From the NCBI GenBank assembly GCA_951406725.2, contig OX597814.1, positions 8,494,001 through 8,558,000 of the forward strand: a stretch of 64,000 bases of DNA. Direction: 5' to 3'. This document shows positions 1 through 64,000 of the stretch, piece after piece. Every line of letters starts with the position of its first letter. Within the stretch, counting starts at the first letter, position 1. Both the position numbers and the translations under genes were made by a program. The notes under the pieces were generated by a model. It worked only from the letters and a program-made list of their open reading frames with translations, was not told where the DNA came from and did not search any database. This stretch comes from Octopus vulgaris (taxonomy: Eukaryota).

Positions 1-200
1 GTAAGAGGAATCAATTACTGCATGCAAGAGACAAGATTGCATTGGTTTGGACATGTGATGTGTATGAATGGAAATAGCTGTATATAGAAGTGTTGATTGC
101 TTAAAGGGGATGGCAGGTGTGGAAGAGAGAGCCAATCTCAAGATGACAATGGATTGAGATGTCTGGTTATAGAAGTTTCTTGAGAAGACCTGTCCACCCC
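1..200 (+). mobile_element. RTE-clade LINE 3' fragment
   Basis: Encodes a degenerate QERRLHWFGHVM-like segment, homologous to the RTE fragments at 2375-2737 (-) and 7391-7789 (+). Confidence 0.6.
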
Positions 201-659
201 ACTGCTGTGTCTTCCACCCCTATCTAACATTAAATCATTCATCCTCAATAGACCAAAACTACATTTCTGCTCCTCTTCTTCATGCACTATGCTTACCTTT
301 CCCTCTCTTCTCCTGCAATCCTGTCCTTCCTCTCCTGCTGTTACATAGAATACAAGAATGAGCCCCGACGAGAAATGTTGAAATTCCCATCTCTACCTTA
401 AAACACACACTTTTAAGGATCTGAAGACCTTTACACAGTTGCTCAGGCTGATAGAAATAGCAGGAAAGTATCCCTCCCATTACACCCTGCCTTCTTCAAA
501 ACAGAAGCTACCATTCTAGATATTGGAATGGTCGTGGCTGGATTGTCTTTCATCATAAATCTGCTCAATCAAATTTTGTTTCTTATATTTTACACTTTAT
601 TTATCCCTAAATAGAAATACCTTTTACATTTAAGGATCAGTAAACATTAACTAAAGGAC

Positions 660-1078
660 CCATGATCATCATTACTGTTTTAACGTCCACTTTTCCATGC
701 TTGCATGGGTTGGACAAAATTTGATGATGAGTTGGATTTTCTGCAGCTGGATGCCCTTCTTGTTGCCAACCCTCACCTATTTCCAAGTAAGGTAATGTTT
801 CCCAGTGACCAGACATGTTTTAAGGAAGATTGGAAATGAAGGACACTGCTTGTATAACAGGGACACTCGTTTACAACAAGCACGGAGACAGTAACATACA
901 GACGGACAGACAGACAGATGGCTTCTTTCAGTCTTCGTCCACCAAATCCACTCATAAGGCTTTGGTGAGCCCAAGGCTATAGTAGAATACATTTTTTCCA
1001 AGTGCTACACAGTGGGACTGAACCCAGAACCATATGACTGGGAAGCAACCATCTTACCACACAGCCACACCTGTGCCC
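660..1078 (-). mobile_element. tRNA-derived SINE with (GAT)n tail
   Basis: The minus strand starts ggcacaggtgtggctgtgtggtaag...ggttctgggttcagtcccact (A/B-box-like) and ends with the aagggcatccagctg...gtggacgttaaa tail shared by other copies in the window. Confidence 0.7.
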
Positions 1079-1242
1079 ACATGGAGTTGTCACATAATTG
1101 GAACTGCATTTTAATGCTAAAATCTCCAAATTTGAAGAATTCTCAAAATCATTTCAATCTAAAATGTGTTAAAACATCAGTAAATTGACTTCAATTTGAT
1201 TCTTTTACCAAAATGTATTTCCATTCATTGTATTTATTGCAG

Positions 1243-1476
1243 ATTTTGAGAATGTTCAGAGGATGTGCCAAAACAACCCCTTAAAAGGAAATCAACTGAA
1301 AGTGGATAGAATTAAGGAAATAAACAGTGTTCAAGTGAAAAACGTTTCTTCAAATGTCAGCTTTGAGAGTCTTCAAAGATATTTTGGAAACAGAAAAAAA
1401 AGTTTTGGTGGAGATATTTCTTCAGTTCAACCACAAACCTCTGATACTTACATTGTAAGTTTTAAAGAGGCGGATG
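1243..1476 (+). CDS. Internal exon of PARP14-like (macro-PARP) gene, RRM-like region
   Basis: Acceptor tatttattgcag| and donor G|gtaagt (phase 1 at both ends). Translation FENVQRMCQNNPLKGNQLKVDRIKEINSVQVKNVSSNVSFESLQRYFGNRKKSFGGDISSVQPQTSDTYIVSFKEAD matches the LxxYFxNxxxSGGG-type RRM motif of PARP14/PARP10 N-termini. Confidence 0.85.
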
Positions 1477-1544
1477 GTAAGTAATTTTTTTCTGCTCTCT
1501 TTGTCTAGTCTACCTATCAGAGTCAGTTATTAGCATTGTTTTAA

Positions 1545-2130
1545 TTCAGGTTTTGTTGGAACTCCTGGAGGCTTGCTATCCACAGCCTACGGTACCATGC
1601 TATCTCTTCTGTTCAGCCATGTAATATTTTCTTGATGATAATGGCTGTGACAAGGAGGCAGACTTTTGGTAACAGCTCTACTCGGTGCTCTGTCCTCATT
1701 TCCTCTTAATATCTTCTGATACTGTCCCCAGGGCCCCAATAATAATTAGAATTATCTCCATCTTTCACAGTCAAGCACATTTAAGAGGATTGTCTACTTG
1801 TTCACCTAACTAACTGTGGGTCAAATGCGTATGCAACATCAGTTATAGAACACATGTGGTTCACCTTGTCCACAACGACCAGGCCTGGCTTGTTGTACTC
1901 AAGCACTTGGCCCATTCTGCATTGAAAAATCCCACAAGATTTTACAGGTCTCTGACTCTGTGATTCTCTGTGGTTTCTGTTTGTACCATGTTTTGCTTCT
2001 CTCTAACCCCAACTTTCCTCATACTTTCCAATGCAGCACTTTTGTAACCTCATCATGTCACCACAACTCATATTGGTTTGGGGCAAGTTGAGAGCATTCA
2101 TTCACAGTAAGGGCAATGGCTTCATTAAAT
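1545..2130 (-). mobile_element. R4/Dong-like RLE retrotransposon 3' fragment
   Basis: Degenerate C-terminal motifs (ILWDF, IIIGALG) on the minus strand; next to (TTA/TTG)n at 2130-2200; same family as 59835-60980. Confidence 0.6.
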
Positions 2131-2199
2131 TATTATTGTTGTTGTTGTTGTTGCTGTTGTTACTGTTGCTGTTATTAATATCATTATCATTATTATTGA

Positions 2200-2315
2200 G
2201 TAAGAGAGCAGTGCATACCATCAAAGTGGCACTGGGGTAAAATATACGAAGCCCAGTATACCCATCATGACTACCCATCTGATAAGGATACACCAGGCAC
2301 ATGTATCACAACCAT
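2200..2315 (-). mobile_element. 3' fragment of the ~560 bp (TAA)n-associated non-autonomous element
   Basis: Reverse complement matches about 10300-10420. Confidence 0.65.
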
Positions 2316-2319
2316 CTCA

Positions 2320-2990
2320 GTCCAGTGTCATTTACTCCATGAGTCCCAACATCCTGAAATCGGTCCTCATTACTTCATCCCATGTTCTCCTGGGCATCCT
2401 TCTTCCACAGAAGCCATTTATGTTTCAACGACAAGCATTTCTTCATACATCTGTCTCCATTCATACACATCACATGTCCAAACCAATGCAGTCTTCTCTC
2501 CTGCATGCCACATTTAATCTTTCTTATGCCTAATCTTTTTCTCAGTACAGTCACGCTTTGTTGGTTGTGCGCTCTGATGTTGCACATCCAACAAAGCATA
2601 TTGCCTTCATTTCTCTCTAGTCTGCACATGTCTTCTGTATTCGGAGCGAATGTTTCACTACCATGGAATACAGCCGTTGGCACACATCCATCACACAGTC
2701 TACCTTTCACTCTGAGAGAGAGTCCTTTTGTTACCAACAGAGGTAATGGCTCCCTGAACTTCCTCCAGCCTATTCTTTCTCTAGAAACAATATTTTCAGA
2801 GCATTCACCATCGTTACTAATTTGGTCCCCTGAACAGCAGAAACTATCTACTACCTTAAGAGATCCACCTTAGCATTGAGAGAGTCTAGGTCCCTCATGT
2901 TCTTAGTGCTTATTGTTCTTGCACATCTGCCACACATAAAAGCAACCTTATCTGTTAACCTATGTAGCACTTGTGGTGTAGATGTTGTTG
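2320..2990 (-). mobile_element. RTE-clade LINE fragment (RT C-terminal region)
   Basis: ORF 2375-2737 reads TKGLSLRVKGRL..FHGSET..RRLHWFGHV, typical of RTE LINEs. Confidence 0.75.
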
Positions 2991-3019
2991 ACCACCATTA
3001 GGTCCAGTGTGTTATACCC

Positions 3020-5670
3020 TAGCACCTATTCTGTTTGGATTGGGAAATCCTAGAGGATTTTTCAAGTCTCCAACTCTGCTAGTTTGTGTTCATACCACAT
3101 TCTCTCTAGACTCCACTTTTCACACAGTTTCTAAGATAGCTCTTTCGGTACTGATCATGTTGTCACATCTTGTAGTGATTATGGGTAAGTTTAGGGCATT
3201 CATTTATAATATGGGTAATGGTTTCATCCACTCTTTTACAGATGTAGCACAGCAGAGACACTTGCTCATTCCTAAAGATTGACCCTGCAGTTCGTGGCCA
3301 AAGCTTGGTCTTGCATTGCCAGTATGGTGCTGCTCTCAGTCTCTTTCTTTAGTGTTCCTTTCTTCTGCCCATCCCACCTACTTTTTCCAGTGTCTTCTGT
3401 TATGGTTTTATCAAATTGATTGTGTAATCCCTTGTTGCATAATGTTTTTCTTTTTTTTACCCCTTTTTTTCTCTGCTTTCAATACTCCCTTGTTCCTAAC
3501 TGCCACTAGCAAGGTTTCACTCTGTCTCTGTCTCACTCTGTTTCTCTCTCGGCCTCACTCTGTCTCTCTCTCAACCACACTCTTTCTCTCTCTCAACCAC
3601 ACTCTTTCTCACTCTCAGCCTCACTCTGTCTCTCTCTGTGCCTCACTCTGTTTCTCTCTCGGCTTCACTCTGTCTCTCACTCACCCACACTTTGTCTCTC
3701 TCTCAACCTCACTCTTTCTCTCTCTCAACCACACTCTTTCTCACTCTCGGCCTCACTCTGTCTCTCTCTGTGCCTCACTCTGTTTCTCTCTCGGCCTCAC
3801 CCTGTTTCTCTCTCGGCCTCACTCTGTCTCTCACTCACCCACACTTTGTCTCTCTGTCAACCTCACTCTTTCTCGCTCTCGGCTTCACTCTGTCTCTCTC
3901 TCGGCTTCACACTGTTTCTCTCTTGGCATCACTGTCTCTGTCTCACTCTGTCTCTCTCTCAACCTCACTCTCGGCTTCACTCTGTCTCTCTCGGCTTCAC
4001 ACGGTCTCTCTCTTGGCATCACTGTCTCTGTCTCACTCTGTCTCTCTCTCAACCTCACTCTCTCTCTCTCGGCTTCACTCTGTCTCTCTTTCAGCTTCAC
4101 TCTGTCTCTCTCTCGGCCTCACTCTGTCTCTCTCTTGGCCTCACTCTGTCTCTCTCTTGGCTTCACTCTGTCTCTCTTTCGGCATCACTCTGTCTCTCTC
4201 TCGGCCTCAATCTATTTCCCTATCGGCATCACTCTGTCTCACTCTCGGCTTCACTCTGTCTATCGCTTGGCCTCATTCTATCTCTCTCTCGACTTCACTC
4301 TGACTCCCTATCGGCATCACTCTGTCTCTCTCTCAGCCTCACTCTGTCTCTCTCTTGGCTCCACTCTATCTCTCTTTCGGGTTCACTCTGTCTCTCTCTC
4401 GGCCTCACTCTGTCTCTCTCTCAACCTCACTCTGTCTCCCTATCGGCTTCACTCTGTCTCACTCTCAGCTTCACTCTGTCTATCGCTTGGCCTCATTCTG
4501 TCTCTCTCTCGGCTTCACTCTGACTCCCTCTTGGCATCACTCTGTCTCTGTCTCGGCCTCACTCTGTCTCTCACTCCCCCACATTTTGTCTCTCTCTCAA
4601 CCTCACTCTTTCTCACTCTCGGCTTCACTCTGTCTCTCTCTCGGCTTCACACTGTCTCTCTTTTGGCATCACTCTGTCTCTCTCTCAACCTCACTCTGTC
4701 TCTCTCTCAACCTCACTCTGTCTCGCTCTAGGCTTCACTCTGTCTCTCTCTCGGCCTCACTCTGTCTCTCTCTCGGCCTCACTCTGTCTCTGTCTCAACT
4801 TCACTCTGTCACACTCTTGGCTTCACTCTGTCTCTCTCTCTCAGCCTCACTTTGTCTCTGTCTCAACATCACTCTGTTTCTGTCTCTCTATCGGCTTTCT
4901 CACTCTTGGCCTCACTTTGTCTCTCTCTCAACCTCTTTCTCACTCTCGGCTTCACTTTGTCTCTCACTCGGCTTCACACTGTCTCACTCTCGACTTCACT
5001 CTGTCTCTCTCTCTCGGCTTCACTCTGTCTCAGTCTCGACTTCACTCTGTCTCACTCTCGACTTCACTCTGTCTCTCTCTCAACCTCACTCTGTCCCCCT
5101 CTCGGCTTCATTCTGTCTCTCTCTCGGCCTCCCTCTGTCTCTCGCTCAACCTCACTCTTTTTCACTCTCGGCTTCTCTCTGTCTCGACTTCACTCTGTCT
5201 CTGTCTCTCTATCGGCTTTCTCACTCTCGGCCTCACTCTGTCTCTCGCTCGGCCTCACTTTGTCTCTGTCTCAACCTCACTCTGTCTCTCTCTTGGCTTC
5301 ACTCTGTCTCAGCCTCCCCCACAATTTGTCTCTCTCTCAACCTCACTCTGTCCCCCTCTCGGCTTCACTCTGTCTCACTCTTGACTTCACTGTGTCTCTC
5401 TCTCAGCCTCACTCTGTCTCTCTCTGTCTCTGTCTCTCTTTCGATTACCACTCTCTTTTCCAAGACTTCTTCCACCACCGCCACCCTAGATAAACTAGTG
5501 CATGTGCTTGGATTCCCATACTAAATATTTTTTTTTTACCTCCTCTGAAGGAATGCGTATCCAGATGATGCTCTCGTCTAAATTTGCTAGTTCGCGGTAC
5601 AACCAAGATTCCACCCCTCCACCACTACCGGAAGTTCCTATCGTTCCTATCCTTTGGTTGTCTCCCATGA
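3020..5670 (-). mobile_element. R4-like RLE retrotransposon fragment interrupted by a CT-rich minisatellite
   Basis: 3020-3515 is homologous to 60230-60750. Retroelement-like sequence resumes at about 5445 after the minisatellite. Confidence 0.55.
3518..5442. repeat. CT-rich compound minisatellite (~22 bp unit ggcYtcactctgtctctctctc)
   Basis: About 1.9 kb of tandem variants on a strongly pyrimidine-rich + strand; the overlapping Ser/Leu ORFs are artefacts. Confidence 0.95.
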
Positions 5671-5849
5671 ACACTTCTAAAGGCTTTACACCATCCCCAC
5701 CATTACTTAGGGTTATCTCATATATAAGGTAGGGATCATATAGTGGAAAATATGAAAAGGTAGTGTCATGCAGGTTGAATTGAAGGCTATTGTTTGTTTA
5801 TGAATTCTGCCAAATGTGAGCTTTATTTCCACGTACATGATGCTGCTTT

Positions 5850-8165
5850 CCCCCATCCCAGGGTCTCACGGGCCCATATCCCTCATACCCTTAGAGTTGA
5901 CACTTTCAACGTTGGCACACTGTAAGGTAGGTCTGATGAGATTGTTGAAATGCTTGAACGGAGATGTGTCGATATGTGCTGCATCCAAGAAGTAAGGTGG
6001 AGAGGAGGTTCTGCAAGGTTCCTCACAGGCAAAGAACACAAGTACAAGTGGGTAGGGAACACTGTCAGGGTCGGGGACGTGGGTTTACTTCTTGCGGAGA
6101 AATGGGTAGATAAGGTAATTGAGGTAGTCAGAGTATGTGACAGAATTCTTAAGATTAGATTAGTGCTTCATCATGGATTAGCAACAATTATATCGGCCTA
6201 TGCTCCTCAGCCGGGGCTACCCGATGGACAGAAAGACCGATTCTATGACGCGCTACTGCAGACTACCTCGTTGACGAATGACAGAGACCTTCTCTTTGTG
6301 GCTGGTGACTTCAATGGACATGTTGGACAACATGTCGGGGGCTTCCATGGCATTCATGGAGGCTATGGTTTTGTTTCCTGCAATGAGGAGGGAACCAGGC
6401 TGCTGGAGTTCTATGATGCAAATGATCTTATGGTTTGCAATACTAACTTCAGATAAGAAGCAGGTAAGAAAAAATTTGCCAATGTTCTGCACCGTGAGGA
6501 TCAAAGACTTGAGGTATTTTGTGTTGCAAGACAGTGTGTGAGAGAGAATCGTGATGTTTTAGGAGAGAAATGTGTCTGTATGGATGATGGTTTACTTGCA
6601 CTAAATGAGGCGCAAAGAGAGAGGTTTGGAGATGCCACTAACAAAGGTTGCTGAATAAAGAGAATGAATGGGAGAAAGAGAATCTGCCAAATGTTGACCC
6701 AACAGAGGGACCAGCTATCCAAGTTGAGAGTATCTTGGTAGATAAAGAAATTAAAAGTATGAAGACAGGGAAAGCCCTTGGCCCATCAGGAATTACTGCA
6801 GAGATGCTCAAAATATCTGGCAGTGTCAGCTATAGAGTTTCTACCTACGCCTTTTCTACAGATTGAGCAGGGCCATCTACATGAAGGGATTTGTGGTTTG
6901 CCTGCCTTCCTACGTAGGACTTTGGTTTTAGCTCAATTCTAATCCTTGTTTCCACACCTGAAACTTCTCCTCTAGTTCTGATAGTGACTCAGCAATTAGA
7001 GCAAGGTCGTCAGCATAGAGGAGCTCCCAGAGGTATCCTGTCTTGAATTAGTAGGAAGGCAGGCAAACCACAAATCCCTTCATGTAGATGGCCCTGCTCA
7101 ATCTGTAGAAAAGGCATAGGTAGAAACTCTATAAGATGTACCCAGTGTAAGCTATGGACCCATAAGAGGTGCAGCAATATCAAAGGAAGGCTAATTGGGA
7201 GGATAGCTTTTGTATGTGACAGATGCTCGGGAGCTATAAATAACACTGAAATTGTGCAGAGAACAACTTCTAGGGAGAAAAACTAGAAGTAGTTGATAGC
7301 TTCCATTACCTAGGCGACCAAGTCAGTAGCAGGGGAGGATGTGCTGAAAGTGTAGCCTGGGCAAAGTTCAGAGAGCTCTTACCTCTGCTGGTGACAAAGG
7401 GCCTCTCGCTCAGAGTAAAAGTTAGACTGTATGATGCATGTGTACAAACAGCCATCCTACATGGCAGTGAAACATGGGCCATGACTGCTGAGGACATGCA
7501 TAAGCTCACAAGGAATGAAGCCAGTATGCTCCGATGGATGTGTAATGTCAGTGTGCATACTCGACAGATTGTAAGTACCTTGAGAGAAACATTGGACATA
7601 AGAAGCATCAGTTGTGATGTACAAGAGAGACAATTACACTGGTATGGTCATGTGGTGAGAATGGATGAAGATAGCTGGGTGAAAAAGTGCCACACCCAAG
7701 CGGTTGAGGGAACCTGTGGAAGAGGTAGACCCAGGAAGACCTGGAATGAGGTGGTGAAGCACGACCTTCGAACATTAGGCCTCACCTAGGCAATGACTAG
7801 TGTCCAAGAACTTTGGAAATATGATGTGCTTGAGAAGACCTGGCAAGCCAAGTGAGACCATAACCTCATGGCCTATGCCAGGGGTGTAACCAGCCCACTT
7901 ATGCGTACCATTCTTTCATTGGACATAAAACACCATTTGAGCATGGCTGATGCCAGTACCACCTGACTGGCCCTCATGCTGGTGGCACATAAAAGCACCC
8001 ACTACACTCTCAGAATGGTTGGTGTTAGGAAGGGCATCCAGCTGTTGAAACACTGCCAGATCAGATTGAAGCCTGGCTCAGCCATCTGGTTCGCCAGCCC
8101 TCAGTCAAATCATCCAACCCATGCTAGCATGGAAAGTGGATGTTGAACGATGATGACGATGACGA
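5850..8165 (+). mobile_element. Degenerate RTE-clade LINE (AP endonuclease + RT remnants + 3' tail)
   Basis: ORF 5950-6456 has APE motifs (CCIQEVRW, ISAYAPQ, GDFNGHVG). ORF 7391-7789 is the RTE C-terminus. A YADD segment is present but inverted (6913-7049). Ends in (GAT)n. Confidence 0.85.
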
Positions 8166-8169
8166 CTGT

Positions 8170-8559
8170 AACCACATTTGTCATAATGGTGTACAAAATG
8201 AACCCTGAAATGATGAAAGACAAATTCAACCACAGTGGACATTTGAACCCAGAACATAAAAATGGATGAAATGCCACCAACCATTTCACTCAGCATGTTA
8301 ACAGTTGTAGCTCGCCCACTTAATAATAATAATAAGAAAAATAATTTAGAATTTTGCTAGAAGGGAGATCACGTTTGGAAGGGAGGGATTACTAGTCACT
8401 TACATTTATCCCAGTGTTTCACTGTTACTTAATTTATCAACCCCAAAAGGATGAAAGGCAAAGTCAACCTCAGTGGAATTTAAACTCAGAACTTAGTGAC
8501 ATATGAAATACTGCTAAGCATTCTGCCCAGTGTGCTAATGATTCTGCTAGCTCACCACC

Positions 8560-8560
<1 letters not shown>
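8170..8560 (-). mobile_element. SINE fragments (family related to the 115-bp satellite)
   Basis: Contains cccagtgtttcactgttacttaatttatcaacccc, the reverse complement of the SINE segment seen at 53290-53510. Confidence 0.6.
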
Positions 8561-8605
<45 letters not shown>

Positions 8606-8619
8606 TTGGTGAAACATCT

Positions 8620-9800
8620 TGAAACATCTAACAACTAGATGCTGAAGCTGGTTGAAACCATGAAAGACAAAAGAAGCTATATTCTATTATGAAGGAGAGT
8701 AAAAAATGTTTCAAGCGAGTTTATACATAATACCCTGGTTGAACTGCATGAGGGATGTGCAGCAACTGTAGTTGCAAAGAAGGTGAAATGAAGAGCAAAG
8801 CAAAACGCGCTTGAACAATTGGATGCTAGGTCAGAACAAAATGCTCAGCATGGCAAATATGTGGCCCATAGCAAACAAGCTGATATAGACCAGAAGCACA
8901 CCCATCAGTGGCTAGGGAGCTCAGGGCTAAAGGCAGAGAGTGAAGGCTTTATCTTGGCTACCCAAGATCAGAACTTATTGACGCAGAACTATCAAGCCAA
9001 TGTGATGAAAAATTGTTTAGACTAAAAGTGCCTATACTGTAAGGATGGGATTGAAACAGTGGACCACCTAATCTCTGGGTGTAAGGATTTAGCACCAGTA
9101 GAGTATAAATCAAGAAATGACAGTGTCGACCAGTATCTACTTTGGATAATGTATCAGTATCATAAAATCAAAATTGCTGACAAATGGTACAGGCACCACC
9201 CTGAGGCTGTTAGAGAGGGAGAAAATGTAACGATTCTTTGGGACTTCCCAGTATGTACAGATGTGACCATCAAAGCTAATAAACCAGAAATTGTTTTGAA
9301 AGACCAAAACAATAAAGTCTGTTTATTGATTGATGTGAGCGTACTTTGTGACTATGATATCTCAGCAAACGAATTTGATAAGCTCAGAAAATATAAAGAT
9401 CTGCTGATTAAAATCAAAAAGATGTGGCATCTCAAGACAGTTACAATACCAGTGATTGTAGGAGCACTTGGAATGATCAAAACAGGAGCTGAAAATTATT
9501 TAAGAATGATCCCTGGCTTACCATCCATGCAGGAAGTGCAAAAGATTGTCTTAACTGGTAACTGGTCACACGTATTGAGAAGAGCATCGTTGCTGTGAAT
9601 TTTCTTTCTTTTTTCCCCTTTATTTTCCCTGTTTACTTTTTTATTTTTTTATTTTTTCTCTGTCTTTTTTCTCCTTTTTCTCTATCACATGACTTTGTAA
9701 ATGAATGAGTTAGCGTGTTTATTTTAATTGCCTACCGATGTATACTGTGTGTTTTTCTGCCCTAGGTGTCAGGAAGGCACTTGGCAGAACTGAAAGATGA
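8620..9800 (+). mobile_element. R4/Dong-like RLE retrotransposon, 5'-truncated
   Basis: WLGSSGLKAESEGFILATQDQ, a CCHC remnant, ILWDFPV..KPEIV..LIDVSV..KYKDL..PVIVGALG; flanked by (TAA)n at both ends. Confidence 0.85.
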
Positions 9801-9862
9801 TGATGGAAATAATAATGATGATAATAATAATAATAATAATAATAACAATAATAATAATAATA

Positions 9863-10420
9863 AATGCCCTGATGCAGTCCCAGGCAGTGGCTCTCGTGGC
9901 TTCTGATCTTAACTGATTGGAAGTGTTATCATGTACATTGTTTTGTCTTGGTATAAAAGATGGGCTACAGCAAATATTCTGCTCAATACCACAGATTTGC
10001 TTGTCAATTGTTTGACCTTAACCAGTTGACCATGTCTCTTGGTGGTTGACGATATGTGCATTTCTGATCACAAGCAGAAGTAGTTGGGGAGCATCATAGC
10101 CATGTGTTGAGAGGGATTCTTTGGGGTTTGGATAATTCACTTTTGGAAACATGGGTGGTTCACTCCACATCCATAAACAATCCTTATTCAGGGACCTTTT
10201 GAACGGGATGGGTTACTCGACCAGAAGAAAATTCTAACTGGGCCCCACCTGCAAGGTCATGCACTGTTTATCTTCATATGAGATCACCATGTTGCGCACA
10301 TATGGTTGTGATGCATGTGCCTGATGTACTCTTATCAGACGGGTAGTCATGATGGGTATTCTGGGCTTCGTATATTTTACCCCAGTGTCACTTTGATGGC
10401 ATGCACTGCTCTCTCACTCA
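9863..10420 (+). mobile_element. ~560 bp non-coding interspersed element flanked by (TAA)n
   Basis: Partial copies at 2200-2315 (-), 10530-10760 (+, degenerate) and 36400-36555 (-); (TAA)n on both sides. Confidence 0.65.
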
Positions 10421-10764
10421 ATAATAATAATAATAATAATGATAATTATAACAACAACAACAGCAATAAGGACAACAACAATAACAAAAACAACAAAAAT
10501 AATAATGATAATAACGTTAATAATAAGGTAATGTTTATTGTGGCATTTGATCTTATTTGATTGGAAGTGTTAACAAGTGCGTTGTTTTCTTTTGATATAA
10601 AAGATGAGCTTCAGCAAATATTCTGCTTATTATCACACATTTATTTGTCAGTTGTTTGACCTCAACCAGTTTACCATATTCCTTGTTGGCAGATGATATG
10701 TGCATCTCTGAATGAATAACCTCTGGAAAACTACAAGGTCATGTGCAGTTAATCTTGATATCAG

Positions 10765-13700
10765 AAATTCCAGTCATGTTTATGGTCAATAAAATAAGTA
10801 CCAGTTGAGCACTGGGGTTGATGCAATTGACTTATCCACTCTCCTGAAATTGCTGGCCTTGTGCCAAAATTTGAAACCAAGATTCCAGTGATGTTTATGG
10901 TCAATAGAATAAGTAACAGTTGAGCACTGGGGTTGATGTAATTGACTTAGCCACTCTCCTGAAATTGCTGGCCTTGTGCCAAAATTTGAAACCAAAATTC
11001 CAGTGATGTTTATGGTCAATAAAATAAGTACAAGTTGAGCACTGGGGTTGATGTAATTGACTTAGCCACTCTCCTGAAATTGCTGGCCTTGTGCCAAAAT
11101 TTGAAACCAAAATTCCAGTGATGTTTATGGTCAATAAAATAAGTACCAGTTGAGCACTGGGGTTGATGTAATTGACTTAGCCACTCTCCTAAAATTGCTG
11201 GCCTTGTGCCAAAATTTGAAACCAAAATTCCAGTGATGTTTGTGGTCAATAAAATAAGTACCAGTTGAGCACTGGGGTTGATGTAATTGACTTAGCCACT
11301 CTCCTGAAAGTGCTGGCCTTGTGCCAAAATTTAAAACCAAAATTCCAGTGATGTTTATGGTCAATAAAATAAGTACTAGTTGAACACTGGGTTTGATTTA
11401 ATTGACTTAGCCACTCTCCTGAAATTGCTGGCCTTGTGCCAAAATTTAAAACCAAAATTCCAGTGATGTTTATGGTCAATAAAATAAGTACCAGTTGAGC
11501 ACTGGGGTTGATGTAATTGACTTAGCCACTCTCCGGAAATTGCTGGCCTTGTGCCAAAATTTGAAACCAAGATTCCAGTGATGTTTATGGTCAATAAAAT
11601 AAGTACCAGTTGAGCACTGGGGTTGATGTAATTGACTTAGCCACTCTCCTGAAATTGCTGGCCTTGTGCCAAAATTTGAAACCAAAATTCCAGTGATGTT
11701 TATGGTCAATAAAATAAGTACCAGTTGAGCACTGGGGTTGATGTAATTGACTTAGCCACTCTCCTGAAATTGCTGGCCTTGTGCCAAAATTTGAAACCAA
11801 TATTCCAGTGATGTTTATGGTCAATAAAATAAGTACCAGTTGAGCACTGGGGTTGATGTAATTGACTTAGCCACTCTCCGAAATTGCTGGCCTTGTGCCA
11901 AAATTTGAAACCAAATTCCAGTGATGTTTATGGTCAATAAAATAAGTACCAGTTGAGCACTGGGGTTGATGTAATTGACTTAGCCACTCTCCTGAAATTG
12001 CTGGCCTTGTGCCAAAATTTGAAACCAAATTCCAGTGATGTTTATGGTCAATAAAATAAGTACCAGTTGAGCACTGGGGTTGATGTAATTGACTTAGTCA
12101 CTCTCCTAAAATTGCTGGCCTTGTGCCAAAATTTGAAACCAAAATTCCAGTGATGTTTATGGTCAATAAAATAAGTACCAGCTGAGCACTGGGGTTGATG
12201 TAATTGACTTAGTCACTCTCCTGAAATTGCTGGCCTTCTGCCAAAATTTAAAACCAAAATTCCAGTGATGTTTATGGTCAATAAAATAAGTACCAGTTGA
12301 GCACTGGGGTTGATGTAATTGACTTAGCCACTCTCCTGAAATTGCTGGCCTTCTGCCAAAATTTGAAACCAAAATTCCAGTGATGTTTATGGTCAATAAA
12401 ATAAGTACCAGTTGAGCACTGGGGTTGATGTAATTGACTTAGCCACTCTCCGGAAATTGCTGGCCTTGTGCCAAAATTTGAAACCAAAATTCCAGTGATG
12501 TTTATGGTCAATAAAATAAGTACCAGTTGAGCACTGGGGTTGATGTAATTGACTTAGCCACTCTCCTGAAATTGCTGGCCTTGTGCCAAAATTTGAAACA
12601 AAATTCCAGTGATGTTTATGGTCAATAAAATAAGTACCAGTTGAGCACTGGGGTTGATGTAATTGACTTAGCCACTCTCCTGAAATTGCTGGCCTTGTGC
12701 CAAAATTTGAAACCAAAATTCCAGTGATGTTTATGGTCAATAAAATAAGTACCAGTTGAGCACTGGGGTTGATGTAATTGACTTAGTCCACTCTCCTGAA
12801 ATTGCTGGCCTTGTGCCAAAATTTGAAACCAAGATTCCAGTGATGTTTATGGTCAATATAATAAGTACCAGTTGTGCACTGGGGTTGATGTAATTGACTT
12901 AGTCACTCTCCTGAAATTGCTGGCCTTGTGCCAAAATTTGAAACCAAAATTCCAGTGATGTTTATGGTCAATAAAATAAGTACCAGTTGAGCACTGGGGT
13001 TGATGTAATTGACTTAGCCACTCTCCGGAAATTGCTGGCCTTGTGCCAAAATTTAAAACCAAAATTCCAGTGATGTTTATGGTCAATAAAATAAGTACCA
13101 GTTGAGCACTGGGGTTGATGTAATTGACTTAGTCACTCTCCTGAAATTGCTGGCCTTGTGCCAAAATTTGAAACCAAAATTCCAGTGATGTTTATGGTCA
13201 ATAAAATAAGTACCAGTTGAGCACTGGGGTTGATGTAATTGACTTAGCCACTCTCCTGAAATTGCTGGCCTTGTGCCAAAATTTAAAACCAAAATTCCAG
13301 TGATGTTTATGGTCAATAAAATAAGTACCAGTTGAGCACTGGGGTTGATGTAATTGACTTAGCCACTCTCCTGAAATTGCTGGCCTTGTGCCAAAATTTG
13401 AAACCAAAATTCCAGTGATGTTTATGGTCAATAAAATAAGTACCAGTTGAGCACTGGGGTTGATGTAATTGACTTATAGCCACTCTCCTGAATTGCTGGC
13501 CTTGTGCCAAAATTTGAAACCAAAATTCCAGTGATGTTTATGGTCAATAAAATAAGTACCAGTTGAGCACTGGGGTTGATGTAATTGACTTAGCCACTCT
13601 CCTGAAATTGCTGGCCTTGTGCCAAAATTTGAAACCAAAATTCCAGTGATGTTTATGGTCAATAAAATAAGTACCAGTTGAGCACTGGGGTTGATGTAAT

Positions 13701-16700
13701 TGACTTAGACACTCTCCTGAAATTGCTGGCCTTGTGCCAAAATTTGAAACCAAAATTCCAGTGATGTTTGTGGTCAATAAAATAAGTACCAGTTGAGCAC
13801 TGGGGTTGATGCAATTGACTTATCCACTCTCCTGAAATTGCTGGCCTTGTGCCAAAATTTGAAACCAAAATTCCAGTGATGTTTATGGTCAATAAAATAA
13901 GTACCAGTTGAGCACTGGGGTTGATGTAATTGACTTAGACCACTCTCCTGAAATTGCTGGCCTTGTGCCAAAATTTGAAACCAAAATTCCAGTGATGTTT
14001 ATGGTCAATAAAATAAGTACCAGTTGAGCACTGGGGTTGATGTAATTGACTTAGCCACTCTCCTGAAATTGCTGGCCTTGTGCCAAAATTTGAAACCAAA
14101 ATTCCAGTGATGTTTATGGTCAATAAAATAAGTAGCAGTTGAGCACTGGGGTTGATGTAATTGACTTAGCCACTCTCCTGAAATTGCTGGCCTTGTGCCA
14201 AAATTTGAAAGCAACATTCCAGTGATGTTTATGGTCAATAAAATAAGTAGCAGTTGAGCACTGGGGTTGATGTAATTGACTTAGCCACTCTCCTGAAATT
14301 GCTGGCCTTGTGCCAAAATTTGAAACCAAATTCCAGTGATGTTTATGGTCAATAAAATAAGTACCAGTTGAGCACTGGGGTTGATGTAATTGACTTAACC
14401 ACTCTCCTGAAATTGCTGGCCTTGTGCCAAAATTTGAAACCAAATTCCAGTGATGTTTATGGTCAATAAAATAAGTACCAGTTGAGCACTGGGGTTGATG
14501 TAATTGACTTAGCCACTCTCCTGAAATTGCTGGCCTTGTGCCAAAATTTGAAACCAAATTCCAGTGATGTTTATGGTCAATAAAATAAGTACCAGTTGAG
14601 CACTGGGGTTGATGTAATTGACTTAGACACTCTCCTGAAATTGCTGGCCTTGTGCCAAAATTTGAAACCAAATTCCAGTGATGTTTATGGTCAATAAAAT
14701 AAGTACCAGTTGAGCACTGGGGTTGATGTAATTGACTTAGCCACTCTCCTGAAATTGCTGGCCTTGTGCTAAAATTTGAAACCAAGATTCCAGTGATGTT
14801 TATGGTCAATAAAATAAGTACCAGTTGAGCACTGGGGTTGATGTAATTGACTTAGCCACTCTCCTGAAATTGCTGGCCTTGTGCCAAAATTTGAAACCAA
14901 AATTCCAGTGATGTTTATGGTCAATAAAATAAGTACCAGTTGAGCACTGGGGTTGATGTAATTGACTTAGCCACTCTCCTGAAATTGCTGGCCTTGTGCC
15001 AAAATTTGAAACCAAAATTCCAGTGATGTTTATGGTCAATAAAATAAGTACCAGTTGAGCACTGGGGTTGATGTAATTGACTTAGCCACTCTCCTGAAAT
15101 TGCTGGCCTTGTGCCAAAATTTGAAACCAAAATTCCAGTGATGTTTATGGTCAATAAAATAAGTACCAGTTGAGCACTGGGGTTGATGTAATTGACTTAG
15201 CCACTCTCCTGAAATTGCTGGCCTTGTGCCAAAATTTGAAACCAAAATTCCAGTGATGTTTATGGTCAATAAAATAAGTACCAGTTGAGCACTGGGGTTG
15301 ATGTAATTGACTTAGCCACTCTCCTGAAATTGCTGGCCTTGTGCCAAAATTTGAAACCAAAATTCCAGTGATGTTTATGGTCAATAAAATAAGTACCAGT
15401 TGAGCACTGGGGTTGATGTAATTGACTTAGCCACTCTCCTGAAATTGCTGGCCTTGTGCCAAAATTTGAAACCAAGATTCCAGTGATGTTTATGGTCAAT
15501 AAAATAAGTACCAGTTGAGCACTGGGGTTGATGTAATTGACTTAACCACTCTCCTGAAATTGCTGGCCTTGTGCCAAAATTTGAAACCAAGATTCCAGTG
15601 ATGTTTATGGTCAATAAAATAAGTACCAGTTGAGCACTGGGGTTGATGTAATTGACTTAGCCACTCTCCTCAAATTGCTGGCCTTCTACCAAAATTTAAA
15701 ACCAAAATTCCAGTGATGTTTATGGTCAATAAAATAAGTACCAGTTGAGCACTGGGGTTGATGTAATTGACTTAGTCACTCTCCTGAAATTGCTGGCCTT
15801 GTGCCAAAATTTGAAAGCAACATTCCAGTGATGTTTATGGTCAATAAAATAAGTACCAGTTGAGCACTGGGGTTGATGTAATTGACTTAGCCACTCTCCT
15901 GAAATTGCTGGCCTTGTGCCAAAATTTGAAACCAAAATTCCAGTGATGTTTATGGTCAATAAAATAAGTACCAGTTGAGCACTGGGGTTGATGTAATTGA
16001 CTTAGCCACTCTCCTGAAATTGCTGGCCTTGTGCCAAAATTTGAAACCAAAATTCCAGTGATGTTTATGGTCAATAAAATAAGTACCAGTTGAGCACTGG
16101 GGTTGATGTAATTGACTTAGCCACTCTCCTGAAATTGCTGGCCTTGTGCCAAAATTTGAAACCAAAATTCCAGTGATGTTTATGGTCAATAAAATAAGTA
16201 CCAGTTGAGCACTGGGGTTGATGTAATTGACTTAGCCACTCTCCTGAAATTGCTGGCCTTGTGCCAAAATTTGAAACCAAAATTCCAGTGATGTTTATGG
16301 TCAATAAAATAAGTACCAGTTGAGCACTGGGGTTGATGTAATTGACTTAGCCACTCTCCTGAAATTGCTGGCCTTGTGCCAAAATTTGAAACCAAAATTC
16401 CAGTGATGTTTATGGTCAATAAAATAAGTACCAGTTGAGCACTGGGGTTGATGTAATTGACTTAGCCACTCTCCTGAAATTGCTGGCCTTGTGCCAAAAT
16501 TTGAAACCAAAATTCCAGTGATGTTTATGGTCAATAAAATAAGTACCAGTTGAGCACTGGGGTTGATGTAATTGACTTAGCCACTCTCCTGAAATTGCTG
16601 GCCTTGTGCCAAAATTTGAAACCAAAATTCCAGTGATGTTTATGGTCAATAAAATAAGTACCAGTTGAGCACTGGGGTTGATGTAATTGACTTAGCCACT

Positions 16701-19700
16701 CTCCTGAAATTGCTGGCCTTGTGCCAAAATTTGAAACCAAAATTCCAGTGATGTTTATGGTCAATAAAATAAGTACCAGTTGAGCACTGGAGTTGATGTA
16801 ATTGACTTAGCTGCTTCCCTGAAATTGCTGGCCTTGTGCCAAAATTTGAAACCAAAATTCCAGTGATGTTTATGGTCAATAAAATAAGTACCAGTTGAGC
16901 ACTGGGGTTGATGTAATTGACTTAGCCACTCTCCTGAAATTGCTGGCCTTGTGCCAAAATTTGAAACCAAAATTCCAGTGATGTTTATGGTCAATAAAAT
17001 AAGTACCAGTTGAGCACTGGGGTTGATGTAATTGACTTAGCCACTCTCCTGAAATTGCTGGCCTTGTGCCAAAATTTGAAACCAAAATTCCAGTGATGTT
17101 TATGGTCAATAAAATAAGTACCAGTTGAGCACTGGGGTTGATGTAATTGACTTAGCCACTCTCCTGAAATTGCTGGCCTTGTGCCAAAATTTGAAACCAA
17201 AATTCCAGTGATGTTTATGGTCAATAAAATAAGTACCAGTTGAGCACTGGGGTTGATGTAATTGACTTAGACACTCTCCTGAAATTGCTGGCCTTGTGCC
17301 AAAATTTGAAACCAAAATTCCAGTGATGTTTATGGTCAATAAAATAAGTACCAGTTGAGCACTGGGGTTGATGTAATTGACTTAGCCACTCTCCTGAAAT
17401 TGCTGGCCTTGTGCCAAAATTTGAAACCAAAATTCCAGTGATGTTTATGGTCAATAAAATAAGTACCAGTTGAGCACTGGGGTTGATGTAATTGACTTAG
17501 CCACTCTCCTGAAATTGCTGGCCTTGTGCCAAAATTTGAAACCAAAATTCCAGTGATGTTTATGGTCAATAAAATAAGTACCAGTTGAGCACTGGGGTTG
17601 ATGTAATTGACTTAGCCACTCTCCTAAATTGCTGGCCTTGTGCCAAAATTTGAAACCAAAATTCCAGTGATGTTTATGGTCAATAAAATAAGTACCAGTT
17701 GAGCACTGGGGTTGATGTAATTGACTTAGCCACTCTCCTGAAATTGCTGGCCTTGTGCCAAAATTTGAAACCAAAATTCCAGTGATGTTTATGGTCAATA
17801 AAATAAGTACCAGTTGAGCACTGGGGTTGATGTAATTGACTTAGCCACTCTCCTGAAATTGCTGGCCTTGTGCCAAAATTTGAAACCAAAATTCCAGTGA
17901 TGTTTATGGTCAATAAAATAAGTACCAGTTGAGCACTGGGGTTGATGTAATTGACTTAGCCACTCTCCTGAAATTGCTGGCCTTGTGCCAAAATTTGAAA
18001 CCAAAATTCCAGTGATGTTTATGGTCAATAAAATAAGTACCAGTTGAGCACTGGCGTTGATGTAATTGACTTAGCCACTCTCCTGAAATTGCTGGCCTTG
18101 TGCCAAAATTTGAAACCAATATTCCAGTGATGTTTATGGTCAATAAAATAAGTACCAGTTGAGCACTGGGGTTGATGTAATTGACTTTGCCACTCTCCTG
18201 AAATTGCTGGCCTTGTGCCAAAATTTGAAACCAAAATTCCAGTGATGTTTATGGTCAATAAAATAAGTACCAGTTGAGCACTGGGGTTGATGTAATTGAC
18301 TTAGACACTCTCCTGAAATTGCTGGCCTTGTGCCAAAATTTGAAACCAAAATTCCAGTGATGTTTATGGTCAATAAAATAAGTACCAGTTGAGCACTGGG
18401 GTTGATGTAATTGACTTAGCCACTCTCCTGAAATTGCTGGCCTTGTGCCAAAATTTGAAACCAAAATTCCAGTGATGTTTATGGTCAATAAAATAAGTAC
18501 CAGTTGAGCACTGGGGTTGATGTAATTGACTTAGCCACTCTCCTGAAATTGCTGGCCTTGTGCCAAAATTTGAAACCAAAATTCCAGTGATGTTTATGGT
18601 CAATAAAATAAGTACCAGTTGAGCACTGGGGTTGATGTAATTGACTTAGCCACTCTCCTGAAATTGCTGGCCTTGTGCCAAAATTTGAAACCAAAATTCC
18701 AGTGATGTTTATGGTCAATAAAATAAGTACCAGTTGAGCACTGGGGTTGATGTAATTGACTTAGCCACTCTCCTGAAATTGCTGGCCTTGTGCCAAAATT
18801 TGAAACCAAAATTCCAGTGATGTTTATGGTCAATAAAATAAGTACCAGTTGAGCACTGGGGTTGATGTAATTGACTTAGCCACTCTCCTGAAATTGCTGG
18901 CCTTGTGCCAAAATTTGAAACCAAAATTCCAGTGATGTTTATGGTCAATAAAATAAGTACCAGTTGAGCACTGGGGTTGATGTAATTGACTTAGCCACTC
19001 TCCTGAAATTGCTGGCCTTGTGCCAAAATTTGAAACCAAAATTCCAGTGATGTTTATGGTCAATAAAATAAGTACCAGTTGAGCACTGGGGTTGATGTAA
19101 TTGACTTAGCCACTCTCCTGAAATTGCTGGCCTTGTGCCAAAATTTGAAACCAAAATTCCAGTGATGTTTATGGTCAATAAAATAAGTACCAGTTGAGCA
19201 CTGGGGTTGATGTAATTGACTTAGCCACTCTCCTGAAATTGCTGGCCTTGTGCCAAAATTTGAAACCAAAATTCCAGTGATGTTTATGGTCAATAAAATA
19301 AGTACCAGTTGAGCACTGGGGTTGATGTAATTGACTTAGCCACTCTCCTGAAATTGCTGGCCTTGTGCCAAAATTTGAAACCAAAATTCCAGTGATGTTT
19401 ATGGTCAATAAAATAAGTACCAGTTGAGCACTGGGGTTGATGTAATTGACTTAGCCACTCTCCTGAAATTGCTGGCCTTGTGCCAAAATTTGAAACCAAA
19501 ATTCCAGTAATGTTTATGGTCAATAAAATAAGTACCAGTTGAGCACTGGGGTTGATGTAATTGACTTAGCCACTCTCCTGAAATTGCTGGCCTTGTGCCA
19601 AAATTTGAAACCAAAATTCCAGTGATGTTTATGGTCAATAAAATAAGTACCAGTTGAGCACTGGGGTTGATGTAATTGACTTAGCCACTCTCCTGAAATT

Positions 19701-22700
19701 GCTGGCCTTGTGCCAAAATTTGAAACCAAAATTCCAGTGATGTTTATGGTCAATAAAATAAGTACCAGTTGAGCACTGGGGTTGATGTAATTGACTTAGC
19801 CACTCTCCTGAAATTGCTGGCCTTGTGCCAAAATTTGAAACCAAAATTCCAGTGATGTTTATGGTCAATAAAATAAGTACCAGTTGAGCACTGGGGTTGA
19901 TGTAATTGACTTAGCCACTCTCCTGAAATTGCTGGCCTTGTGCCAAAATTTGAAACCAAAATTCCAGTGATGTTTATGGTCAATAAAATAAGTACCAGTT
20001 GAGCACTGGGGTTGATGTAATTGACTTAGCCACTCTCCTGAAATTGCTGGCCTTGTGCCAAAATTTGAAACCAAAATTCCAGTGATGTTTATGGTCAATA
20101 AAATAAGTACCAGTTGAGCACTGGGGTTGATGTAATTGACTTAGCCACTCTCCTGAAATTGCTGGCCTTGTGCCAAAATTTGAAACCAAAATTCCAGTGA
20201 TGTTTATGGTCAATAAAATAAGTACCAGTTGAGCACTGGGGTTGATGTAATTGACTTAGCCACTCTCCTGAAATTGCTGGCCTTGTGCCAAAATTTGAAA
20301 CCAAAATTCCAGTGATGTTTATGGTCAATAAAATAAGTACCAGTTGAGCACTGGGGTTGATGTAATTGACTTAGCCACTCTCCTGAAATTGCTGGCCTTG
20401 TGCCAAAATTTGAAACCAAAATTCCAGTGATGTTTATGGTCAATAAAATAAGTACCAGTTGAGCACTGGGGTTGATGTAATTGACTTAGCCACTCTCCTG
20501 AAATTGCTGGCCTTGTGCCAAAATTTGAAACCAAAATTCCAGTGATGTTTATGGTCAATAAAATAAGTACCAGTTGAGCACTGGGGTTGATGTAATTGAC
20601 TTAGCCACTCTCCTGAAATTGCTGGCCTTGTGCCAAAATTTGAAACCAAAATTCCAGTGATGTTTATGGTCAATAAAATAAGTACCAGTTGAGCACTGGG
20701 GTTGATGTAATTGACTTAGCCACTCTCCTGAAATTGCTGGCCTTGTGCCAAAATTTGAAACCAAAATTCCAGTGATGTTTATGGTCAATAAAATAAGTAC
20801 CAGTTGAGCACTGGGGTTGATGTAATTGACTTAGCCACTCTCCTGAAATTGCTGGCCTTGTGCCAAAATTTGAAACCAAAATTCCAGTGATGTTTATGGT
20901 CAATAAAATAAGTACCAGTTGAGCACTGGGGTTGATGTAATTGACTTAGCCACTCTCCTGAAATTGCTGGCCTTGTGCCAAAATTTGAAACCAAAATTCC
21001 AGTGATGTTTATGGTCAATAAAATAAGTACCAGTTGAGCACTGGGGTTGATGTAATTGACTTAGCCACTCTCCTGAAATTGCTGGCCTTGTGCCAAAATT
21101 TGAAACCAAAATTCCAGTGATGTTTATGGTCAATAAAATAAGTACCAGTTGAGCACTGGGGTTGATGTAATTGACTTAGCCACTCTCCTGAAATTGCTGG
21201 CCTTGTGCCAAAATTTGAAACCAAAATTCCAGTGATGTTTATGGTCAATAAAATAAGTACCAGTTGAGCACTGGGGTTGATGTAATTGACTTAGCCACTC
21301 TCCTGAAATTGCTGGCCTTGTGCCAAAATTTGAAACCAAAATTCCAGTGATGTTTATGGTCAATAAAATAAGTACCAGTTGAGCACTGGGGTTGATGTAA
21401 TTGACTTAGCCACTCTCCTGAAATTGCTGGTCTTGTGCCAAAATTTGAAACCAAAATTCCAGTGATGTTTATGGTCAATAAAATAAGTACCAGTTGAGCA
21501 CTGGGGTTGATGTAATTGACTTAGCCACTCTCCTGAAATTGCTGGTCTTGTGCCAAAATTTGAAACCAAAATTCCAGTGATGTTTATGGTCAATAAAATA
21601 AGTACCAGTTGAGCACTGGGGTTGATGTAATTGACTTAGCCACTCTCCTGAAATTGCTGGTTTGTGCCAAAATTTGAAACCAACATTCCAGTGATGTTTA
21701 TGGTCAATAAAATAAGTACCAGTTGAGCACTGGGGTTGATGTAATTGACTTAGCCACTCTCCTGAAATTGCTGGTCTTGTGCCAAAATTTGAAACCAAAA
21801 TTCCAGTGATGTTTATGGTCAATAAAATAAGTACCAGTTGAGCACTGGGGTTGATGTAATTGACTTAGCCACTCTCCTGAAATTGCTGGCCTTGTGCCAA
21901 AATTTGAAAGCAAAATTCCAGTGATGTTTATGGTCAATAAAATAAGTACCAGTTGAGCACTGGGGTTGATGTAATTGACTTAGCCACTCTCCTGAAATTG
22001 CTGGTTTTGTGCCAAAATTTGAAAGCAAAATTCCAGTGATGTTTATGGTCAATAAAATAAGTACCAGTTGAGCACTGGGGTTGATGTAATTGACTTAGAC
22101 ACTCTCCTGAAATTGCTGGTTTCGTGCCAAAATTTGAAAGCAAAATTCCAGTGATGTTTATGGTCAATAAAATAAGTACCAGTTGAGCACTGGGGTTGAT
22201 GTAATTGACTTAGACACTCTCCTGAAATTGCTGGCCTTGTGCCAAAATTTGAAAGCAAAATTCCAGTGATGTTTATGGTCAATAAAATAAGTACCAGTTG
22301 AGCACTGGGGTTGATGTAATTGACTTAGCCACTCTCCTGAAATTGCTGGCCTTGTGCCAAAATTTGAAACCAACATTCCAGTGATGTTTATGGTCAATAC
22401 AATAAGTACCAGTTGAGCACTGGGGTTGATGTAATTGACTTAGACACTCTCCTGAAATTGCTGGCCTTGTGCCAAAATTTGAAACCAACATTCCAGTGAT
22501 GTTTATGGTCAATAAAATAAGTACCAGTTGAGCACTGGGGTTGATGTAATTGACTTAGCCACTCTCCTGAAATTGCTGGTCTTGTGCCAAAATTTGAAAC
22601 CAACATTCCAGTGATGTTTATGGTCAATACAATAAGTACCAGTTGAGCACTGGGGTTGATGTAATTGACTTAGCCACTCTCCTGAAATTGCTGGTCTTGT

Positions 22701-23019
22701 GCCAAAATTTGAAACCAAAATTCCAGTGATGTTTATGGTCAATAAAATAAGTACCAGTTGAGCACTGGGGTTGATGTAATTGACTTAGTCACTCTCCTGA
22801 AATTGCTGTTCTTGTGCCATAATTTTAAACCAAAATTCCAGTGATGTTTATGGTCAATAAAATAAGTACCAGTTGAGCACTGGGGTTGATGTAATTGACT
22901 TAGCCACTCTCCTGAAATTGCTGGTCTTGTGCCAAAATTTGAAACCAACATTCCAGTGATGTTTATGGTCAATAAAATAAGTACCAGTTGAGCACTGGGG
23001 TTGATGTAATTGACTTTAG
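10765..23019. repeat. Intronic tandem satellite, 115-bp unit, ~106 copies, SINE-derived
   Basis: Unit aaaattccagtgatgtttatggtcaataaaataagtaccagttgagcactggggttgatgtaattgacttagccactctcctgaaattgctggccttgtgccaaaatttgaaacc; the ORF track recurs every 115 nt; no unique spacers. Confidence 0.97.
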
Positions 23020-24490
23020 CAACATCGACTGGAAGGTGTGAAGTTAGATGTTCAACCATTCTGGGAACCACCTGAAGAAAATACCATTTCAAGACAGCAA
23101 GTCCATGACTATTTACTACCTTTCAAGTTCTATCTGACCTTTTTAAAGAAACATAAAATCATAGTTTGTGATGACCAATTAAAGAAATGGGCTGAAGTAA
23201 TATGGAAAGATTCCAAGAATAATACACTGAAATTAAAATATTCTGAAGAAAATTCTGAGCAAATTGAACAATGTTTGGAAGAGTTATTAAATTCCATTAT
23301 TGTTGAAATTATTGATGTTCCAACAGATATTTTTGAAGATGTTGCTAGAACATTTAAAAGTGAAGAGGATAAGATGTATTTTTATTTTGATAACCGGAAT
23401 TTCCAAGCTAATATTTTGGGATTTGATAAAAGTAATGTGATTAAAATGAAAAACAGACTTTTGGATAATCTTAGAAGGAAATGTGAGTTTAATTTAAATA
23501 TTCATGAAAGACGTATTCTATCTGGACACAGATTTTTTGAGCAGGCAGAAGGACAATTTGAAGGTCTACAAGTCAGGATTCATGGTAACAAAGTTATTTT
23601 TGAAGGCCAGTATTCTGAAGTAGCTACTTGTCACAAGTATATGTATAAAATTCTTCAATCAATGGTTAAATCTGAATTGCCTTTGCCTTTAAATACTGGA
23701 ATGATCATAAATAAAAAACAAGTGAAAGAATATCTTGATGTAAAACTGAGAAGCAAGAAATGTATTGGTTCATGGGAAACGGGTGATGGTGATTCAGTAT
23801 TACTTTATGCAAGTGATAAAACACATCTTTCACTTCTGGAAGAAATCATGAAAGAAACTTTTGTTGCCAATACACTGGATTTTGTAGACAAAATTAAGGA
23901 TACTCCAAATCATGGAAAGTGGCTGACATTTGTTGAAAGTCTAAAAGAAGAGTTTCCAGATTTCTGTTTTATTGGAGAAAATTCTATTGTTGCTGTTGAT
24001 TTTGTAGTTAATTATATAAAAAGCAAAATTGATAACTTTGAGCAATCTTTAATTTACGAATCTTATATATCGATGCCTCTTGAACATTTCCTCTTTCTTA
24101 AAGAGTTCAAAGAACAGGAAATCAATGACTTTGGTGAGAAAAATAAAATTAAGAATGTGTGTCTCAAAGATAATAAGTTACACCTGGAAGGAACACAAGA
24201 GCAACTTATGAAAATGGAGATATTTATAGAAAATTTAAGAAAAGATATCAGTTCAAAAGAAGCCCAGAAAACTGAAGAAGGAAACAATTTCTCATGGGAA
24301 AAGCAGATGAAATCTGAGAGTAAAAAATTATATCCAGCTTTAGGAAGTGAAACAAAAGAAATAGTTAACGTTAATTATAAGAACTGTGAAATAGTGTTGA
24401 GGGAAGGTGACATCACGACTCTGGACACAGATGCTGCAAATGGCAGACGGGAACACAGAGGAGGAGTTGCTGCAGCCATTGTACAGAAAG
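23020..24490 (+). CDS. Large internal exon of PARP14-like gene: end of RRM, KH-like segments, N-terminal part of a macro domain
   Basis: Open frame from QHRLEGVKLDVQPFWE to EIVLREGDITTLDTDAANGRREHRGGVAAAIVQK; donor AAAG|gttagt (phase 1). The 5' boundary is uncertain because it abuts the satellite (tttag|, phase 0). Confidence 0.85.
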
Positions 24491-24534
24491 GTTAGTAATA
24501 CCATTTTTTATAGGTAATGTTTCTTTTTAGATCC

Positions 24535-24655
24535 AAGTGTGGATGAGAAGCTTGCTTCCTGATCACGTGGTTTCAGGTTCAATTCCACTCACAGCATTTT
24601 GGACAAGTGTCTTCTGCTTTAGGTCAGTGTTTGGCCAAAGCCTTGGGAGTGGATT
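24535..24655 (+). mobile_element. tRNA-SINE head fragment
   Basis: gtgtggatgagaagcttgcttcc...ggttcaattccact is similar to the head of the SINE at 660-1078. Confidence 0.55.
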
Positions 24656-25479
24656 TCACACACACACACACCATCCACCTTTTACATTCCCAGTGTCCCC
24701 TCAACATCTACCCACCCACACACACACACCTACTCTACACCGTGCAGTGAACTCATTACCCAACACCACACACCCACCAACACATTCAAACAGCATGTAC
24801 ACACATCCACACGCACTCACTCCTTCTCCTCTTCCTTCGCCCACAATAGCACCCACCCACCCCTCATGCTACCCATCCACATGCTTATAACAGCAACTAT
24901 GTCATAACACACCTACACTTCCCAACACCTACCACTTTCCCCACCCATCTTCCACCAAACACCTCTATCCAGTTTGACACAACACACACACACACACACA
25001 CATGTCACATAATGTTATACAGACACACACATATACAGACATGCAAATACGCAGCATATACACACACACATTCATCTCATGCAAGGATTTACATGCTCAC
25101 ACACCCAGATAACAGGTACACAGTTATCCCCCTTGCCACTTATACCTTTAGCAACCTCTTCATCTTCTGGTCATTTCAGCATGCAGTGACAATCCAATTC
25201 AGACATGTTTGTTGTTTTCTCTTTCCATTTTATGTTTCCTTTTCTTTTCTTCTTGAAGAAGAGTGTATGTTTGAAATGTAAAAGACTTTTATTTCTATTT
25301 CCCCTTTTATATCTATTTTCCTTTCTTCACCTCATCTTCATGTTATTTATAATTTTGAACTGAATATGTTGGTATGTCTGTATGTGTGTGTATATATGCC
25401 TGTATACATACATACATACATACATACATACATACATACATACATACAGGTATTATATATAATATGAATATTTTAAATG

Positions 25480-26100
25480 ATATCATCATTGTCATCAATG
25501 TTTAACGTCTGTTTTCCATACTGGCATGGTTGGATGGTTTTACTGAGATTTGGAGAGCGAGCAGCTGCACCAGGCTCCAATCTTGATCTGGCAGAGTTTC
25601 TACAGCTGGATGTCCTTCCTAGCGCCAACTACTCTAAGAGTGTAGTGGGTGCTTTTTACATGCCACCGGCACAGAAGCCAGTCATACAGGCCTGACATCG
25701 ATCACGTTCAGACAGTGCTTTTTATGTGCCACCAGCACAAAAGCCAGTCAGTGGTTACTGGCATTAGTGATGTTTAGATGGTGTGCATTATGTGCCACCA
25801 GCACAGTGCCCAGTCAAGCACTCTTGGTGTTGATCATGTTCGGATGGTGCTTTTTATGTGCCACCGGCATGGGAGCCAGTCAGGGAGTACTGGCATCAGC
25901 CCTACTACAAGCACAACATCTGAAATTTGGGGGAGGGAATGAGTCGATGACATCGACCCCAGTGTTTCACTGGTACTTAATTGATCGACTCTGAAAGCAT
26001 AAAGTGAACCTTGGCAGAATTTAAACTCAGAATGTAACAACAGACAAATTACTGCTAAGAATTTCATCCATCATGCTAACGATGCTGCCAGTTTGCTGCC
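25480..26100 (-). mobile_element. RTE/SINE 3' tail followed by a SINE fragment
   Basis: tttaacgtc..catggttggatgg..cagctggatgtccttcct tail motif, then gaccccagtgtttcactggtactt of the satellite-related SINE. Confidence 0.65.
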
Positions 26101-27429
26101 TTATAATGTGATGATAATAATAATAATAATAATAATAATAAATTAAAAAATATATATTTATTTATTATGATATATGTACTAGCAATGCATCCCGGTGTTC
26201 CCCGGGTGTCATGATATACAGCCACATTGTATTATTTGTTCCTTTCTTATGGGACTGTTATATAGTGAACTGGATTACTGGTGTAATGAAAGTTATTGTT
26301 TGTTTAAAAATAATGGTCGGGGAAGGTTACAATCTGCATGGGTTTGCATGAAAGTGCTCTCTGTTCTTAAGAAGGATCACAAACTATGTATTGTGTCATT
26401 GTATAAAAGGAGGTTAATATGATTTTGCCCTGAAATCGCGTTTTCAGAATTTTAATTCCCCCCCCCCCCATCTCCATCCCCACTGCACTTTCTTAATTTG
26501 TAACTTTTTTAATTTCTAATTTTTTTATCCATGTAGAAAGATTCAGAGATTATGAATCTGGGAAATCTGTTTTTTTTTTAAAGTTTAATTTTTATCTTAA
26601 ACATTCAATGCCCCTCTCTCACCTTGCCCACCCATCACCTACCCACTTTCAAAAAGCTAAAGACACCCAGTGTTTCACTTCTGTCTGATGTTTCATCCAT
26701 ATGTAGAATTGTAAATGTAAAAAATATCAGACAACTGCCAGAAAACCCAACATGCTAGAAACAACAGGTGAACAACATTAAATTTCCCTGCTTTCCAAAA
26801 AGCTAAAAGTGAAACTTTGGGAGGTTGTAGCTTTTTGAAAGTACTGAGGTGATGGGTGGATGTTTGGGAAGGAGATTTTAGTGTTTCTTTAAGCAAAAAG
26901 AAAATTCTTAAAGATTCGTACGCTCTGTTTGTTTTGGCTGTGGATTACCAAATAAAGAATTTTGAAAAAAGTAAAAAAATGAAGTTTGTATGGGGAGAGA
27001 GAAAATTATAATACTGAGAACATAGTTTGGGATGAAAGCCTAATCTCCTATATTGAAAACTTAAGAATTGGAAGAAATTTAAGAAAAAAAAAATCAGGTG
27101 GGGGTGGGAGGCACAAATGTTACCTCAGACATGCTAAAAACAACAGGTAAATGATAGGATTTCTGGGAGAACTTTTTAAATTTATATCAAGGATCAGGAT
27201 TTTAAATATATTTATCACAAACACAAATTAAAGAATGGAAAAAGGTGATTTCAATTGGATTTGAGCTGTAATTTTGCGTGTGCACATAACAAGAAAAAAC
27301 ATAATTCATACAGAAGTGTTGCCTAGAGTGTGTGTGTGTGCATGCCAAAGGAAGTTATGATATTCTTTTGTTTGAAGCAGGAAAGTTGTCAATTCAATCC
27401 TGTGGTCTACCATATGGAATCATATGATT

Positions 27430-27761
27430 GTTAATTTCCATAAAAATTTTTTATTTCTTTATGCTTTGAAGAGAGGAGAAAGTGAAAAGAGAAAGTGAAA
27501 ACGTTTGCTTTGAAGTGGGTGCAGAAAGTGAAAAGGTGATATTTGCTTTGAAGTGTGAGCAGAAAGTGAAAGAGAGGAGAAAATGAAAGATGGATGTACA
27601 TGTATGAGAAATGGATGTGTTTGTGTGTGCATGTGTGCATGAGAGAGTGAGTGAGTGAAGGCATGTGTTGTCATGCATGAATTTTTTGCATGTATGTGTT
27701 AGTGACACTCACTTGCTCTTTCTTTCTTTCTTTCTTTCTCCCTCTCTCTCTCTCTCTCTCT

Positions 27762-27795
<34 letters not shown>

Positions 27796-28710
27796 TCATC
27801 TTTCATATACATGTATGTAAATACGTATGCATGGTTCTATTTTGTATGTGTGTGTGTGTGTGTGTGAGAGTGAAAGTGAGTGACTATATTTACCCATAAC
27901 ATATAGAGAAATGGATTTCTTTTAAGGTGCACACTCTTATAGAAAATGTGACATAGTCGCTATGATACATAATATCTTTTATGAAAGTTGACTTATAGAA
28001 AGATTATAACCTTAATCTTTTTTTAATCAAATATGTAAATGAAAATAAAGTTCATTTGTTAGTCGAAAGAAAACCGAATCTTTTGATACCCCATACATTA
28101 GAATTGGCAACTCAGTTCTCGAATGCATTCATTAATTTCTGTAAGAATTTTTTTATTTCTTTATACTTTAAAAATAGCAGAATATGAAAGGGAAAGTGAA
28201 GTGAAAAGGTGGCATTTACTTTTAAGTGAGAGTAGACTGTGAAAGTTGTATGTACATGTATATGAAATGGACGCGTGTGTAAGTGTGTGTGTGCGCACGC
28301 ATGTGCATGTGTGTGTGAGAGGGAGAGAGTGAGTGAGTGAAGGTGTATCTTGTCATGCATATTTTTTGCATGTATAAGTGGCACTCGGTTTCTTTCTCTC
28401 TCACTCTCTTTCTCTCTCTCACACACACACACACATCTTTCATATACATGTACATAAATACATTTGCATACATCATTTTTGTACATATGTGTGCATGCGC
28501 ATGGGAGAGAGAGAGAATTAGTGACTGTATTTCCCCATAACATATAGAGAAATGGATGTCTTTTGAGGTACATCGTCATTGTGGCATAAAATGTTTATGA
28601 TAGTTGAGTTAAAGAAAAGATTATCATGTCAAATTTTTGTAATGCAAATATGTAAATTAAAATAATATTTATTGGGTAACCAAAAGGTTACTGAATCATT
28701 TAATACCCCA
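27430..28710. repeat. Diverged tandem duplication (two ~600-700 bp units)
   Basis: 27430-28093 and 28131-28710 share their start (ttaattt..ttttttatttctttat), internal CA/CT tracts and end (ataccccat). Confidence 0.7.
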
Positions 28711-29137
28711 TTCGAGCGTGATCGTTACCAGCGTTGCCTTACTGACACTCGAACCCCGTGCTCGTAGGGTATTAAGAGCACCATCCGAGCATGATCATTG
28801 CCAGAGCAGCTATCTGGCCTCCATGCCGGTGGCACATAAAAGAGCACCATTCGAGCGTGATCATTACCAACGTCGCCTTACTGGCACCTGTGCCGGTGGC
28901 ATGTGTAAAAAGATTCGAGCGAGGTCGTTGCCAGTACTGCCTGACTGGCCCCCACTTACCGGTGGCATGCAAAAGCACCCACTACACTCTCGGAGTGAAA
29001 GGGCATCCAGCTGTAGAAACTCTGCCAGATCAAGATTGAAGCTTGGTGCAGCCATCTGGTTCGCCAGTCCTCAGTCAAACCGTCCAACCCATGAAAAGTG
29101 GACATTAAACAATGATGATGATGATGATGATGATGAT
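28708..29137 (+). mobile_element. RTE-LINE 3' UTR fragment ending in (GAT)n
   Basis: Similar to 45600-46040 and 7930-8165. Confidence 0.7.
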
Positions 29138-29157
29138 AATTTAAAGAAAAGCATACT

Positions 29158-29705
29158 TCATCATCATCATCATCATTTAACGTCCGCTTTCCATACTAGC
29201 ATGAGTTGGACGGTTCAACTGGGGTCTGTGAAGCCGGAAGGCTGCATCAGGCCCAGTCTGATCTGGCAGTGTTTTTACGGCTGGATGCCCTTCCTAACGC
29301 CAACCACTGCGTGAGTGTAGTGGGTGCTTTTTACGTACCACCCGCACAGGATCCAGACAGAGCTGGCAAACGACCACGAACGGATGGTGCTTTTACATGC
29401 CACTGGCACAGGGGCCAGGTGAGGCTGGCAATGGACACGAATGGATGGTGCTTTTACGTGCCACTGGCACGGAGGCCAGACGTGGCGGCACCAGCAACAG
29501 CCACGATCGGATGGTTCGCTTAACCACAGCTGCAATTTTCACTGATGTTGATCGACCTCAATTTTGGTTCTGCTTTCTGATATCTGATTTGATTTGGTTT
29601 GATTTTGATTTCGATTTTGACTGTTCTCATTGGTCTTGCCGGGTCTTCTCATACACAGCATACTTCCATAGGTCTCAGTCTTTAGTCATTTCCTTGGTGA
29701 GACCT
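29158..29705 (-). mobile_element. RTE-LINE 3' fragment, tail-to-tail with the previous copy
   Basis: (CAT)n followed by ttaacgtccgctttcca..ggctggatgcccttcctaac. Confidence 0.7.
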
Positions 29706-30757
29706 ATGAAATTTTCTATAAATATGCTTCAGATGGTATAAATTCCAATTCTATTGGAACTTGTAAAAAACAACAAAAAAACCCCCCTCAAAAACAAATA
29801 TCTGATGTGTATCAATGTTTATGTATGCTATCCCAGCAATTTATATTTTTGCCTCAAATTCCATTATTATCTTATATACACACCTTGAAAGGTATTTGTG
29901 GAAATTTTCATTTAAAAATAACCATTTTTCCAAAAGTTATGAGGAAACGAATTTGAGTTTATGTGAATTTTCTGAAACTCCTCTCTCCACTCCCTCAAAA
30001 ACATTTTTTTCACACCAAATTCCCAACTTACTGGAATCTACACCATCTGAAGCCTGTTTTAATAAATGTTTTAAGCAAAAACGTTTCATAAGAGGTGGAA
30101 GATCACATTTTACTAACCAGTTTCACTGTTTTCAGACTCTGAAAGTTTCAAGTATGTTCTTCAATGTATTTTTAATTCCATGTGGTAGAAGAAATAGATG
30201 GAAATAATCTTATATAGCCTTGTCGCTATATAAAAGTTGGTGGGGAAATGACTACAAGTTAGCATGACTTCTCTTGCTAAATCATATTTTCAGGAAGGAA
30301 TATCTCTTATTATAAAAGGCAGATTTTATCTGCCTCCCTTTGGGAGTTATAGAAATCTACAATATAGGATTTCTTCAATTACAATTTACCTAGCATTTTT
30401 AAGAGTACAATGCATCGCGTCATGCCAGGTCCAGTTTTTAAAATTTAAACTCCGATTAAGCAAAATTTACAGAAAACTCACATTCTGGTGTGTGTGTCAA
30501 ATGCTTTTCTTAGTCTGGTTTACACCACACGCAAACGCACACACACAGTGTGTAACGAATAAAGTGAAACTAGATGTAATATTTGTTTCTGTCTATCACG
30601 CTGATAGATACATGAGTAAAATGTATGGGAAGCTAACAAATAAGGGTGAGTGAAAATGTTCTTGGAAGAGAGTAAATAGCGAGACAGAGTGATTTGAGGA
30701 AGACTTTACATTAAATAACCGTAGTGGCTTCTGTTAGTAATAAAGTAAACATACACT

Positions 30758-30788
30758 CATACATACATACATACATACATACATACAT

Positions 30789-30843
<55 letters not shown>

Positions 30844-31280
30844 TACACATACACATACATACATACACACATACATACATACATACATACATATACATAC
30901 ATACATACACACACACATACATACATACACACACATACATACATATATACATACATACATACATACATATACATACATACATATACATACATACATACAC
31001 ACACACACACATACACACACACACAGTATTGGAGCTTGAGAACAATCAGATACATTTGCAACACATCTGTTGAAAATATTATTGTTCACACACATACATA
31101 TACATATATACATACAGACAGACAGACAGATAGACACACACACACACACACATGATCCAGCATGGCCACAACCTCAAGGCTGAAACATATAAAAGAATAA
31201 CAGAATATAAATGTGTGCATGTGTGTGAGAGAGAGAGAGTGTGTGTGTATATGTATGTATGTATGTATGTATATATATAT
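30758..31280. repeat. (TACA)n/(CA)n/(TA)n compound microsatellite
   Basis: Seen directly in the sequence. Confidence 0.9.
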
Positions 31281-31870
31281 AATAATGCGGTTTTTTCAAC
31301 AGCTTGAACTAAAAGTCAGAGGGGAATGGGATAAACTACTTATATTAACTTGCTATAAAAGCAGGTAGTAATTTTATCTTGTCCTTATTCATAGTGCAAG
31401 TTTTGAAGAGTGCATTTCGATTTTAACAGCTATTTTTTTCAAAGCTATGTTGGAAGTAACAAAGGAGCATATTTGGCATATTTTGCTTTATGAGTTCAAG
31501 AAAGACAACAACGCAACGGAAAGTACAAGAAATATTAATGCAGTATATGGGGATTGGACAATAAGCGTAAGGCAGTGTCAATGGTGGTTCCAGAAATTCC
31601 GAGCCATAAACTACAGCCTAGAAGACGAGCCTCATCCTGAAAGATCTGTAGAACTCGACAAGGACATCCTGAAAACCCTGGTGGAACAAAATCTCATCGT
31701 AACTGTTGAGGAACTAGCAGAGAAGCTTGGATTTGGTCATTCAACCATTCATTGAGACCTGTGTGCTATCGGAAAAGTCAGCAAATTGGGTCAATGGGTT
31801 CCTCACGAACTTTCCGAGTCTAATTGCATGCAGAGAGTGAATGTATGCTTTTCTTTGCTGTCACATCTCA
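31280..31870 (+). mobile_element. Mariner transposon relic (5' part of transposase)
   Basis: ORF 31447-31755 reads HIWHILLYEFKK..QCQWWFQKFR..LEDEPHPER (mariner HTH). After an in-frame TGA it continues to LGQWVPHEL, the mariner linker motif. No DDD domain is present. Confidence 0.9.
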
Positions 31871-31890
31871 CCACTACTGCGCTATGTATA

Positions 31891-32527
31891 TCTATATATA
31901 TAAAACTGTAGTTGTGTGAGTGTCTGTCCCCTTCGATTTAGATTCCTAACTACTCCCACATTTTGCGGTGCAGTTTAACCAAATTCGGGTAGCTTATAGT
32001 CGTGATTCATATCGAGCCCGTCTGAGTATTAGCGCGCGTCTACGATGAGTCTACAATTTTAAAAATAATTTAACATCATTTTTTATTCCATTTTAATGCA
32101 TAATTTTTCGTGTGTCGATGGCGGCGGAGTTGGCGTCCATGCTCACACCTGCACCTGTGGGGAAGGGAGTGTAAGGAAATCAACGTCGTAATGCGTTGTC
32201 AAGGAGACCAGCGTTCTTTTAGAACAACGACTTCATGGCTTTAAGACACCAAAACAGAAATGGCTAAGAAAGCGTCTACATGAGTCTACGATTTAAAAAA
32301 AAATTTACCATCGTTTTTTTTCCATTTTAAGGCATTTTTTCGCTATTATATAAGGGAAGTAACTCTCTAAAAATGTCTACGATGAGTCAACGATTTAAAA
32401 AAAAATTTACCATCATATTTTTTCCATTTTTAATGCATTTTTTGCTATTTTTTGGCTATAACTCTCTAAAAATGCTTATATAGTTATTTACCTTACAAAC
32501 CCGATCAACGCCGGGCGATACTGCTAG
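31891..32527 (+). mobile_element. Non-autonomous Helitron
   Basis: A|TC 5' end (tctatatatataaa), 3' hairpin cccgatcaacgccggg then CTAG|T; inserted at an AT dinucleotide with no TSD; internal sub-repeats (tctacgatgagtc..atttaaaaa). Confidence 0.8.
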
Positions 32528-32599
32528 TCATTACTATTTATATGGAATAAAGTAGTTCTTTTAAGAGAGAGAGAAAAATGTTTAATTGTTTATTTTCAG

Positions 32600-32761
32600 A
32601 AACCACATCATTAAACCCATCCCTTCTTGGTCCACAACCTAAAGCAGCCCCTATGACACCCAGAACTAATGTGGCATCCGGAGAAAATGATGGCATTGAA
32701 ATAAACCTAATGACTGATTCAATTTCTAAATATATCATGATGGGGGGTAATAATGATGTTG
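32600..32761 (+). CDS. Truncated duplicate of the linker/macro-start exon (possible alternative exon)
   Basis: Acceptor tttattttcag| (phase 1). ETTSLNPSLLGPQPKAAPMTPRTNVASGENDGIEINLMTDSISK is paralogous to 32822-32958 but lacks its donor. A candidate new donor G|gtatga at 32761/32762 is in compatible phase. Confidence 0.45.
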
Positions 32762-32821
32762 GTATGAGTGTGTGTGTGTCTATACACACACACACACACA
32801 CTGATATTTGTTTATTTTCAG

Positions 32822-32958
32822 AAACCACAACATCAAGCTCATCCATTCCTGGTCCAAGACAGGAACCATCCTCTGTGACACCCAGAACTAATGTGGCATC
32901 TGGAGTAAATGCTGGCATTAAAATAAACCTAATGATTGATTCAATTTCTAATGCATCT
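32822..32958 (+). CDS. Macro module copy 1, exon A (S/T/P linker + first strands)
   Basis: tttattttcag| ... TCT|gtgagt; phase 1 to 0; ETTTSSSSIPGPRQEPSSVTPRTNVASGVNAGIKINLMIDSISNAS. Confidence 0.85.
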
Positions 32959-33237
32959 GTGAGTAAATAGATTCATGTAACTTATTTATTTAATTGTTAT
33001 TTCATTTCCAAATGAGGAATCATTAAAGTTAATTAAAACATTTTCTCAATCTAACTCAAACATTTTATTTCCTTCACATCTGATATCTTGAGTATATCTT
33101 TTGCTAACTTTAACAACCTCAAACTTACTACAGCCATTCTGTAGAGCCTTTCTTAACAACAATATCAACTGCAACAATGTATCTCTCTTCTCTCCATGGA
33201 ATGTTCCTTAGTTGTTTACCATTAATTACTTTTGTAG

Positions 33238-33465
33238 GTTGATGTCATCGTTAACAACACCAATAAAGAACTCCAGCTTAACAATGGTTCTATCTCCAAA
33301 TTTATTCTCAATGCTGCTGGTTCAGAGATACAAGATGAATGTAACCAGGAATATCCTCAAGGTATTTCTACATCTACAATAGCCATCACTAAAGGATATA
33401 ACCTCAACTGTGAGAATGTATTTCATCTGGTATTACCTAAATGGAATGAAAATTCCTCTGATTCA
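33238..33465 (+). CDS. Macro module copy 1, exon B (macro domain core)
   Basis: tttgtag| ... TCA|gtaagt; 228 nt; VDVIVNNTNKELQLNNGSISKFILNAAGSEIQDECNQEYPQGISTSTIAITKGYNLNCENVFHLVLPKWNENSSDS, PARP14 macro2/3-like. Missed by the ORF track. Confidence 0.92.
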
Positions 33466-34074
33466 GTAAGTATCAATCAAATGATATTGATTTATTGAAG
33501 CAGTTAATGTTTGAAGAGAACCTTATGCATGTTGTGTGAGAATCATAAAGCAAATGTCAGCATCCTGTTTAATATTTGTTCTTCCAAGTTATCATTGGAA
33601 GGAAGCAGAAGATATCGATGAACAGGACACTTTTATATATAAATAGAAGGAAAAAAGCCTCATGGCCTAACAACAGTTATGTGACTGATAAATAAGACTA
33701 TATTAAAACATATTTCTGTGTTTTACTCTCTGTATTGGTGAGTTTTTCTCTGTCATGGCACGAGCACTAGAGAGGTTGTCATGTCCTCAACAACACTAAA
33801 GACTCCTCTTGGGTCTGCATTGACTCTCTTCATTCACCAACCATTTTACACGGTGGATTGGGTCTGTTTTATTGTAGCAGCATCATGAGTGAGGTTGCCT
33901 TGTCCCTTGCAGGACTAAAGAGTGATAGGAATGACAGATGTGTTTAGAAGTGGTAGGAGTGAGAGGAGTTGTGAGAGGAGAATATATTTATTACAACTTA
34001 ATGGTTTCTTCCTGTAATAAGAAAGTAATTCAATAAAATGTTCATTATCAATTGCTAAACACTTATTTTTTTAG

Positions 34075-34299
34075 ATTCTGGCAAACTTGACTCAAATAAT
34101 AACCATTTGTCTGGAAAAGGCTGAGAGAATGGGAGCAAAAAGCCTGGCATTTCCTATATTAGGGGCTGAAATGAAATACCCCATAGAAAAACTACCTGGA
34201 ATTATGTATGAAGCAGTGAAAAACTACTCAGATCGAAATTCAAGCTGGATCAAAGATGTTTACTTTGTTGTTTTACCTCAAGACACAGAAATAGTAAAG
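34075..34299 (+). CDS. Macro module copy 1, exon C (macro C-terminal half)
   Basis: ttttttag| ... AAG|gttggt; 225 nt; ILANLTQIITICLEKAERMGAKSLAFPILGAEMKYP...IKDVYFVV carries the SIAFP-type motif. Confidence 0.92.
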
Positions 34300-34332
34300 G
34301 TTGGTTGATGTTTTTGTTGGTTGTTGTTTTAT

Positions 34333-34900
34333 GATCATCATCATCATCATCATCATTATTTAACATCCATTGTCCAAACTGGCATGGGTTGAACTGTTTA
34401 ACCAGTGCTGGCAAACTGAGGGGTTGCACCAGGCTCCGGTCTAATTTGCCATGGTTTCTATGGCTGGATGCCTTTCCTAACACCAATCATTCTGAGAATG
34501 TAATGGGTGCTTCTTATGTGCCACTGGCATGGATGCCACTTACATGACACTGGCAACTGCCAGTTTGCCTCTATGAGGCCCAACGCTTGAAAGATGCTTT
34601 TTACATGCCACCAGCATAGGGGCTAGTCACTTATGTGACACTGACAATGGCTACAACTATGAATTCGCTTGGCTTGACGGCTCTTCTCAAGCATGGCATA
34701 TCACAAAAGGTCTCGGTCACTAGTCATCTGTGAGGCCCAATGTTTGAAGATTATGCTTCACATCTTGTCCCTTGTCTTTCTGGATCTTCCATTTCCACAG
34801 CTTCAATCCACAGGTACTTCTTCACACAGCTGTCCACATCCATACACATCACATGACCATACCAGCACAGTTGTCGCTCTTGCACACCACATCTGATGCT
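34333..34900 (-). mobile_element. RTE LINE 3' fragment
   Basis: (CAT)n tail plus the shared tail motifs and RTE C-terminal remnants. Confidence 0.65.
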
Positions 34901-36579
34901 TGTCCAACTTTTCAATCAATACATTTACACTCTGTCTTACATTTTTGGAAGTTACCAAAGGAAATATTCTGCAATAAATAAAGAAAATAGAAACAAAAAT
35001 ATGGAATCAGTTTTGTAAATTTATTTGTTGGTGTCTTAGAATTCTTCAGTTGGAATGTTGGAATCTTTGATGTTTCTCATGGCCCTGTCTTCCATACTTT
35101 TAGGTTAGCTTGGTTTTCTTCAACTCTTCCATTCCATGATTTAATTCTTTGTAACTTGATATGGATTCAGTGTAGCTACCTCCACCACCACCACTACCAC
35201 TACCTACCCACAACATCCTTCAACAATTCCATTTTGGTTACTGACCAACCAAAAATGTGTTAATGGCACCACCAGAACACTGATGGTTTTCTTTCATTTC
35301 TGTTCTTCAAAGTGGAACGCTTTGGAAACTCTTTCCACAATTCTTTCCATATTTCTTCCCACAGGAAACAATGGGGATTCTGTCAGTAATATAGAGGGGA
35401 GGATAGAGGGGTATGTCCAATAAGAGTATGAGGGGAGATGTTTAGAGATAGTGAGAGGACATTAGAGTGGCTGGGGGTGTGGTAGATATGTGAGGACATG
35501 GACAGTGTGCAGATAGGCGAGAGAGAGTGGAGGAGCCTACAGTGGGGTGGGGGAAAAGTTGGGTTGTGAGGGAGCTTGGTAGACAATAGAATTATGTGTG
35601 AGAGGTGGGTCATGTTTGTAAGGGACATGCCTATATGTATGGATGGTCACAATGTTACTTAGCTTATAAGATGAAATATAAAAAAAGCATAAATAAAATA
35701 TAAGAATGAAAGAATACAGAACAGAGTGGGTAATGTAGTCCTAGGTAGACTGCTTGTCTGATGGCCTCATCCTGTTCTTTGACTGACTTATTGTGTCCTA
35801 TATTTGCTCTGTCATGATTACCTGCCTCACAGAATACAACAACAACAACAACACGGGGAATACAACAAAAAGCTTTGTAGACAGTGAGCAGATGTGGTTA
35901 CCATTTGTCAGACAGGTTTTTCAACAGCTTGTTCAAACTGTGTCCTGGATTAAGCATAGACCAAGGCAGGGTACCTGCCACCTAGAGTATCTTCAGGTTC
36001 CCATAGGCCTCTGTCAGTTGGGCAATGTGGACAGTGGAAGTTCCACTCTAGCATTATATAGAGGATTACTGGCAGATAAGTACGACGTTCTTGAGGAGAC
36101 TCTGGACATCAATGAGAAGGATCTGTCCCAGAATGTTAGAATGTCCCTTTTACATTATATCACTTTCACATTATCTTCTTGCATTCCATACAGTCTTACA
36201 ATTTCCCCTTTCATTTTGGAGTACTTGGTCATTTTTTCAACCTCTTCTCTCACAACATTCATGTCATTTGGTATGGCTACATCAATGATCTGACTTATTC
36301 AAACTCCAAAGAATCCCTCTCAACACATGGCTATAATGCTTCCCCACTACTTCTGCTCATGATCAGAGATTCATATATCATCAGCCACTAAGAGACATGC
36401 TCAACTGGTTAAGGTCAAACAACTGTGGTATTGAGCAGAATATTTGCTGTAGCCCATCTTTTATACCAGGACAAAACAATGTACATGATAACACTTCCAA
36501 TCAGTTAAGATCATAAGCCATGAGAGCCACTGCTTGGTATTGCATTGTGGCACTGTATTACCATTATTATTATTATTCA

Positions 36580-39500
36580 TATTTTACCTTCATAACACAG
36601 TGTAGGTAAACTACACTGGAATATTTACTCATCTGTCAAGTCACAACAAGGACCTCAGACAGATAATACTTTCCTTAAGATGTGCGCTGTGCCCATTAAG
36701 GCTGCTTTTTTGCAAGACATCAATCTTGCATGGGATTTCCTGTTGCCTAAAGAAGTCTTGAAGTTTCAATGGGATTGAGCCCAACGCTCCGATCACCACT
36801 GGTATCGCTTTTACATTACCCTCTCGCATTCCATACAGTCTTACCATTTCCCCTTTCAATTTGGAGTACTTGGTAATTTTTTCAACCTCTTCTCTCACAA
36901 CATCCATGTCATTTGGTATGGCTACATCAATGATCTGACAGTATTTCTCTCTTTTATTCAATATGACAATATCCGGCCGACGGTGTTCAATTACACGATC
37001 CGTCTGAAAATCATAGTCCCAGAGAATCGTTACTTTTCCATCCTCCTGCATAACTTTTTTTGGTACAACTCATACCAGTTCTTTGTTACTTCATATTGGT
37101 ATTTATGGCATAAGGGCCAATGAAGATACTCACTCACTTTATCGTAACGGTGCTTGTATTCTTTTTGTGCAAGGCTCTCTCAGCCACTTCACCAAGTCAG
37201 TCACATTTTCCATACTCTTTCCATAGAGTCTGCATTTCTGAGTGTCAGAAGTTTTATAGATGTTATACTTAACTAAATTGGTAACAAGGCCTGGTCTTGT
37301 GCAGCAAGATCAGGTTTTCATTGGTATACTTCAAATCACCTCGCTCAAGCCATACTTACGATGCTGTATAATCCTTAAAGTCTTGTGTATTCCTTTCAAA
37401 CTGTCCATGCATTCTCATTTCAAGAAGGTCTTCTTTTCTATTCTCCTCGGCTCTTTGGTTAAACTCTTCCTTGCCCATCATTTCATCTGCATTTACCTCC
37501 ATATCTTTTGCAGCATATTGCAGCAGGTCTTCATTACAATTCATCAAATACTCAGCAATCGTTCTCCTTTCACTCCTTATACAATAGTCTATACTAATTA
37601 GTCCTCTGCCACCATTCTTCGTTTTCATGTACAGTCTGTTTACATTTGCTTTAGGTTGTAGCGCCCCATGCAGCGTCCTCAGCTTTCTCGCCCTTCTATC
37701 CAGTGTTGATATTTCCTCCTTAGTCCATTTGAGGATGGACACACTATATCTGACCACCACAACTGCTCAGATATTCATTGTAGTAATCAAAATTTTGGCA
37801 TTCAGATTGGATTTCAACACCATCTTCACCCTTTTTTGATACGCCTCACTGACCTTGACTTTCATTTCTCTGTGTAGAATGTCATCCAGCTCCAAAGTCC
37901 CTAAATATCTATACCCATTACCACCATCGGGTTCACCCATGGTCTCTCCTAATGGTAACTGCAATCCTCTGCCGGCTGCTTTCTTCCCACTTTTCATATT
38001 AAGTACTGAGCATTTGGTAATCTCAAATACCATACCGATGTTTCTACCACACTTCTGGACTGTTTTGGTTAAGAAATCTATCTGTTTTTCAGATTTCCCA
38101 AACAATTTCAGGTCATCCATAAACAGAAGATGGTTCAATGATGGGCCTTTCTTCCCACATTGGTAACCCCTCTTAACATTCCTAAGTGTCATTGTTATGG
38201 GAATGAGTGCAATTACAGAAAGTAACGCCTTGGAAGTTTCCCCTTTTGATATTAACTTCTCCAAGGAATACATTACTTGACTACAATTTGGTTTCCCACT
38301 CTTTCATGCTATGCATCAGAAAATTTGTGATGTTGTCAGCAACGCCAAACATCTGCAGGCATTCAACGATCCAAGAACGAGGCATCATATCATATGCCTT
38401 CTTAAAGTCAATCCAAGCCACAGACATGTTTGTATGCTGTTTTTTACAATGCCTCAGAACTGTTTTATCGATGACCAGGTGATCCTTGGTACCCTGAGAA
38501 CTCTTCTTACATCCTTTTTGTTCCCTTGGTAGTATTTCTTCCTGTGCTAGGAAGTGTATGTCTTTGCCACACACATTCCAGTGAGTATCTTCCAGATTAT
38601 GTTTAGGCATGCTAAGGGATGGTACTTTCCCTACAATATTCCCCTTTCTTCTCTCTTTTGTTACAAGTGTTCTCCTCCCAGTCACCATCTCCATGGGAAC
38701 TATACCTTTCTGGACACACTCATTCAATTTGGCTATTAGTCTTTCATGCACCACGTGGCATCTTTTCAGCCAGAAGCCATGAATCCCATCTAGTCTGGGG
38801 GCTTTCCAGTTAGGCACTTTACCCACTTGTTCTTCCACACCACCCATGCTTATGACAATATTCCTTTGTTTCTTTCTTCCTTGTAATTCTTTCTTGATAG
38901 TTCCTATCCTCATTTCATCCCTTTTATGCATCACATTGTTCCCCCATAATCTGCTCCAGAACTCCTTGGTTTGGTTTGCATCAGGAGCCACATTTTCTCC
39001 ATTGCCTCTTTCTGATGTTTGGAAGAATTGCTTCAGATTATTTTTGAACAATCTGTTCTCCTCAAACTGCTTATTTCTGTTCACAAATCTGTTGATCTTC
39101 TGGCTTTTTGCCATGATCCTCTGTTTTAATTATTCTATTATCAAACCCATTCTTCCGTATTTCATATTTCTTCTCTAATTTTTCTCAGTCGGTTTTATTC
39201 TCATTTTTCCAGTTTCCTCTTAACCATTGCTTAATTTTTCCTAGATCTTGCCTTGTCAGCATTATGTTCCTTTCAATGTGTTGTTTCTACCATTGTTCTT
39301 TTGCTCCACCACTTTTTGTTCTCTTAAGTTGTAATTTCTCCTCAACAAGTAGTGCAATAGCTCAGAGAAGATTCCTAGTTTGCGTCATGTCCTCCGTCTT
39401 GATGTACAGTATGACAGTATTTACCTTTTGTGTTACTTTATTTATCATTCTTCCATCTACCTTTCTCATGTTCATGGGAATGTTTTCTTCTGGAGCATTG

Positions 39501-40070
39501 ATCAGGTTGGTGAGTCGTCTTTGAATTTCAAGCAATTCATTATCTAGTTGGTTCATTTCCCCTGCGTGTGCACCCACCACAGCGTCAGGGTTTACTCTAC
39601 AACATTCCCATTCCTCATCCTTAACAGCTCCATCACCATTCTCCTGTTCCTCCTGTCTACTCTTCTCTCTGATTTCAATTCCTACATCTTTCAACTCTGA
39701 CCATCCTTTGAAGCCTATCTGCTGGGTCTCTCAAACTCTCACTTATCTGAGATATTTTTACTCCAGTTAAGTAACTCTTCCTCCTAATTACTCTCACGGG
39801 TTTCATTAGTTTATTTTCTGACTTTGGACGCATGTCCTTTTCCATCCAAAATTTCAAGGTCCATCACCCTACTCTGTGTCTTCTTTGCAGCTTTGCTCTT
39901 TCATGACATTCAATAAGTGTAAAATATTCTTCCTTCGTCCACTTATGTCTGTTTTCATGCACACCGTGTATATGATCTGTTGTGATCATCCGAGGCCAGA
40001 TCACTGCCCTTGATGCTAGTGGTTTCACACATGCCGGGCGGGAAACCTTCACCATAATTGGCTATAGCTT
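36580..40070 (-). mobile_element. Near full-length degenerate R4/Dong-like RLE non-LTR retrotransposon
   Basis: Frameshifted ORF pieces: RHKWTKEEY (N-terminus), AWIDFKKAYD and HLLFMDDLKL (RT), ILWDYDFQTD..RRPDIV..IIDVAIP..PVVIGALG (RLE). Confidence 0.9.
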
Positions 40071-40513
40071 CATTCTCACTTTTAATTCTTTCTTTGATGT
40101 GTTGCATCATGATTTCATGAGTCATTCATGGGTTACCTATGTGAGTTGTTATTGGGATCCCATCTCTCTCTTCCTCTATTTGTATATACACATACACATG
40201 TATGTATATACACATATATATATAAATAATGTGCTTGCATTGTATTGCCTCCATAATCACTGTGATTATCAGTACCCTCCCATCGTTCTACCCATAGCAT
40301 TTAAAATTATCAATTGTCCCAGTATATTGCAGAAGATCTTCATCACTATTTATCGAATATTCAGCAAGCGTTCTCCTTTCACTCCTTATACAATAGTCTA
40401 TACTAATTAGACCTCTGCCACCATTCTTTCTTTCCATATACAGTTTATTTATGCTTGCAGTTAACACTTATTAATATTATTGTTGTTGTTGTTGTTGTTA
40501 TTATTATTATTAA

Positions 40514-40561
<48 letters not shown>

Positions 40562-40562
<1 letters not shown>

Positions 40563-41905
40563 GGCTTTGCACAGCTTCAAACGCTGGAGACATACTACAA
40601 TATCAACTGTTCACTACCAGTGAACTAAGGTAACACCCCTTGTCTTTTGAGTACCATCAGGAGTATTCAAGGGGTTCCAAGCAGTGCTATTTTCTGCAAG
40701 TGTTCCACCCTTATTGCAGCTCCTATTTGTTCCATGTACTTCTCAAGATTTTTACTTACTCTTCCCAGGGCTCCATCAATTATTGGTATTACTGCTACCT
40801 TTTTCATCAAGCACAACTGCTTAACTTCCCAAGCTAACCTGTCATACCTCTCGACTTTTCTTTCTTCCTTATCACATACCTTGTCAGCTGGGCATGCTAT
40901 ATCTATGATCCAGCATAGTTTGCTTTCTTTCTCAATTAAGACTATGTCTGGCTTCCTATTCTCTGTCTCATGGTTGCACTGAATCATAAAATCCCACAGG
41001 ATCTTTGCATTATCATTTTTGATGATGCTTTCAGGTTTGTGATCATACAAATTTTTTGCTCTGGTCAAGTCCATACTTGTTGCAAAGTGTCCAATGGACA
41101 AGCCTGGCTATATTGTCATGGTGTCTCATATATTTCTTCTGGGCTGGTGGTGTACATTTGCTGGTAATATGTCATATGGCTTCACCATTTTGTCCACTAA
41201 TTTTGCACTTATCACTTTCTGATGTGTTGTCTATTCTGTATTTTATGTAGTTTGTCCTTAGTGCTTGCTCTTGAGCAGCACAGATTAGAGCCTCCGTTTC
41301 CGGTTTTAAATTACTTGTAATCATCCACGACCATCTTTTTTCTCTGTCTGTCTTATCTTCAGCATCCCTATGAAATTGACCATGCATTCTTTTCTTTACC
41401 TATTTTCAGTTTCATTCGTTTTCAATTTCTTGTATATGGTTTATCTTTGCAGTCTTTCATCCTACACAAGCCTGACCTTCTTACTTCTAATAATAGTGAT
41501 TCTGTTGCATTTTTCACATACCATGCTATGTTGTTTTCTTCTGCTCTAATGCTGTGCTCGCATCCAATAAGTCCTCTTCCCCCTCTTTTTCTTGCTACAT
41601 ACAGTCTATCTGTGTCACTTTTCAGGTTGAATATCCCATATCTAGTTAGCAACTTCCTTGTCTTTCTGCCTAAGCTGTTTAGTTCATCTACTGCCCAAAT
41701 TACTCCTGCTCTATATCTAAGGAGTGAAACTTCCCAGATATTGATAGCTTCAATCTTATTCCATTCGATTAATTTCGACTTAAGGATCAGACTCAGTCTG
41801 TGCAAGTACTCCTCCTTAAATGTTTCTGTCATTTCTTTCTCCATCAATTTATCCATTTCCAAAATCCCCAAGTACTTATAGCCCGTCTCTTCTATCTACT
41901 TCATA
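40562..41905 (-). mobile_element. R4-like 3' fragment between (TTA)n tracts
   Basis: ORFs 41422-41871, 41172-41387 and 40667-41101 (ILWDFMIQ..KPDIV..IIDIACP). Confidence 0.85.
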
Positions 41906-41909
41906 ACTA

Positions 41910-41959
<50 letters not shown>

Positions 41960-42312
41960 GCCTTTGCACAGCTTCTAACGCTAGAGATGTATTACAGTGT
42001 CAGCTGTTCACTACCAGTGAACTAAGGTAACACATCTTGTTTTTTGAGCACCTTCCAGAGTATTAAGGTGTCTCCAAGCACTGCTACTTTCTGCAAGTGC
42101 TCCACTCTTATTGCAGCCCCTATTTGTTCTACATACCTCACAAGATTTTTGCTCACTGTTCCCTGGGCTCTGACAATTATTGGTACTACTGCTACCTTTT
42201 TCATCAACCACAACTGCTTAACTTCCCAAGCTAACCTGTCATATCTCTCGACTTTTCTTTCTTCCTTATCGCATACCTTGTTGTCAGGTGGGCATGCTAT
42301 ATTTATGATCCA
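41960..42312 (-). mobile_element. R4-like 3' end, same family as 40562-41905
   Basis: Near-identical 3' end ctttgcacagcttctaacgct..ctaccagtgaactaaggtaacac after (TTA)n. Confidence 0.8.
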
Positions 42313-42349
42313 CCTTTTGTTGTTGTTGCTTCATGATAACTTTATTTCA

Positions 42350-43270
42350 GCTGCCTTAGTGGCGGGCATCCTTTAGAGACCAAGGGCAGCAAGGCCAATT
42401 TTGTTTTTCTGTGCATGCAAAACTTATCCTCACATTTATTCCATTTTAGATGGAGAGTGCTTTCTGTAGTGTATGGGCTGTACCCATCATGGTTATCTTT
42501 TATAGTTCACAGAGATTGGAGTTAGAAAGGAGTTGCTTTATATAATTCTCAGCTCCCTTCTTTATCATTCCCAAGGCACCAAATACTACTGGTATTATCG
42601 TAGAGCTAAGCTTTCACATTTTTGTGATTTCAATTTGCAGATCTTTACAGTGAGAAAGCTTTCCGTATTCCTTTCTTGAGACATTTTGATCTTGTGAGAC
42701 AGACATATCTATTAACAGACAAGTTCCCCTGTTGTTGTCCTTGATCACAGTGTCTGGTTGATTGGAGTCAATTTTTCTGTCTGTTTGTATAGGGAAGTTC
42801 CAGAGAATGGTGATGCCTTTGCCATTTACTACATCCTCTGGATGGTGCTTGTACAAATTATCATGGGATTTAATTTTGTAGGTATTTTAGAAGCATTCCG
42901 GTGCATGTACTGACCTAGTTTGTCATGTCTTATTGGGTTCTCCTTTTCACCGAGGACTGAGCAGCCAGAAACAGCATGATCAATTGTCTCTGTGAATTTT
43001 CCTCCAAATTCTGCACAAGGGGTCAGATCCATCTTTAAGGACATTTGCTTGGTAGGTAAGCTCTGATCTTGCTCTGCAATAGCAAAACCTTCTGTTTCCC
43101 CCTTTCAGACCTGTCCCTTGCAGCCATTGGCGTGTTAGATTTTGATCAATGTCTGGCTTGGACAGGTAGTTAGGGTATTTTCCATGCAGGAGTTTACCCT
43201 TCCAGTTGTCTTCCATGTTATTCATGCAAGCCTTCTTTGCTTTTTGTTTGATGTCTTTTGCATCACTGAA
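42350..43270 (-). mobile_element. R4-like 3' fragment (different subfamily)
   Basis: HGKYP..QWLQGTGLK; ILWNFPIQTD..LLIDMSV. Confidence 0.75.
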
Positions 43271-44299
43271 CCTATATCAAGATAATTAAAAGTAATAGCA
43301 ACAGAAGCAGTATTAATACCAAGAGGCAATCTTTATATCCAACTAAATGTGGATGTTGTATTAGAACATCAAATACTGCCTTTTTACCTTGAGAGGACCT
43401 CTCATATGGATGCACGGTCCATAAAAGCATGCAAATTTATATTGTTGGTAGACAACAATCATCTGCTACAGGCACCAGAACTGCCAGATCATGTATTTTC
43501 GCTCTACTCAGTTTCATCAGTGACAGACGCCCTGTAGCAGCATAACAGCCAAATCTCCCTGTCAACGATATATAGACAGTGATGTCACAAATAGCCTGAA
43601 GGCTTATTAAAGATAATTAATAGCAACAGAAGCAGTGTTAATACCAAAAGGCAGTCTTTATGTCCATATGCTGTAATGAAGAAATAGGGGAAATTCCTGT
43701 CCACTGTAGAACTGTTTGTGAAGTTCTTTCTTTTTGAATCTTTTCTCTTTTCCTTTGTCATCTCTCTTATGAATGACCATGATCCTAATTGTTGGACCTC
43801 CTCCACCTCCTCCTTCTTGCTTACAATATGAAAATAATTACCTTGTTCTCTGCTTTTGTTCCTCAAATATTCTTGGCTACACAAGATGCACCAAAGAACC
43901 TCAACTTCAACATTCTTGATAGACATTTCAACAGCAAACACAAGACTCAGCAGTTTTAATCAGAATGGTGAGTGGAGAGAAGAAACAATACAACTTCAGC
44001 TACATGAAGACACCATGGCCACATGTTTAACTTCACTAACACCACATCAGTGGTCACAGTGGAAGGTTCTTCTGCCACATCCACTATAATACCATGTCTC
44101 CCAGTAGACTGGAAGGTCGTGGATGGAATATCTTTGATCTGAGTGACAAAGTAATTTTCCTCATTTACTTATTACTGATTAGAAAGAAATCATTAAATAT
44201 TTCAAATATTTTGTTTGTCTTTTGTTAAATTAAATCTCTTCTCTTTAAAAAAAGCAAAAAATTAAACAAAAATGATTCTCATTGTTTTGATTTTTACAG

Positions 44300-44354
44300 A
44301 AATTTGATGAATATCTCCTAAATAAACCAGTAAATGAAGGAGTTCATTCAAAAG
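44300..44354 (+). CDS. Macro module copy 1, exon D (55 nt, final helix/linker)
   Basis: tttttacag|AAATTTGATGAATAT...TCAAAAG|gtaaac; KFDEYLLNKPVNEGVHSK. Its phase (0 to 1) bridges exon C (ends phase 0) and exon A copy 2 (starts phase 1). Confidence 0.75.
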
Positions 44355-44413
44355 GTAAACAATTTGCTTCTTGATATTGAATGTTATGGTGTCTTCTCTA
44401 TTAAACATCACTG

Positions 44414-44480
44414 ATTATTATTACTAATATTATTGTTATTATTATTATTATTATTATCATTATTATTATTATTATTATTA

Positions 44481-44550
<70 letters not shown>

Positions 44551-44565
44551 CATTACTATTACTAC

Positions 44566-44622
<57 letters not shown>

Positions 44623-44637
44623 CATTACTATTACTAC

Positions 44638-44668
<31 letters not shown>
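44414..44668. repeat. (TTA)n microsatellite, ~250 bp
   Basis: Seen directly; forms the 3' tail or target of the adjacent R4 element. Confidence 0.95.
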
Positions 44669-44669
<1 letters not shown>

Positions 44670-44671
<2 letters not shown>

Positions 44672-47600
44672 TAGTTTTATTTTTATAGTGTGCTTTCACT
44701 TCACTACCGAGCGCAGCTCTGTGTGCCTTGGGTATGTGCTGTGGTTTGGTTTGATGGTCTTTACGTAAGATGTATGTATGATGCGCAGTAGTGCAATTTA
44801 CTGTACGTTATATGTGTTTGCAAGTTCTGGTGTTTTTGTTGTGCATTTGTATGAATAGAATCTGATTAGAATCGAAGGGCCTTAGAGTCAACCTAGCTAA
44901 AACCAAACTCCTAATAAGTAGGAAGGCAGGCAAACTACAAATCCCTTCAAGTAGATGGCCCTGCTCGATCTATAGAACAGGCGTAGGTAGAAACTCTATA
45001 AGATGTACCTAGTGTAAGCTATGGACACAAGAGGTGCAGCAATATCGAAGGAAGGCTAACTGGGAGGATAGCTTTTGTATGTGGCAGATACTCAGGAGCT
45101 ATAAATAACATTGAAATTGTGCAGAGAACAACTTCTGCCACATTCCAGAGAGAAAAACTAGAAGTAGTTGATAGCTTCCGTTACCTAGGTGACCAAGTCA
45201 GTAGCGGAGGAGGGTGTGCTGAAAGGGTAGCTGCTAGAATAAGAATAGCCTGGCCAAAGTTCAGAGAGCTCTTACCTCTGCTGGTGACAAAGTGTCACAC
45301 CCCAGCAGTTGAGGGAACCTGTGGAAGAGGTAGACCCAGGAAGACCTGGGATGAGGTTGTGAAGCAAGACCTTCGAATATTGGGCGTAACCAAGGCAATG
45401 ACTAGTGACCGGGACCTCTGGAAATATGCTGTGCTTAAGAAGACTTGGCAAGCGCAAGTGAGACCATAACCTCGTGGCCTATGCTAGGGGTGTAACAAGT
45501 CCACTTATGCGTGCCTTTCCTTCATTGGACACTAAACTCTGCTTGCGACGACCAGTTGAGGCAAGTGAAATCGAAATCAAATTCGATGACTGGCATCCGT
45601 TGCTAGTGGAGTGCTAAGAGCACCATATGAGTGAGATTGTTGCCAGAACAACAAGCTGGCCTCCGTGCTGATTGCATGTTAAAAGCACCATTCGATTGTG
45701 ATCGTTACCTGCGTCACCTTACTAGCACTTGTGCTGGTGGTACATGAAAAAAAAAAACATTAGAGCGAGGTTGTTGCCAGTGCTGCTGGACTGGCTCCTG
45801 TGCAGGTGGCACATGAAAAGCACCATTTGAGCATGGCCATTGCCAGTACCACCAAACTGGGCCTCATGCCGGCGGCATGTAAAAGCACCCACTACACTCT
45901 TGGAGTGGTTGGTGTTAGGAAGGGCATCCAGCTGTAGAAATTCTGCCAGTTCAGATTGGAGTCTGGTTCGCCAGACCTCAGTCAAATTGTCCAACCCTTG
46001 CTTGCATGGAAAGCGGACGTTACATGATGATGATGATGGTGATTGTGTGAATATTTTTTTATCATGCCTAATGCGCCTACTATGATAGGAATTGTTACTG
46101 TTTTTAGATTCCACATTCAATTTACCTCTATTTCCAGCTTTTTATATTTTGACAGTTTCTCCATTTCTTTTAGAGACACGTTGTCATCTGCTGGTATTGA
46201 TACGTCAATTAGAAAGCATTTTTTTTCTTCATGATCTCTGACAACTATACCTCGCTTGTTAGCCTTAATTTCTCTATCTGTGTGTTTTGGCATATCCCAG
46301 AGTATAGCTGCATTCTCGTTTTCTGTGACCTTTTCTGGTGTGTGCCTATACCATCTTTTTTCTGTTGGTATTCCATAGTGTTGGCAGAGCTTCCAGTATA
46401 TGTAGGTCCCAACTCTGTCATGTCTGTGAATATATTCCTTCTCAGTCAGGACTGGGCAGCCAGAGATAATATGATTTATTGTTTCTTGTCCATCTCCACA
46501 TATTCTGCAGTTACTTGTTATATTTCTTTTCATTACATGTTTTTGGTAATTTCTGGTGGGGAGGCTTTGGTCTTGTGCTGCAATTAAAAATCCTTCAGTC
46601 TCTGCTTTCAGTCCTGAGCTTCTCAACCATTGCTGGGAATTTTCTCTGTCTATTTCTTTTGCATTTAGTTTAGTCCAGTATTTGCTATGAAGGGGTTTTT
46701 CTTGCCATCGTTTTATCATGATCCGTTGCTGTTCTATTTTTAGTTTGGATTTCATTTGTTTTATAGCTTTTGTTGTTTCTTCATCTTCTTCTTCTTCTTC
46801 ATGTTTATTAGGTGGTATGATTTCTTGTTTGTATTTGTCAGCTTCCTTAAATACTGAGAACAGTTTTTTGTTTTGCTCGTGTTTTGCCGCTATCTGGATC
46901 AGTTTTCCTTCCTTCTGAAGTAGATATTTTTGCAGTCCTATGGTGGTTATTTTATAGTAGTTTTCCAGCTGTATAAGGCCTCTACCACCTTCTATACGTT
47001 GTATATATAGCCTTTCTATGTCAGATTTAGGGTGATGCATCCTAGATCCTGTCATTATTTTTCTTGTTTTCCTATCTATTTTGTTCAGTTCATTTAGAGT
47101 CCAGTTAAGGGTATTGTAGCTGTAACTTATAACTGGGACAGCTAAAGTGTTGATACCTATTATCTTGTTTTTAGCATTGAGCTCTGTGTTTAGTATTGAT
47201 CTAACTCGTCTATAATATTCTTTTTTTATTTTCTCTTTCATTTGTGTGTGTTGTGTCTTATCTAGTTCATGGATTCCTAAATATTTGTAAGTTTGGCTTT
47301 GGTCTAATTCTCTTATTTCATTGGCTTTATCTAGTGTGATGTTGCTACTCTTAACTAGTTTTCCTCTTTTCAAGGTTACTTTGGCGCATATTTCTTATCC
47401 AAATTTCATATCTATTTCTTTGGTAAATCCATGTACTGTCTGTAGTAGTGTTTCCAGCTGTTTATCATTTGTAGCATATAATTTTAGGTCATCCACATAT
47501 AAAAGGTGGCTGATCGTTTTGCCGTAACATTTGTATCTGCATCCAGTTCTATTTAGCATATCAGATAGAGGTGTAAGTGCTAAGCAGAAAAGGAGTGGAG

Positions 47601-49700
47601 AGAGCGTGTCTCCCTGGAATATTCCTCTTCTAAAGGGGATGGCTTTGGTTTTCACGAGTCCCTCTTGTTTGTAGCTGTAGCACTGTCTGCCATTTATTCA
47701 TAGAGTGTCTTATGTATTTTATAATTATTGGTGCTACCTTGTTCATGGCTAGTGTTTCGAGGATCCACGTGCGGAGAATGCTATTAAAAGCCTTTCGGTA
47801 GTCGATCGAGGCCATACCGAGGCCTTTCTTCTTTCTGCGGCTGTCTTCAGTCATGGCTTTATTGATCATTAATTGATCTTTACAGCCATATGAGCCCTTG
47901 CAGCATCACTTCTGCTTTTCTGGAAACAGGTTGTTTTGTTCCAGATGCTTGTTCAATCTCTGCGATATTACTGCAGTAAAGGTTTTTGTACATTATAGGC
48001 AGACAGGTTATAGGTCCGTAGTCTTGTGGTTTTGCCGTGTCATCAGATTTGAGAATTAAGATAGTTTTCCCTTCCGTGAGCCATTCAGACATTGTCTGTG
48101 GCTCTGCCAGTATGTTGTTAAAGTTTTCAGCCAGCTTTCTGTGTATTCCTGTCAGATATTTTAACCAGAAGTTGGGGATCTTGTCATGCCCAGGTGCCTT
48201 CATGTTGGTTAGTCTTTGCAGTGCCTGGGTGACCTCTTCAGTTGTTATAGGGGTCCAGAGTTGCTCAGTTGTTTTAATAGTCCTTTTCTGAGGTTGTTCA
48301 TTCACCGACAATATTTCTTTCCAAAATTCTTCCACTTCTTCTTGCCAAGTTCTTGGTAGAACCTTTTGGGGTTGGAGTTGAACTGTTTGTTTTGTTCAAA
48401 GAAACATTGGCGTTTCTCATACCGGCGGATCCTTTGTGCTTTGGCAAGGATATCTTGCTTCAGCTTTTCTTTTATCTCAGGTAAATCTTTTTCTGTGATG
48501 TTATATTTGTGGAGTATTTTTGTTTTCTTTTTGTTGCTCAGTAGCGTTGATTGTTGACTGATTTCATTAAGAATCGACAGATCTTTTCTCATTTAAAAAA
48601 TTTTTTGGGATGTTATTTATCCACAGGGTGGTGGTGGTACTCCTGTTTGGATGGGTTTGAGGGAGTATCCAGCTTCTTTTGTGGCTGCAGTGGCTGCTGC
48701 GTATACTAAGTCATTTAGCTCAGTGATATAGCTTTTTGTTTCAGTGGCTATTAGTTCCGTGACGGCTAAGTTTATACTATTTATAATTGATGTTGTTTTT
48801 TTGTCTATTTTGATGTTTGGGAGGTATGACCGATGGTCCATTTTGAGATCTGTGTTTTTCAGTTCTTTGATTAGTCTACTTTTTATAGTATCATAATCAT
48901 TAGGCTCCCCTTCGTTGTTTCCAGGTTTTAGATTTGTGTCGCTTTCTTTCTCATTCATATGTTTGTCTGTCGTGTTTTGGCTCGCTGCTTGTTGTGCATT
49001 ATTATGCATCCTTACGGTCTGGGTTTGTTGTTTTTTGTTTGCATCATTTTTGTTGGGAATGTTACGTTTGTCTTCATGTTTTACTATCTCAGTGTTTATA
49101 TTATTTGGCATTGTTGTGTGGCTTCTATTTACATTTTCCTGGTGTATTTTTTCTTTTAAATGTTGTATTTCTATTTCTGATATTTTTTTTGCATTGAGAA
49201 TATATCTTCGTATGTTAGCTAGTTTATTAGGGTTCATTGCTGTATCCAAGTCTTTATTTAGGTTATTTTTCTTCCAGATTTTATATGTATATGTTGTGTT
49301 TTCATTCTTTGGGTAGAGTACTGCTGTAGGATTGAAATGTATTCCTCACATGTCCATTTATGCCTTTTTGGTTTTATTTGCGGAACATGAGGAACAACGT
49401 CTGGCCCATTATTTTGACAGTCGTCATTTTTGTAGGGTACCGGTCCGTTCATTTCTATTGTCACATTGTTTTGCCCGTGTAGTTTTACGTACTTTTTGTG
49501 TAAAAAGTTTAAAGTACACACTTTCTGATTGTTATTCCTGGGTTGAATAATACCAGTATTATTTAATTTATTTGTAATTTTTTTATACATGGTGTTTGGC
49601 GCCGGAGACGACCTGGTGTTGATAGATCGTAATGTATCAAGCATGTTTACATGTGCTGTGCAAGCAATGGAGATGATATCCTGTTAAAATACATAATTTC
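44670..49700 (-). mobile_element. Near full-length R4/Dong-like retrotransposon split by an RTE insertion
   Basis: ORFs 49258-49644 (KRHKWT), 47395-47655 (GIFQGDTLSPLLF, YVDDLK) and 46117-47373 (CRICG..ETINHIISGC, ILWD, LIDVSIP). The C-terminus resumes at 44670-44857. Confidence 0.9.
44858..46042 (+). mobile_element. 5'-truncated, internally deleted RTE LINE with target-site duplication
   Basis: ORF 45119-45469 (SFRYLGD..RGRPRKTW), (GAT)n tail, flanked by ttgtatgaata (44847-44857) and ttgtgtgaata (46043-46053). Confidence 0.85.
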
Positions 49701-49871
49701 ATTTTGAAAATAGTAATAAATTCAATGAGTATTACTTACTCGGATATAGTCCAACCCTTTGTCAGCTATTTTCTGGCTCCATGCGATGTCTTTGTTTTCG
49801 ATGTTTTTGGATAGATTTCGGAGCAGTGTTTTATCGCTCTCACATGTTAAGCATCCCCGGTGTCGTTGTCG

Positions 49872-49885
49872 TCTTCTTCTTCTTC

Positions 49886-49917
<32 letters not shown>

Positions 49918-49998
49918 CTTCTTCTTCTTCTTCTCATTATTATTATTATTATTATTAGTAGTAGTAGTAGTAGTAGTAGTAGTAGAAGTAGTAGTAGT
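49872..49998. repeat. (CTT)n(TTA)n(GTA)n compound microsatellite
   Basis: Seen directly in the sequence. Confidence 0.9.
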
Positions 49999-49999
49999 A

Positions 50000-50570
50000 T
50001 ATCATAGATGTCACACAGTATACAATGTTATGAAATTGTTGATTGAAGACATTGTATCTAATGTTTGTCAAGTCACAACAAGAACCTCACCCAGACAGTA
50101 CTTTACACAATATGCATCCAATTCAAAGTAATGCTGACTTTTGCAATATACCTATATTGTAGGGTCTCTCTAAGGTCTTCAGATGTTTTTCAGATTGGGT
50201 GGTATTGAACCCAATACTCCGATGACAATAGGGATAACCTTTATGTTCGACTCTTCTACCTGCCACATCTTAGAAATCTCAATTCTCAGGTCTCCATATT
50301 TATCAACCTTTTCTCTTTCTTCCATGATGATATGTTGATCTCCTGGCATAGCCACATCAATTATTGGGAACTCTTGTTTGTCCCTCCTAAAGGTTACTTG
50401 TATCCAGCCTTCAGTACTCTAATACTTTGACTGTCTTGAAATCAAAGTCCCAGAGGATTTTGCTTTCCCCTTTTCATCCATTACCTTTTCTGGTGTATGT
50501 TGGAACCAAGCACCCATAACCTCATATCCATACTTACAGCATAGTAGCCAATGAAGGTTTTGGGCTATAG
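50000..50570 (-). mobile_element. R4-like 3' fragment
   Basis: Minus strand has ILWDFDF..IIDVAMP..KYGDL..PIVIGVLG-like motifs. Confidence 0.65.
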
Positions 50571-50581
50571 GAAACATCAAA

Positions 50582-51268
50582 AGGTGGATGTCATTCCATC
50601 AACGTGTGGACGCTAGTTGCTCTCGTTCATACTTTACATTTAAATTTCTGTAATTTTGAATTTGTATCACTTCTTATTTTCAACTTGACAAAGACAGACG
50701 TACTGTTGAAATATCGTTCAACTAATAAAATATCTTACAATCGAATCTCACTCTTCATCTTGACTGTTTACCTTTGTGAAGAGTTACATCAATCCTGTTT
50801 AAAATATTATTATTATTATTATCATCATTATTATTATTAAGGCAATGAGCTGGCAGAATACTTATCAGGTCAGGTGATATTTTTAGCAATATTTTTTCCA
50901 TCTTCACATTCTGAGTTCAAATTCTGTTGATGTTAGCTTTGCCTTACATCCTTTCAGTAAATTAAATACCAGTGAAATGTCTACTCCCCTTTTCCAAAAT
51001 TTCAGGCCTCGAGCCTTAAGAAGAAAAGGTTTTTATTATTATTTTAAAAGGATTGATGTAACTCTTCACAAAGGTAAATTGATAATACAAAGAGCACGAT
51101 GTTATTGCAATAGATATTTCATTGGTTTGCATGATATTCTGACAGCCTGCTTCGCTTTGTTTAGTTCAAAATGTGAAGTGATACATAGAAATTCAAAATT
51201 ATAGAAATTCAAATCCAAAATTTGAACGAGGCAACCAGCATTCTCATGTTGATGGAATGACATCATCA
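50582..51268. mobile_element. MITE-like element with ~100 bp imperfect terminal inverted repeats and a nested SINE
   Basis: gatgtcattccatcaac..gttca..aattttgaattt..gtatcactt at the left end is mirrored at 51175-51268; a SINE fragment lies at 50838-51030. Confidence 0.6.
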
Positions 51269-51399
51269 ATCTTCAATTTTCAAGTTTACAACCAGCAAAA
51301 ACGAAAAGACTGAAAGAGAAAGGAAAGGAAAACAAAGAAGCATATTTAATCAAATAGTTTTGTGTAAATATGATGAATTTCTCCTGTCATTTTATTCGT

Positions 51400-51870
51400 T
51401 CCTCCAGGGAATGATGTTAATAATGCACAAACTTATTTCTCCTCATGCATTTTGAGTATTGAAAGTGTAACAGATTTAGAAGATTTTTTGAGAATATGCA
51501 CTTTCTCAAGTCTGTTTCAAAATTGCAGCCATTTGATGCAAAATGTTTGGTAAGTTCTGTCCAACTACTGTTATTGTGCCTGACATCATATCTGTGCCCA
51601 TTAAGTCTTTTGTTTAATTGTTCTTTTGTGCAACGAACATAAACCAAGTTGTGTTTCGTGCATTCTGCTGCATACACCAAATGGGAATCTCTACATGTCC
51701 CACCTTCTGTATAAATCATAACATTTCTGATATGATACCTGATGGAATTCACTTGATTCATGTTGTTGTACAATGAACAGGTCTTACCTCTTTTGCAGCT
51801 GTTTTTCAGGGTACAGCATGCAGGTACCCCAATGTTAGTTTCCTTGGAGTCAGAAGTAGAGGTTAATAAT
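51400..51870 (-). mobile_element. Penelope-like element GIY-YIG endonuclease relic
   Basis: TCRDSHLVYAAECTKHNLVYVRCTKEQLNKRLNGHRYD fits the PLE pattern C..NxxY...C..(C/H)...YVG.T...L..R...H. Confidence 0.7.
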
Positions 51871-52760
51871 TCTTTCAGTTCCAGTTAATCATTAAAGAAA
51901 TTTCATAATCTATTGTATTGTGTCTGCTAAAATTATGCATGAAATTGTTTTGTCTTTTTTTGCCAATCTTAGCTATTTCATTTGCTATTTCCTTTAATCA
52001 TAATTCACTGTAACTGTGTTTGTCATGATAATGTACAAAGGTTTCTAGTAATCCTGTGTCAGTACAAATCCATTTTATCCTCAACAACTGGGATTTTGGA
52101 TTTGATCGAATTATGTGATGTGGATGGACAGAGTGGTGGTGGATGTAAATGTAGGCTTGCAAAGCAACTCTGTCACTATTCTGCCTCCAGAAAACTTAAC
52201 TTTTGTGTCCAAATAATCAATGCTAGTTTTTGAAAAACTAGATGTAAATTTTTATAGAAATGCAAAAATTCAATTATAGTATCCTGCAATCCTTCCCAAG
52301 CAAAATTACATCATCAGGGTACTGTAACCAGAGTATTGGTTGATGGCCATGTAAGAATTTGAATGTCTTCAGTAACTCTGTTTAAAATTTTGTTGTGAAG
52401 ACATTTGCGAAATTAGCTGCCATGGGAGTATCCATGGGGCAACTCCTCATCAGGTGGTAAAATGTTTGCCCAAACTTCGTTGTGTTACTTTGTAACACAA
52501 ACCTCAATAATCTACAGAGCATATTTTATGAAATACTTTCGTTTGACCATTTTCTCAGGCATTTGTGTATTTTAGGGAGACTGTAAAATACAAGTGTTCT
52601 TTTTGATCATAAAAATGACAATGGAGTCAGAAAACCCTATGATTATGGAGAATAAAAATGATGATGATCGAATCTAGCATAACTGGATCTAAAAGGATCC
52701 CAATATCATTGAACCAATAAAACATCTATTGCAATCACATTATGCTCTATATATTGCCTA

Positions 52761-52801
<41 letters not shown>

Positions 52802-53258
52802 GCCTTTGCACAGCTTCTAACGCTGGAGATGTACTACGGTGTCAGCTGTTCACTACCAGTGAACTAAGGTAACACCCCTTATTTTTCGAGCACCATCTAG
52901 AGTATTCGAGTGGGTCCAAGTAGTGCTGTTTTCTGCAAGTGCTCCATCCTTATTGCAGCCCCTATTTGTTCCATGTACTTCTTGAGATTTTTAATCACTT
53001 TTCCCTGGGCTCCAACAATTATTAGTACCATTACCACCTTTTTCATCGACCACAACTGCTTAACTTCCCAAGCTAACCTGTCATATCTCTCGACTTTTCT
53101 TTCTTCCTTATCGCATACCTTGTTGTCAGCACTGTTTGCTTTTTCTCTCGATTAAGACTATGTCTGGCTTCCTATTCTCTGTCTCATGGTCACACTGAAT
53201 CATAAAATCCCACAGGATCATTGCATTATCATTTGCGATGATGCCTTCGGGTTTATAG
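52802..53258 (-). mobile_element. R4-like 3' end (family of 40562 and 41960) after (TTA)n
   Basis: Near-identical 3' sequence; ILWDFMIQCD..KPDIV. Confidence 0.8.
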
Positions 53259-53289
53259 TCGTCATCATCATCATCATCATCATCATCAT

Positions 53290-53512
53290 CAACATTACGG
53301 CAGTGACCTGGCAGAATTGTTAGCATCTTGGGGAAAGTGCTCTCTGGCATTTCGTCTGTCTTTATGTTCTGAGTTCAAATTCCACTGAGGTCAACTTCAC
53401 CCCTCATCCTATTGGGATCGAAAAAATTTAGTACCAGTGACACACTGGGGTCAATGTAATTGACTTATTCCATTCCCCCAAATTTCTAGACTTCTGCCAA
53501 AATTTGTAATCG
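53290..53512 (+). mobile_element. SINE whose 3' half is homologous to the 115-bp satellite unit
   Basis: agtaccagtgacacactggggtcaatgtaattgactta..aattt..tgccaaaatttg aligns with the satellite unit. Confidence 0.7.
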
Positions 53513-53959
53513 TCGTTGTTATTGTTATCGACCTATATTGCACATTGCTCCATAAGTTTTGTTGTTATTCATATTGTTACACATCGTACATTTGTTATCA
53601 TTACTTGATTAAAAAAAACCAGGACCTTGGGGACTGGTTAGTTTTCCCACATCTGTAGGCTTTAGGGGCCATTCTGGTAATCTTTTGGGCTAAAAAACAA
53701 GGGTGGGGAACGAGAATTGTTCATCCATTGAAAAGAAGAGCTGGTCCCCCAGAAGAGAGAACAGCCAAGTCTTACAAGCAACAACAACATCAACAATAGT
53801 GCATGTGAGGCCTAGGAAAGCGATTTTGCCTTGCTTCTGTCATCCCATTTCACCATCACAGGAACAAAAGAAATTAATGAGAAAAAGTGACAACAACAGC
53901 GAGAAAACAGCTGCCATGCTGGTGGCAGCTGCAGCAGCAGGTTTGCCAGTACCACTGCC

Positions 53960-54270
53960 AACATCATCATCATCATCGTTTAACATCTGTTTTCTAAGCA
54001 TGCATGGATTGGACAGTTGACAGGAGCCGGCAAGGTGGAAAATAACTACCCTTCGCTACTGTGTCTGTTTTGGCAGGAATTTTACAGCTGGATGCACTTC
54101 CTAACACCAACCACTCAGCAGAGTGGACTCAGTACATTTTACGTGGAACTAGCACAACAAAGTTAGTTTTGGCATTATTTTTGCAGCTAGATGCCCTTCC
54201 AAATGCAAGCCATTTCACAGTGTGCAGTGGATGCTTTTTACATGGCACCAGTGCTGGCAGGGTCACCAAG
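53960..54270 (-). mobile_element. SINE/RTE tail fragment
   Basis: (CAT)n plus tttaacatctg..cagctggatgcacttcctaacacc. Confidence 0.55.
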
Positions 54271-54714
54271 ATAATGAATTATGAGAGGGGCAAGAGGAGA
54301 GCTTGTGTCAGATGATAAAAGGTTAGAGTGTGACAGAGAGGCAGAAACAGGGGTCTTGCCATAACAGAGAGGGCATTGGAGGAGGTGTGCACAAAGTGAT
54401 AAATCTCTTCTGCACACTCTCATTCACTTCCCAACCATTCTTTCCTTCGTAAAGATCATCCCACTGCTTTCCTTTAACTGGGAAGGGCAGGCTGTGTTTC
54501 TTTGTCTGGTGCAAAAGAAGTTGTGTGGTGGACTAAGTTGAAAAGGCTTGAAGATTGAAATTTTCCTTTTCAGCCAAGCTCTCATCAATTTGTTCAAGTT
54601 TCACTTGGAAAGGAAAGTGAGGATAGAGAAGGAAGTACTGCATTCCAGTGATTTTGTTAAGAAGTGAGTGAATGTAGTGCAAATGACCTGAGTGAATCAG
54701 CCTACACTATGGCT

Positions 54715-56500
54715 ACGATCCATCTGAAAATCATAGTCCCAGAGTATCGTTACTTTTCCATCCTCCTGCATAACTTTTTTGGTACAACTCATACCAGTTC
54801 TTTGTTACTTCATATTGGTATTTATGGCATAAGGGCCAATGAAGATACTCACTCACTTTATCGTAACGGTGCTTGTATTCTTTTTGTGCAAGGCTCTCTC
54901 AGCCACTTCACCAAGTCAGTCACATTTTCCATACTCTTTCCATAGAGTCTGCATTTCTGAGTGTCAGAAGTTTTATAGATGTTATACTTAACTAAATTGG
55001 TAACAAGGCCTGGTCTTGTGCAGCAAGATCAGGTTTTCATTTGTATACTTCAAATCACCTCGCTCAAGCCATACTTACGATGCTGTATAATCCTTAAAGT
55101 CTTGTGTATTCCTTTCAAACTGTCCATGCATTCTCATTTCAAGAAGGTCTTCTTTTCTATTCTCCTCGGCTCTTTGGTTAAACTCTTCCTTGCCCATCAT
55201 TTCAGCTGCATTTACCTCCATATCTTTCGCGGCATATTGCTGCAGGTCTTCATTACAATTCATCAAATACTCAGCAATCATTCTCCTTTCACTCCTTATA
55301 CAATAGTCTATACTAATTAGTCCTCTGCCACCATTCTTCGTTTTCATGTACAGTCTGTTTACATTTGCTTTAGGTTGTAGCGCCCCATGCAGCGTCCTCA
55401 GCTTTCTCGCCCTTCTATCCAGTGTTGATATTTCCTCCTTAGTCCATTTGAGGATGGACGCACTATATCTGACCACCACAACTGCTCAGATATTCATTGT
55501 AGTAATCAAAATTTTGGCATTCAGATTGGATTTCAACACCATCTTCACCCTTTTTTGATACGCCTCACTGACCTTGACTTTCATTTCTCTGTGTAGAATG
55601 TCATCCAGCTCCAAAGTCCCTAAATATCTATACCCATTACCACCATCGGGTTCACCCATGGTCTCTCCTAATGGTAACTGCAATCCTCTGCCGGCTGCTT
55701 TCTTCCCACTTTTCATATTAAGTACTGAGCATTTGGTAATCTCAAATACCATACCGATGTTTCTACCACACTTCTGGACTGTTTTGGTTAAGAAATCTAT
55801 CTGTTTTTCAGATTTCCCAAACAATTTCAGGTCATCCATAAACTGAAGATGGTTCAATGATGGGCCTTTCTTCCCACATTGGTAACCCATCTTAACATTC
55901 CTAAGTGTCATTGTTATGGGAATGAGTGCAATTACAGAAAGTAACGCCTTGGAAGTTTCCCCTTTTAATATTAACTTCTCCAAGGAATACATTACTTGAC
56001 TACAATTTGGTTTCCCACTCTTTCATGCTATGCATCAGAAAATTTGTGATGTTGTCAGCAACGCCAAACATCTGCAGGCATTCAACGATCCAAGAACGAG
56101 GCATCATATCATATGCCTTCTTAAAGTCAATCCAAGCCACAGACATGTTTGTATGCTGTTTTTTACAATGCCTCAGAACTGTTTTATCGATGACCAGGTG
56201 ATCCTTGGTACCCTGAGAACTCTTCTTACATCCTTTTTGTTCCCTTGGTAGTATTTCTTCCTGTGCTAGGAAAGTGTATGTCTTTGCCACACACATTCCA
56301 GTGAGTATCTTCCAGATTATGTTTAGGCATGCTAAGGGATGGTACTTTCCCTACAATATTCCCCTTTCTTCTCTCTTTTGTTACAAGTGTTCTCCTCCCA
56401 GTCACCATCCCCATACCTTTCGGGATATGCTCATTCAATTGGGCTGCTAGTCTTTCATTCACTGTGTGGCATCTCTTCAACCAGAAGCCATGAATCCCCT
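54715..56500 (-). mobile_element. R4-like segment almost identical to 36995-38790
   Basis: The same broken ORFs recur at an offset of about 17,719 nt (37356/55075, 37767/55486). Confidence 0.9.
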
Positions 56501-56529
56501 CTTTAAGTTATCATATTATTATTATTCAT

Positions 56530-59400
56530 ATAAACTCAACAGGTTAGACTGTTGGAAAAGAAAAGAATCCTCATTTTGGGCTACAACGAGTGGCCTTACA
56601 TGCCAAGAACCCTCCTAAGTACAATAGTTCTCCCTAATAATACTATTTTGTGCAGCTGTACTAAACTGGGTTTATGCCTATTGTATCACTTTCCTCTTTA
56701 TTTGCCTACCCTACATTGGGAATCTGCTTGTTTTTTTTCTATTTGAATTTTATTCAATTAGTTCTTAATGCTTGATCTTGAGCAGCTACTGACAAACTTT
56801 CTGTCTCCTTCTTGAGATTTCCTTTCTGCTAGCATAACCATTTTGCACTACTACTACTTGCTCCAGCTCTCTCTGAGAATCTACCATGCAAAGCCTTCTC
56901 CTGCCACTCAGATAATTTCTATTCTTTTTTTCTGGTTTTAAACTTCGTTTTGATGTTTTGCTTTGCCTTTGTCATGCTGTGACTCGAGCAGCTCTTAGTA
57001 AATTTTCTTCCTTATTACCTACAGATGAGTGTATATCTACTCTAGCTAAATCCACACTGTCTACAACTGATATTAACCTCCTTCATTTCTAGTTAGGTAC
57101 AATCTTGCTACTCCTGCCCTTGGGTGGAATCCTCCATTCATATTGAATTCCTTCCTACTTCTTCTGCTTAGCTTTACTAATTCAGTTTTTGTCCAATCTA
57201 CAAAAGCTGCCGAGTATCTAAGTAAGGATACTGCCCAAGTATTTACAGCCTTCACTAGATTCAGACCAGTTAGCTTTGACTTCATTAACTTCCTCTCACC
57301 CTTCTGATGTACTCCTTTTCAATTTTCCTTTTCATTTCTATAGTTAGTTCCCTGTCAGATTCTAATACTCTTAGATACTTATAACACTCTCCTCCTTTCA
57401 ATGATTTCAATGTCTGGCCAATTGGTAATTGGATGCCTTCGCTGTTGACTACCTGTCCCTTTTCATCATGACTAATATTGCACCCTTATCTATGCCAAAT
57501 TCCATGCCTGTATCTTTGCTCAAGAATCTTACATTTTTTCATTCTTACTAAAAAGCTTCTGATCATCCATGTAGAGCAAATGGTTAATTTTTCCCTTACT
57601 ATTTCTGAACTCATATCTGGCCTCTTTCCTTCCTTAATACTTAACTGGGGAGGGATCAAACATAAGACAAAATATTAAGGGGTACAACGACTCCCTCTGG
57701 AAAATTCCTCTTTTGATATTAACTTTTCCTAAGAGTGTGTCACCTGAGCAGAGATCTACTTTCCATTCCTTCATGCTGAAGCTAATTAATTCTCTTTTGT
57801 TGTCTGCAATTACTGAATATACTCAAACATCCACTTAGCCATGAGTGTGGGATCATGTCATAGGCTTTCTTATAATCTATCCATGCTATTCTTAGATTTT
57901 TCTTTCTAGCTTTTACTTCGTTTAGAAATGCTTTGTCTCTATATAATGGATCATGTGTTCCTCTAGACTTCTTCCTGCAACCTTTTTGTTCTTCTGGCAA
58001 TAAACTCTGGTTGTGAAGGTGCTTGTAAATGCTTTCTGAAAGCATTCCTGTTAACAGCTTCCGCACTAATGGTAAACAAGTGATTGGTCTATAATTGCTA
58101 GCTGTATTACCCTTGCTCTTATCCTTCATAATGAGTATTGTCCTCCTTCTTGTCGTCCAATCTGGTATTATTCATCCATTAAGGCAATCCTCAAATTATT
58201 CCCTCAGCAGCCCATGAATTTCTTTAATTAGGACCCTTCGACTAAATCTGGTCCTGAGCCCTTCCAATTTGGCATTTTTCCTAACACTTTATTCAATGAT
58301 TCACTAGTTAGTATTAGATTTGGCTGCCTCTCAGTCAAATCTAGTTTTTCCCTCACTTCTTTTAATCATACTGCATCTCGATTATGATTGACTGACTCAT
58401 CCTAAATATTATTCCAGAACTTTCTCACTTCTTCTGCATTAGGTTTCTCATCTTCAGTACTTCCTTCTCCATTAATTATCTGGTTATAAAATTTCCTCAG
58501 ATCTGTCTTAAATATTCTATTCTGTTGATACTGATCTATTCTTTTCTGATATCTGGAAAGCTTGCCTGCTACTGCTATGACACACGGTTTCAACTTTTCT
58601 ATTACTGCCCCAAATCCTTTCTCTTTGACTAAGTACCTTTTCTCAAGGAAAGATTTGCATCTTGTGTTTCCTATCTTGTTCATTTTCCAGGCTTCTATTC
58701 TACTCAGATCTTGTCTTAAGGTCTTCACTTTATTTTGTAGTCTCCTTTTCCACATTTGCTCTTTTCTAGTCTTTCCCTGTGAGATATCTAATCTTCTGGT
58801 CACTACAACCCTTTCTGCATAGATCAGTAAATTTTTGTCTCCTATATATTTAGTATCCATCCTGCTGATAACAGAGTCTACTTTCCTAGTCATTTCTAGC
58901 AGCTTCTGTCTGTTGGTGCCTTTTAATATTGCTAATCTTTTTCTTACTTCTTCACTCATTACTTCCTGTAACTTATCTAAAACCTTCTGATCTTTCTCAC
59001 TTAAATCACTTAAGTCAATGGTGCCAGTTGTCCCTTCCTTATTGGTAGAACTATTGTTATTTTTCCCTTTAGGTTCTTCTTTGCTTTGAGATGTATCTCT
59101 TATCTTGCTGTTTCTACTTCCCGTTGCCTGATCTTGTGTTCTTTTGTTGGGTATCGGCTTTCTATGACACATGTTTTTGTTCATATTGTTGTGTATTTAC
59201 AGTATGACTTTATTCTTGTATGTTTTTCCATTTCCTAGCATTTATCATTATCTGTCTGCCTTTCTTTTTCTTTTTTCTTTGTTGGCTTAGTTATGGGTTC
59301 CTTCTTTGCAGCATTTACCTTTTTTCACTGAACCCTGCCGATAGTTGATGTGTTGATGTTTCTTTTACAGTTATAATTATTTTTGATGTATCTGTGAGAA
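56530..59400 (-). mobile_element. Degenerate R4/Dong-like retrotransposon (another subfamily)
   Basis: ORFs 58402-59184, 57782-58129 (NYRPITCL, AWIDYKKAYD) and 57073-57285. Confidence 0.85.
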
Positions 59401-59442
59401 ACTAAGAAGAAATAGGAATGTGCATATACATATAGAGGTCTT

Positions 59443-59465
59443 GTCTCTCTCTCTCTCTCTATTTA

Positions 59466-59518
<53 letters not shown>
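59443..59518. repeat. (CT)n(AT)n microsatellite
   Basis: Seen directly in the sequence. Confidence 0.9.
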
Positions 59519-59521
<3 letters not shown>

Positions 59522-59834
59522 TGTATAATGTAATTAAAATCTTAAATTTTACTCACAGGTTTGCAGTTTTATGCACATGCTGTAGCAGTGTTTTTGGGGG
59601 AGCTATACTTTTGTATATATATATATGCTCCATATAAGCAAAATCTGTCTGTTTCCTGTTATGGTCCCATTATGACCTAGTTTTCTTTCATTGATTTTAT
59701 GCATTTTTAATTCCTCCTTCATGATGGTTTCAGTTTTAAGGAATCTTCCTGGTAGCTTGCTGTCACACATCCATGCTGTTTGCTATTCACTGCGGTCTGT
59801 TTCCATTTTATTGTTATTATTATTATCTCTTTAT

Positions 59835-60980
59835 CACAGGTTTTGTTGGAACTCCTAGAGTCTTGCATACATAGCAGGCTTACTACCTGCGACCTACGGT
59901 ACCATGCTATCCATTCTTTTCCTGATTATCCTGGCCATGCCACGGAGGCAAACCTTTTGTAAACATTTCTACTGGGCACTCTATTCCAATTTCCTTTATA
60001 TTTTCCTTGATGCCTTCCAAAAACGCCCCCAAGGACCCAATAACAATTGGTACTACCTTCACTTCCATCATTCCCATAGCCATGCTCTGATGATTATATA
60101 TATCTACCTTTTTTTACCTTCGTCCTTGATTATTCATAGGTCAAAGGGACATGCAACATTAACTATGTAGCACATGTGGTGCATCATGTCCACCACCACT
60201 GGGCCCAGTCCTTTTTTTATGCTTTAGTACCTGATCTATTTGGATTGAGAGGTCCCAGAAGATTTTACAAGTCTTCAACTCCCCCACTCTCTGAAGCTTA
60301 TACTCATCCCAAGTCTTGCTTCTCTCTAACCCCCACTTTTCATACAGTTTCCAATGTGGCACTTTCATTAATTATCATGTTGCCGCAATTTGTAGTGGCA
60401 CAATTTGGGCAAGTCTAGGGCATTCATTCATGATGTGCATAATGGTTTTGACCACTCTGTTACAGATGCGGCACAGCAAAGACACTTGCTCATTCCTAAG
60501 GTTCACCCTTTAATTCATGGCCAAAGTTTGGCCTTGCACTGCCAGTATGGTGCTGCTCTCGGCCTCTTTTTTTCAGTGTTCCTTTCTTCAGTCAATCCCA
60601 TTTAGGTTTTCCTGCAACTTCTGTTGTGGTTACATGCAAATCATTATGTGGTCCCTTCTTCACGTCCCTTTTGTACTTCTTTCATTGTTTTCCCTTTTTT
60701 CTCTCTGCTCTCAATACTCCCTCATTCCTAGCTGCCACTAGCAAGGTTTCCTTACTTTCGGCTAGGTATCTCGTCCCTTTTCCTCTCTTTGCTCTCATCG
60801 TGTCTAGGTGATCTGTGTCTGCACATGGATGATGGCTTCCATGCATCATCGTTATGAGCTTTCTTGCCTTCCTCTCCAACTCCTACTCTCTCCACTTCAG
60901 AATTCCAGCATATTGCCAAGTTCATTGCCAGAGTTATGTTTCTAGCATTTAGCTTTGAAACCAATATTTTTCTCACTCAC
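59835..60980 (-). mobile_element. R4-like 3' fragment
   Basis: KVPHWKLYEKWGL..KIFWDLSIQ; RKLITMMHGSHHP; related to 1545-2130 and 3020-3515. Confidence 0.7.
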
Positions 60981-63350
60981 CACATGCTGCCACAGCTAAG
61001 ACCACAGCCAGACATATTGAATTAGGGAAAATAAATTGTGCCTCTATAAAAGGCACTAACACCTCTGTGAACATGGCTTGGCCAATCAGATCAGCTGATG
61101 TATAACCAAGGGCAATGGAATCTTCCCATCAAATAGTCTGGTCAAATGGTTTTCAGAAACCATGTTGGGCATTATTAAAACTGCATTTTTAAACAGAATG
61201 AGCTCTGATACTACACAGATGTTCTCACTTTTCTTTTTCTGCTTAGAACAACCTAAAGTGCTTCTCAAAGCTGTGTCAGTCAGTTTTGTGAGAAGACATT
61301 TTCATTTTTTTCTGTTTAAATATTTTCCCAGTAATTATGAACTGTCTTTGTATTAATATTGAGCATATTATACAGTGAAAACTTGTATTTATTTCCGTTC
61401 AGTATCATTTGAATGTTACTTCAGCAAATAGAAGAACATGTGGAAATATGTGGGCATGACTAAAAGGTCCACTCAGAACCATATATAACAATCCCAAGAC
61501 CTCCTTTAAGGTCTATGAGAGAAAAATGCCACATACATGGCTACGCATGTATGATTGCCGAAGGAAAGTAATCTTTACTTCAATGGTAGCAGAAGGTGAA
61601 GTCTGTGCCTTGCCAAAAAGAGAACTTATATTTAAGAACTCTCACCACCCAGATGCTTAATTCAAACCCAAATTCCACTTTGCTGGCAGTTACTCCTCAC
61701 TCAGAGATTTTGGACAAGTGGCATAACCAATGATGGAATCCTCCTCTCTAATTGTCTCTTGCAATTAGAGATGTGGCACTTGCTGTCAGAAACCCATTGC
61801 CCTACTTCCATACTGGCCACTCTGATGAGCACAGTGTTAGATGATATCCTGTGCAAAACTGATTTGTAAGAATGGCTGAAATGGATTTATAATACTGTAT
61901 AGTTTTGATGGTAAATTACCTCCTCTATTAACAAATGTACGAATGCCTGTTTTCCTAGTTGAGGGTGTCTTACACTTATTTCTATATCATCATCATCATT
62001 ATTTAATGTCCATCAGTTTGACAAGATCTGGTAATCTCTAGATCTGTGTTAGGTTCCACACTCAGCTGGCTGGCTGAGTGCTGCTGGCTGGCTGAGTGCG
62101 GCTGGCTGAGTGTGGATGGCTGGCTGCCCTTCAAAATGCCTATCATTTTACAGTGTGGAGTGAAAGCTGCTTTTCTCATGGCACCAGCACTGGTGAGGTC
62201 ACTAAGTATCTTGCAAAACAAAGCAAAGAATGGAAAAGGATAAAAACCCCCAATGGAATTGGGGGGAGGGTGGCTTGTTGCCAGGGGTAGAAAGTCTAAA
62301 GTTTGCCAAAGGGTCAAGCACAGTTGTCTGGATATAGAGGGATTCATGGCCTCCTTATATTTATGCAAGGGTGCATGACAGTATCTAGAAGGGAGAAAGA
62401 TGGTGGTAATAGGGTGCAAGAGCATAGTCCCAAGTTACAAGAAGGGGAGTAGAAGGGAGACTGTGGATGAGGAAAGAAGGAATGGGAGGGTAATGGCATC
62501 AGAGTGTGAGATGAGAATGGCAGAGGTTAGAGATGGGGCTTGAGGTGGTTGTAGGAAGTGAGGAACAATGGTTTGAGGTGGAGTTGAGAGACTGACGGGG
62601 CTCGGAAAGGAGGAGGTGACAAGAAGTAGCATAGGAAGGGTGGAGAGCAGCAGAACCATCAATCTGTTGATAGATGAGGAGGAAGAGAGATGATGACCAG
62701 GATCTGACAGCAGAGGGAAAGCAAAAATGATGAACTGTGAAAGAGATGGGAGTCAGAGATACATGGGGGTGGCTGTAGTGAGTGGGGCCAGAAAACTGGA
62801 GGGAGTTTTAGCAATGGCTGTGAGAGGGTGTTGAGAATGATTGCAGATAGGATAAGTGTTCAACAGGAAACCTGGCAGAGTAAGGTGTAGCTAAGAGGGG
62901 TGGGTGGGAAAGATTAGGGAAGGGACAGAAAGGGATGATCGATGGAAGGGTGTATGGACAGAGATGATGATGCAAGTGAGGCGACTGGTATTAACGAAAG
63001 GGTATGGTCGGTATTGAATGCTCTCAAATGGTTACAGCAGTAAAGTAGGACCATAGTTAGAAGAGTATAATAGAGGGATGGGTGTTAGGAAGATGAGATG
63101 TGGTGAAGGGGATGCTTCACAGGGACAGATGTGGGTGTAGGGCCCAGCATGGACAGTTTTTGGACATGACTTTTGCTGTGACAAATGTGTCTTTATATAT
63201 CATTTTGTTCAACTTGGACCTGGATGGAATATGGACATTATATCATCATGGGGGGGGGGGGGTAATGATGATGTTGGTATATATATATATATATATGTGT
63301 GTGTATACCTATACACACACATACACACACTGATATTTGTTTATTTTCAG

Positions 63351-63466
63351 AAACCACAACATCAAAACAGGAATCATCCTCCATGGCACCAAGAACTAAT
63401 GTGGCATTGACAAAGAATCGTGGCATCAAAATACAACTAATGATTGATTCAATTTCTAATGCATCT
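63351..63466 (+). CDS. Macro module copy 2, exon A
   Basis: tttattttcag| ... TCT|gtgagt; ETTTSKQESSSMAPRTNVALTKNRGIKIQLMIDSISNAS; in-frame 21-nt deletion relative to copy 1. Confidence 0.85.
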
Positions 63467-63747
63467 GTGAGTAAATAGATTCACTTAACATATTTATATT
63501 TAATTGTTATTTCATTTCCAAATGAGGAATCATTACAGTTAATTAAAACATTTTCTCAATCTAACTCAAACATTTTATTTCCTTCACATCTGATATCTTG
63601 AGTATATCTTTTGCTAACTTTAACAACCTCAAACTTACTACAGCCATTCTGTAGAGCCTTTCTTAACAACAATATCAACTGCAACAATGTATCTCTCTTC
63701 TCTCCATGGACTGTTCCTTAGTTGTTTACCATTAATTACTTTTGTAG

Positions 63748-63975
63748 GTTGATGTCATCGTTAACAGCACCAATGAACGGCTCCAGCTTAACAAGGGTTC
63801 TATTTCCAATTCTATTCTCAATGCTGCTGGTTCACAGATACAATATGAATGTAACCAGAGATATCCTCAAGGTATTTCTACATCTAAAATAGCCATCACT
63901 AAAGGATATAACCTCAAATGTAAGAATGTATTTCATCTGGTATTACCTCTCTGGGATGAAAATTCCTCTGATTTA
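63748..63975 (+). CDS. Macro module copy 2, exon B
   Basis: tttgtag| ... TTA|gtaagt; 228 nt; VDVIVNSTNERLQLNKGSISNSILNAAGSQIQYECNQRYPQGISTSKIAITKGYNLKCKNVFHLVLPLWDENSSDL. Confidence 0.92.
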
Positions 63976-64000
63976 GTAAGTATCAATCATATGATATTGA

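Follow-up and report, generated by a model that had tools for sequence, protein, structure and literature searches.

The window, i.e. the whole 64-kb stretch of Octopus vulgaris DNA analysed here, is best explained as the middle of a PARP14-like gene in which macro2 sits in a phase-1 block that has been both duplicated and deleted. Its product would be a predicted mono-ADP-ribose writer with stacked readers and no eraser, probably active in innate immunity, and we hold this composite reading with moderate confidence. Judged from its exons, the gene is PARP14-like, as an earlier, sequence-only reading of the window had it: there is an RRM exon, the start of a macro1 domain, macro2-type domains and a set of annotated relatives, and the gene comprises one whole macro block, the start of a second and the remnant of a third.

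The four-exon macro cassette at the core of this gene is real and not a chance arrangement. Its first copy consists, on the forward strand, of exon A1 (32822-32958; 137 nt, phase 1 to 0; linker and first macro strand), exon B1 (33238-33465; 228 nt, phase 0 to 0; N-terminal half of the macro domain with loop 1), exon C1 (34075-34299; 225 nt, phase 0 to 0; C-terminal half with a shortened loop-2 variant) and exon D1 (44300-44354; 55 nt, phase 0 to 1; last macro helix and linker). After an intron of 19 kb, copy 2 follows on the same strand with exons A and B only, namely A2 (63351-63466; 116 nt, phase 1 to 0, seven codons shorter than A1) and B2 (63748-63975; 228 nt, phase 0 to 0), such that the window contains one full macro domain and one half domain. 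All six exons have AG/GT borders, the first four add up to 645 nt or 215 codons with phases 1-0-0-0-1, and the six concatenated from A1 to B2 form a single stop-free frame of 329 codons, the splices at this locus being predicted from exon borders and annotated relatives. Pfam Macro matched B1 (E 7.7e-12) and B2 (E 5.9e-13) and, weakly, C1 (E 0.039). The phase-symmetric A-B-C-D cassette proposed earlier is thus borne out. Symmetric exon modules of this sort are labelled class 1-1, and the unit belongs to this class, with phase 1 at both ends and a length that is a multiple of three. Within the 64-kb window, tblastn found no exon for the second half of macro1, the WWE-like segment, the PARP domain or the N-terminal pieces; exons C2, D2 and those for PARP are expected beyond the window edge.

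The modules derive from macro2, in line with the origin assigned to them from the sequence alone. In a phylogenetic tree, all ten sampled modules fell into one clade (100/100) inside macro2 (93/92) and outside macro1 (100/99) and macro3 (100/99), each of the 60 distinct Octopus modules was closest to canonical macro2, and the best match among solved structures was macro2 of PARP14 (3q71, E 3.1e-22); identical domains and, throughout, unnamed vertebrate-like hits were left out. The canonical macro1-2-3 arrangement is not found here, both window modules being of the macro2 type. Besides, none of 71 distinct full Octopus macro domains was a macro3, and a limpet macro3 query returned no cephalopod among its 93 matches, a weak negative given the word-limited search. 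To judge catalytic potential, we used the hydrolase markers of PMC10221186 and bioRxiv 10.64898/2026.08.12.744356, i.e. an aromatic residue in loop 2 and a glycine loop 1, and removed seven alternative-isoform proteins prior to the loop counts, as was done for the recombination and entropy analyses. The loop-2 aromatic was present in 0/60 modules (leucine in 45, methionine in 15), compared to 10/11 Octopus macro1 domains, and the last glycine of loop 1 likewise in 0/60 (serine in 39, alanine in 20, phenylalanine in one), again compared to 10/11 for macro1. We infer that the modules are predicted ADP-ribose readers that do not hydrolyse. Binding may be weakened in module 1, whose phosphate-binding loop has a glutamate and lacks one residue. 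A structure prediction of one module (P0028, nine-row alignment) reached a mean pLDDT of just 36.7 and was uninformative.

The closest annotated gene is that of P0013 from O. sinensis, the relatives compared here being predicted gene models. P0013 is identical to the window at 38/45 residues of exon A1 (P0012: 43/45), 69/76 of B1 (P0022: 72/76), 74/75 of C1, 18/18 of D1 (as is P0045), 37/38 of A2 (next best other protein: 26/38) and, in its last module, all 76 residues of B2. As a whole, the window is identical to no annotated Octopus protein, but a patchwork of best matches: P0049 for the 5' end, then P0012 for A1 and P0022 for B1, and, from C1 to B2, P0013, which represents the ortholog or an allele in this 3' part. 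P0013 also shares with the window the short A2, a macro1 deletion found in only this one of 45 named Octopus proteins, and the D-to-A junction, with one residue different; the same junction word occurs 32 times in 15/45 named Octopus proteins, which upholds the in-frame D-to-A join predicted before. In P0013, two modules are followed by a PARP domain (Pfam PARP, E 1.8e-15; E ~1e-32 against PARP14/15, with H, Y and I aligned) that is absent from the window, and a WWE-like segment is missing. By analogy, the window gene would end with two blocks and an H-Y-I PARP domain, again devoid of WWE, although this end is deduced from the 3' match only, as the big exon further upstream is just ~69% identical to P0013 along its length. 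Since P0013 has two modules and then PARP, the array will probably come to an end shortly beyond the window edge; the earlier expectation of an array continuing further was not supported, and a longer macro array was rejected on this basis.

The 5' half of the gene is damaged, which, together with a remnant exon, had been overlooked in the sequence-only reading. The RRM exon (R; 1243-1476, forward strand, phase 1 to 1) belongs to the same PARP14-like gene. It matched RRM_PARP14_1 (E 6.4e-05) and RRM_PARP14_3 (E 1.5e-04), both below the curated Pfam cut-off, and is identical at 72/77 residues to O. vulgaris P0049 and at 64-72 of 77 across six annotated Octopus proteins. Downstream lies the big exon (23020-24490, forward strand; 490 codons, ending in phase 1), which codes for the middle region of PARP14-like proteins and the first part of macro1, the latter with a four-residue deletion. 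The intron between the two contains a satellite (10755-23016; 115-bp unit, 106.6 copies, 98% matches), and where this 12-kb array abuts the big exon, the native acceptor and ~8 codons are missing; splicing of R to the AG at 23020 would shift the frame. A dispersed repeat similar to the satellite unit is present at 53421-53509, 25942-25989 and 8394-8437. As the second half of macro1 is absent from the window, this domain is broken twice and hence not hydrolase-competent. Finally, A0 (32600-32729, forward strand) is what remains of the exon A of a third module, with 37/42 identities to its counterparts in other Octopus modules. A deletion has fused it to the intron that precedes A1, and if a possible phase-1 donor following 32761 were used, the frame would be preserved.

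The window's copy may thus be dead, given that its big exon lacks a usable native acceptor, and one might view it as a pseudogene in decay, belonging to a family that evolves by birth and death, with neutral module turnover and a phase symmetry that merely tolerates the churn. The lost acceptor and codons at the satellite edge, the twice-broken macro1 and the A0 remnant would all fit, as would the ratio of pN to pS over A and B, which at ~1.4 (pN 0.126, pS 0.092) does not differ from 1, nor does exon B alone (pN 0.104, pS 0.051; binomial p 0.30). On the other hand, the nine exon pieces of the gene, ~950 codons, are free of stops and frameshifts, the splice borders of every module exon in the window are intact, and B2 is identical to an annotated protein. 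In-register loss would leave the frame intact, whether it came about through deletion or through splicing, since the block, R, the big exon and the second half of macro1 are all phase 1-1, and B and C phase 0-0; the copy would consequently still be readable from R into A0 or A1 despite the lost acceptor. Indeed, R joins A1 in frame, and such an R-to-A join is present in record P0036. We therefore consider the decay of this copy unlikely.

The divergence between the two copies bears on the same question. An alignment of copies 1 and 2 (32742-33490 versus 63257-64000) spans 765 columns at 88.5%. Of the earlier claim that these are recent copies, the intron between A and B, 274/279 identical (98%), speaks in favour, whereas exon B, with 207/228 nucleotides and 61/76 residues identical, amounts to only 80% at the protein level. 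Exon B accordingly differs more than the adjacent intron (21/228 versus 5/279, p 1.8e-4), and between B1 and B2, none of 29 fourfold sites but 15/76 residues differ, a pattern that does not suit a decaying copy. Purifying selection on exon B with dN/dS <=0.25 was rejected (p 3e-4). Positive selection was likewise rejected as a firm claim: the exon-versus-intron contrast is strong, but conversion of the intron could explain it, and is a live explanation since exon A shows a pS of 0.17 right next to an intron that is 98% identical. Variable sites were weakly enriched in the pocket loops (raw p 0.48, baseline-corrected p 0.03), whose columns made up four of the 12 most variable (p 0.08).

Alternatively, both the damage to the 5' half and the patchwork pattern could be artefacts of the assembly, caused by a false join at the 12-kb satellite or by the collapse of paralogs. 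The break lies exactly where the 98%-homogeneous array ends, and the 5' part resembles other annotated genes than the 3' part does. Yet the macro1 deletion common to the big exon and P0013 ties the former to the cassette, the big exon is joined directly to an exon A in 3/11 such junctions from two species, and an artefact of this kind would concern the 5' half only and leave the cassette untouched, so that we regard it as quite improbable. Least probable is a copy 2 that forms part of a distinct, adjacent paralog and is not spliced to D1: despite the 19-kb intron, a large and probably tandem family and the existence of fused gene models (P0029, P0046), tblastn detected no N-terminal, RRM, big-exon, WWE-like or PARP exon between 44354 and 63351, hence neither a gene start nor a PARP end between the copies, copy 1 without A2 would lack any 3' end for 19 kb, and P0013 carries the very junction.

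We thus return to the reading of a single PARP14-like gene with a duplicated block, which is embedded in an expanded family. Its catalytic domains form at least 11 clusters among 17 O. sinensis proteins and seven among seven O. vulgaris proteins, and 19/27 and 15/16 proteins of these species, respectively, list one chromosome-size sequence; the family is probably arranged in tandem. Annotated Octopus relatives carry one to five macro2 modules, 71-94% identical within a protein, and 8/24 PARP-bearing Octopus proteins have a WWE-like segment. Gain, loss and skipping of units in register are present in annotated isoforms and paralogs, all gene models: O. sinensis isoforms jump from D to A (P0004), A to B (P0005), B to D (P0002) and B to C (P0007, P0006, P0051). 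This agrees with the prediction that module number varies and modules can be skipped. A PHI-like test on 55 modules indicated recombination (0.88 versus 1.09 +/- 0.03, p 2e-4), with the proviso that reads can be misplaced among modules that are nearly identical, in which case both the isoforms and this signal would be inflated. The block would have been duplicated and deleted likely via unequal crossing-over and gene conversion inside the family, which with its one to five blocks can likely gain, lose and shuffle reader domains while staying in frame.

As pocket loop 1 is encoded on exon B and loop 2 on exon C, B-to-C splicing across modules would create hybrid macro domains. Added to gene conversion, to at least a dozen genes with one to five modules each and to a pocket rim under diversifying selection, this could amount to a somatically diversified reader repertoire, a doubtful proposition in our view. 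If true, it would represent combinatorial intracellular ADP-ribose sensors in an animal that lacks adaptive immunity.

Functionally, the modules would bind ADP-ribosylated targets without hydrolysing them, and with more readers and no eraser, the mark would tend to accumulate and the enzyme to stay on the targets that bear it. An immune role of the Octopus family is probable by analogy, carried over from vertebrate macroPARPs, and makes the family a concrete candidate for cephalopod innate immunity. In O. vulgaris, skin mucus is reported to contain a PARP14-like protein (PMC11431876).

In the published view, the ancestral PARP14 with its three macro domains has persisted for >700 million years, and PARP9 and PARP15 are duplicates of part of it (PMC10221186). 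Metazoan PARP14 (ancestrally RRM/KH, macro1-2-3, WWE and mono-ART) shares with the window the RRM exon, the macro1 start and macro2-type domains, and its H-Y-hydrophobic, PARP14/15-like catalytic domain is alike in P0013. In contrast, the sampled Octopus family has dropped macro3 and often macro1 and WWE (macro1 is cut in the window gene, the WWE-like segment absent from P0013), and has multiplied one reader through a frame-preserving cassette; in six canonical vertebrate proteins, the three macro domains are only 21-32% identical, compared to the high identity of the Octopus repeats. With zero or one eraser, one to five readers and two loop-2 variants, the family constitutes a natural series for testing the role of tandem macro readers in a mono-ADP-ribosyltransferase. 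Mammalian PARP15 is predicted to work alike, with reader macros, an active mono-ART and no hydrolase domain, yet the likeness would be convergent, since PARP15 is mammal-only and contains macro2 and macro3 (PMC10221186), whereas here macro2 is repeated and macro3 absent. Phase symmetry is described in PMC3632108 as a signature of frame-preserving module exchange, i.e. exon shuffling; compared to such class 1-1 modules, the unit here encodes an intracellular nucleotide-binding domain on four exons, and its duplication is in tandem.

We found no paper on the octopus PARP14-like expansion. Still, the surprise is limited, as Octopus proteins with the same A-B-C-D module are already in databases (NCBI/UniRef; P0013, P0001, P0002, P0045) as 'PARP14-like' and comparable duplications are found sporadically among other molluscs. 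Babylonia P0065, Littorina P0077 and Potamilus P0161 contain recent within-gene macro duplicates (90%, 72% and 74% identity), and 5/17 further representatives with at least four macro stretches have a pair at >=70% identity. These other invertebrate duplications are scattered single cases in the sample, whereas the sampled Octopus family is wholly rebuilt on one module. Two further relatives, P0149 and P0223, stand at 54-60% identity, and P0149 has two modules that are 91% alike.

The module exons of the PARP14-like gene comprise A1 (32822-32958, phase 1-0), B1 (33238-33465, 0-0), C1 (34075-34299, 0-0), D1 (44300-44354, 0-1), A2 (63351-63466, 1-0) and B2 (63748-63975, 0-0), all with AG/GT borders, and Pfam Macro matches fell on B1 (E 7.7e-12) and B2 (E 5.9e-13). 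The six exons have predicted splices and, when joined, read through 329 codons with zero stops, in agreement with the positions and phases that the sequence-only reading had assigned to a four-exon cassette. One A-B-C-D block measures 645 nt (215 codons), and copies 1 and 2 are 88.5% identical across 765 alignment columns.

The proposed macro2-like nature of the modules held up as well. For a single O. bimaculoides module, the best solved single-domain match was PARP14 macro2 3q71 (E 3.1e-22), against 3.8e-10 for macro1 3q6z and 5.5e-10 for 4abk; the macro1/2/3 labels of these structures follow PMC10221186, the bioRxiv preprint cited below and general background. IQ-TREE analysis of 55 domains united 10/10 sampled modules in one clade (100/100), nested in macro2 (support 93/92, which falls short of the starred threshold) and separate from macro1 and macro3 (100/99 each), and classing by mean identity assigned 60/60 distinct modules to macro2 and 11/11 remaining domains to macro1. 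Hydrolysis has been linked to a glycine-rich loop 1 and a loop-2 aromatic in PMC10221186 and bioRxiv 10.64898/2026.08.12.744356. While the loop-1 Asn was kept in 58/60 modules, the aromatic site is Leu or Met and the last loop-1 Gly is replaced by Ser, Ala or Phe in 60/60; Octopus macro1 retains both the aromatic and this Gly in 10/11 cases. Because these markers are missing throughout, the modules are predicted to be readers (ADP-ribose-binding) rather than erasers (hydrolytic). In module 1 of the window, loop 2 is shortened, with Gly replaced by Glu. Among PARP-bearing proteins, the short variant occurs in 8/18 internal vs 1/17 last modules (nominal p 0.018, the modules not being independent), as if the module adjoining the enzyme were the one kept intact.

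Further upstream, three exons had been missed: an RRM exon (R; 1243-1476, phase 1 to 1), a big exon of 1471 nt (23020-24490) whose 3' end encodes the first part of macro1, and a third exon A (A0; 32600-32729). The end of A0 is fused with a homolog of the intron upstream of A2, which, judged from the sequence, marks A0 as what is left of a deleted module. The gene reads as a patchwork of best matches to different proteins: P0049 of O. vulgaris comes nearest for R and for the final third of the big exon (72/77, 112/115, 44/45), P0012 for A1 (43/45), P0022 for B1 (72/76), and P0013, a PARP14-like protein of O. sinensis, for C1 through B2. R spliced to the AG at 23020 yields a frameshift, and an exon for the remainder of macro1 is absent from the window; the frame is preserved when R is joined to A1, directly or through A0, or when the big exon is joined to A1, and a direct big exon-to-exon A join was seen at 3/11 such junctions among relatives. 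That the gene is a decaying pseudogene appears doubtful to us. A 115-bp satellite (10755-23016; 12.3 kb, 106.6 copies, 98% matches) is flush with the big exon, its end occupying the expected place of the acceptor and about 8 codons; an assembly artefact on this 5' side is, in our estimation, quite unlikely. A dispersed repeat at 53421-53509, 25942-25989 and 8394-8437 contains a segment similar to the satellite unit.

At the 3' end, the annotated gene nearest to the window's is P0013 (C1 74/75, D1 18/18, A2 37/38, B2 76/76), which is also, among 45 Octopus proteins, the only one sharing the window's 4-residue macro1 deletion. The full identity of B2 with P0013 would place the source of the window near O. 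sinensis and O. vulgaris. It contains the D1-A2 junction and has two modules with the PARP domain directly after, without the WWE-like segment seen in 8/24 PARP-bearing relatives; between D1 and A2 of the window, no gene start, WWE-like exon or PARP exon was found. From these observations, copy 2 most likely belongs to the same gene, as the sequence-only reading had it, and forms its second and final module; its belonging to a separate paralog is highly improbable, and the layout of P0013 speaks against the longer array that had been anticipated. The catalytic domain of P0013 matched PARP14/15 structures (E about 1e-32), and in the alignment its His, Tyr and Ile fall on the His-Tyr-Leu positions. 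Leu replacing Glu is a mono-transferase mark according to PMC13224862. We consider it reasonably probable that the gene encodes a mono-ADP-ribosyltransferase in which non-hydrolytic readers are stacked and an eraser is lacking, and that its exons, all of them symmetric, allow in-frame reader changes; given this exon plan, unequal crossing-over, conversion and splicing could alter reader number and sequence in frame. By analogy with vertebrate macroPARPs, described as interferon-induced and under positive selection in PMC10221186 and bioRxiv 10.64898/2026.04.23.720386, the gene may have an innate-immune role. Skin mucus of O. vulgaris has yielded one PARP14-like protein (PMC11431876).

Querying with exon B1 gave 44 proteins (38 named Octopus, one unnamed similar, five distant single-macro), and querying with a full-length member added 7 Octopus proteins, making 45 in total. 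Clustering the 24 PARP-domain proteins at 99% reduced 17 from O. sinensis to 11 clusters and left 7 from O. vulgaris as 7. A single chromosome-size sequence is listed for 19/27 and 15/16 proteins (O. sinensis, O. vulgaris), which suggests a tandem cluster; members placed on small contigs could be duplicates from a second haplotype. Proteins carry 1 to 5 full modules (five in P0001 and P0045), counts that are minima since some gene models are partial. Within-protein module identity is 71-94%, whereas the three macro domains of canonical vertebrate proteins (n=6) share 21-32%. A-B-D modules without exon C, leaving an in-frame half macro domain, are annotated in P0016, P0022, P0029 and P0002.

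With seven alternative isoforms left out, a PHI-like test covering 55 modules gave 0.88 vs 1.09 +/- 0.03 (5000 permutations, p 2e-4), suggesting that modules swap pieces, unless the signal stems from chimeric gene models. Besides, one O. sinensis gene has five annotated isoforms that variously combine five B and five C exons: a whole module is lost at D-to-A in P0004 and at A-to-B in P0005, B4 is spliced to the last C in P0007, C is left out in P0002, and a different C follows B1 in P0006. A module is also missing in P0051 vs P0014 and in P0025 vs P0011. Since loop 1 lies in exon B and loop 2 in exon C, B/C joins between modules would yield hybrid pockets. These isoforms are annotation products and could stem from mis-mapped reads; combinatorial splicing strikes us as unlikely. 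Two 1.8-kb reverse-transcriptase element pieces (36995-38791 and 54715-56502, the latter an internal fragment), 97.9% identical and in direct orientation, flank exon D1, which a recombination event joining the two would remove or duplicate.

B1 and B2 differ at 21/228 bases and the A-B introns at 5/279 (p 1.8e-4). In exon B, 15/16 changed codons alter the residue and 0/29 fourfold sites differ. Against positive selection, pS and pN are 0.174 and 0.177 in exon A, and 0.092 and 0.126 for A+B combined, and the synonymous share in exon B did not differ from neutral (p 0.30). At dN/dS 0.25, strong purifying selection was rejected (p 3e-4). For the modules, positive selection is suggested, with intron conversion as the alternative. 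Pocket loops showed no excess variability over the rest by raw entropy (p 0.48), yet a marginal one once corrected for canonical macro2 (p 0.03).

PMC4245714 and PMC13224862 describe clustered PARP14-like duplicates and 1-3 macro domains per protein in lancelet and sponge. Four or more macro stretches occur in 19 of the best 150 representatives, a macro pair of at least 70% identity in 5/17 of those examined, and duplicated pairs in Babylonia (90%), Littorina (72%) and Potamilus (74%); judging by these multi-macro proteins, octopus is not alone in having extra macro domains. The Octopus module finding is real, and in listings of the open-licence literature no paper on an octopus PARP14-like expansion was found. 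P0149 and P0223 are 55-60% identical to Octopus modules, and the two modules of P0149, 91% alike, suggest that the duplication habit extends into a related lineage. Other macro arrays occur in P0199, P0212, P0155 and P0156, among them a run of five macro1-like domains (as much as 71% alike) and pairs of macro2 type (85-94%).

The D1-A2 intron holds decayed LINE-type retrotransposon frames on the minus strand (46117-49345 and 57782-59196), with a zf-RVT match at 46117-47391, and LINE pieces within 36000-59500 are mostly antisense to the PARP14-like gene. A 155-codon minus-strand frame (51417-51884), with zero Pfam matches at E 0.001, is presumably a remnant of a GIY-YIG (Penelope-type) endonuclease. 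Elsewhere lie a Mariner-type transposase fragment (31372-31860; Pfam HTH_48, E 4.5e-20) and a CT-rich degenerate minisatellite of 1.9 kb (3513-5443; periods 22/44/66).

Follow-up and report, generated by a model that had tools for sequence, protein, structure and literature searches.

Two copies of a macrodomain module in the genome of Octopus vulgaris differ far more in their coding exons than in the intron that separates those exons. They lie in a 64,000-nucleotide stretch of contig OX597814.1 (hereafter the window), and they raise the question of whether such a contrast records rapid exon evolution in young duplicates or a process that treats exons and introns differently. We consider it probable that the modules, which are predicted to bind ADP-ribose, owe the similarity of their introns to tract exchange, and that selection, most likely driven by pathogens, keeps and reshuffles variants of their exons.

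A recount of the pair (Table 1) agrees with the counts in the original prediction. The exon B copies differ at 21 of 228 nt in 16 codons; 15 of these codons change the amino acid and one is purely silent (ATC/ATT), six of the changes fall within codons 7-22, there are no stop codons, and the AG/GT splice sites are intact in the sequence. Intron A-B differs by 5 substitutions in 280 nt plus a 2-nt indel, and exon A at 18 of 116 nt, with 9 amino-acid changes besides the in-frame deletion. The difference between exon B and the intron (21/228 versus 5/280) is beyond chance (Fisher, p = 1.8e-4); within the pair, replacement change does not significantly exceed silent change (pN 0.105, pS 0.048, p = 0.26).

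Gene structure and family

The two macrodomain modules of the window gene lie in tandem, as had been proposed, and Pfam, sequence and fold all agree that their exons encode macrodomains; a cephalopod origin of the DNA is likewise supported. The idea of a stand-alone macrodomain array was not upheld, since the modules belong to a full PARP14-like transferase family with RRM, large and catalytic exons. This octopus family consists of about 17 PARP14-like genes with one to seven modules each. The genome holds 51 macrodomain modules and 17 catalytic last exons, and none of the 51 matches to exon B or the 51 to exon C has a stop codon in its matched part.

Table 1. Features of the PARP14-like gene in and around the window
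Feature	Position	Strand	Remarks
Further RRM exon, same gene	L060:5246-5482		upstream of window
RRM exon	1243..1476	+	Pfam RRM_PARP14 below curated cut-off; tblastn with P0004/P0007/P0012; splice sites
115-bp tandem array, 106.6 copies	10765..23016	.	TRF; abuts large exon
Large-exon remnant, position of PARP14 KH array	23020..24490	+	phase-1 donor fits exon A
Extra truncated exon A copy	32600..32729	+	acceptor present, donor absent; 85.7% to exon A (self-BLAST)
Module 1 exon A	32822..32958	+	linker and first macrodomain strand
Module 1 intron A-B	32959..33237	+	apparently homogenised family-wide, pi 0.039 (50 copies)
Module 1 exon B	33238..33465	+	macrodomain N-terminal half, loop 1; pi 0.105
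Module 1 intron B-C	33466..34074	+	apparently homogenised, pi 0.029 (36 copies sharing intron type)
Module 1 exon C	34075..34299	+	macrodomain C-terminal half; loop-2 glycine deletion variant
Linker exon between modules, 55 nt	44300..44354	+	phase 0 to 1; tblastn with P0007/P0012, splice sites
Module 2 exon A	63351..63466	+	21-nt in-frame deletion
Module 2 intron A-B	63467..63747	+	
Module 2 exon B	63748..63975	+	
Module 2 exon C	G000:C1:8558587-8558814		beyond window; loop-2 glycine intact
Three catalytic-domain exons	L042:3426-6622		downstream, beyond window

The order of RRM, large exon, macrodomain(s) and ADP-ribosyltransferase is that of PARP14 and the other macro-PARPs (PARP9, PARP14, PARP15). 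RRM_PARP14 is matched above cut-off in P0012 and P0007 and more weakly on the window exon, the Pfam PARP domain is above cut-off in P0012, and Pfam Macro matches precede the catalytic domain. The catalytic triad of ADP-ribosyltransferases follows the rule H-Y-(I/L); in the three downstream exons H and Y are present and I aligns to the L of PARP15. The Pfam WWE domain had zero matches in the four family proteins scanned (4/4), and the 490-codon exon in the KH array position had zero Pfam matches when searched with sequence profiles.

Ancestral PARP14 has three distinct macrodomains (PMC10221186), whereas the octopus genes combine macrodomain 1 with one to seven near-identical macrodomain-2-like modules. 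Macrodomain 1 is present with NAAN and GIF motifs in paralogues and is missing from the window gene, where the 3' end of the large-exon remnant is a macrodomain 1 stub with a 4-residue deletion; macrodomain-2-like repeats follow, and no macrodomain-3-type module was found. Comparison with a 99.6% identical twin (L079/L107), which keeps the large-exon acceptor and the first 23 nt, places the loss of both from the window gene at the 115-bp array.

Intron similarity and persistent exon alleles

Copies whose intron type differs or whose exons are broken were left out of the core sets of 30-33 copies; the chimeric L052 was left out of exon B and the twins L002 and L021 out of most statistics. Pi is 0.18, 0.105 and 0.116 in exons A, B and C, against 0.039 and 0.029 in introns A-B and B-C, which puts the diversity of the exons at about three times that of the introns. 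In 434 of the 435 pairs that 30 copies form, the exons are more diverged than the introns. The roughly fivefold ratio originally described is true of the window pair but belongs to the upper tail of the family: the exon B/intron ratio has a median of 2.67 over the 435 pairs (30 copies), 5% of which reach 5.1.

Exons diverge faster than introns in conotoxin and snake venom phospholipase families, and the octopus modules resemble them in that exon divergence exceeds intron divergence. A reading that the original prediction implied is one of young duplicates, with an age given by 2-4% intron divergence and exons driven apart by rapid point substitution. The exon excess, the high omega at some codons and the near-identical flanks of some copies fit this account, yet it is largely refuted and now seems very improbable. 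Introns stay 3-5% apart where collinear flanks are 15-23% apart (L045/L046, L017/L045) and also where flanks are unalignable. Moreover, a protein labelled Octopus sinensis shares module 2 exons B and C unchanged with the window gene, an O. bimaculoides exon B matches one O. vulgaris copy at 67/76 residues when the median among the copies themselves is 60/76, and the differences between copies are shared alleles arranged as a patchwork. The octopus product also differs from the toxins in being a predicted intracellular multidomain enzyme, with old shared alleles explaining most differences.

The patchwork structure of the exons is evident from linkage that falls off within some 20 bp (permutation p = 0.0005) and from segment distances that are nearly uncorrelated; an Rm of 91 is inflated by recurrent mutation. 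Exon B can also be diverged where its surroundings are not, its first half being 11% apart where the flanks are 0-6% apart (L033/L049). Introns of one gene differ by 0.034 and those of different clusters by 0.041. Four of 22 O. sinensis exon B peptides are identical to an O. vulgaris copy, and 122 of 143 differences between O. sinensis peptides and the nearest copy are residues present in another copy. Because introns are close despite diverged flanks, exons are patchworks and alleles are shared across species, the contrast appears to reflect mainly intron homogenisation by conversion, together with selection that keeps exon variants, rather than a fast point-mutation clock. Judging from these statistics, gene conversion or unequal exchange of short tracts would homogenise the introns, and old exon alleles would persist and be shuffled between copies. 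Overall, introns are 1-6% apart, even with flanks diverged by 15-20%.

An assembly artefact, with introns collapsed or exons mis-polished among repeats, is an extremely improbable source of this pattern. The loss of the acceptor at a long tandem array is the kind of feature it would predict, as is the 99.2-99.7% identical twin considered below, but no two introns are the same (pi 0.03-0.04), the 50 exon B peptides include 49 distinct ones, and the same alleles occur in proteins labelled O. sinensis. Assembly collapse had been named as a way to explain away the intron identity, and it does not hold because the O. sinensis protein carries identical module 2 exons B and C. A twin of the window gene, 99.2-99.7% identical, lies 0.97 Mb away, at G000:C1:7.55 Mb, and may be a duplicated haplotype.

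That the exons differ almost only by amino-acid changes is true of the counts for the window pair but is not general, because silent exon alleles across the family also reach 2.2-3.7 times the intron expectation (2.2 in exon B, 3.2 in A and 3.7 in C). In exon C this silent excess (3.7) is greater than the replacement excess (2.4), and of its 15 common silent sites only about half show tight linkage to a replacement site close by. Four-fold pi in conserved codons is 0.044 in exon B, like the introns, and 0.19 in exon C. The silent excess lends weight to an account without diversifying selection, in which relaxed constraint lets surface residues drift and the contrast arises because exons mutate at a higher rate or introns are constrained. 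So do several broken modules (exon A is broken or missing in 6 of 51). The window gene's lost native acceptor likewise counts against our main reading. We nevertheless regard this account as unlikely. The exon excess extends to all 12 types of substitution and bears neither a CpG nor an A-to-G signature, and the four-fold sites of conserved exon B codons are at intron level. Fifteen of 51 copies have a replaced or interrupted intron B-C, and an Rfam search for structured RNA in the introns (32500-34500) gave 8 matches, all far below gathering scores and mostly on microsatellites.

The substitution spectrum of the exons led us to reject deaminase-type or CpG hypermutation, including templating by edited RNA. 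Import of exon sequence alone from a diverged paralogue, as the origin of silent diversity in exon C, was not supported: of 79 common sites, the diverged copy L101 has the minor allele at 16, which is unenriched, and its 3' third is out of register.

Probable diversifying selection in exon B

We propose that diversifying selection acts at about 18 exon B codons and that silent sites are carried along, as the following statistics suggest. Under site model M2a, 27% of exon B codons have an omega of 4.9 (2dL 147). The nominal p-values of such site models were rejected as inflated because recombination alone gave 2dL values of up to 111. In the recombination-null simulations for exon B, however, none of 23 reached the observed 143.5, so that site-specific selection in exon B survives this correction. 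The 2dL values of the site tests on the other two exons, 24 for exon A and 20 for exon C, lie inside the recombination-only range of the exon B simulations. Exon-wide, piN/piS is 1.3-1.6 in exon B, with intervals that touch 1, and 0.6-0.7 in exon C.

Two further observations bear on drift under relaxed constraint. The four most variable codons of exon B have 32 amino-acid states, against simulated means of 19-22, a count reached in none of 1564 simulations, and 25 invariant codons stand beside codons with up to 10 states. On the other side, 201 of 541 runs under full neutrality match the replacement-allele share of exon B, and the sites that vary here also vary among 140 distant homologues (Spearman 0.52), a correlation that relaxed constraint also predicts.

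A selection signal is also found in the catalytic exon and in the large exon (5 of 23 large and 3 of 17 catalytic exons left out), and the signal is therefore not macrodomain-specific. Selection for unlike modules within one protein was rejected: exon B distance within a gene (0.082) is below that between clusters (0.109).

Macrodomain type, pocket loops and possible function

In both fold and sequence the module is nearest to PARP14 macrodomain 2, with an rmsd of 1.5 A for a model of the O. bimaculoides module P0030; the top four Foldseek matches are structures that contain PARP14 macrodomain 2. Exon B codon 17 is an invariant glycine in 48 copies, which fits the reader-type loop-1 glycine. 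We take the SRG glycine of the octopus modules to correspond to G1044 in loop 1 of macrodomain 2. PARP14 macrodomain 2 is a non-hydrolytic reader (PMC10499325). In the hydrolytic macrodomain 1 type, loop 2 has a hydrophobic and then an aromatic residue, and Asn/Ser and Gly flank loop 1 (PMC10221186); the octopus modules have the Asn and Gly, but in all 44 aligned exon C copies L or M takes the place of the aromatic residue. The modules are thus predicted to bind, not remove, ADP-ribose.

Located by secondary structure and alignment, the variable sites concentrate in the loop after DVIVN, where they had been placed originally. The loop-2 glycine, 99% conserved in 140 distant domains, is missing from 17 of 51 modules but from none of the 17 catalytic-adjacent ones. 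By homology, each protein would be a mono-ADP-ribosyltransferase whose module array docks on ADP-ribosylated targets, and variable rim residues could change the modified target that is bound or the antagonist that is escaped. Rather more tentatively, the family might form a combinatorial innate-immune system of about 50 modules exchangeable across 200 Mb and between chromosomes, in which the catalytic-adjacent module keeps a canonical pocket and the upstream ones, half of them loop-shortened, serve as sensors of altered specificity or as decoys against pathogen factors.

The same regime could have an internal driver, such as surveillance of transposons or RNA, conflict in the germline or tissue-specific signalling. 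Nucleic acids are possible substrates of RRM domains and macrodomains (PMC10499325), a PARP14-like skin-mucus protein, its family member not identified, rose with aquarium keeping and not with wild exposure (PMC11431876), and literature searches on octopus PARP found no infection data. We think an internal driver improbable, given that the known macro-PARPs are induced by interferon and linked to conflict with viruses, that recognition genes typically have balanced repertoires of many alleles, and that the selection signal is gene-wide as in primate PARP14. Pathogen-driven selection remains our preferred, if tentative, reading.

Primate macro-PARPs are under positive selection linked to virus conflict, and share with the octopus family selection in macrodomains and the catalytic domain as well as gene birth and loss (PMC4038475). 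Their selected sites are reported to lie on surfaces apart from the ADP-ribose site, whereas the octopus sites include pocket loops. The octopus has 17 catalytic exons, where a bat has no fewer than eight genes and lancelet four, and its variation lies between paralogues and is shuffled by exchange. Primate red/green opsins and the MHC likewise have exon divergence peaks between converted introns and trans-species exon alleles (PMC3924837). Opsins have two copies and two key sites, as opposed to 51 copies and many multi-state sites in the octopus. The MHC is mostly allelic, cell-surface and vertebrate.

To our knowledge, cephalopods have no antibodies and few diversified immune receptors. If our reading is true, an octopus PARP14 family that evolves in the manner of plant resistance genes would supply a farmed animal with a candidate repertoire for recognition; host-pathogen conflict over ADP-ribosylation would extend to molluscs, and an invertebrate would gain a varied, likely anti-pathogen sensor set. 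Physiological targets of PARP14 reader domains are described as not established (PMC13224862), and the roughly 50 natural versions of a single macrodomain-2 scaffold offer a test of whether pocket-rim residues select the modified target. Our searches (main texts, few subscription journals) found no literature on an octopus PARP14-like family, its expansion or its conversion.

A close parallel is with plant type I NLR genes (lettuce RGC2 type, Arabidopsis RPP8), which are chimeric paralogues with homogenised introns and coding sequence that is not homogenised, a pattern ascribed to diversifying selection after exchange (PMC3679737); silent diversity in their selected region is also above that of introns (10.1101/694240). 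The proteins are unrelated, and the shuffled octopus unit is a 1.6-kb, three-exon, enzyme-linked domain of an animal. In the one octopus genome analysed, we find chimeric paralogues, homogenisation confined to introns and a signal of diversifying selection on coding sites in exon B.

Organization of the gene and its family

Homologous proteins, mapped onto the window and neighbouring sequence, define one gene with RRM exons, a large exon (at the position of the PARP14 KH array), module 1, a 55-nt linker exon, module 2, and three catalytic exons, in that order. Each module is a macrodomain unit of exons A, B and C, and both exon B copies in the window match Pfam Macro above the cut-off. Two protein searches returned 13 and 20 matches, labelled Octopus vulgaris or O. 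sinensis and mostly PARP14-like, and the exon B peptides of two O. vulgaris proteins are exactly those of genome copies (P0040, locus L027; P0029, locus L020). The gene is chimeric relative to the homologous protein P0012, with 5' exons 69-81% identical and most 3' exons 97-100% identical. A PARP14-like protein, which may be any family member, has been reported from octopus skin mucus (PMC11431876).

Features in the window and at related loci
Feature	Position	Strand	Remarks
Exon B copies	33238-33465; 63748-63975
Introns A-B	32959-33237; 63467-63747
Large exon	23020-24490		Terminates in macrodomain 1 stub; homologous protein mapping
Module 1 (exons A, B, C)	Between large exon and 55-nt linker exon		Homologous protein mapping
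Three catalytic exons	Outside window, after module 2		Homologous protein mapping
115-bp tandem array	10765-23016		106.6 copies, 98% matches
CT-rich minisatellite	3532-5425		1.9 kb, unit 22 bp
Degenerate open frame	31420-31870		Resembles a mariner-type transposase fragment (by eye)
Reverse-transcriptase-like fragments	36995-38791; 54715-56502	minus	1.8 kb, 97.9% identical, frames broken; in introns between modules; LINE identity by eye
Twin of window gene	G000:C1:7549268-7603842		L056-L059, L079, L002, L021
Catalytic exons of second family member	L043:2374-5456 (G000:C1:8578373-8581455)	minus	Tail to tail with window gene
L052	G000:C1:9314060		Exon A start joined in frame to exon B codon 11; intron A-B deleted
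Seven consecutive modules in one gene region	G000:C1:206631320-206736310		Six loop-2-deleted, last intact
Repeated blocks of large exon and macrodomain 1	G000:C1:216273286-216608150		Three blocks with no identified module or catalytic exon behind them
Three modules	G000:C29:31781488-31821270		No large or catalytic exon found there

Among solved structures, the best match of the module by sequence is PARP14 macrodomain 2 (MD2), and a Foldseek comparison with the modelled O. bimaculoides module P0030 as query gave four top entries that all contain MD2 (rmsd 1.5-1.8 A). MD2 is described as a reader (PMC10499325). Since hydrolysis by macrodomains is reported to need an aromatic residue in loop 2 (PMC10221186), and this residue is absent from loop 2 of the module, we predict that the module is likewise an ADP-ribose reader.

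Across the whole genome, 51 of 62 candidate matches to exon B and 51 of 55 to exon C were accepted, with no stops in the matched parts. There are at least 17 catalytic last exons, at least 23 large exons and at least 19 middle exons of macrodomain 1, and all five counts are lower bounds. Contig C1 carries four clusters of the family and C29 a fifth; each catalytic exon is preceded by 1-7 modules, and several gene pairs are arranged tail-to-tail. Exon B is full length with AG/GT ends in 50 of 51 copies, and these 50 encode 49 distinct peptides. Exon A is broken or missing in six modules, and in one module exon C is frameshifted near its end. That PARP14 duplicates and is under selection is already known; literature searches turned up no match for this scale of expansion, the single-module amplification, the conversion regime or the loop variant described below.

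Divergence and probable exchange among module copies

Our recount of the window pair agrees with the original prediction: the two exon B copies show 21 differences over 228 nt, spread across 16 codons and changing 15 amino acids; the introns before them show 5 substitutions and a 2-nt indel, and the exon A copies differ at 18 of 116 nt plus an in-frame deletion of 21 nt. The exons of this pair are significantly more diverged than the intron (p=1.8e-4), whereas the apparent preponderance of amino-acid change, although its counts reproduce, is not significant as replacement against silent change (p=0.26). Of the 435 pairs among 30 core copies, 434 are more diverged in their exons than in their introns; the excess is real, but the predicted ratio of about 5 comes from a pair in the top 5%, the median exon B/intron ratio being 2.67. 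The two internal introns have nucleotide diversities (pi) of 0.039 and 0.029; for exons A, B and C the values are 0.18, 0.105 and 0.116.

With expected allele rates calibrated on introns, the excess over expectation for exons A, B and C, respectively, is 4.3-, 2.8- and 2.4-fold among replacement alleles and 3.2-, 2.2- and 3.7-fold among silent ones, so the sparing of silent sites does not extend to the family. Exon B best approaches the picture of almost exclusive amino-acid change, since pi is 0.044 at the four-fold sites of its conserved codons and its common alleles are enriched 4.2-fold for replacement and 1.9-fold for silent changes. The reading that we favor below leaves one feature unexplained, namely why silent diversity is so high in exon C.

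Linkage (r2) drops from 0.23 to 0.09 over 20-40 bp, and the distance between copies in one segment is almost uncorrelated with that in the next. The internal introns are only 3-5% apart even in pairs whose 900 bp of collinear flank have diverged by 15-23%; some of these high-divergence flank matches may be repeats, and the two upstream cases were examined for continuity by global alignment. In some copies the flanks are only 0-6% apart, yet the first half of exon B can be 11% apart. Intron divergence is 0.034 inside a gene versus 0.041 across clusters. From this near-equality and the flank/intron contrast it follows that at least some of the duplications predate the present intron sequences, a sign of ongoing exchange among copies.

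The exon alleles, compared across species, are old. Among 22 exon B peptides from O. sinensis, four have an exact counterpart in this genome, and the identical alleles include exons B and C of module 2 of the window gene. Of 143 O. sinensis exon B differences from the nearest copy, 122 are residues found in another copy and 72 fall at the 18 selected codons described below. An O. bimaculoides exon B matches locus L045 at 67 of 76 positions, above the within-genome median of 60. The two modules of the Argonauta protein P0024 share 162 of 170 residues, a separate instance of homogenised tandem copies.

Tests for selection on the exons

A purpose-written implementation of the site model assigned an omega of 4.9 to 27% of exon B codons (2dL 147), with 18 sites at a posterior above 0.9. 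This test is inflated by recombination, as 2dL values as high as 111 arose when neutral evolution was simulated on shuffled genealogies; nonetheless, the observed exon B value of 143.5 was attained in 0 of 23 recombination-null simulations. A tree-free count found 32 amino-acid states over the four most variable exon B codons, attained in 0/491, 0/541 and 0/532 simulations under three nulls; the observed replacement share was attained in 0/491, 15/532 and 201/541, the last being fully neutral. The predicted elevation of dN/dS holds at individual sites of exon B beyond the recombination nulls, but selection on exons A and C, whose 2dL values (24 and 20) lie inside the recombination-inflated range, is not proven. 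In tests without recombination control, the catalytic last exon (14 copies, omega 1.5) and parts of the large exon (18 copies) also gave a selection signal, in agreement with the gene-wide selection reported for primate PARP14 (PMC4038475).

As predicted, changes cluster at the pocket loop: loop 1, 10 residues long, holds six of the 18 selected exon B sites, which flank a glycine that never varies. One of four selected exon C sites lies in loop 2. In macrodomains, loops 1 and 2 are reported to line the diphosphate and distal ribose (PMC10802294). This placement, made by alignment and secondary structure, should not be over-read, because variability also correlates with that across 140 distant homologues.

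We consider it probable that exchange across the 51 modules levels neutral sequence while diversifying selection retains many amino-acid alleles plus linked silent sites, with exchange reassorting these alleles into new modules and arrays. Each array would dock the mono-ADP-ribosyltransferase onto modified targets, and pathogens may be the driver, by analogy with vertebrate macro-PARPs. The same regime is described for plant type I resistance genes (PMC3679737, 10.1101/694240) and primate opsins (PMC3924837).

Loop-2 variant and the window copy

The loop-2 glycine, conserved at 99% among distant homologues, is missing in 17 of 51 modules, including module 1 of the window. The deletion occurs in 0 of the 17 modules closest to a catalytic exon versus 17 of the 34 others (Fisher p=2.8e-4; the pattern was seen post hoc, ranks first among the 82 common alleles examined, and involves non-independent copies). 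Adjacent exon C alleles share this bias more weakly, and one O. sinensis model (P0014) is an exception. We regard this as a lead toward, and not proof of, a division of labour between module types.

The window gene lacks the later macrodomain 1 exons, and its large exon has had its acceptor and initial 23 nt replaced by the 115-bp array. The new AG does not keep the reading frame; a weak cryptic site would be needed to splice in frame. The twin, 99.2-99.7% identical over the 39 kb compared, keeps the acceptor; on the upstream side of the array, it no longer matches the window. It is either a recent segmental duplication or a duplicated haplotype, and the window copy may be truncated, inactive or mis-assembled at the acceptor. 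The family result is independent of the state of this copy. The 115-bp unit is present in at least 23.5 copies in the twin and gives one or two matches at 22 other large-exon loci, so the window array is an expansion of a short intronic repeat.

The last catalytic exon of L043 is 98% identical to that of the window gene, above every other paralogue except the twin. Two of the three C29 modules are 1-3% from copies at C1 9.37-9.38 Mb. Protein models P0001 and P0002 each contain repeats of the large exon and macrodomain 1. The large-exon ends of loci L094 and L095 carry the macrodomain 1 loop-1 motif NATN...EGV, not NAAN...GGV, and are possibly variants without hydrolase activity.
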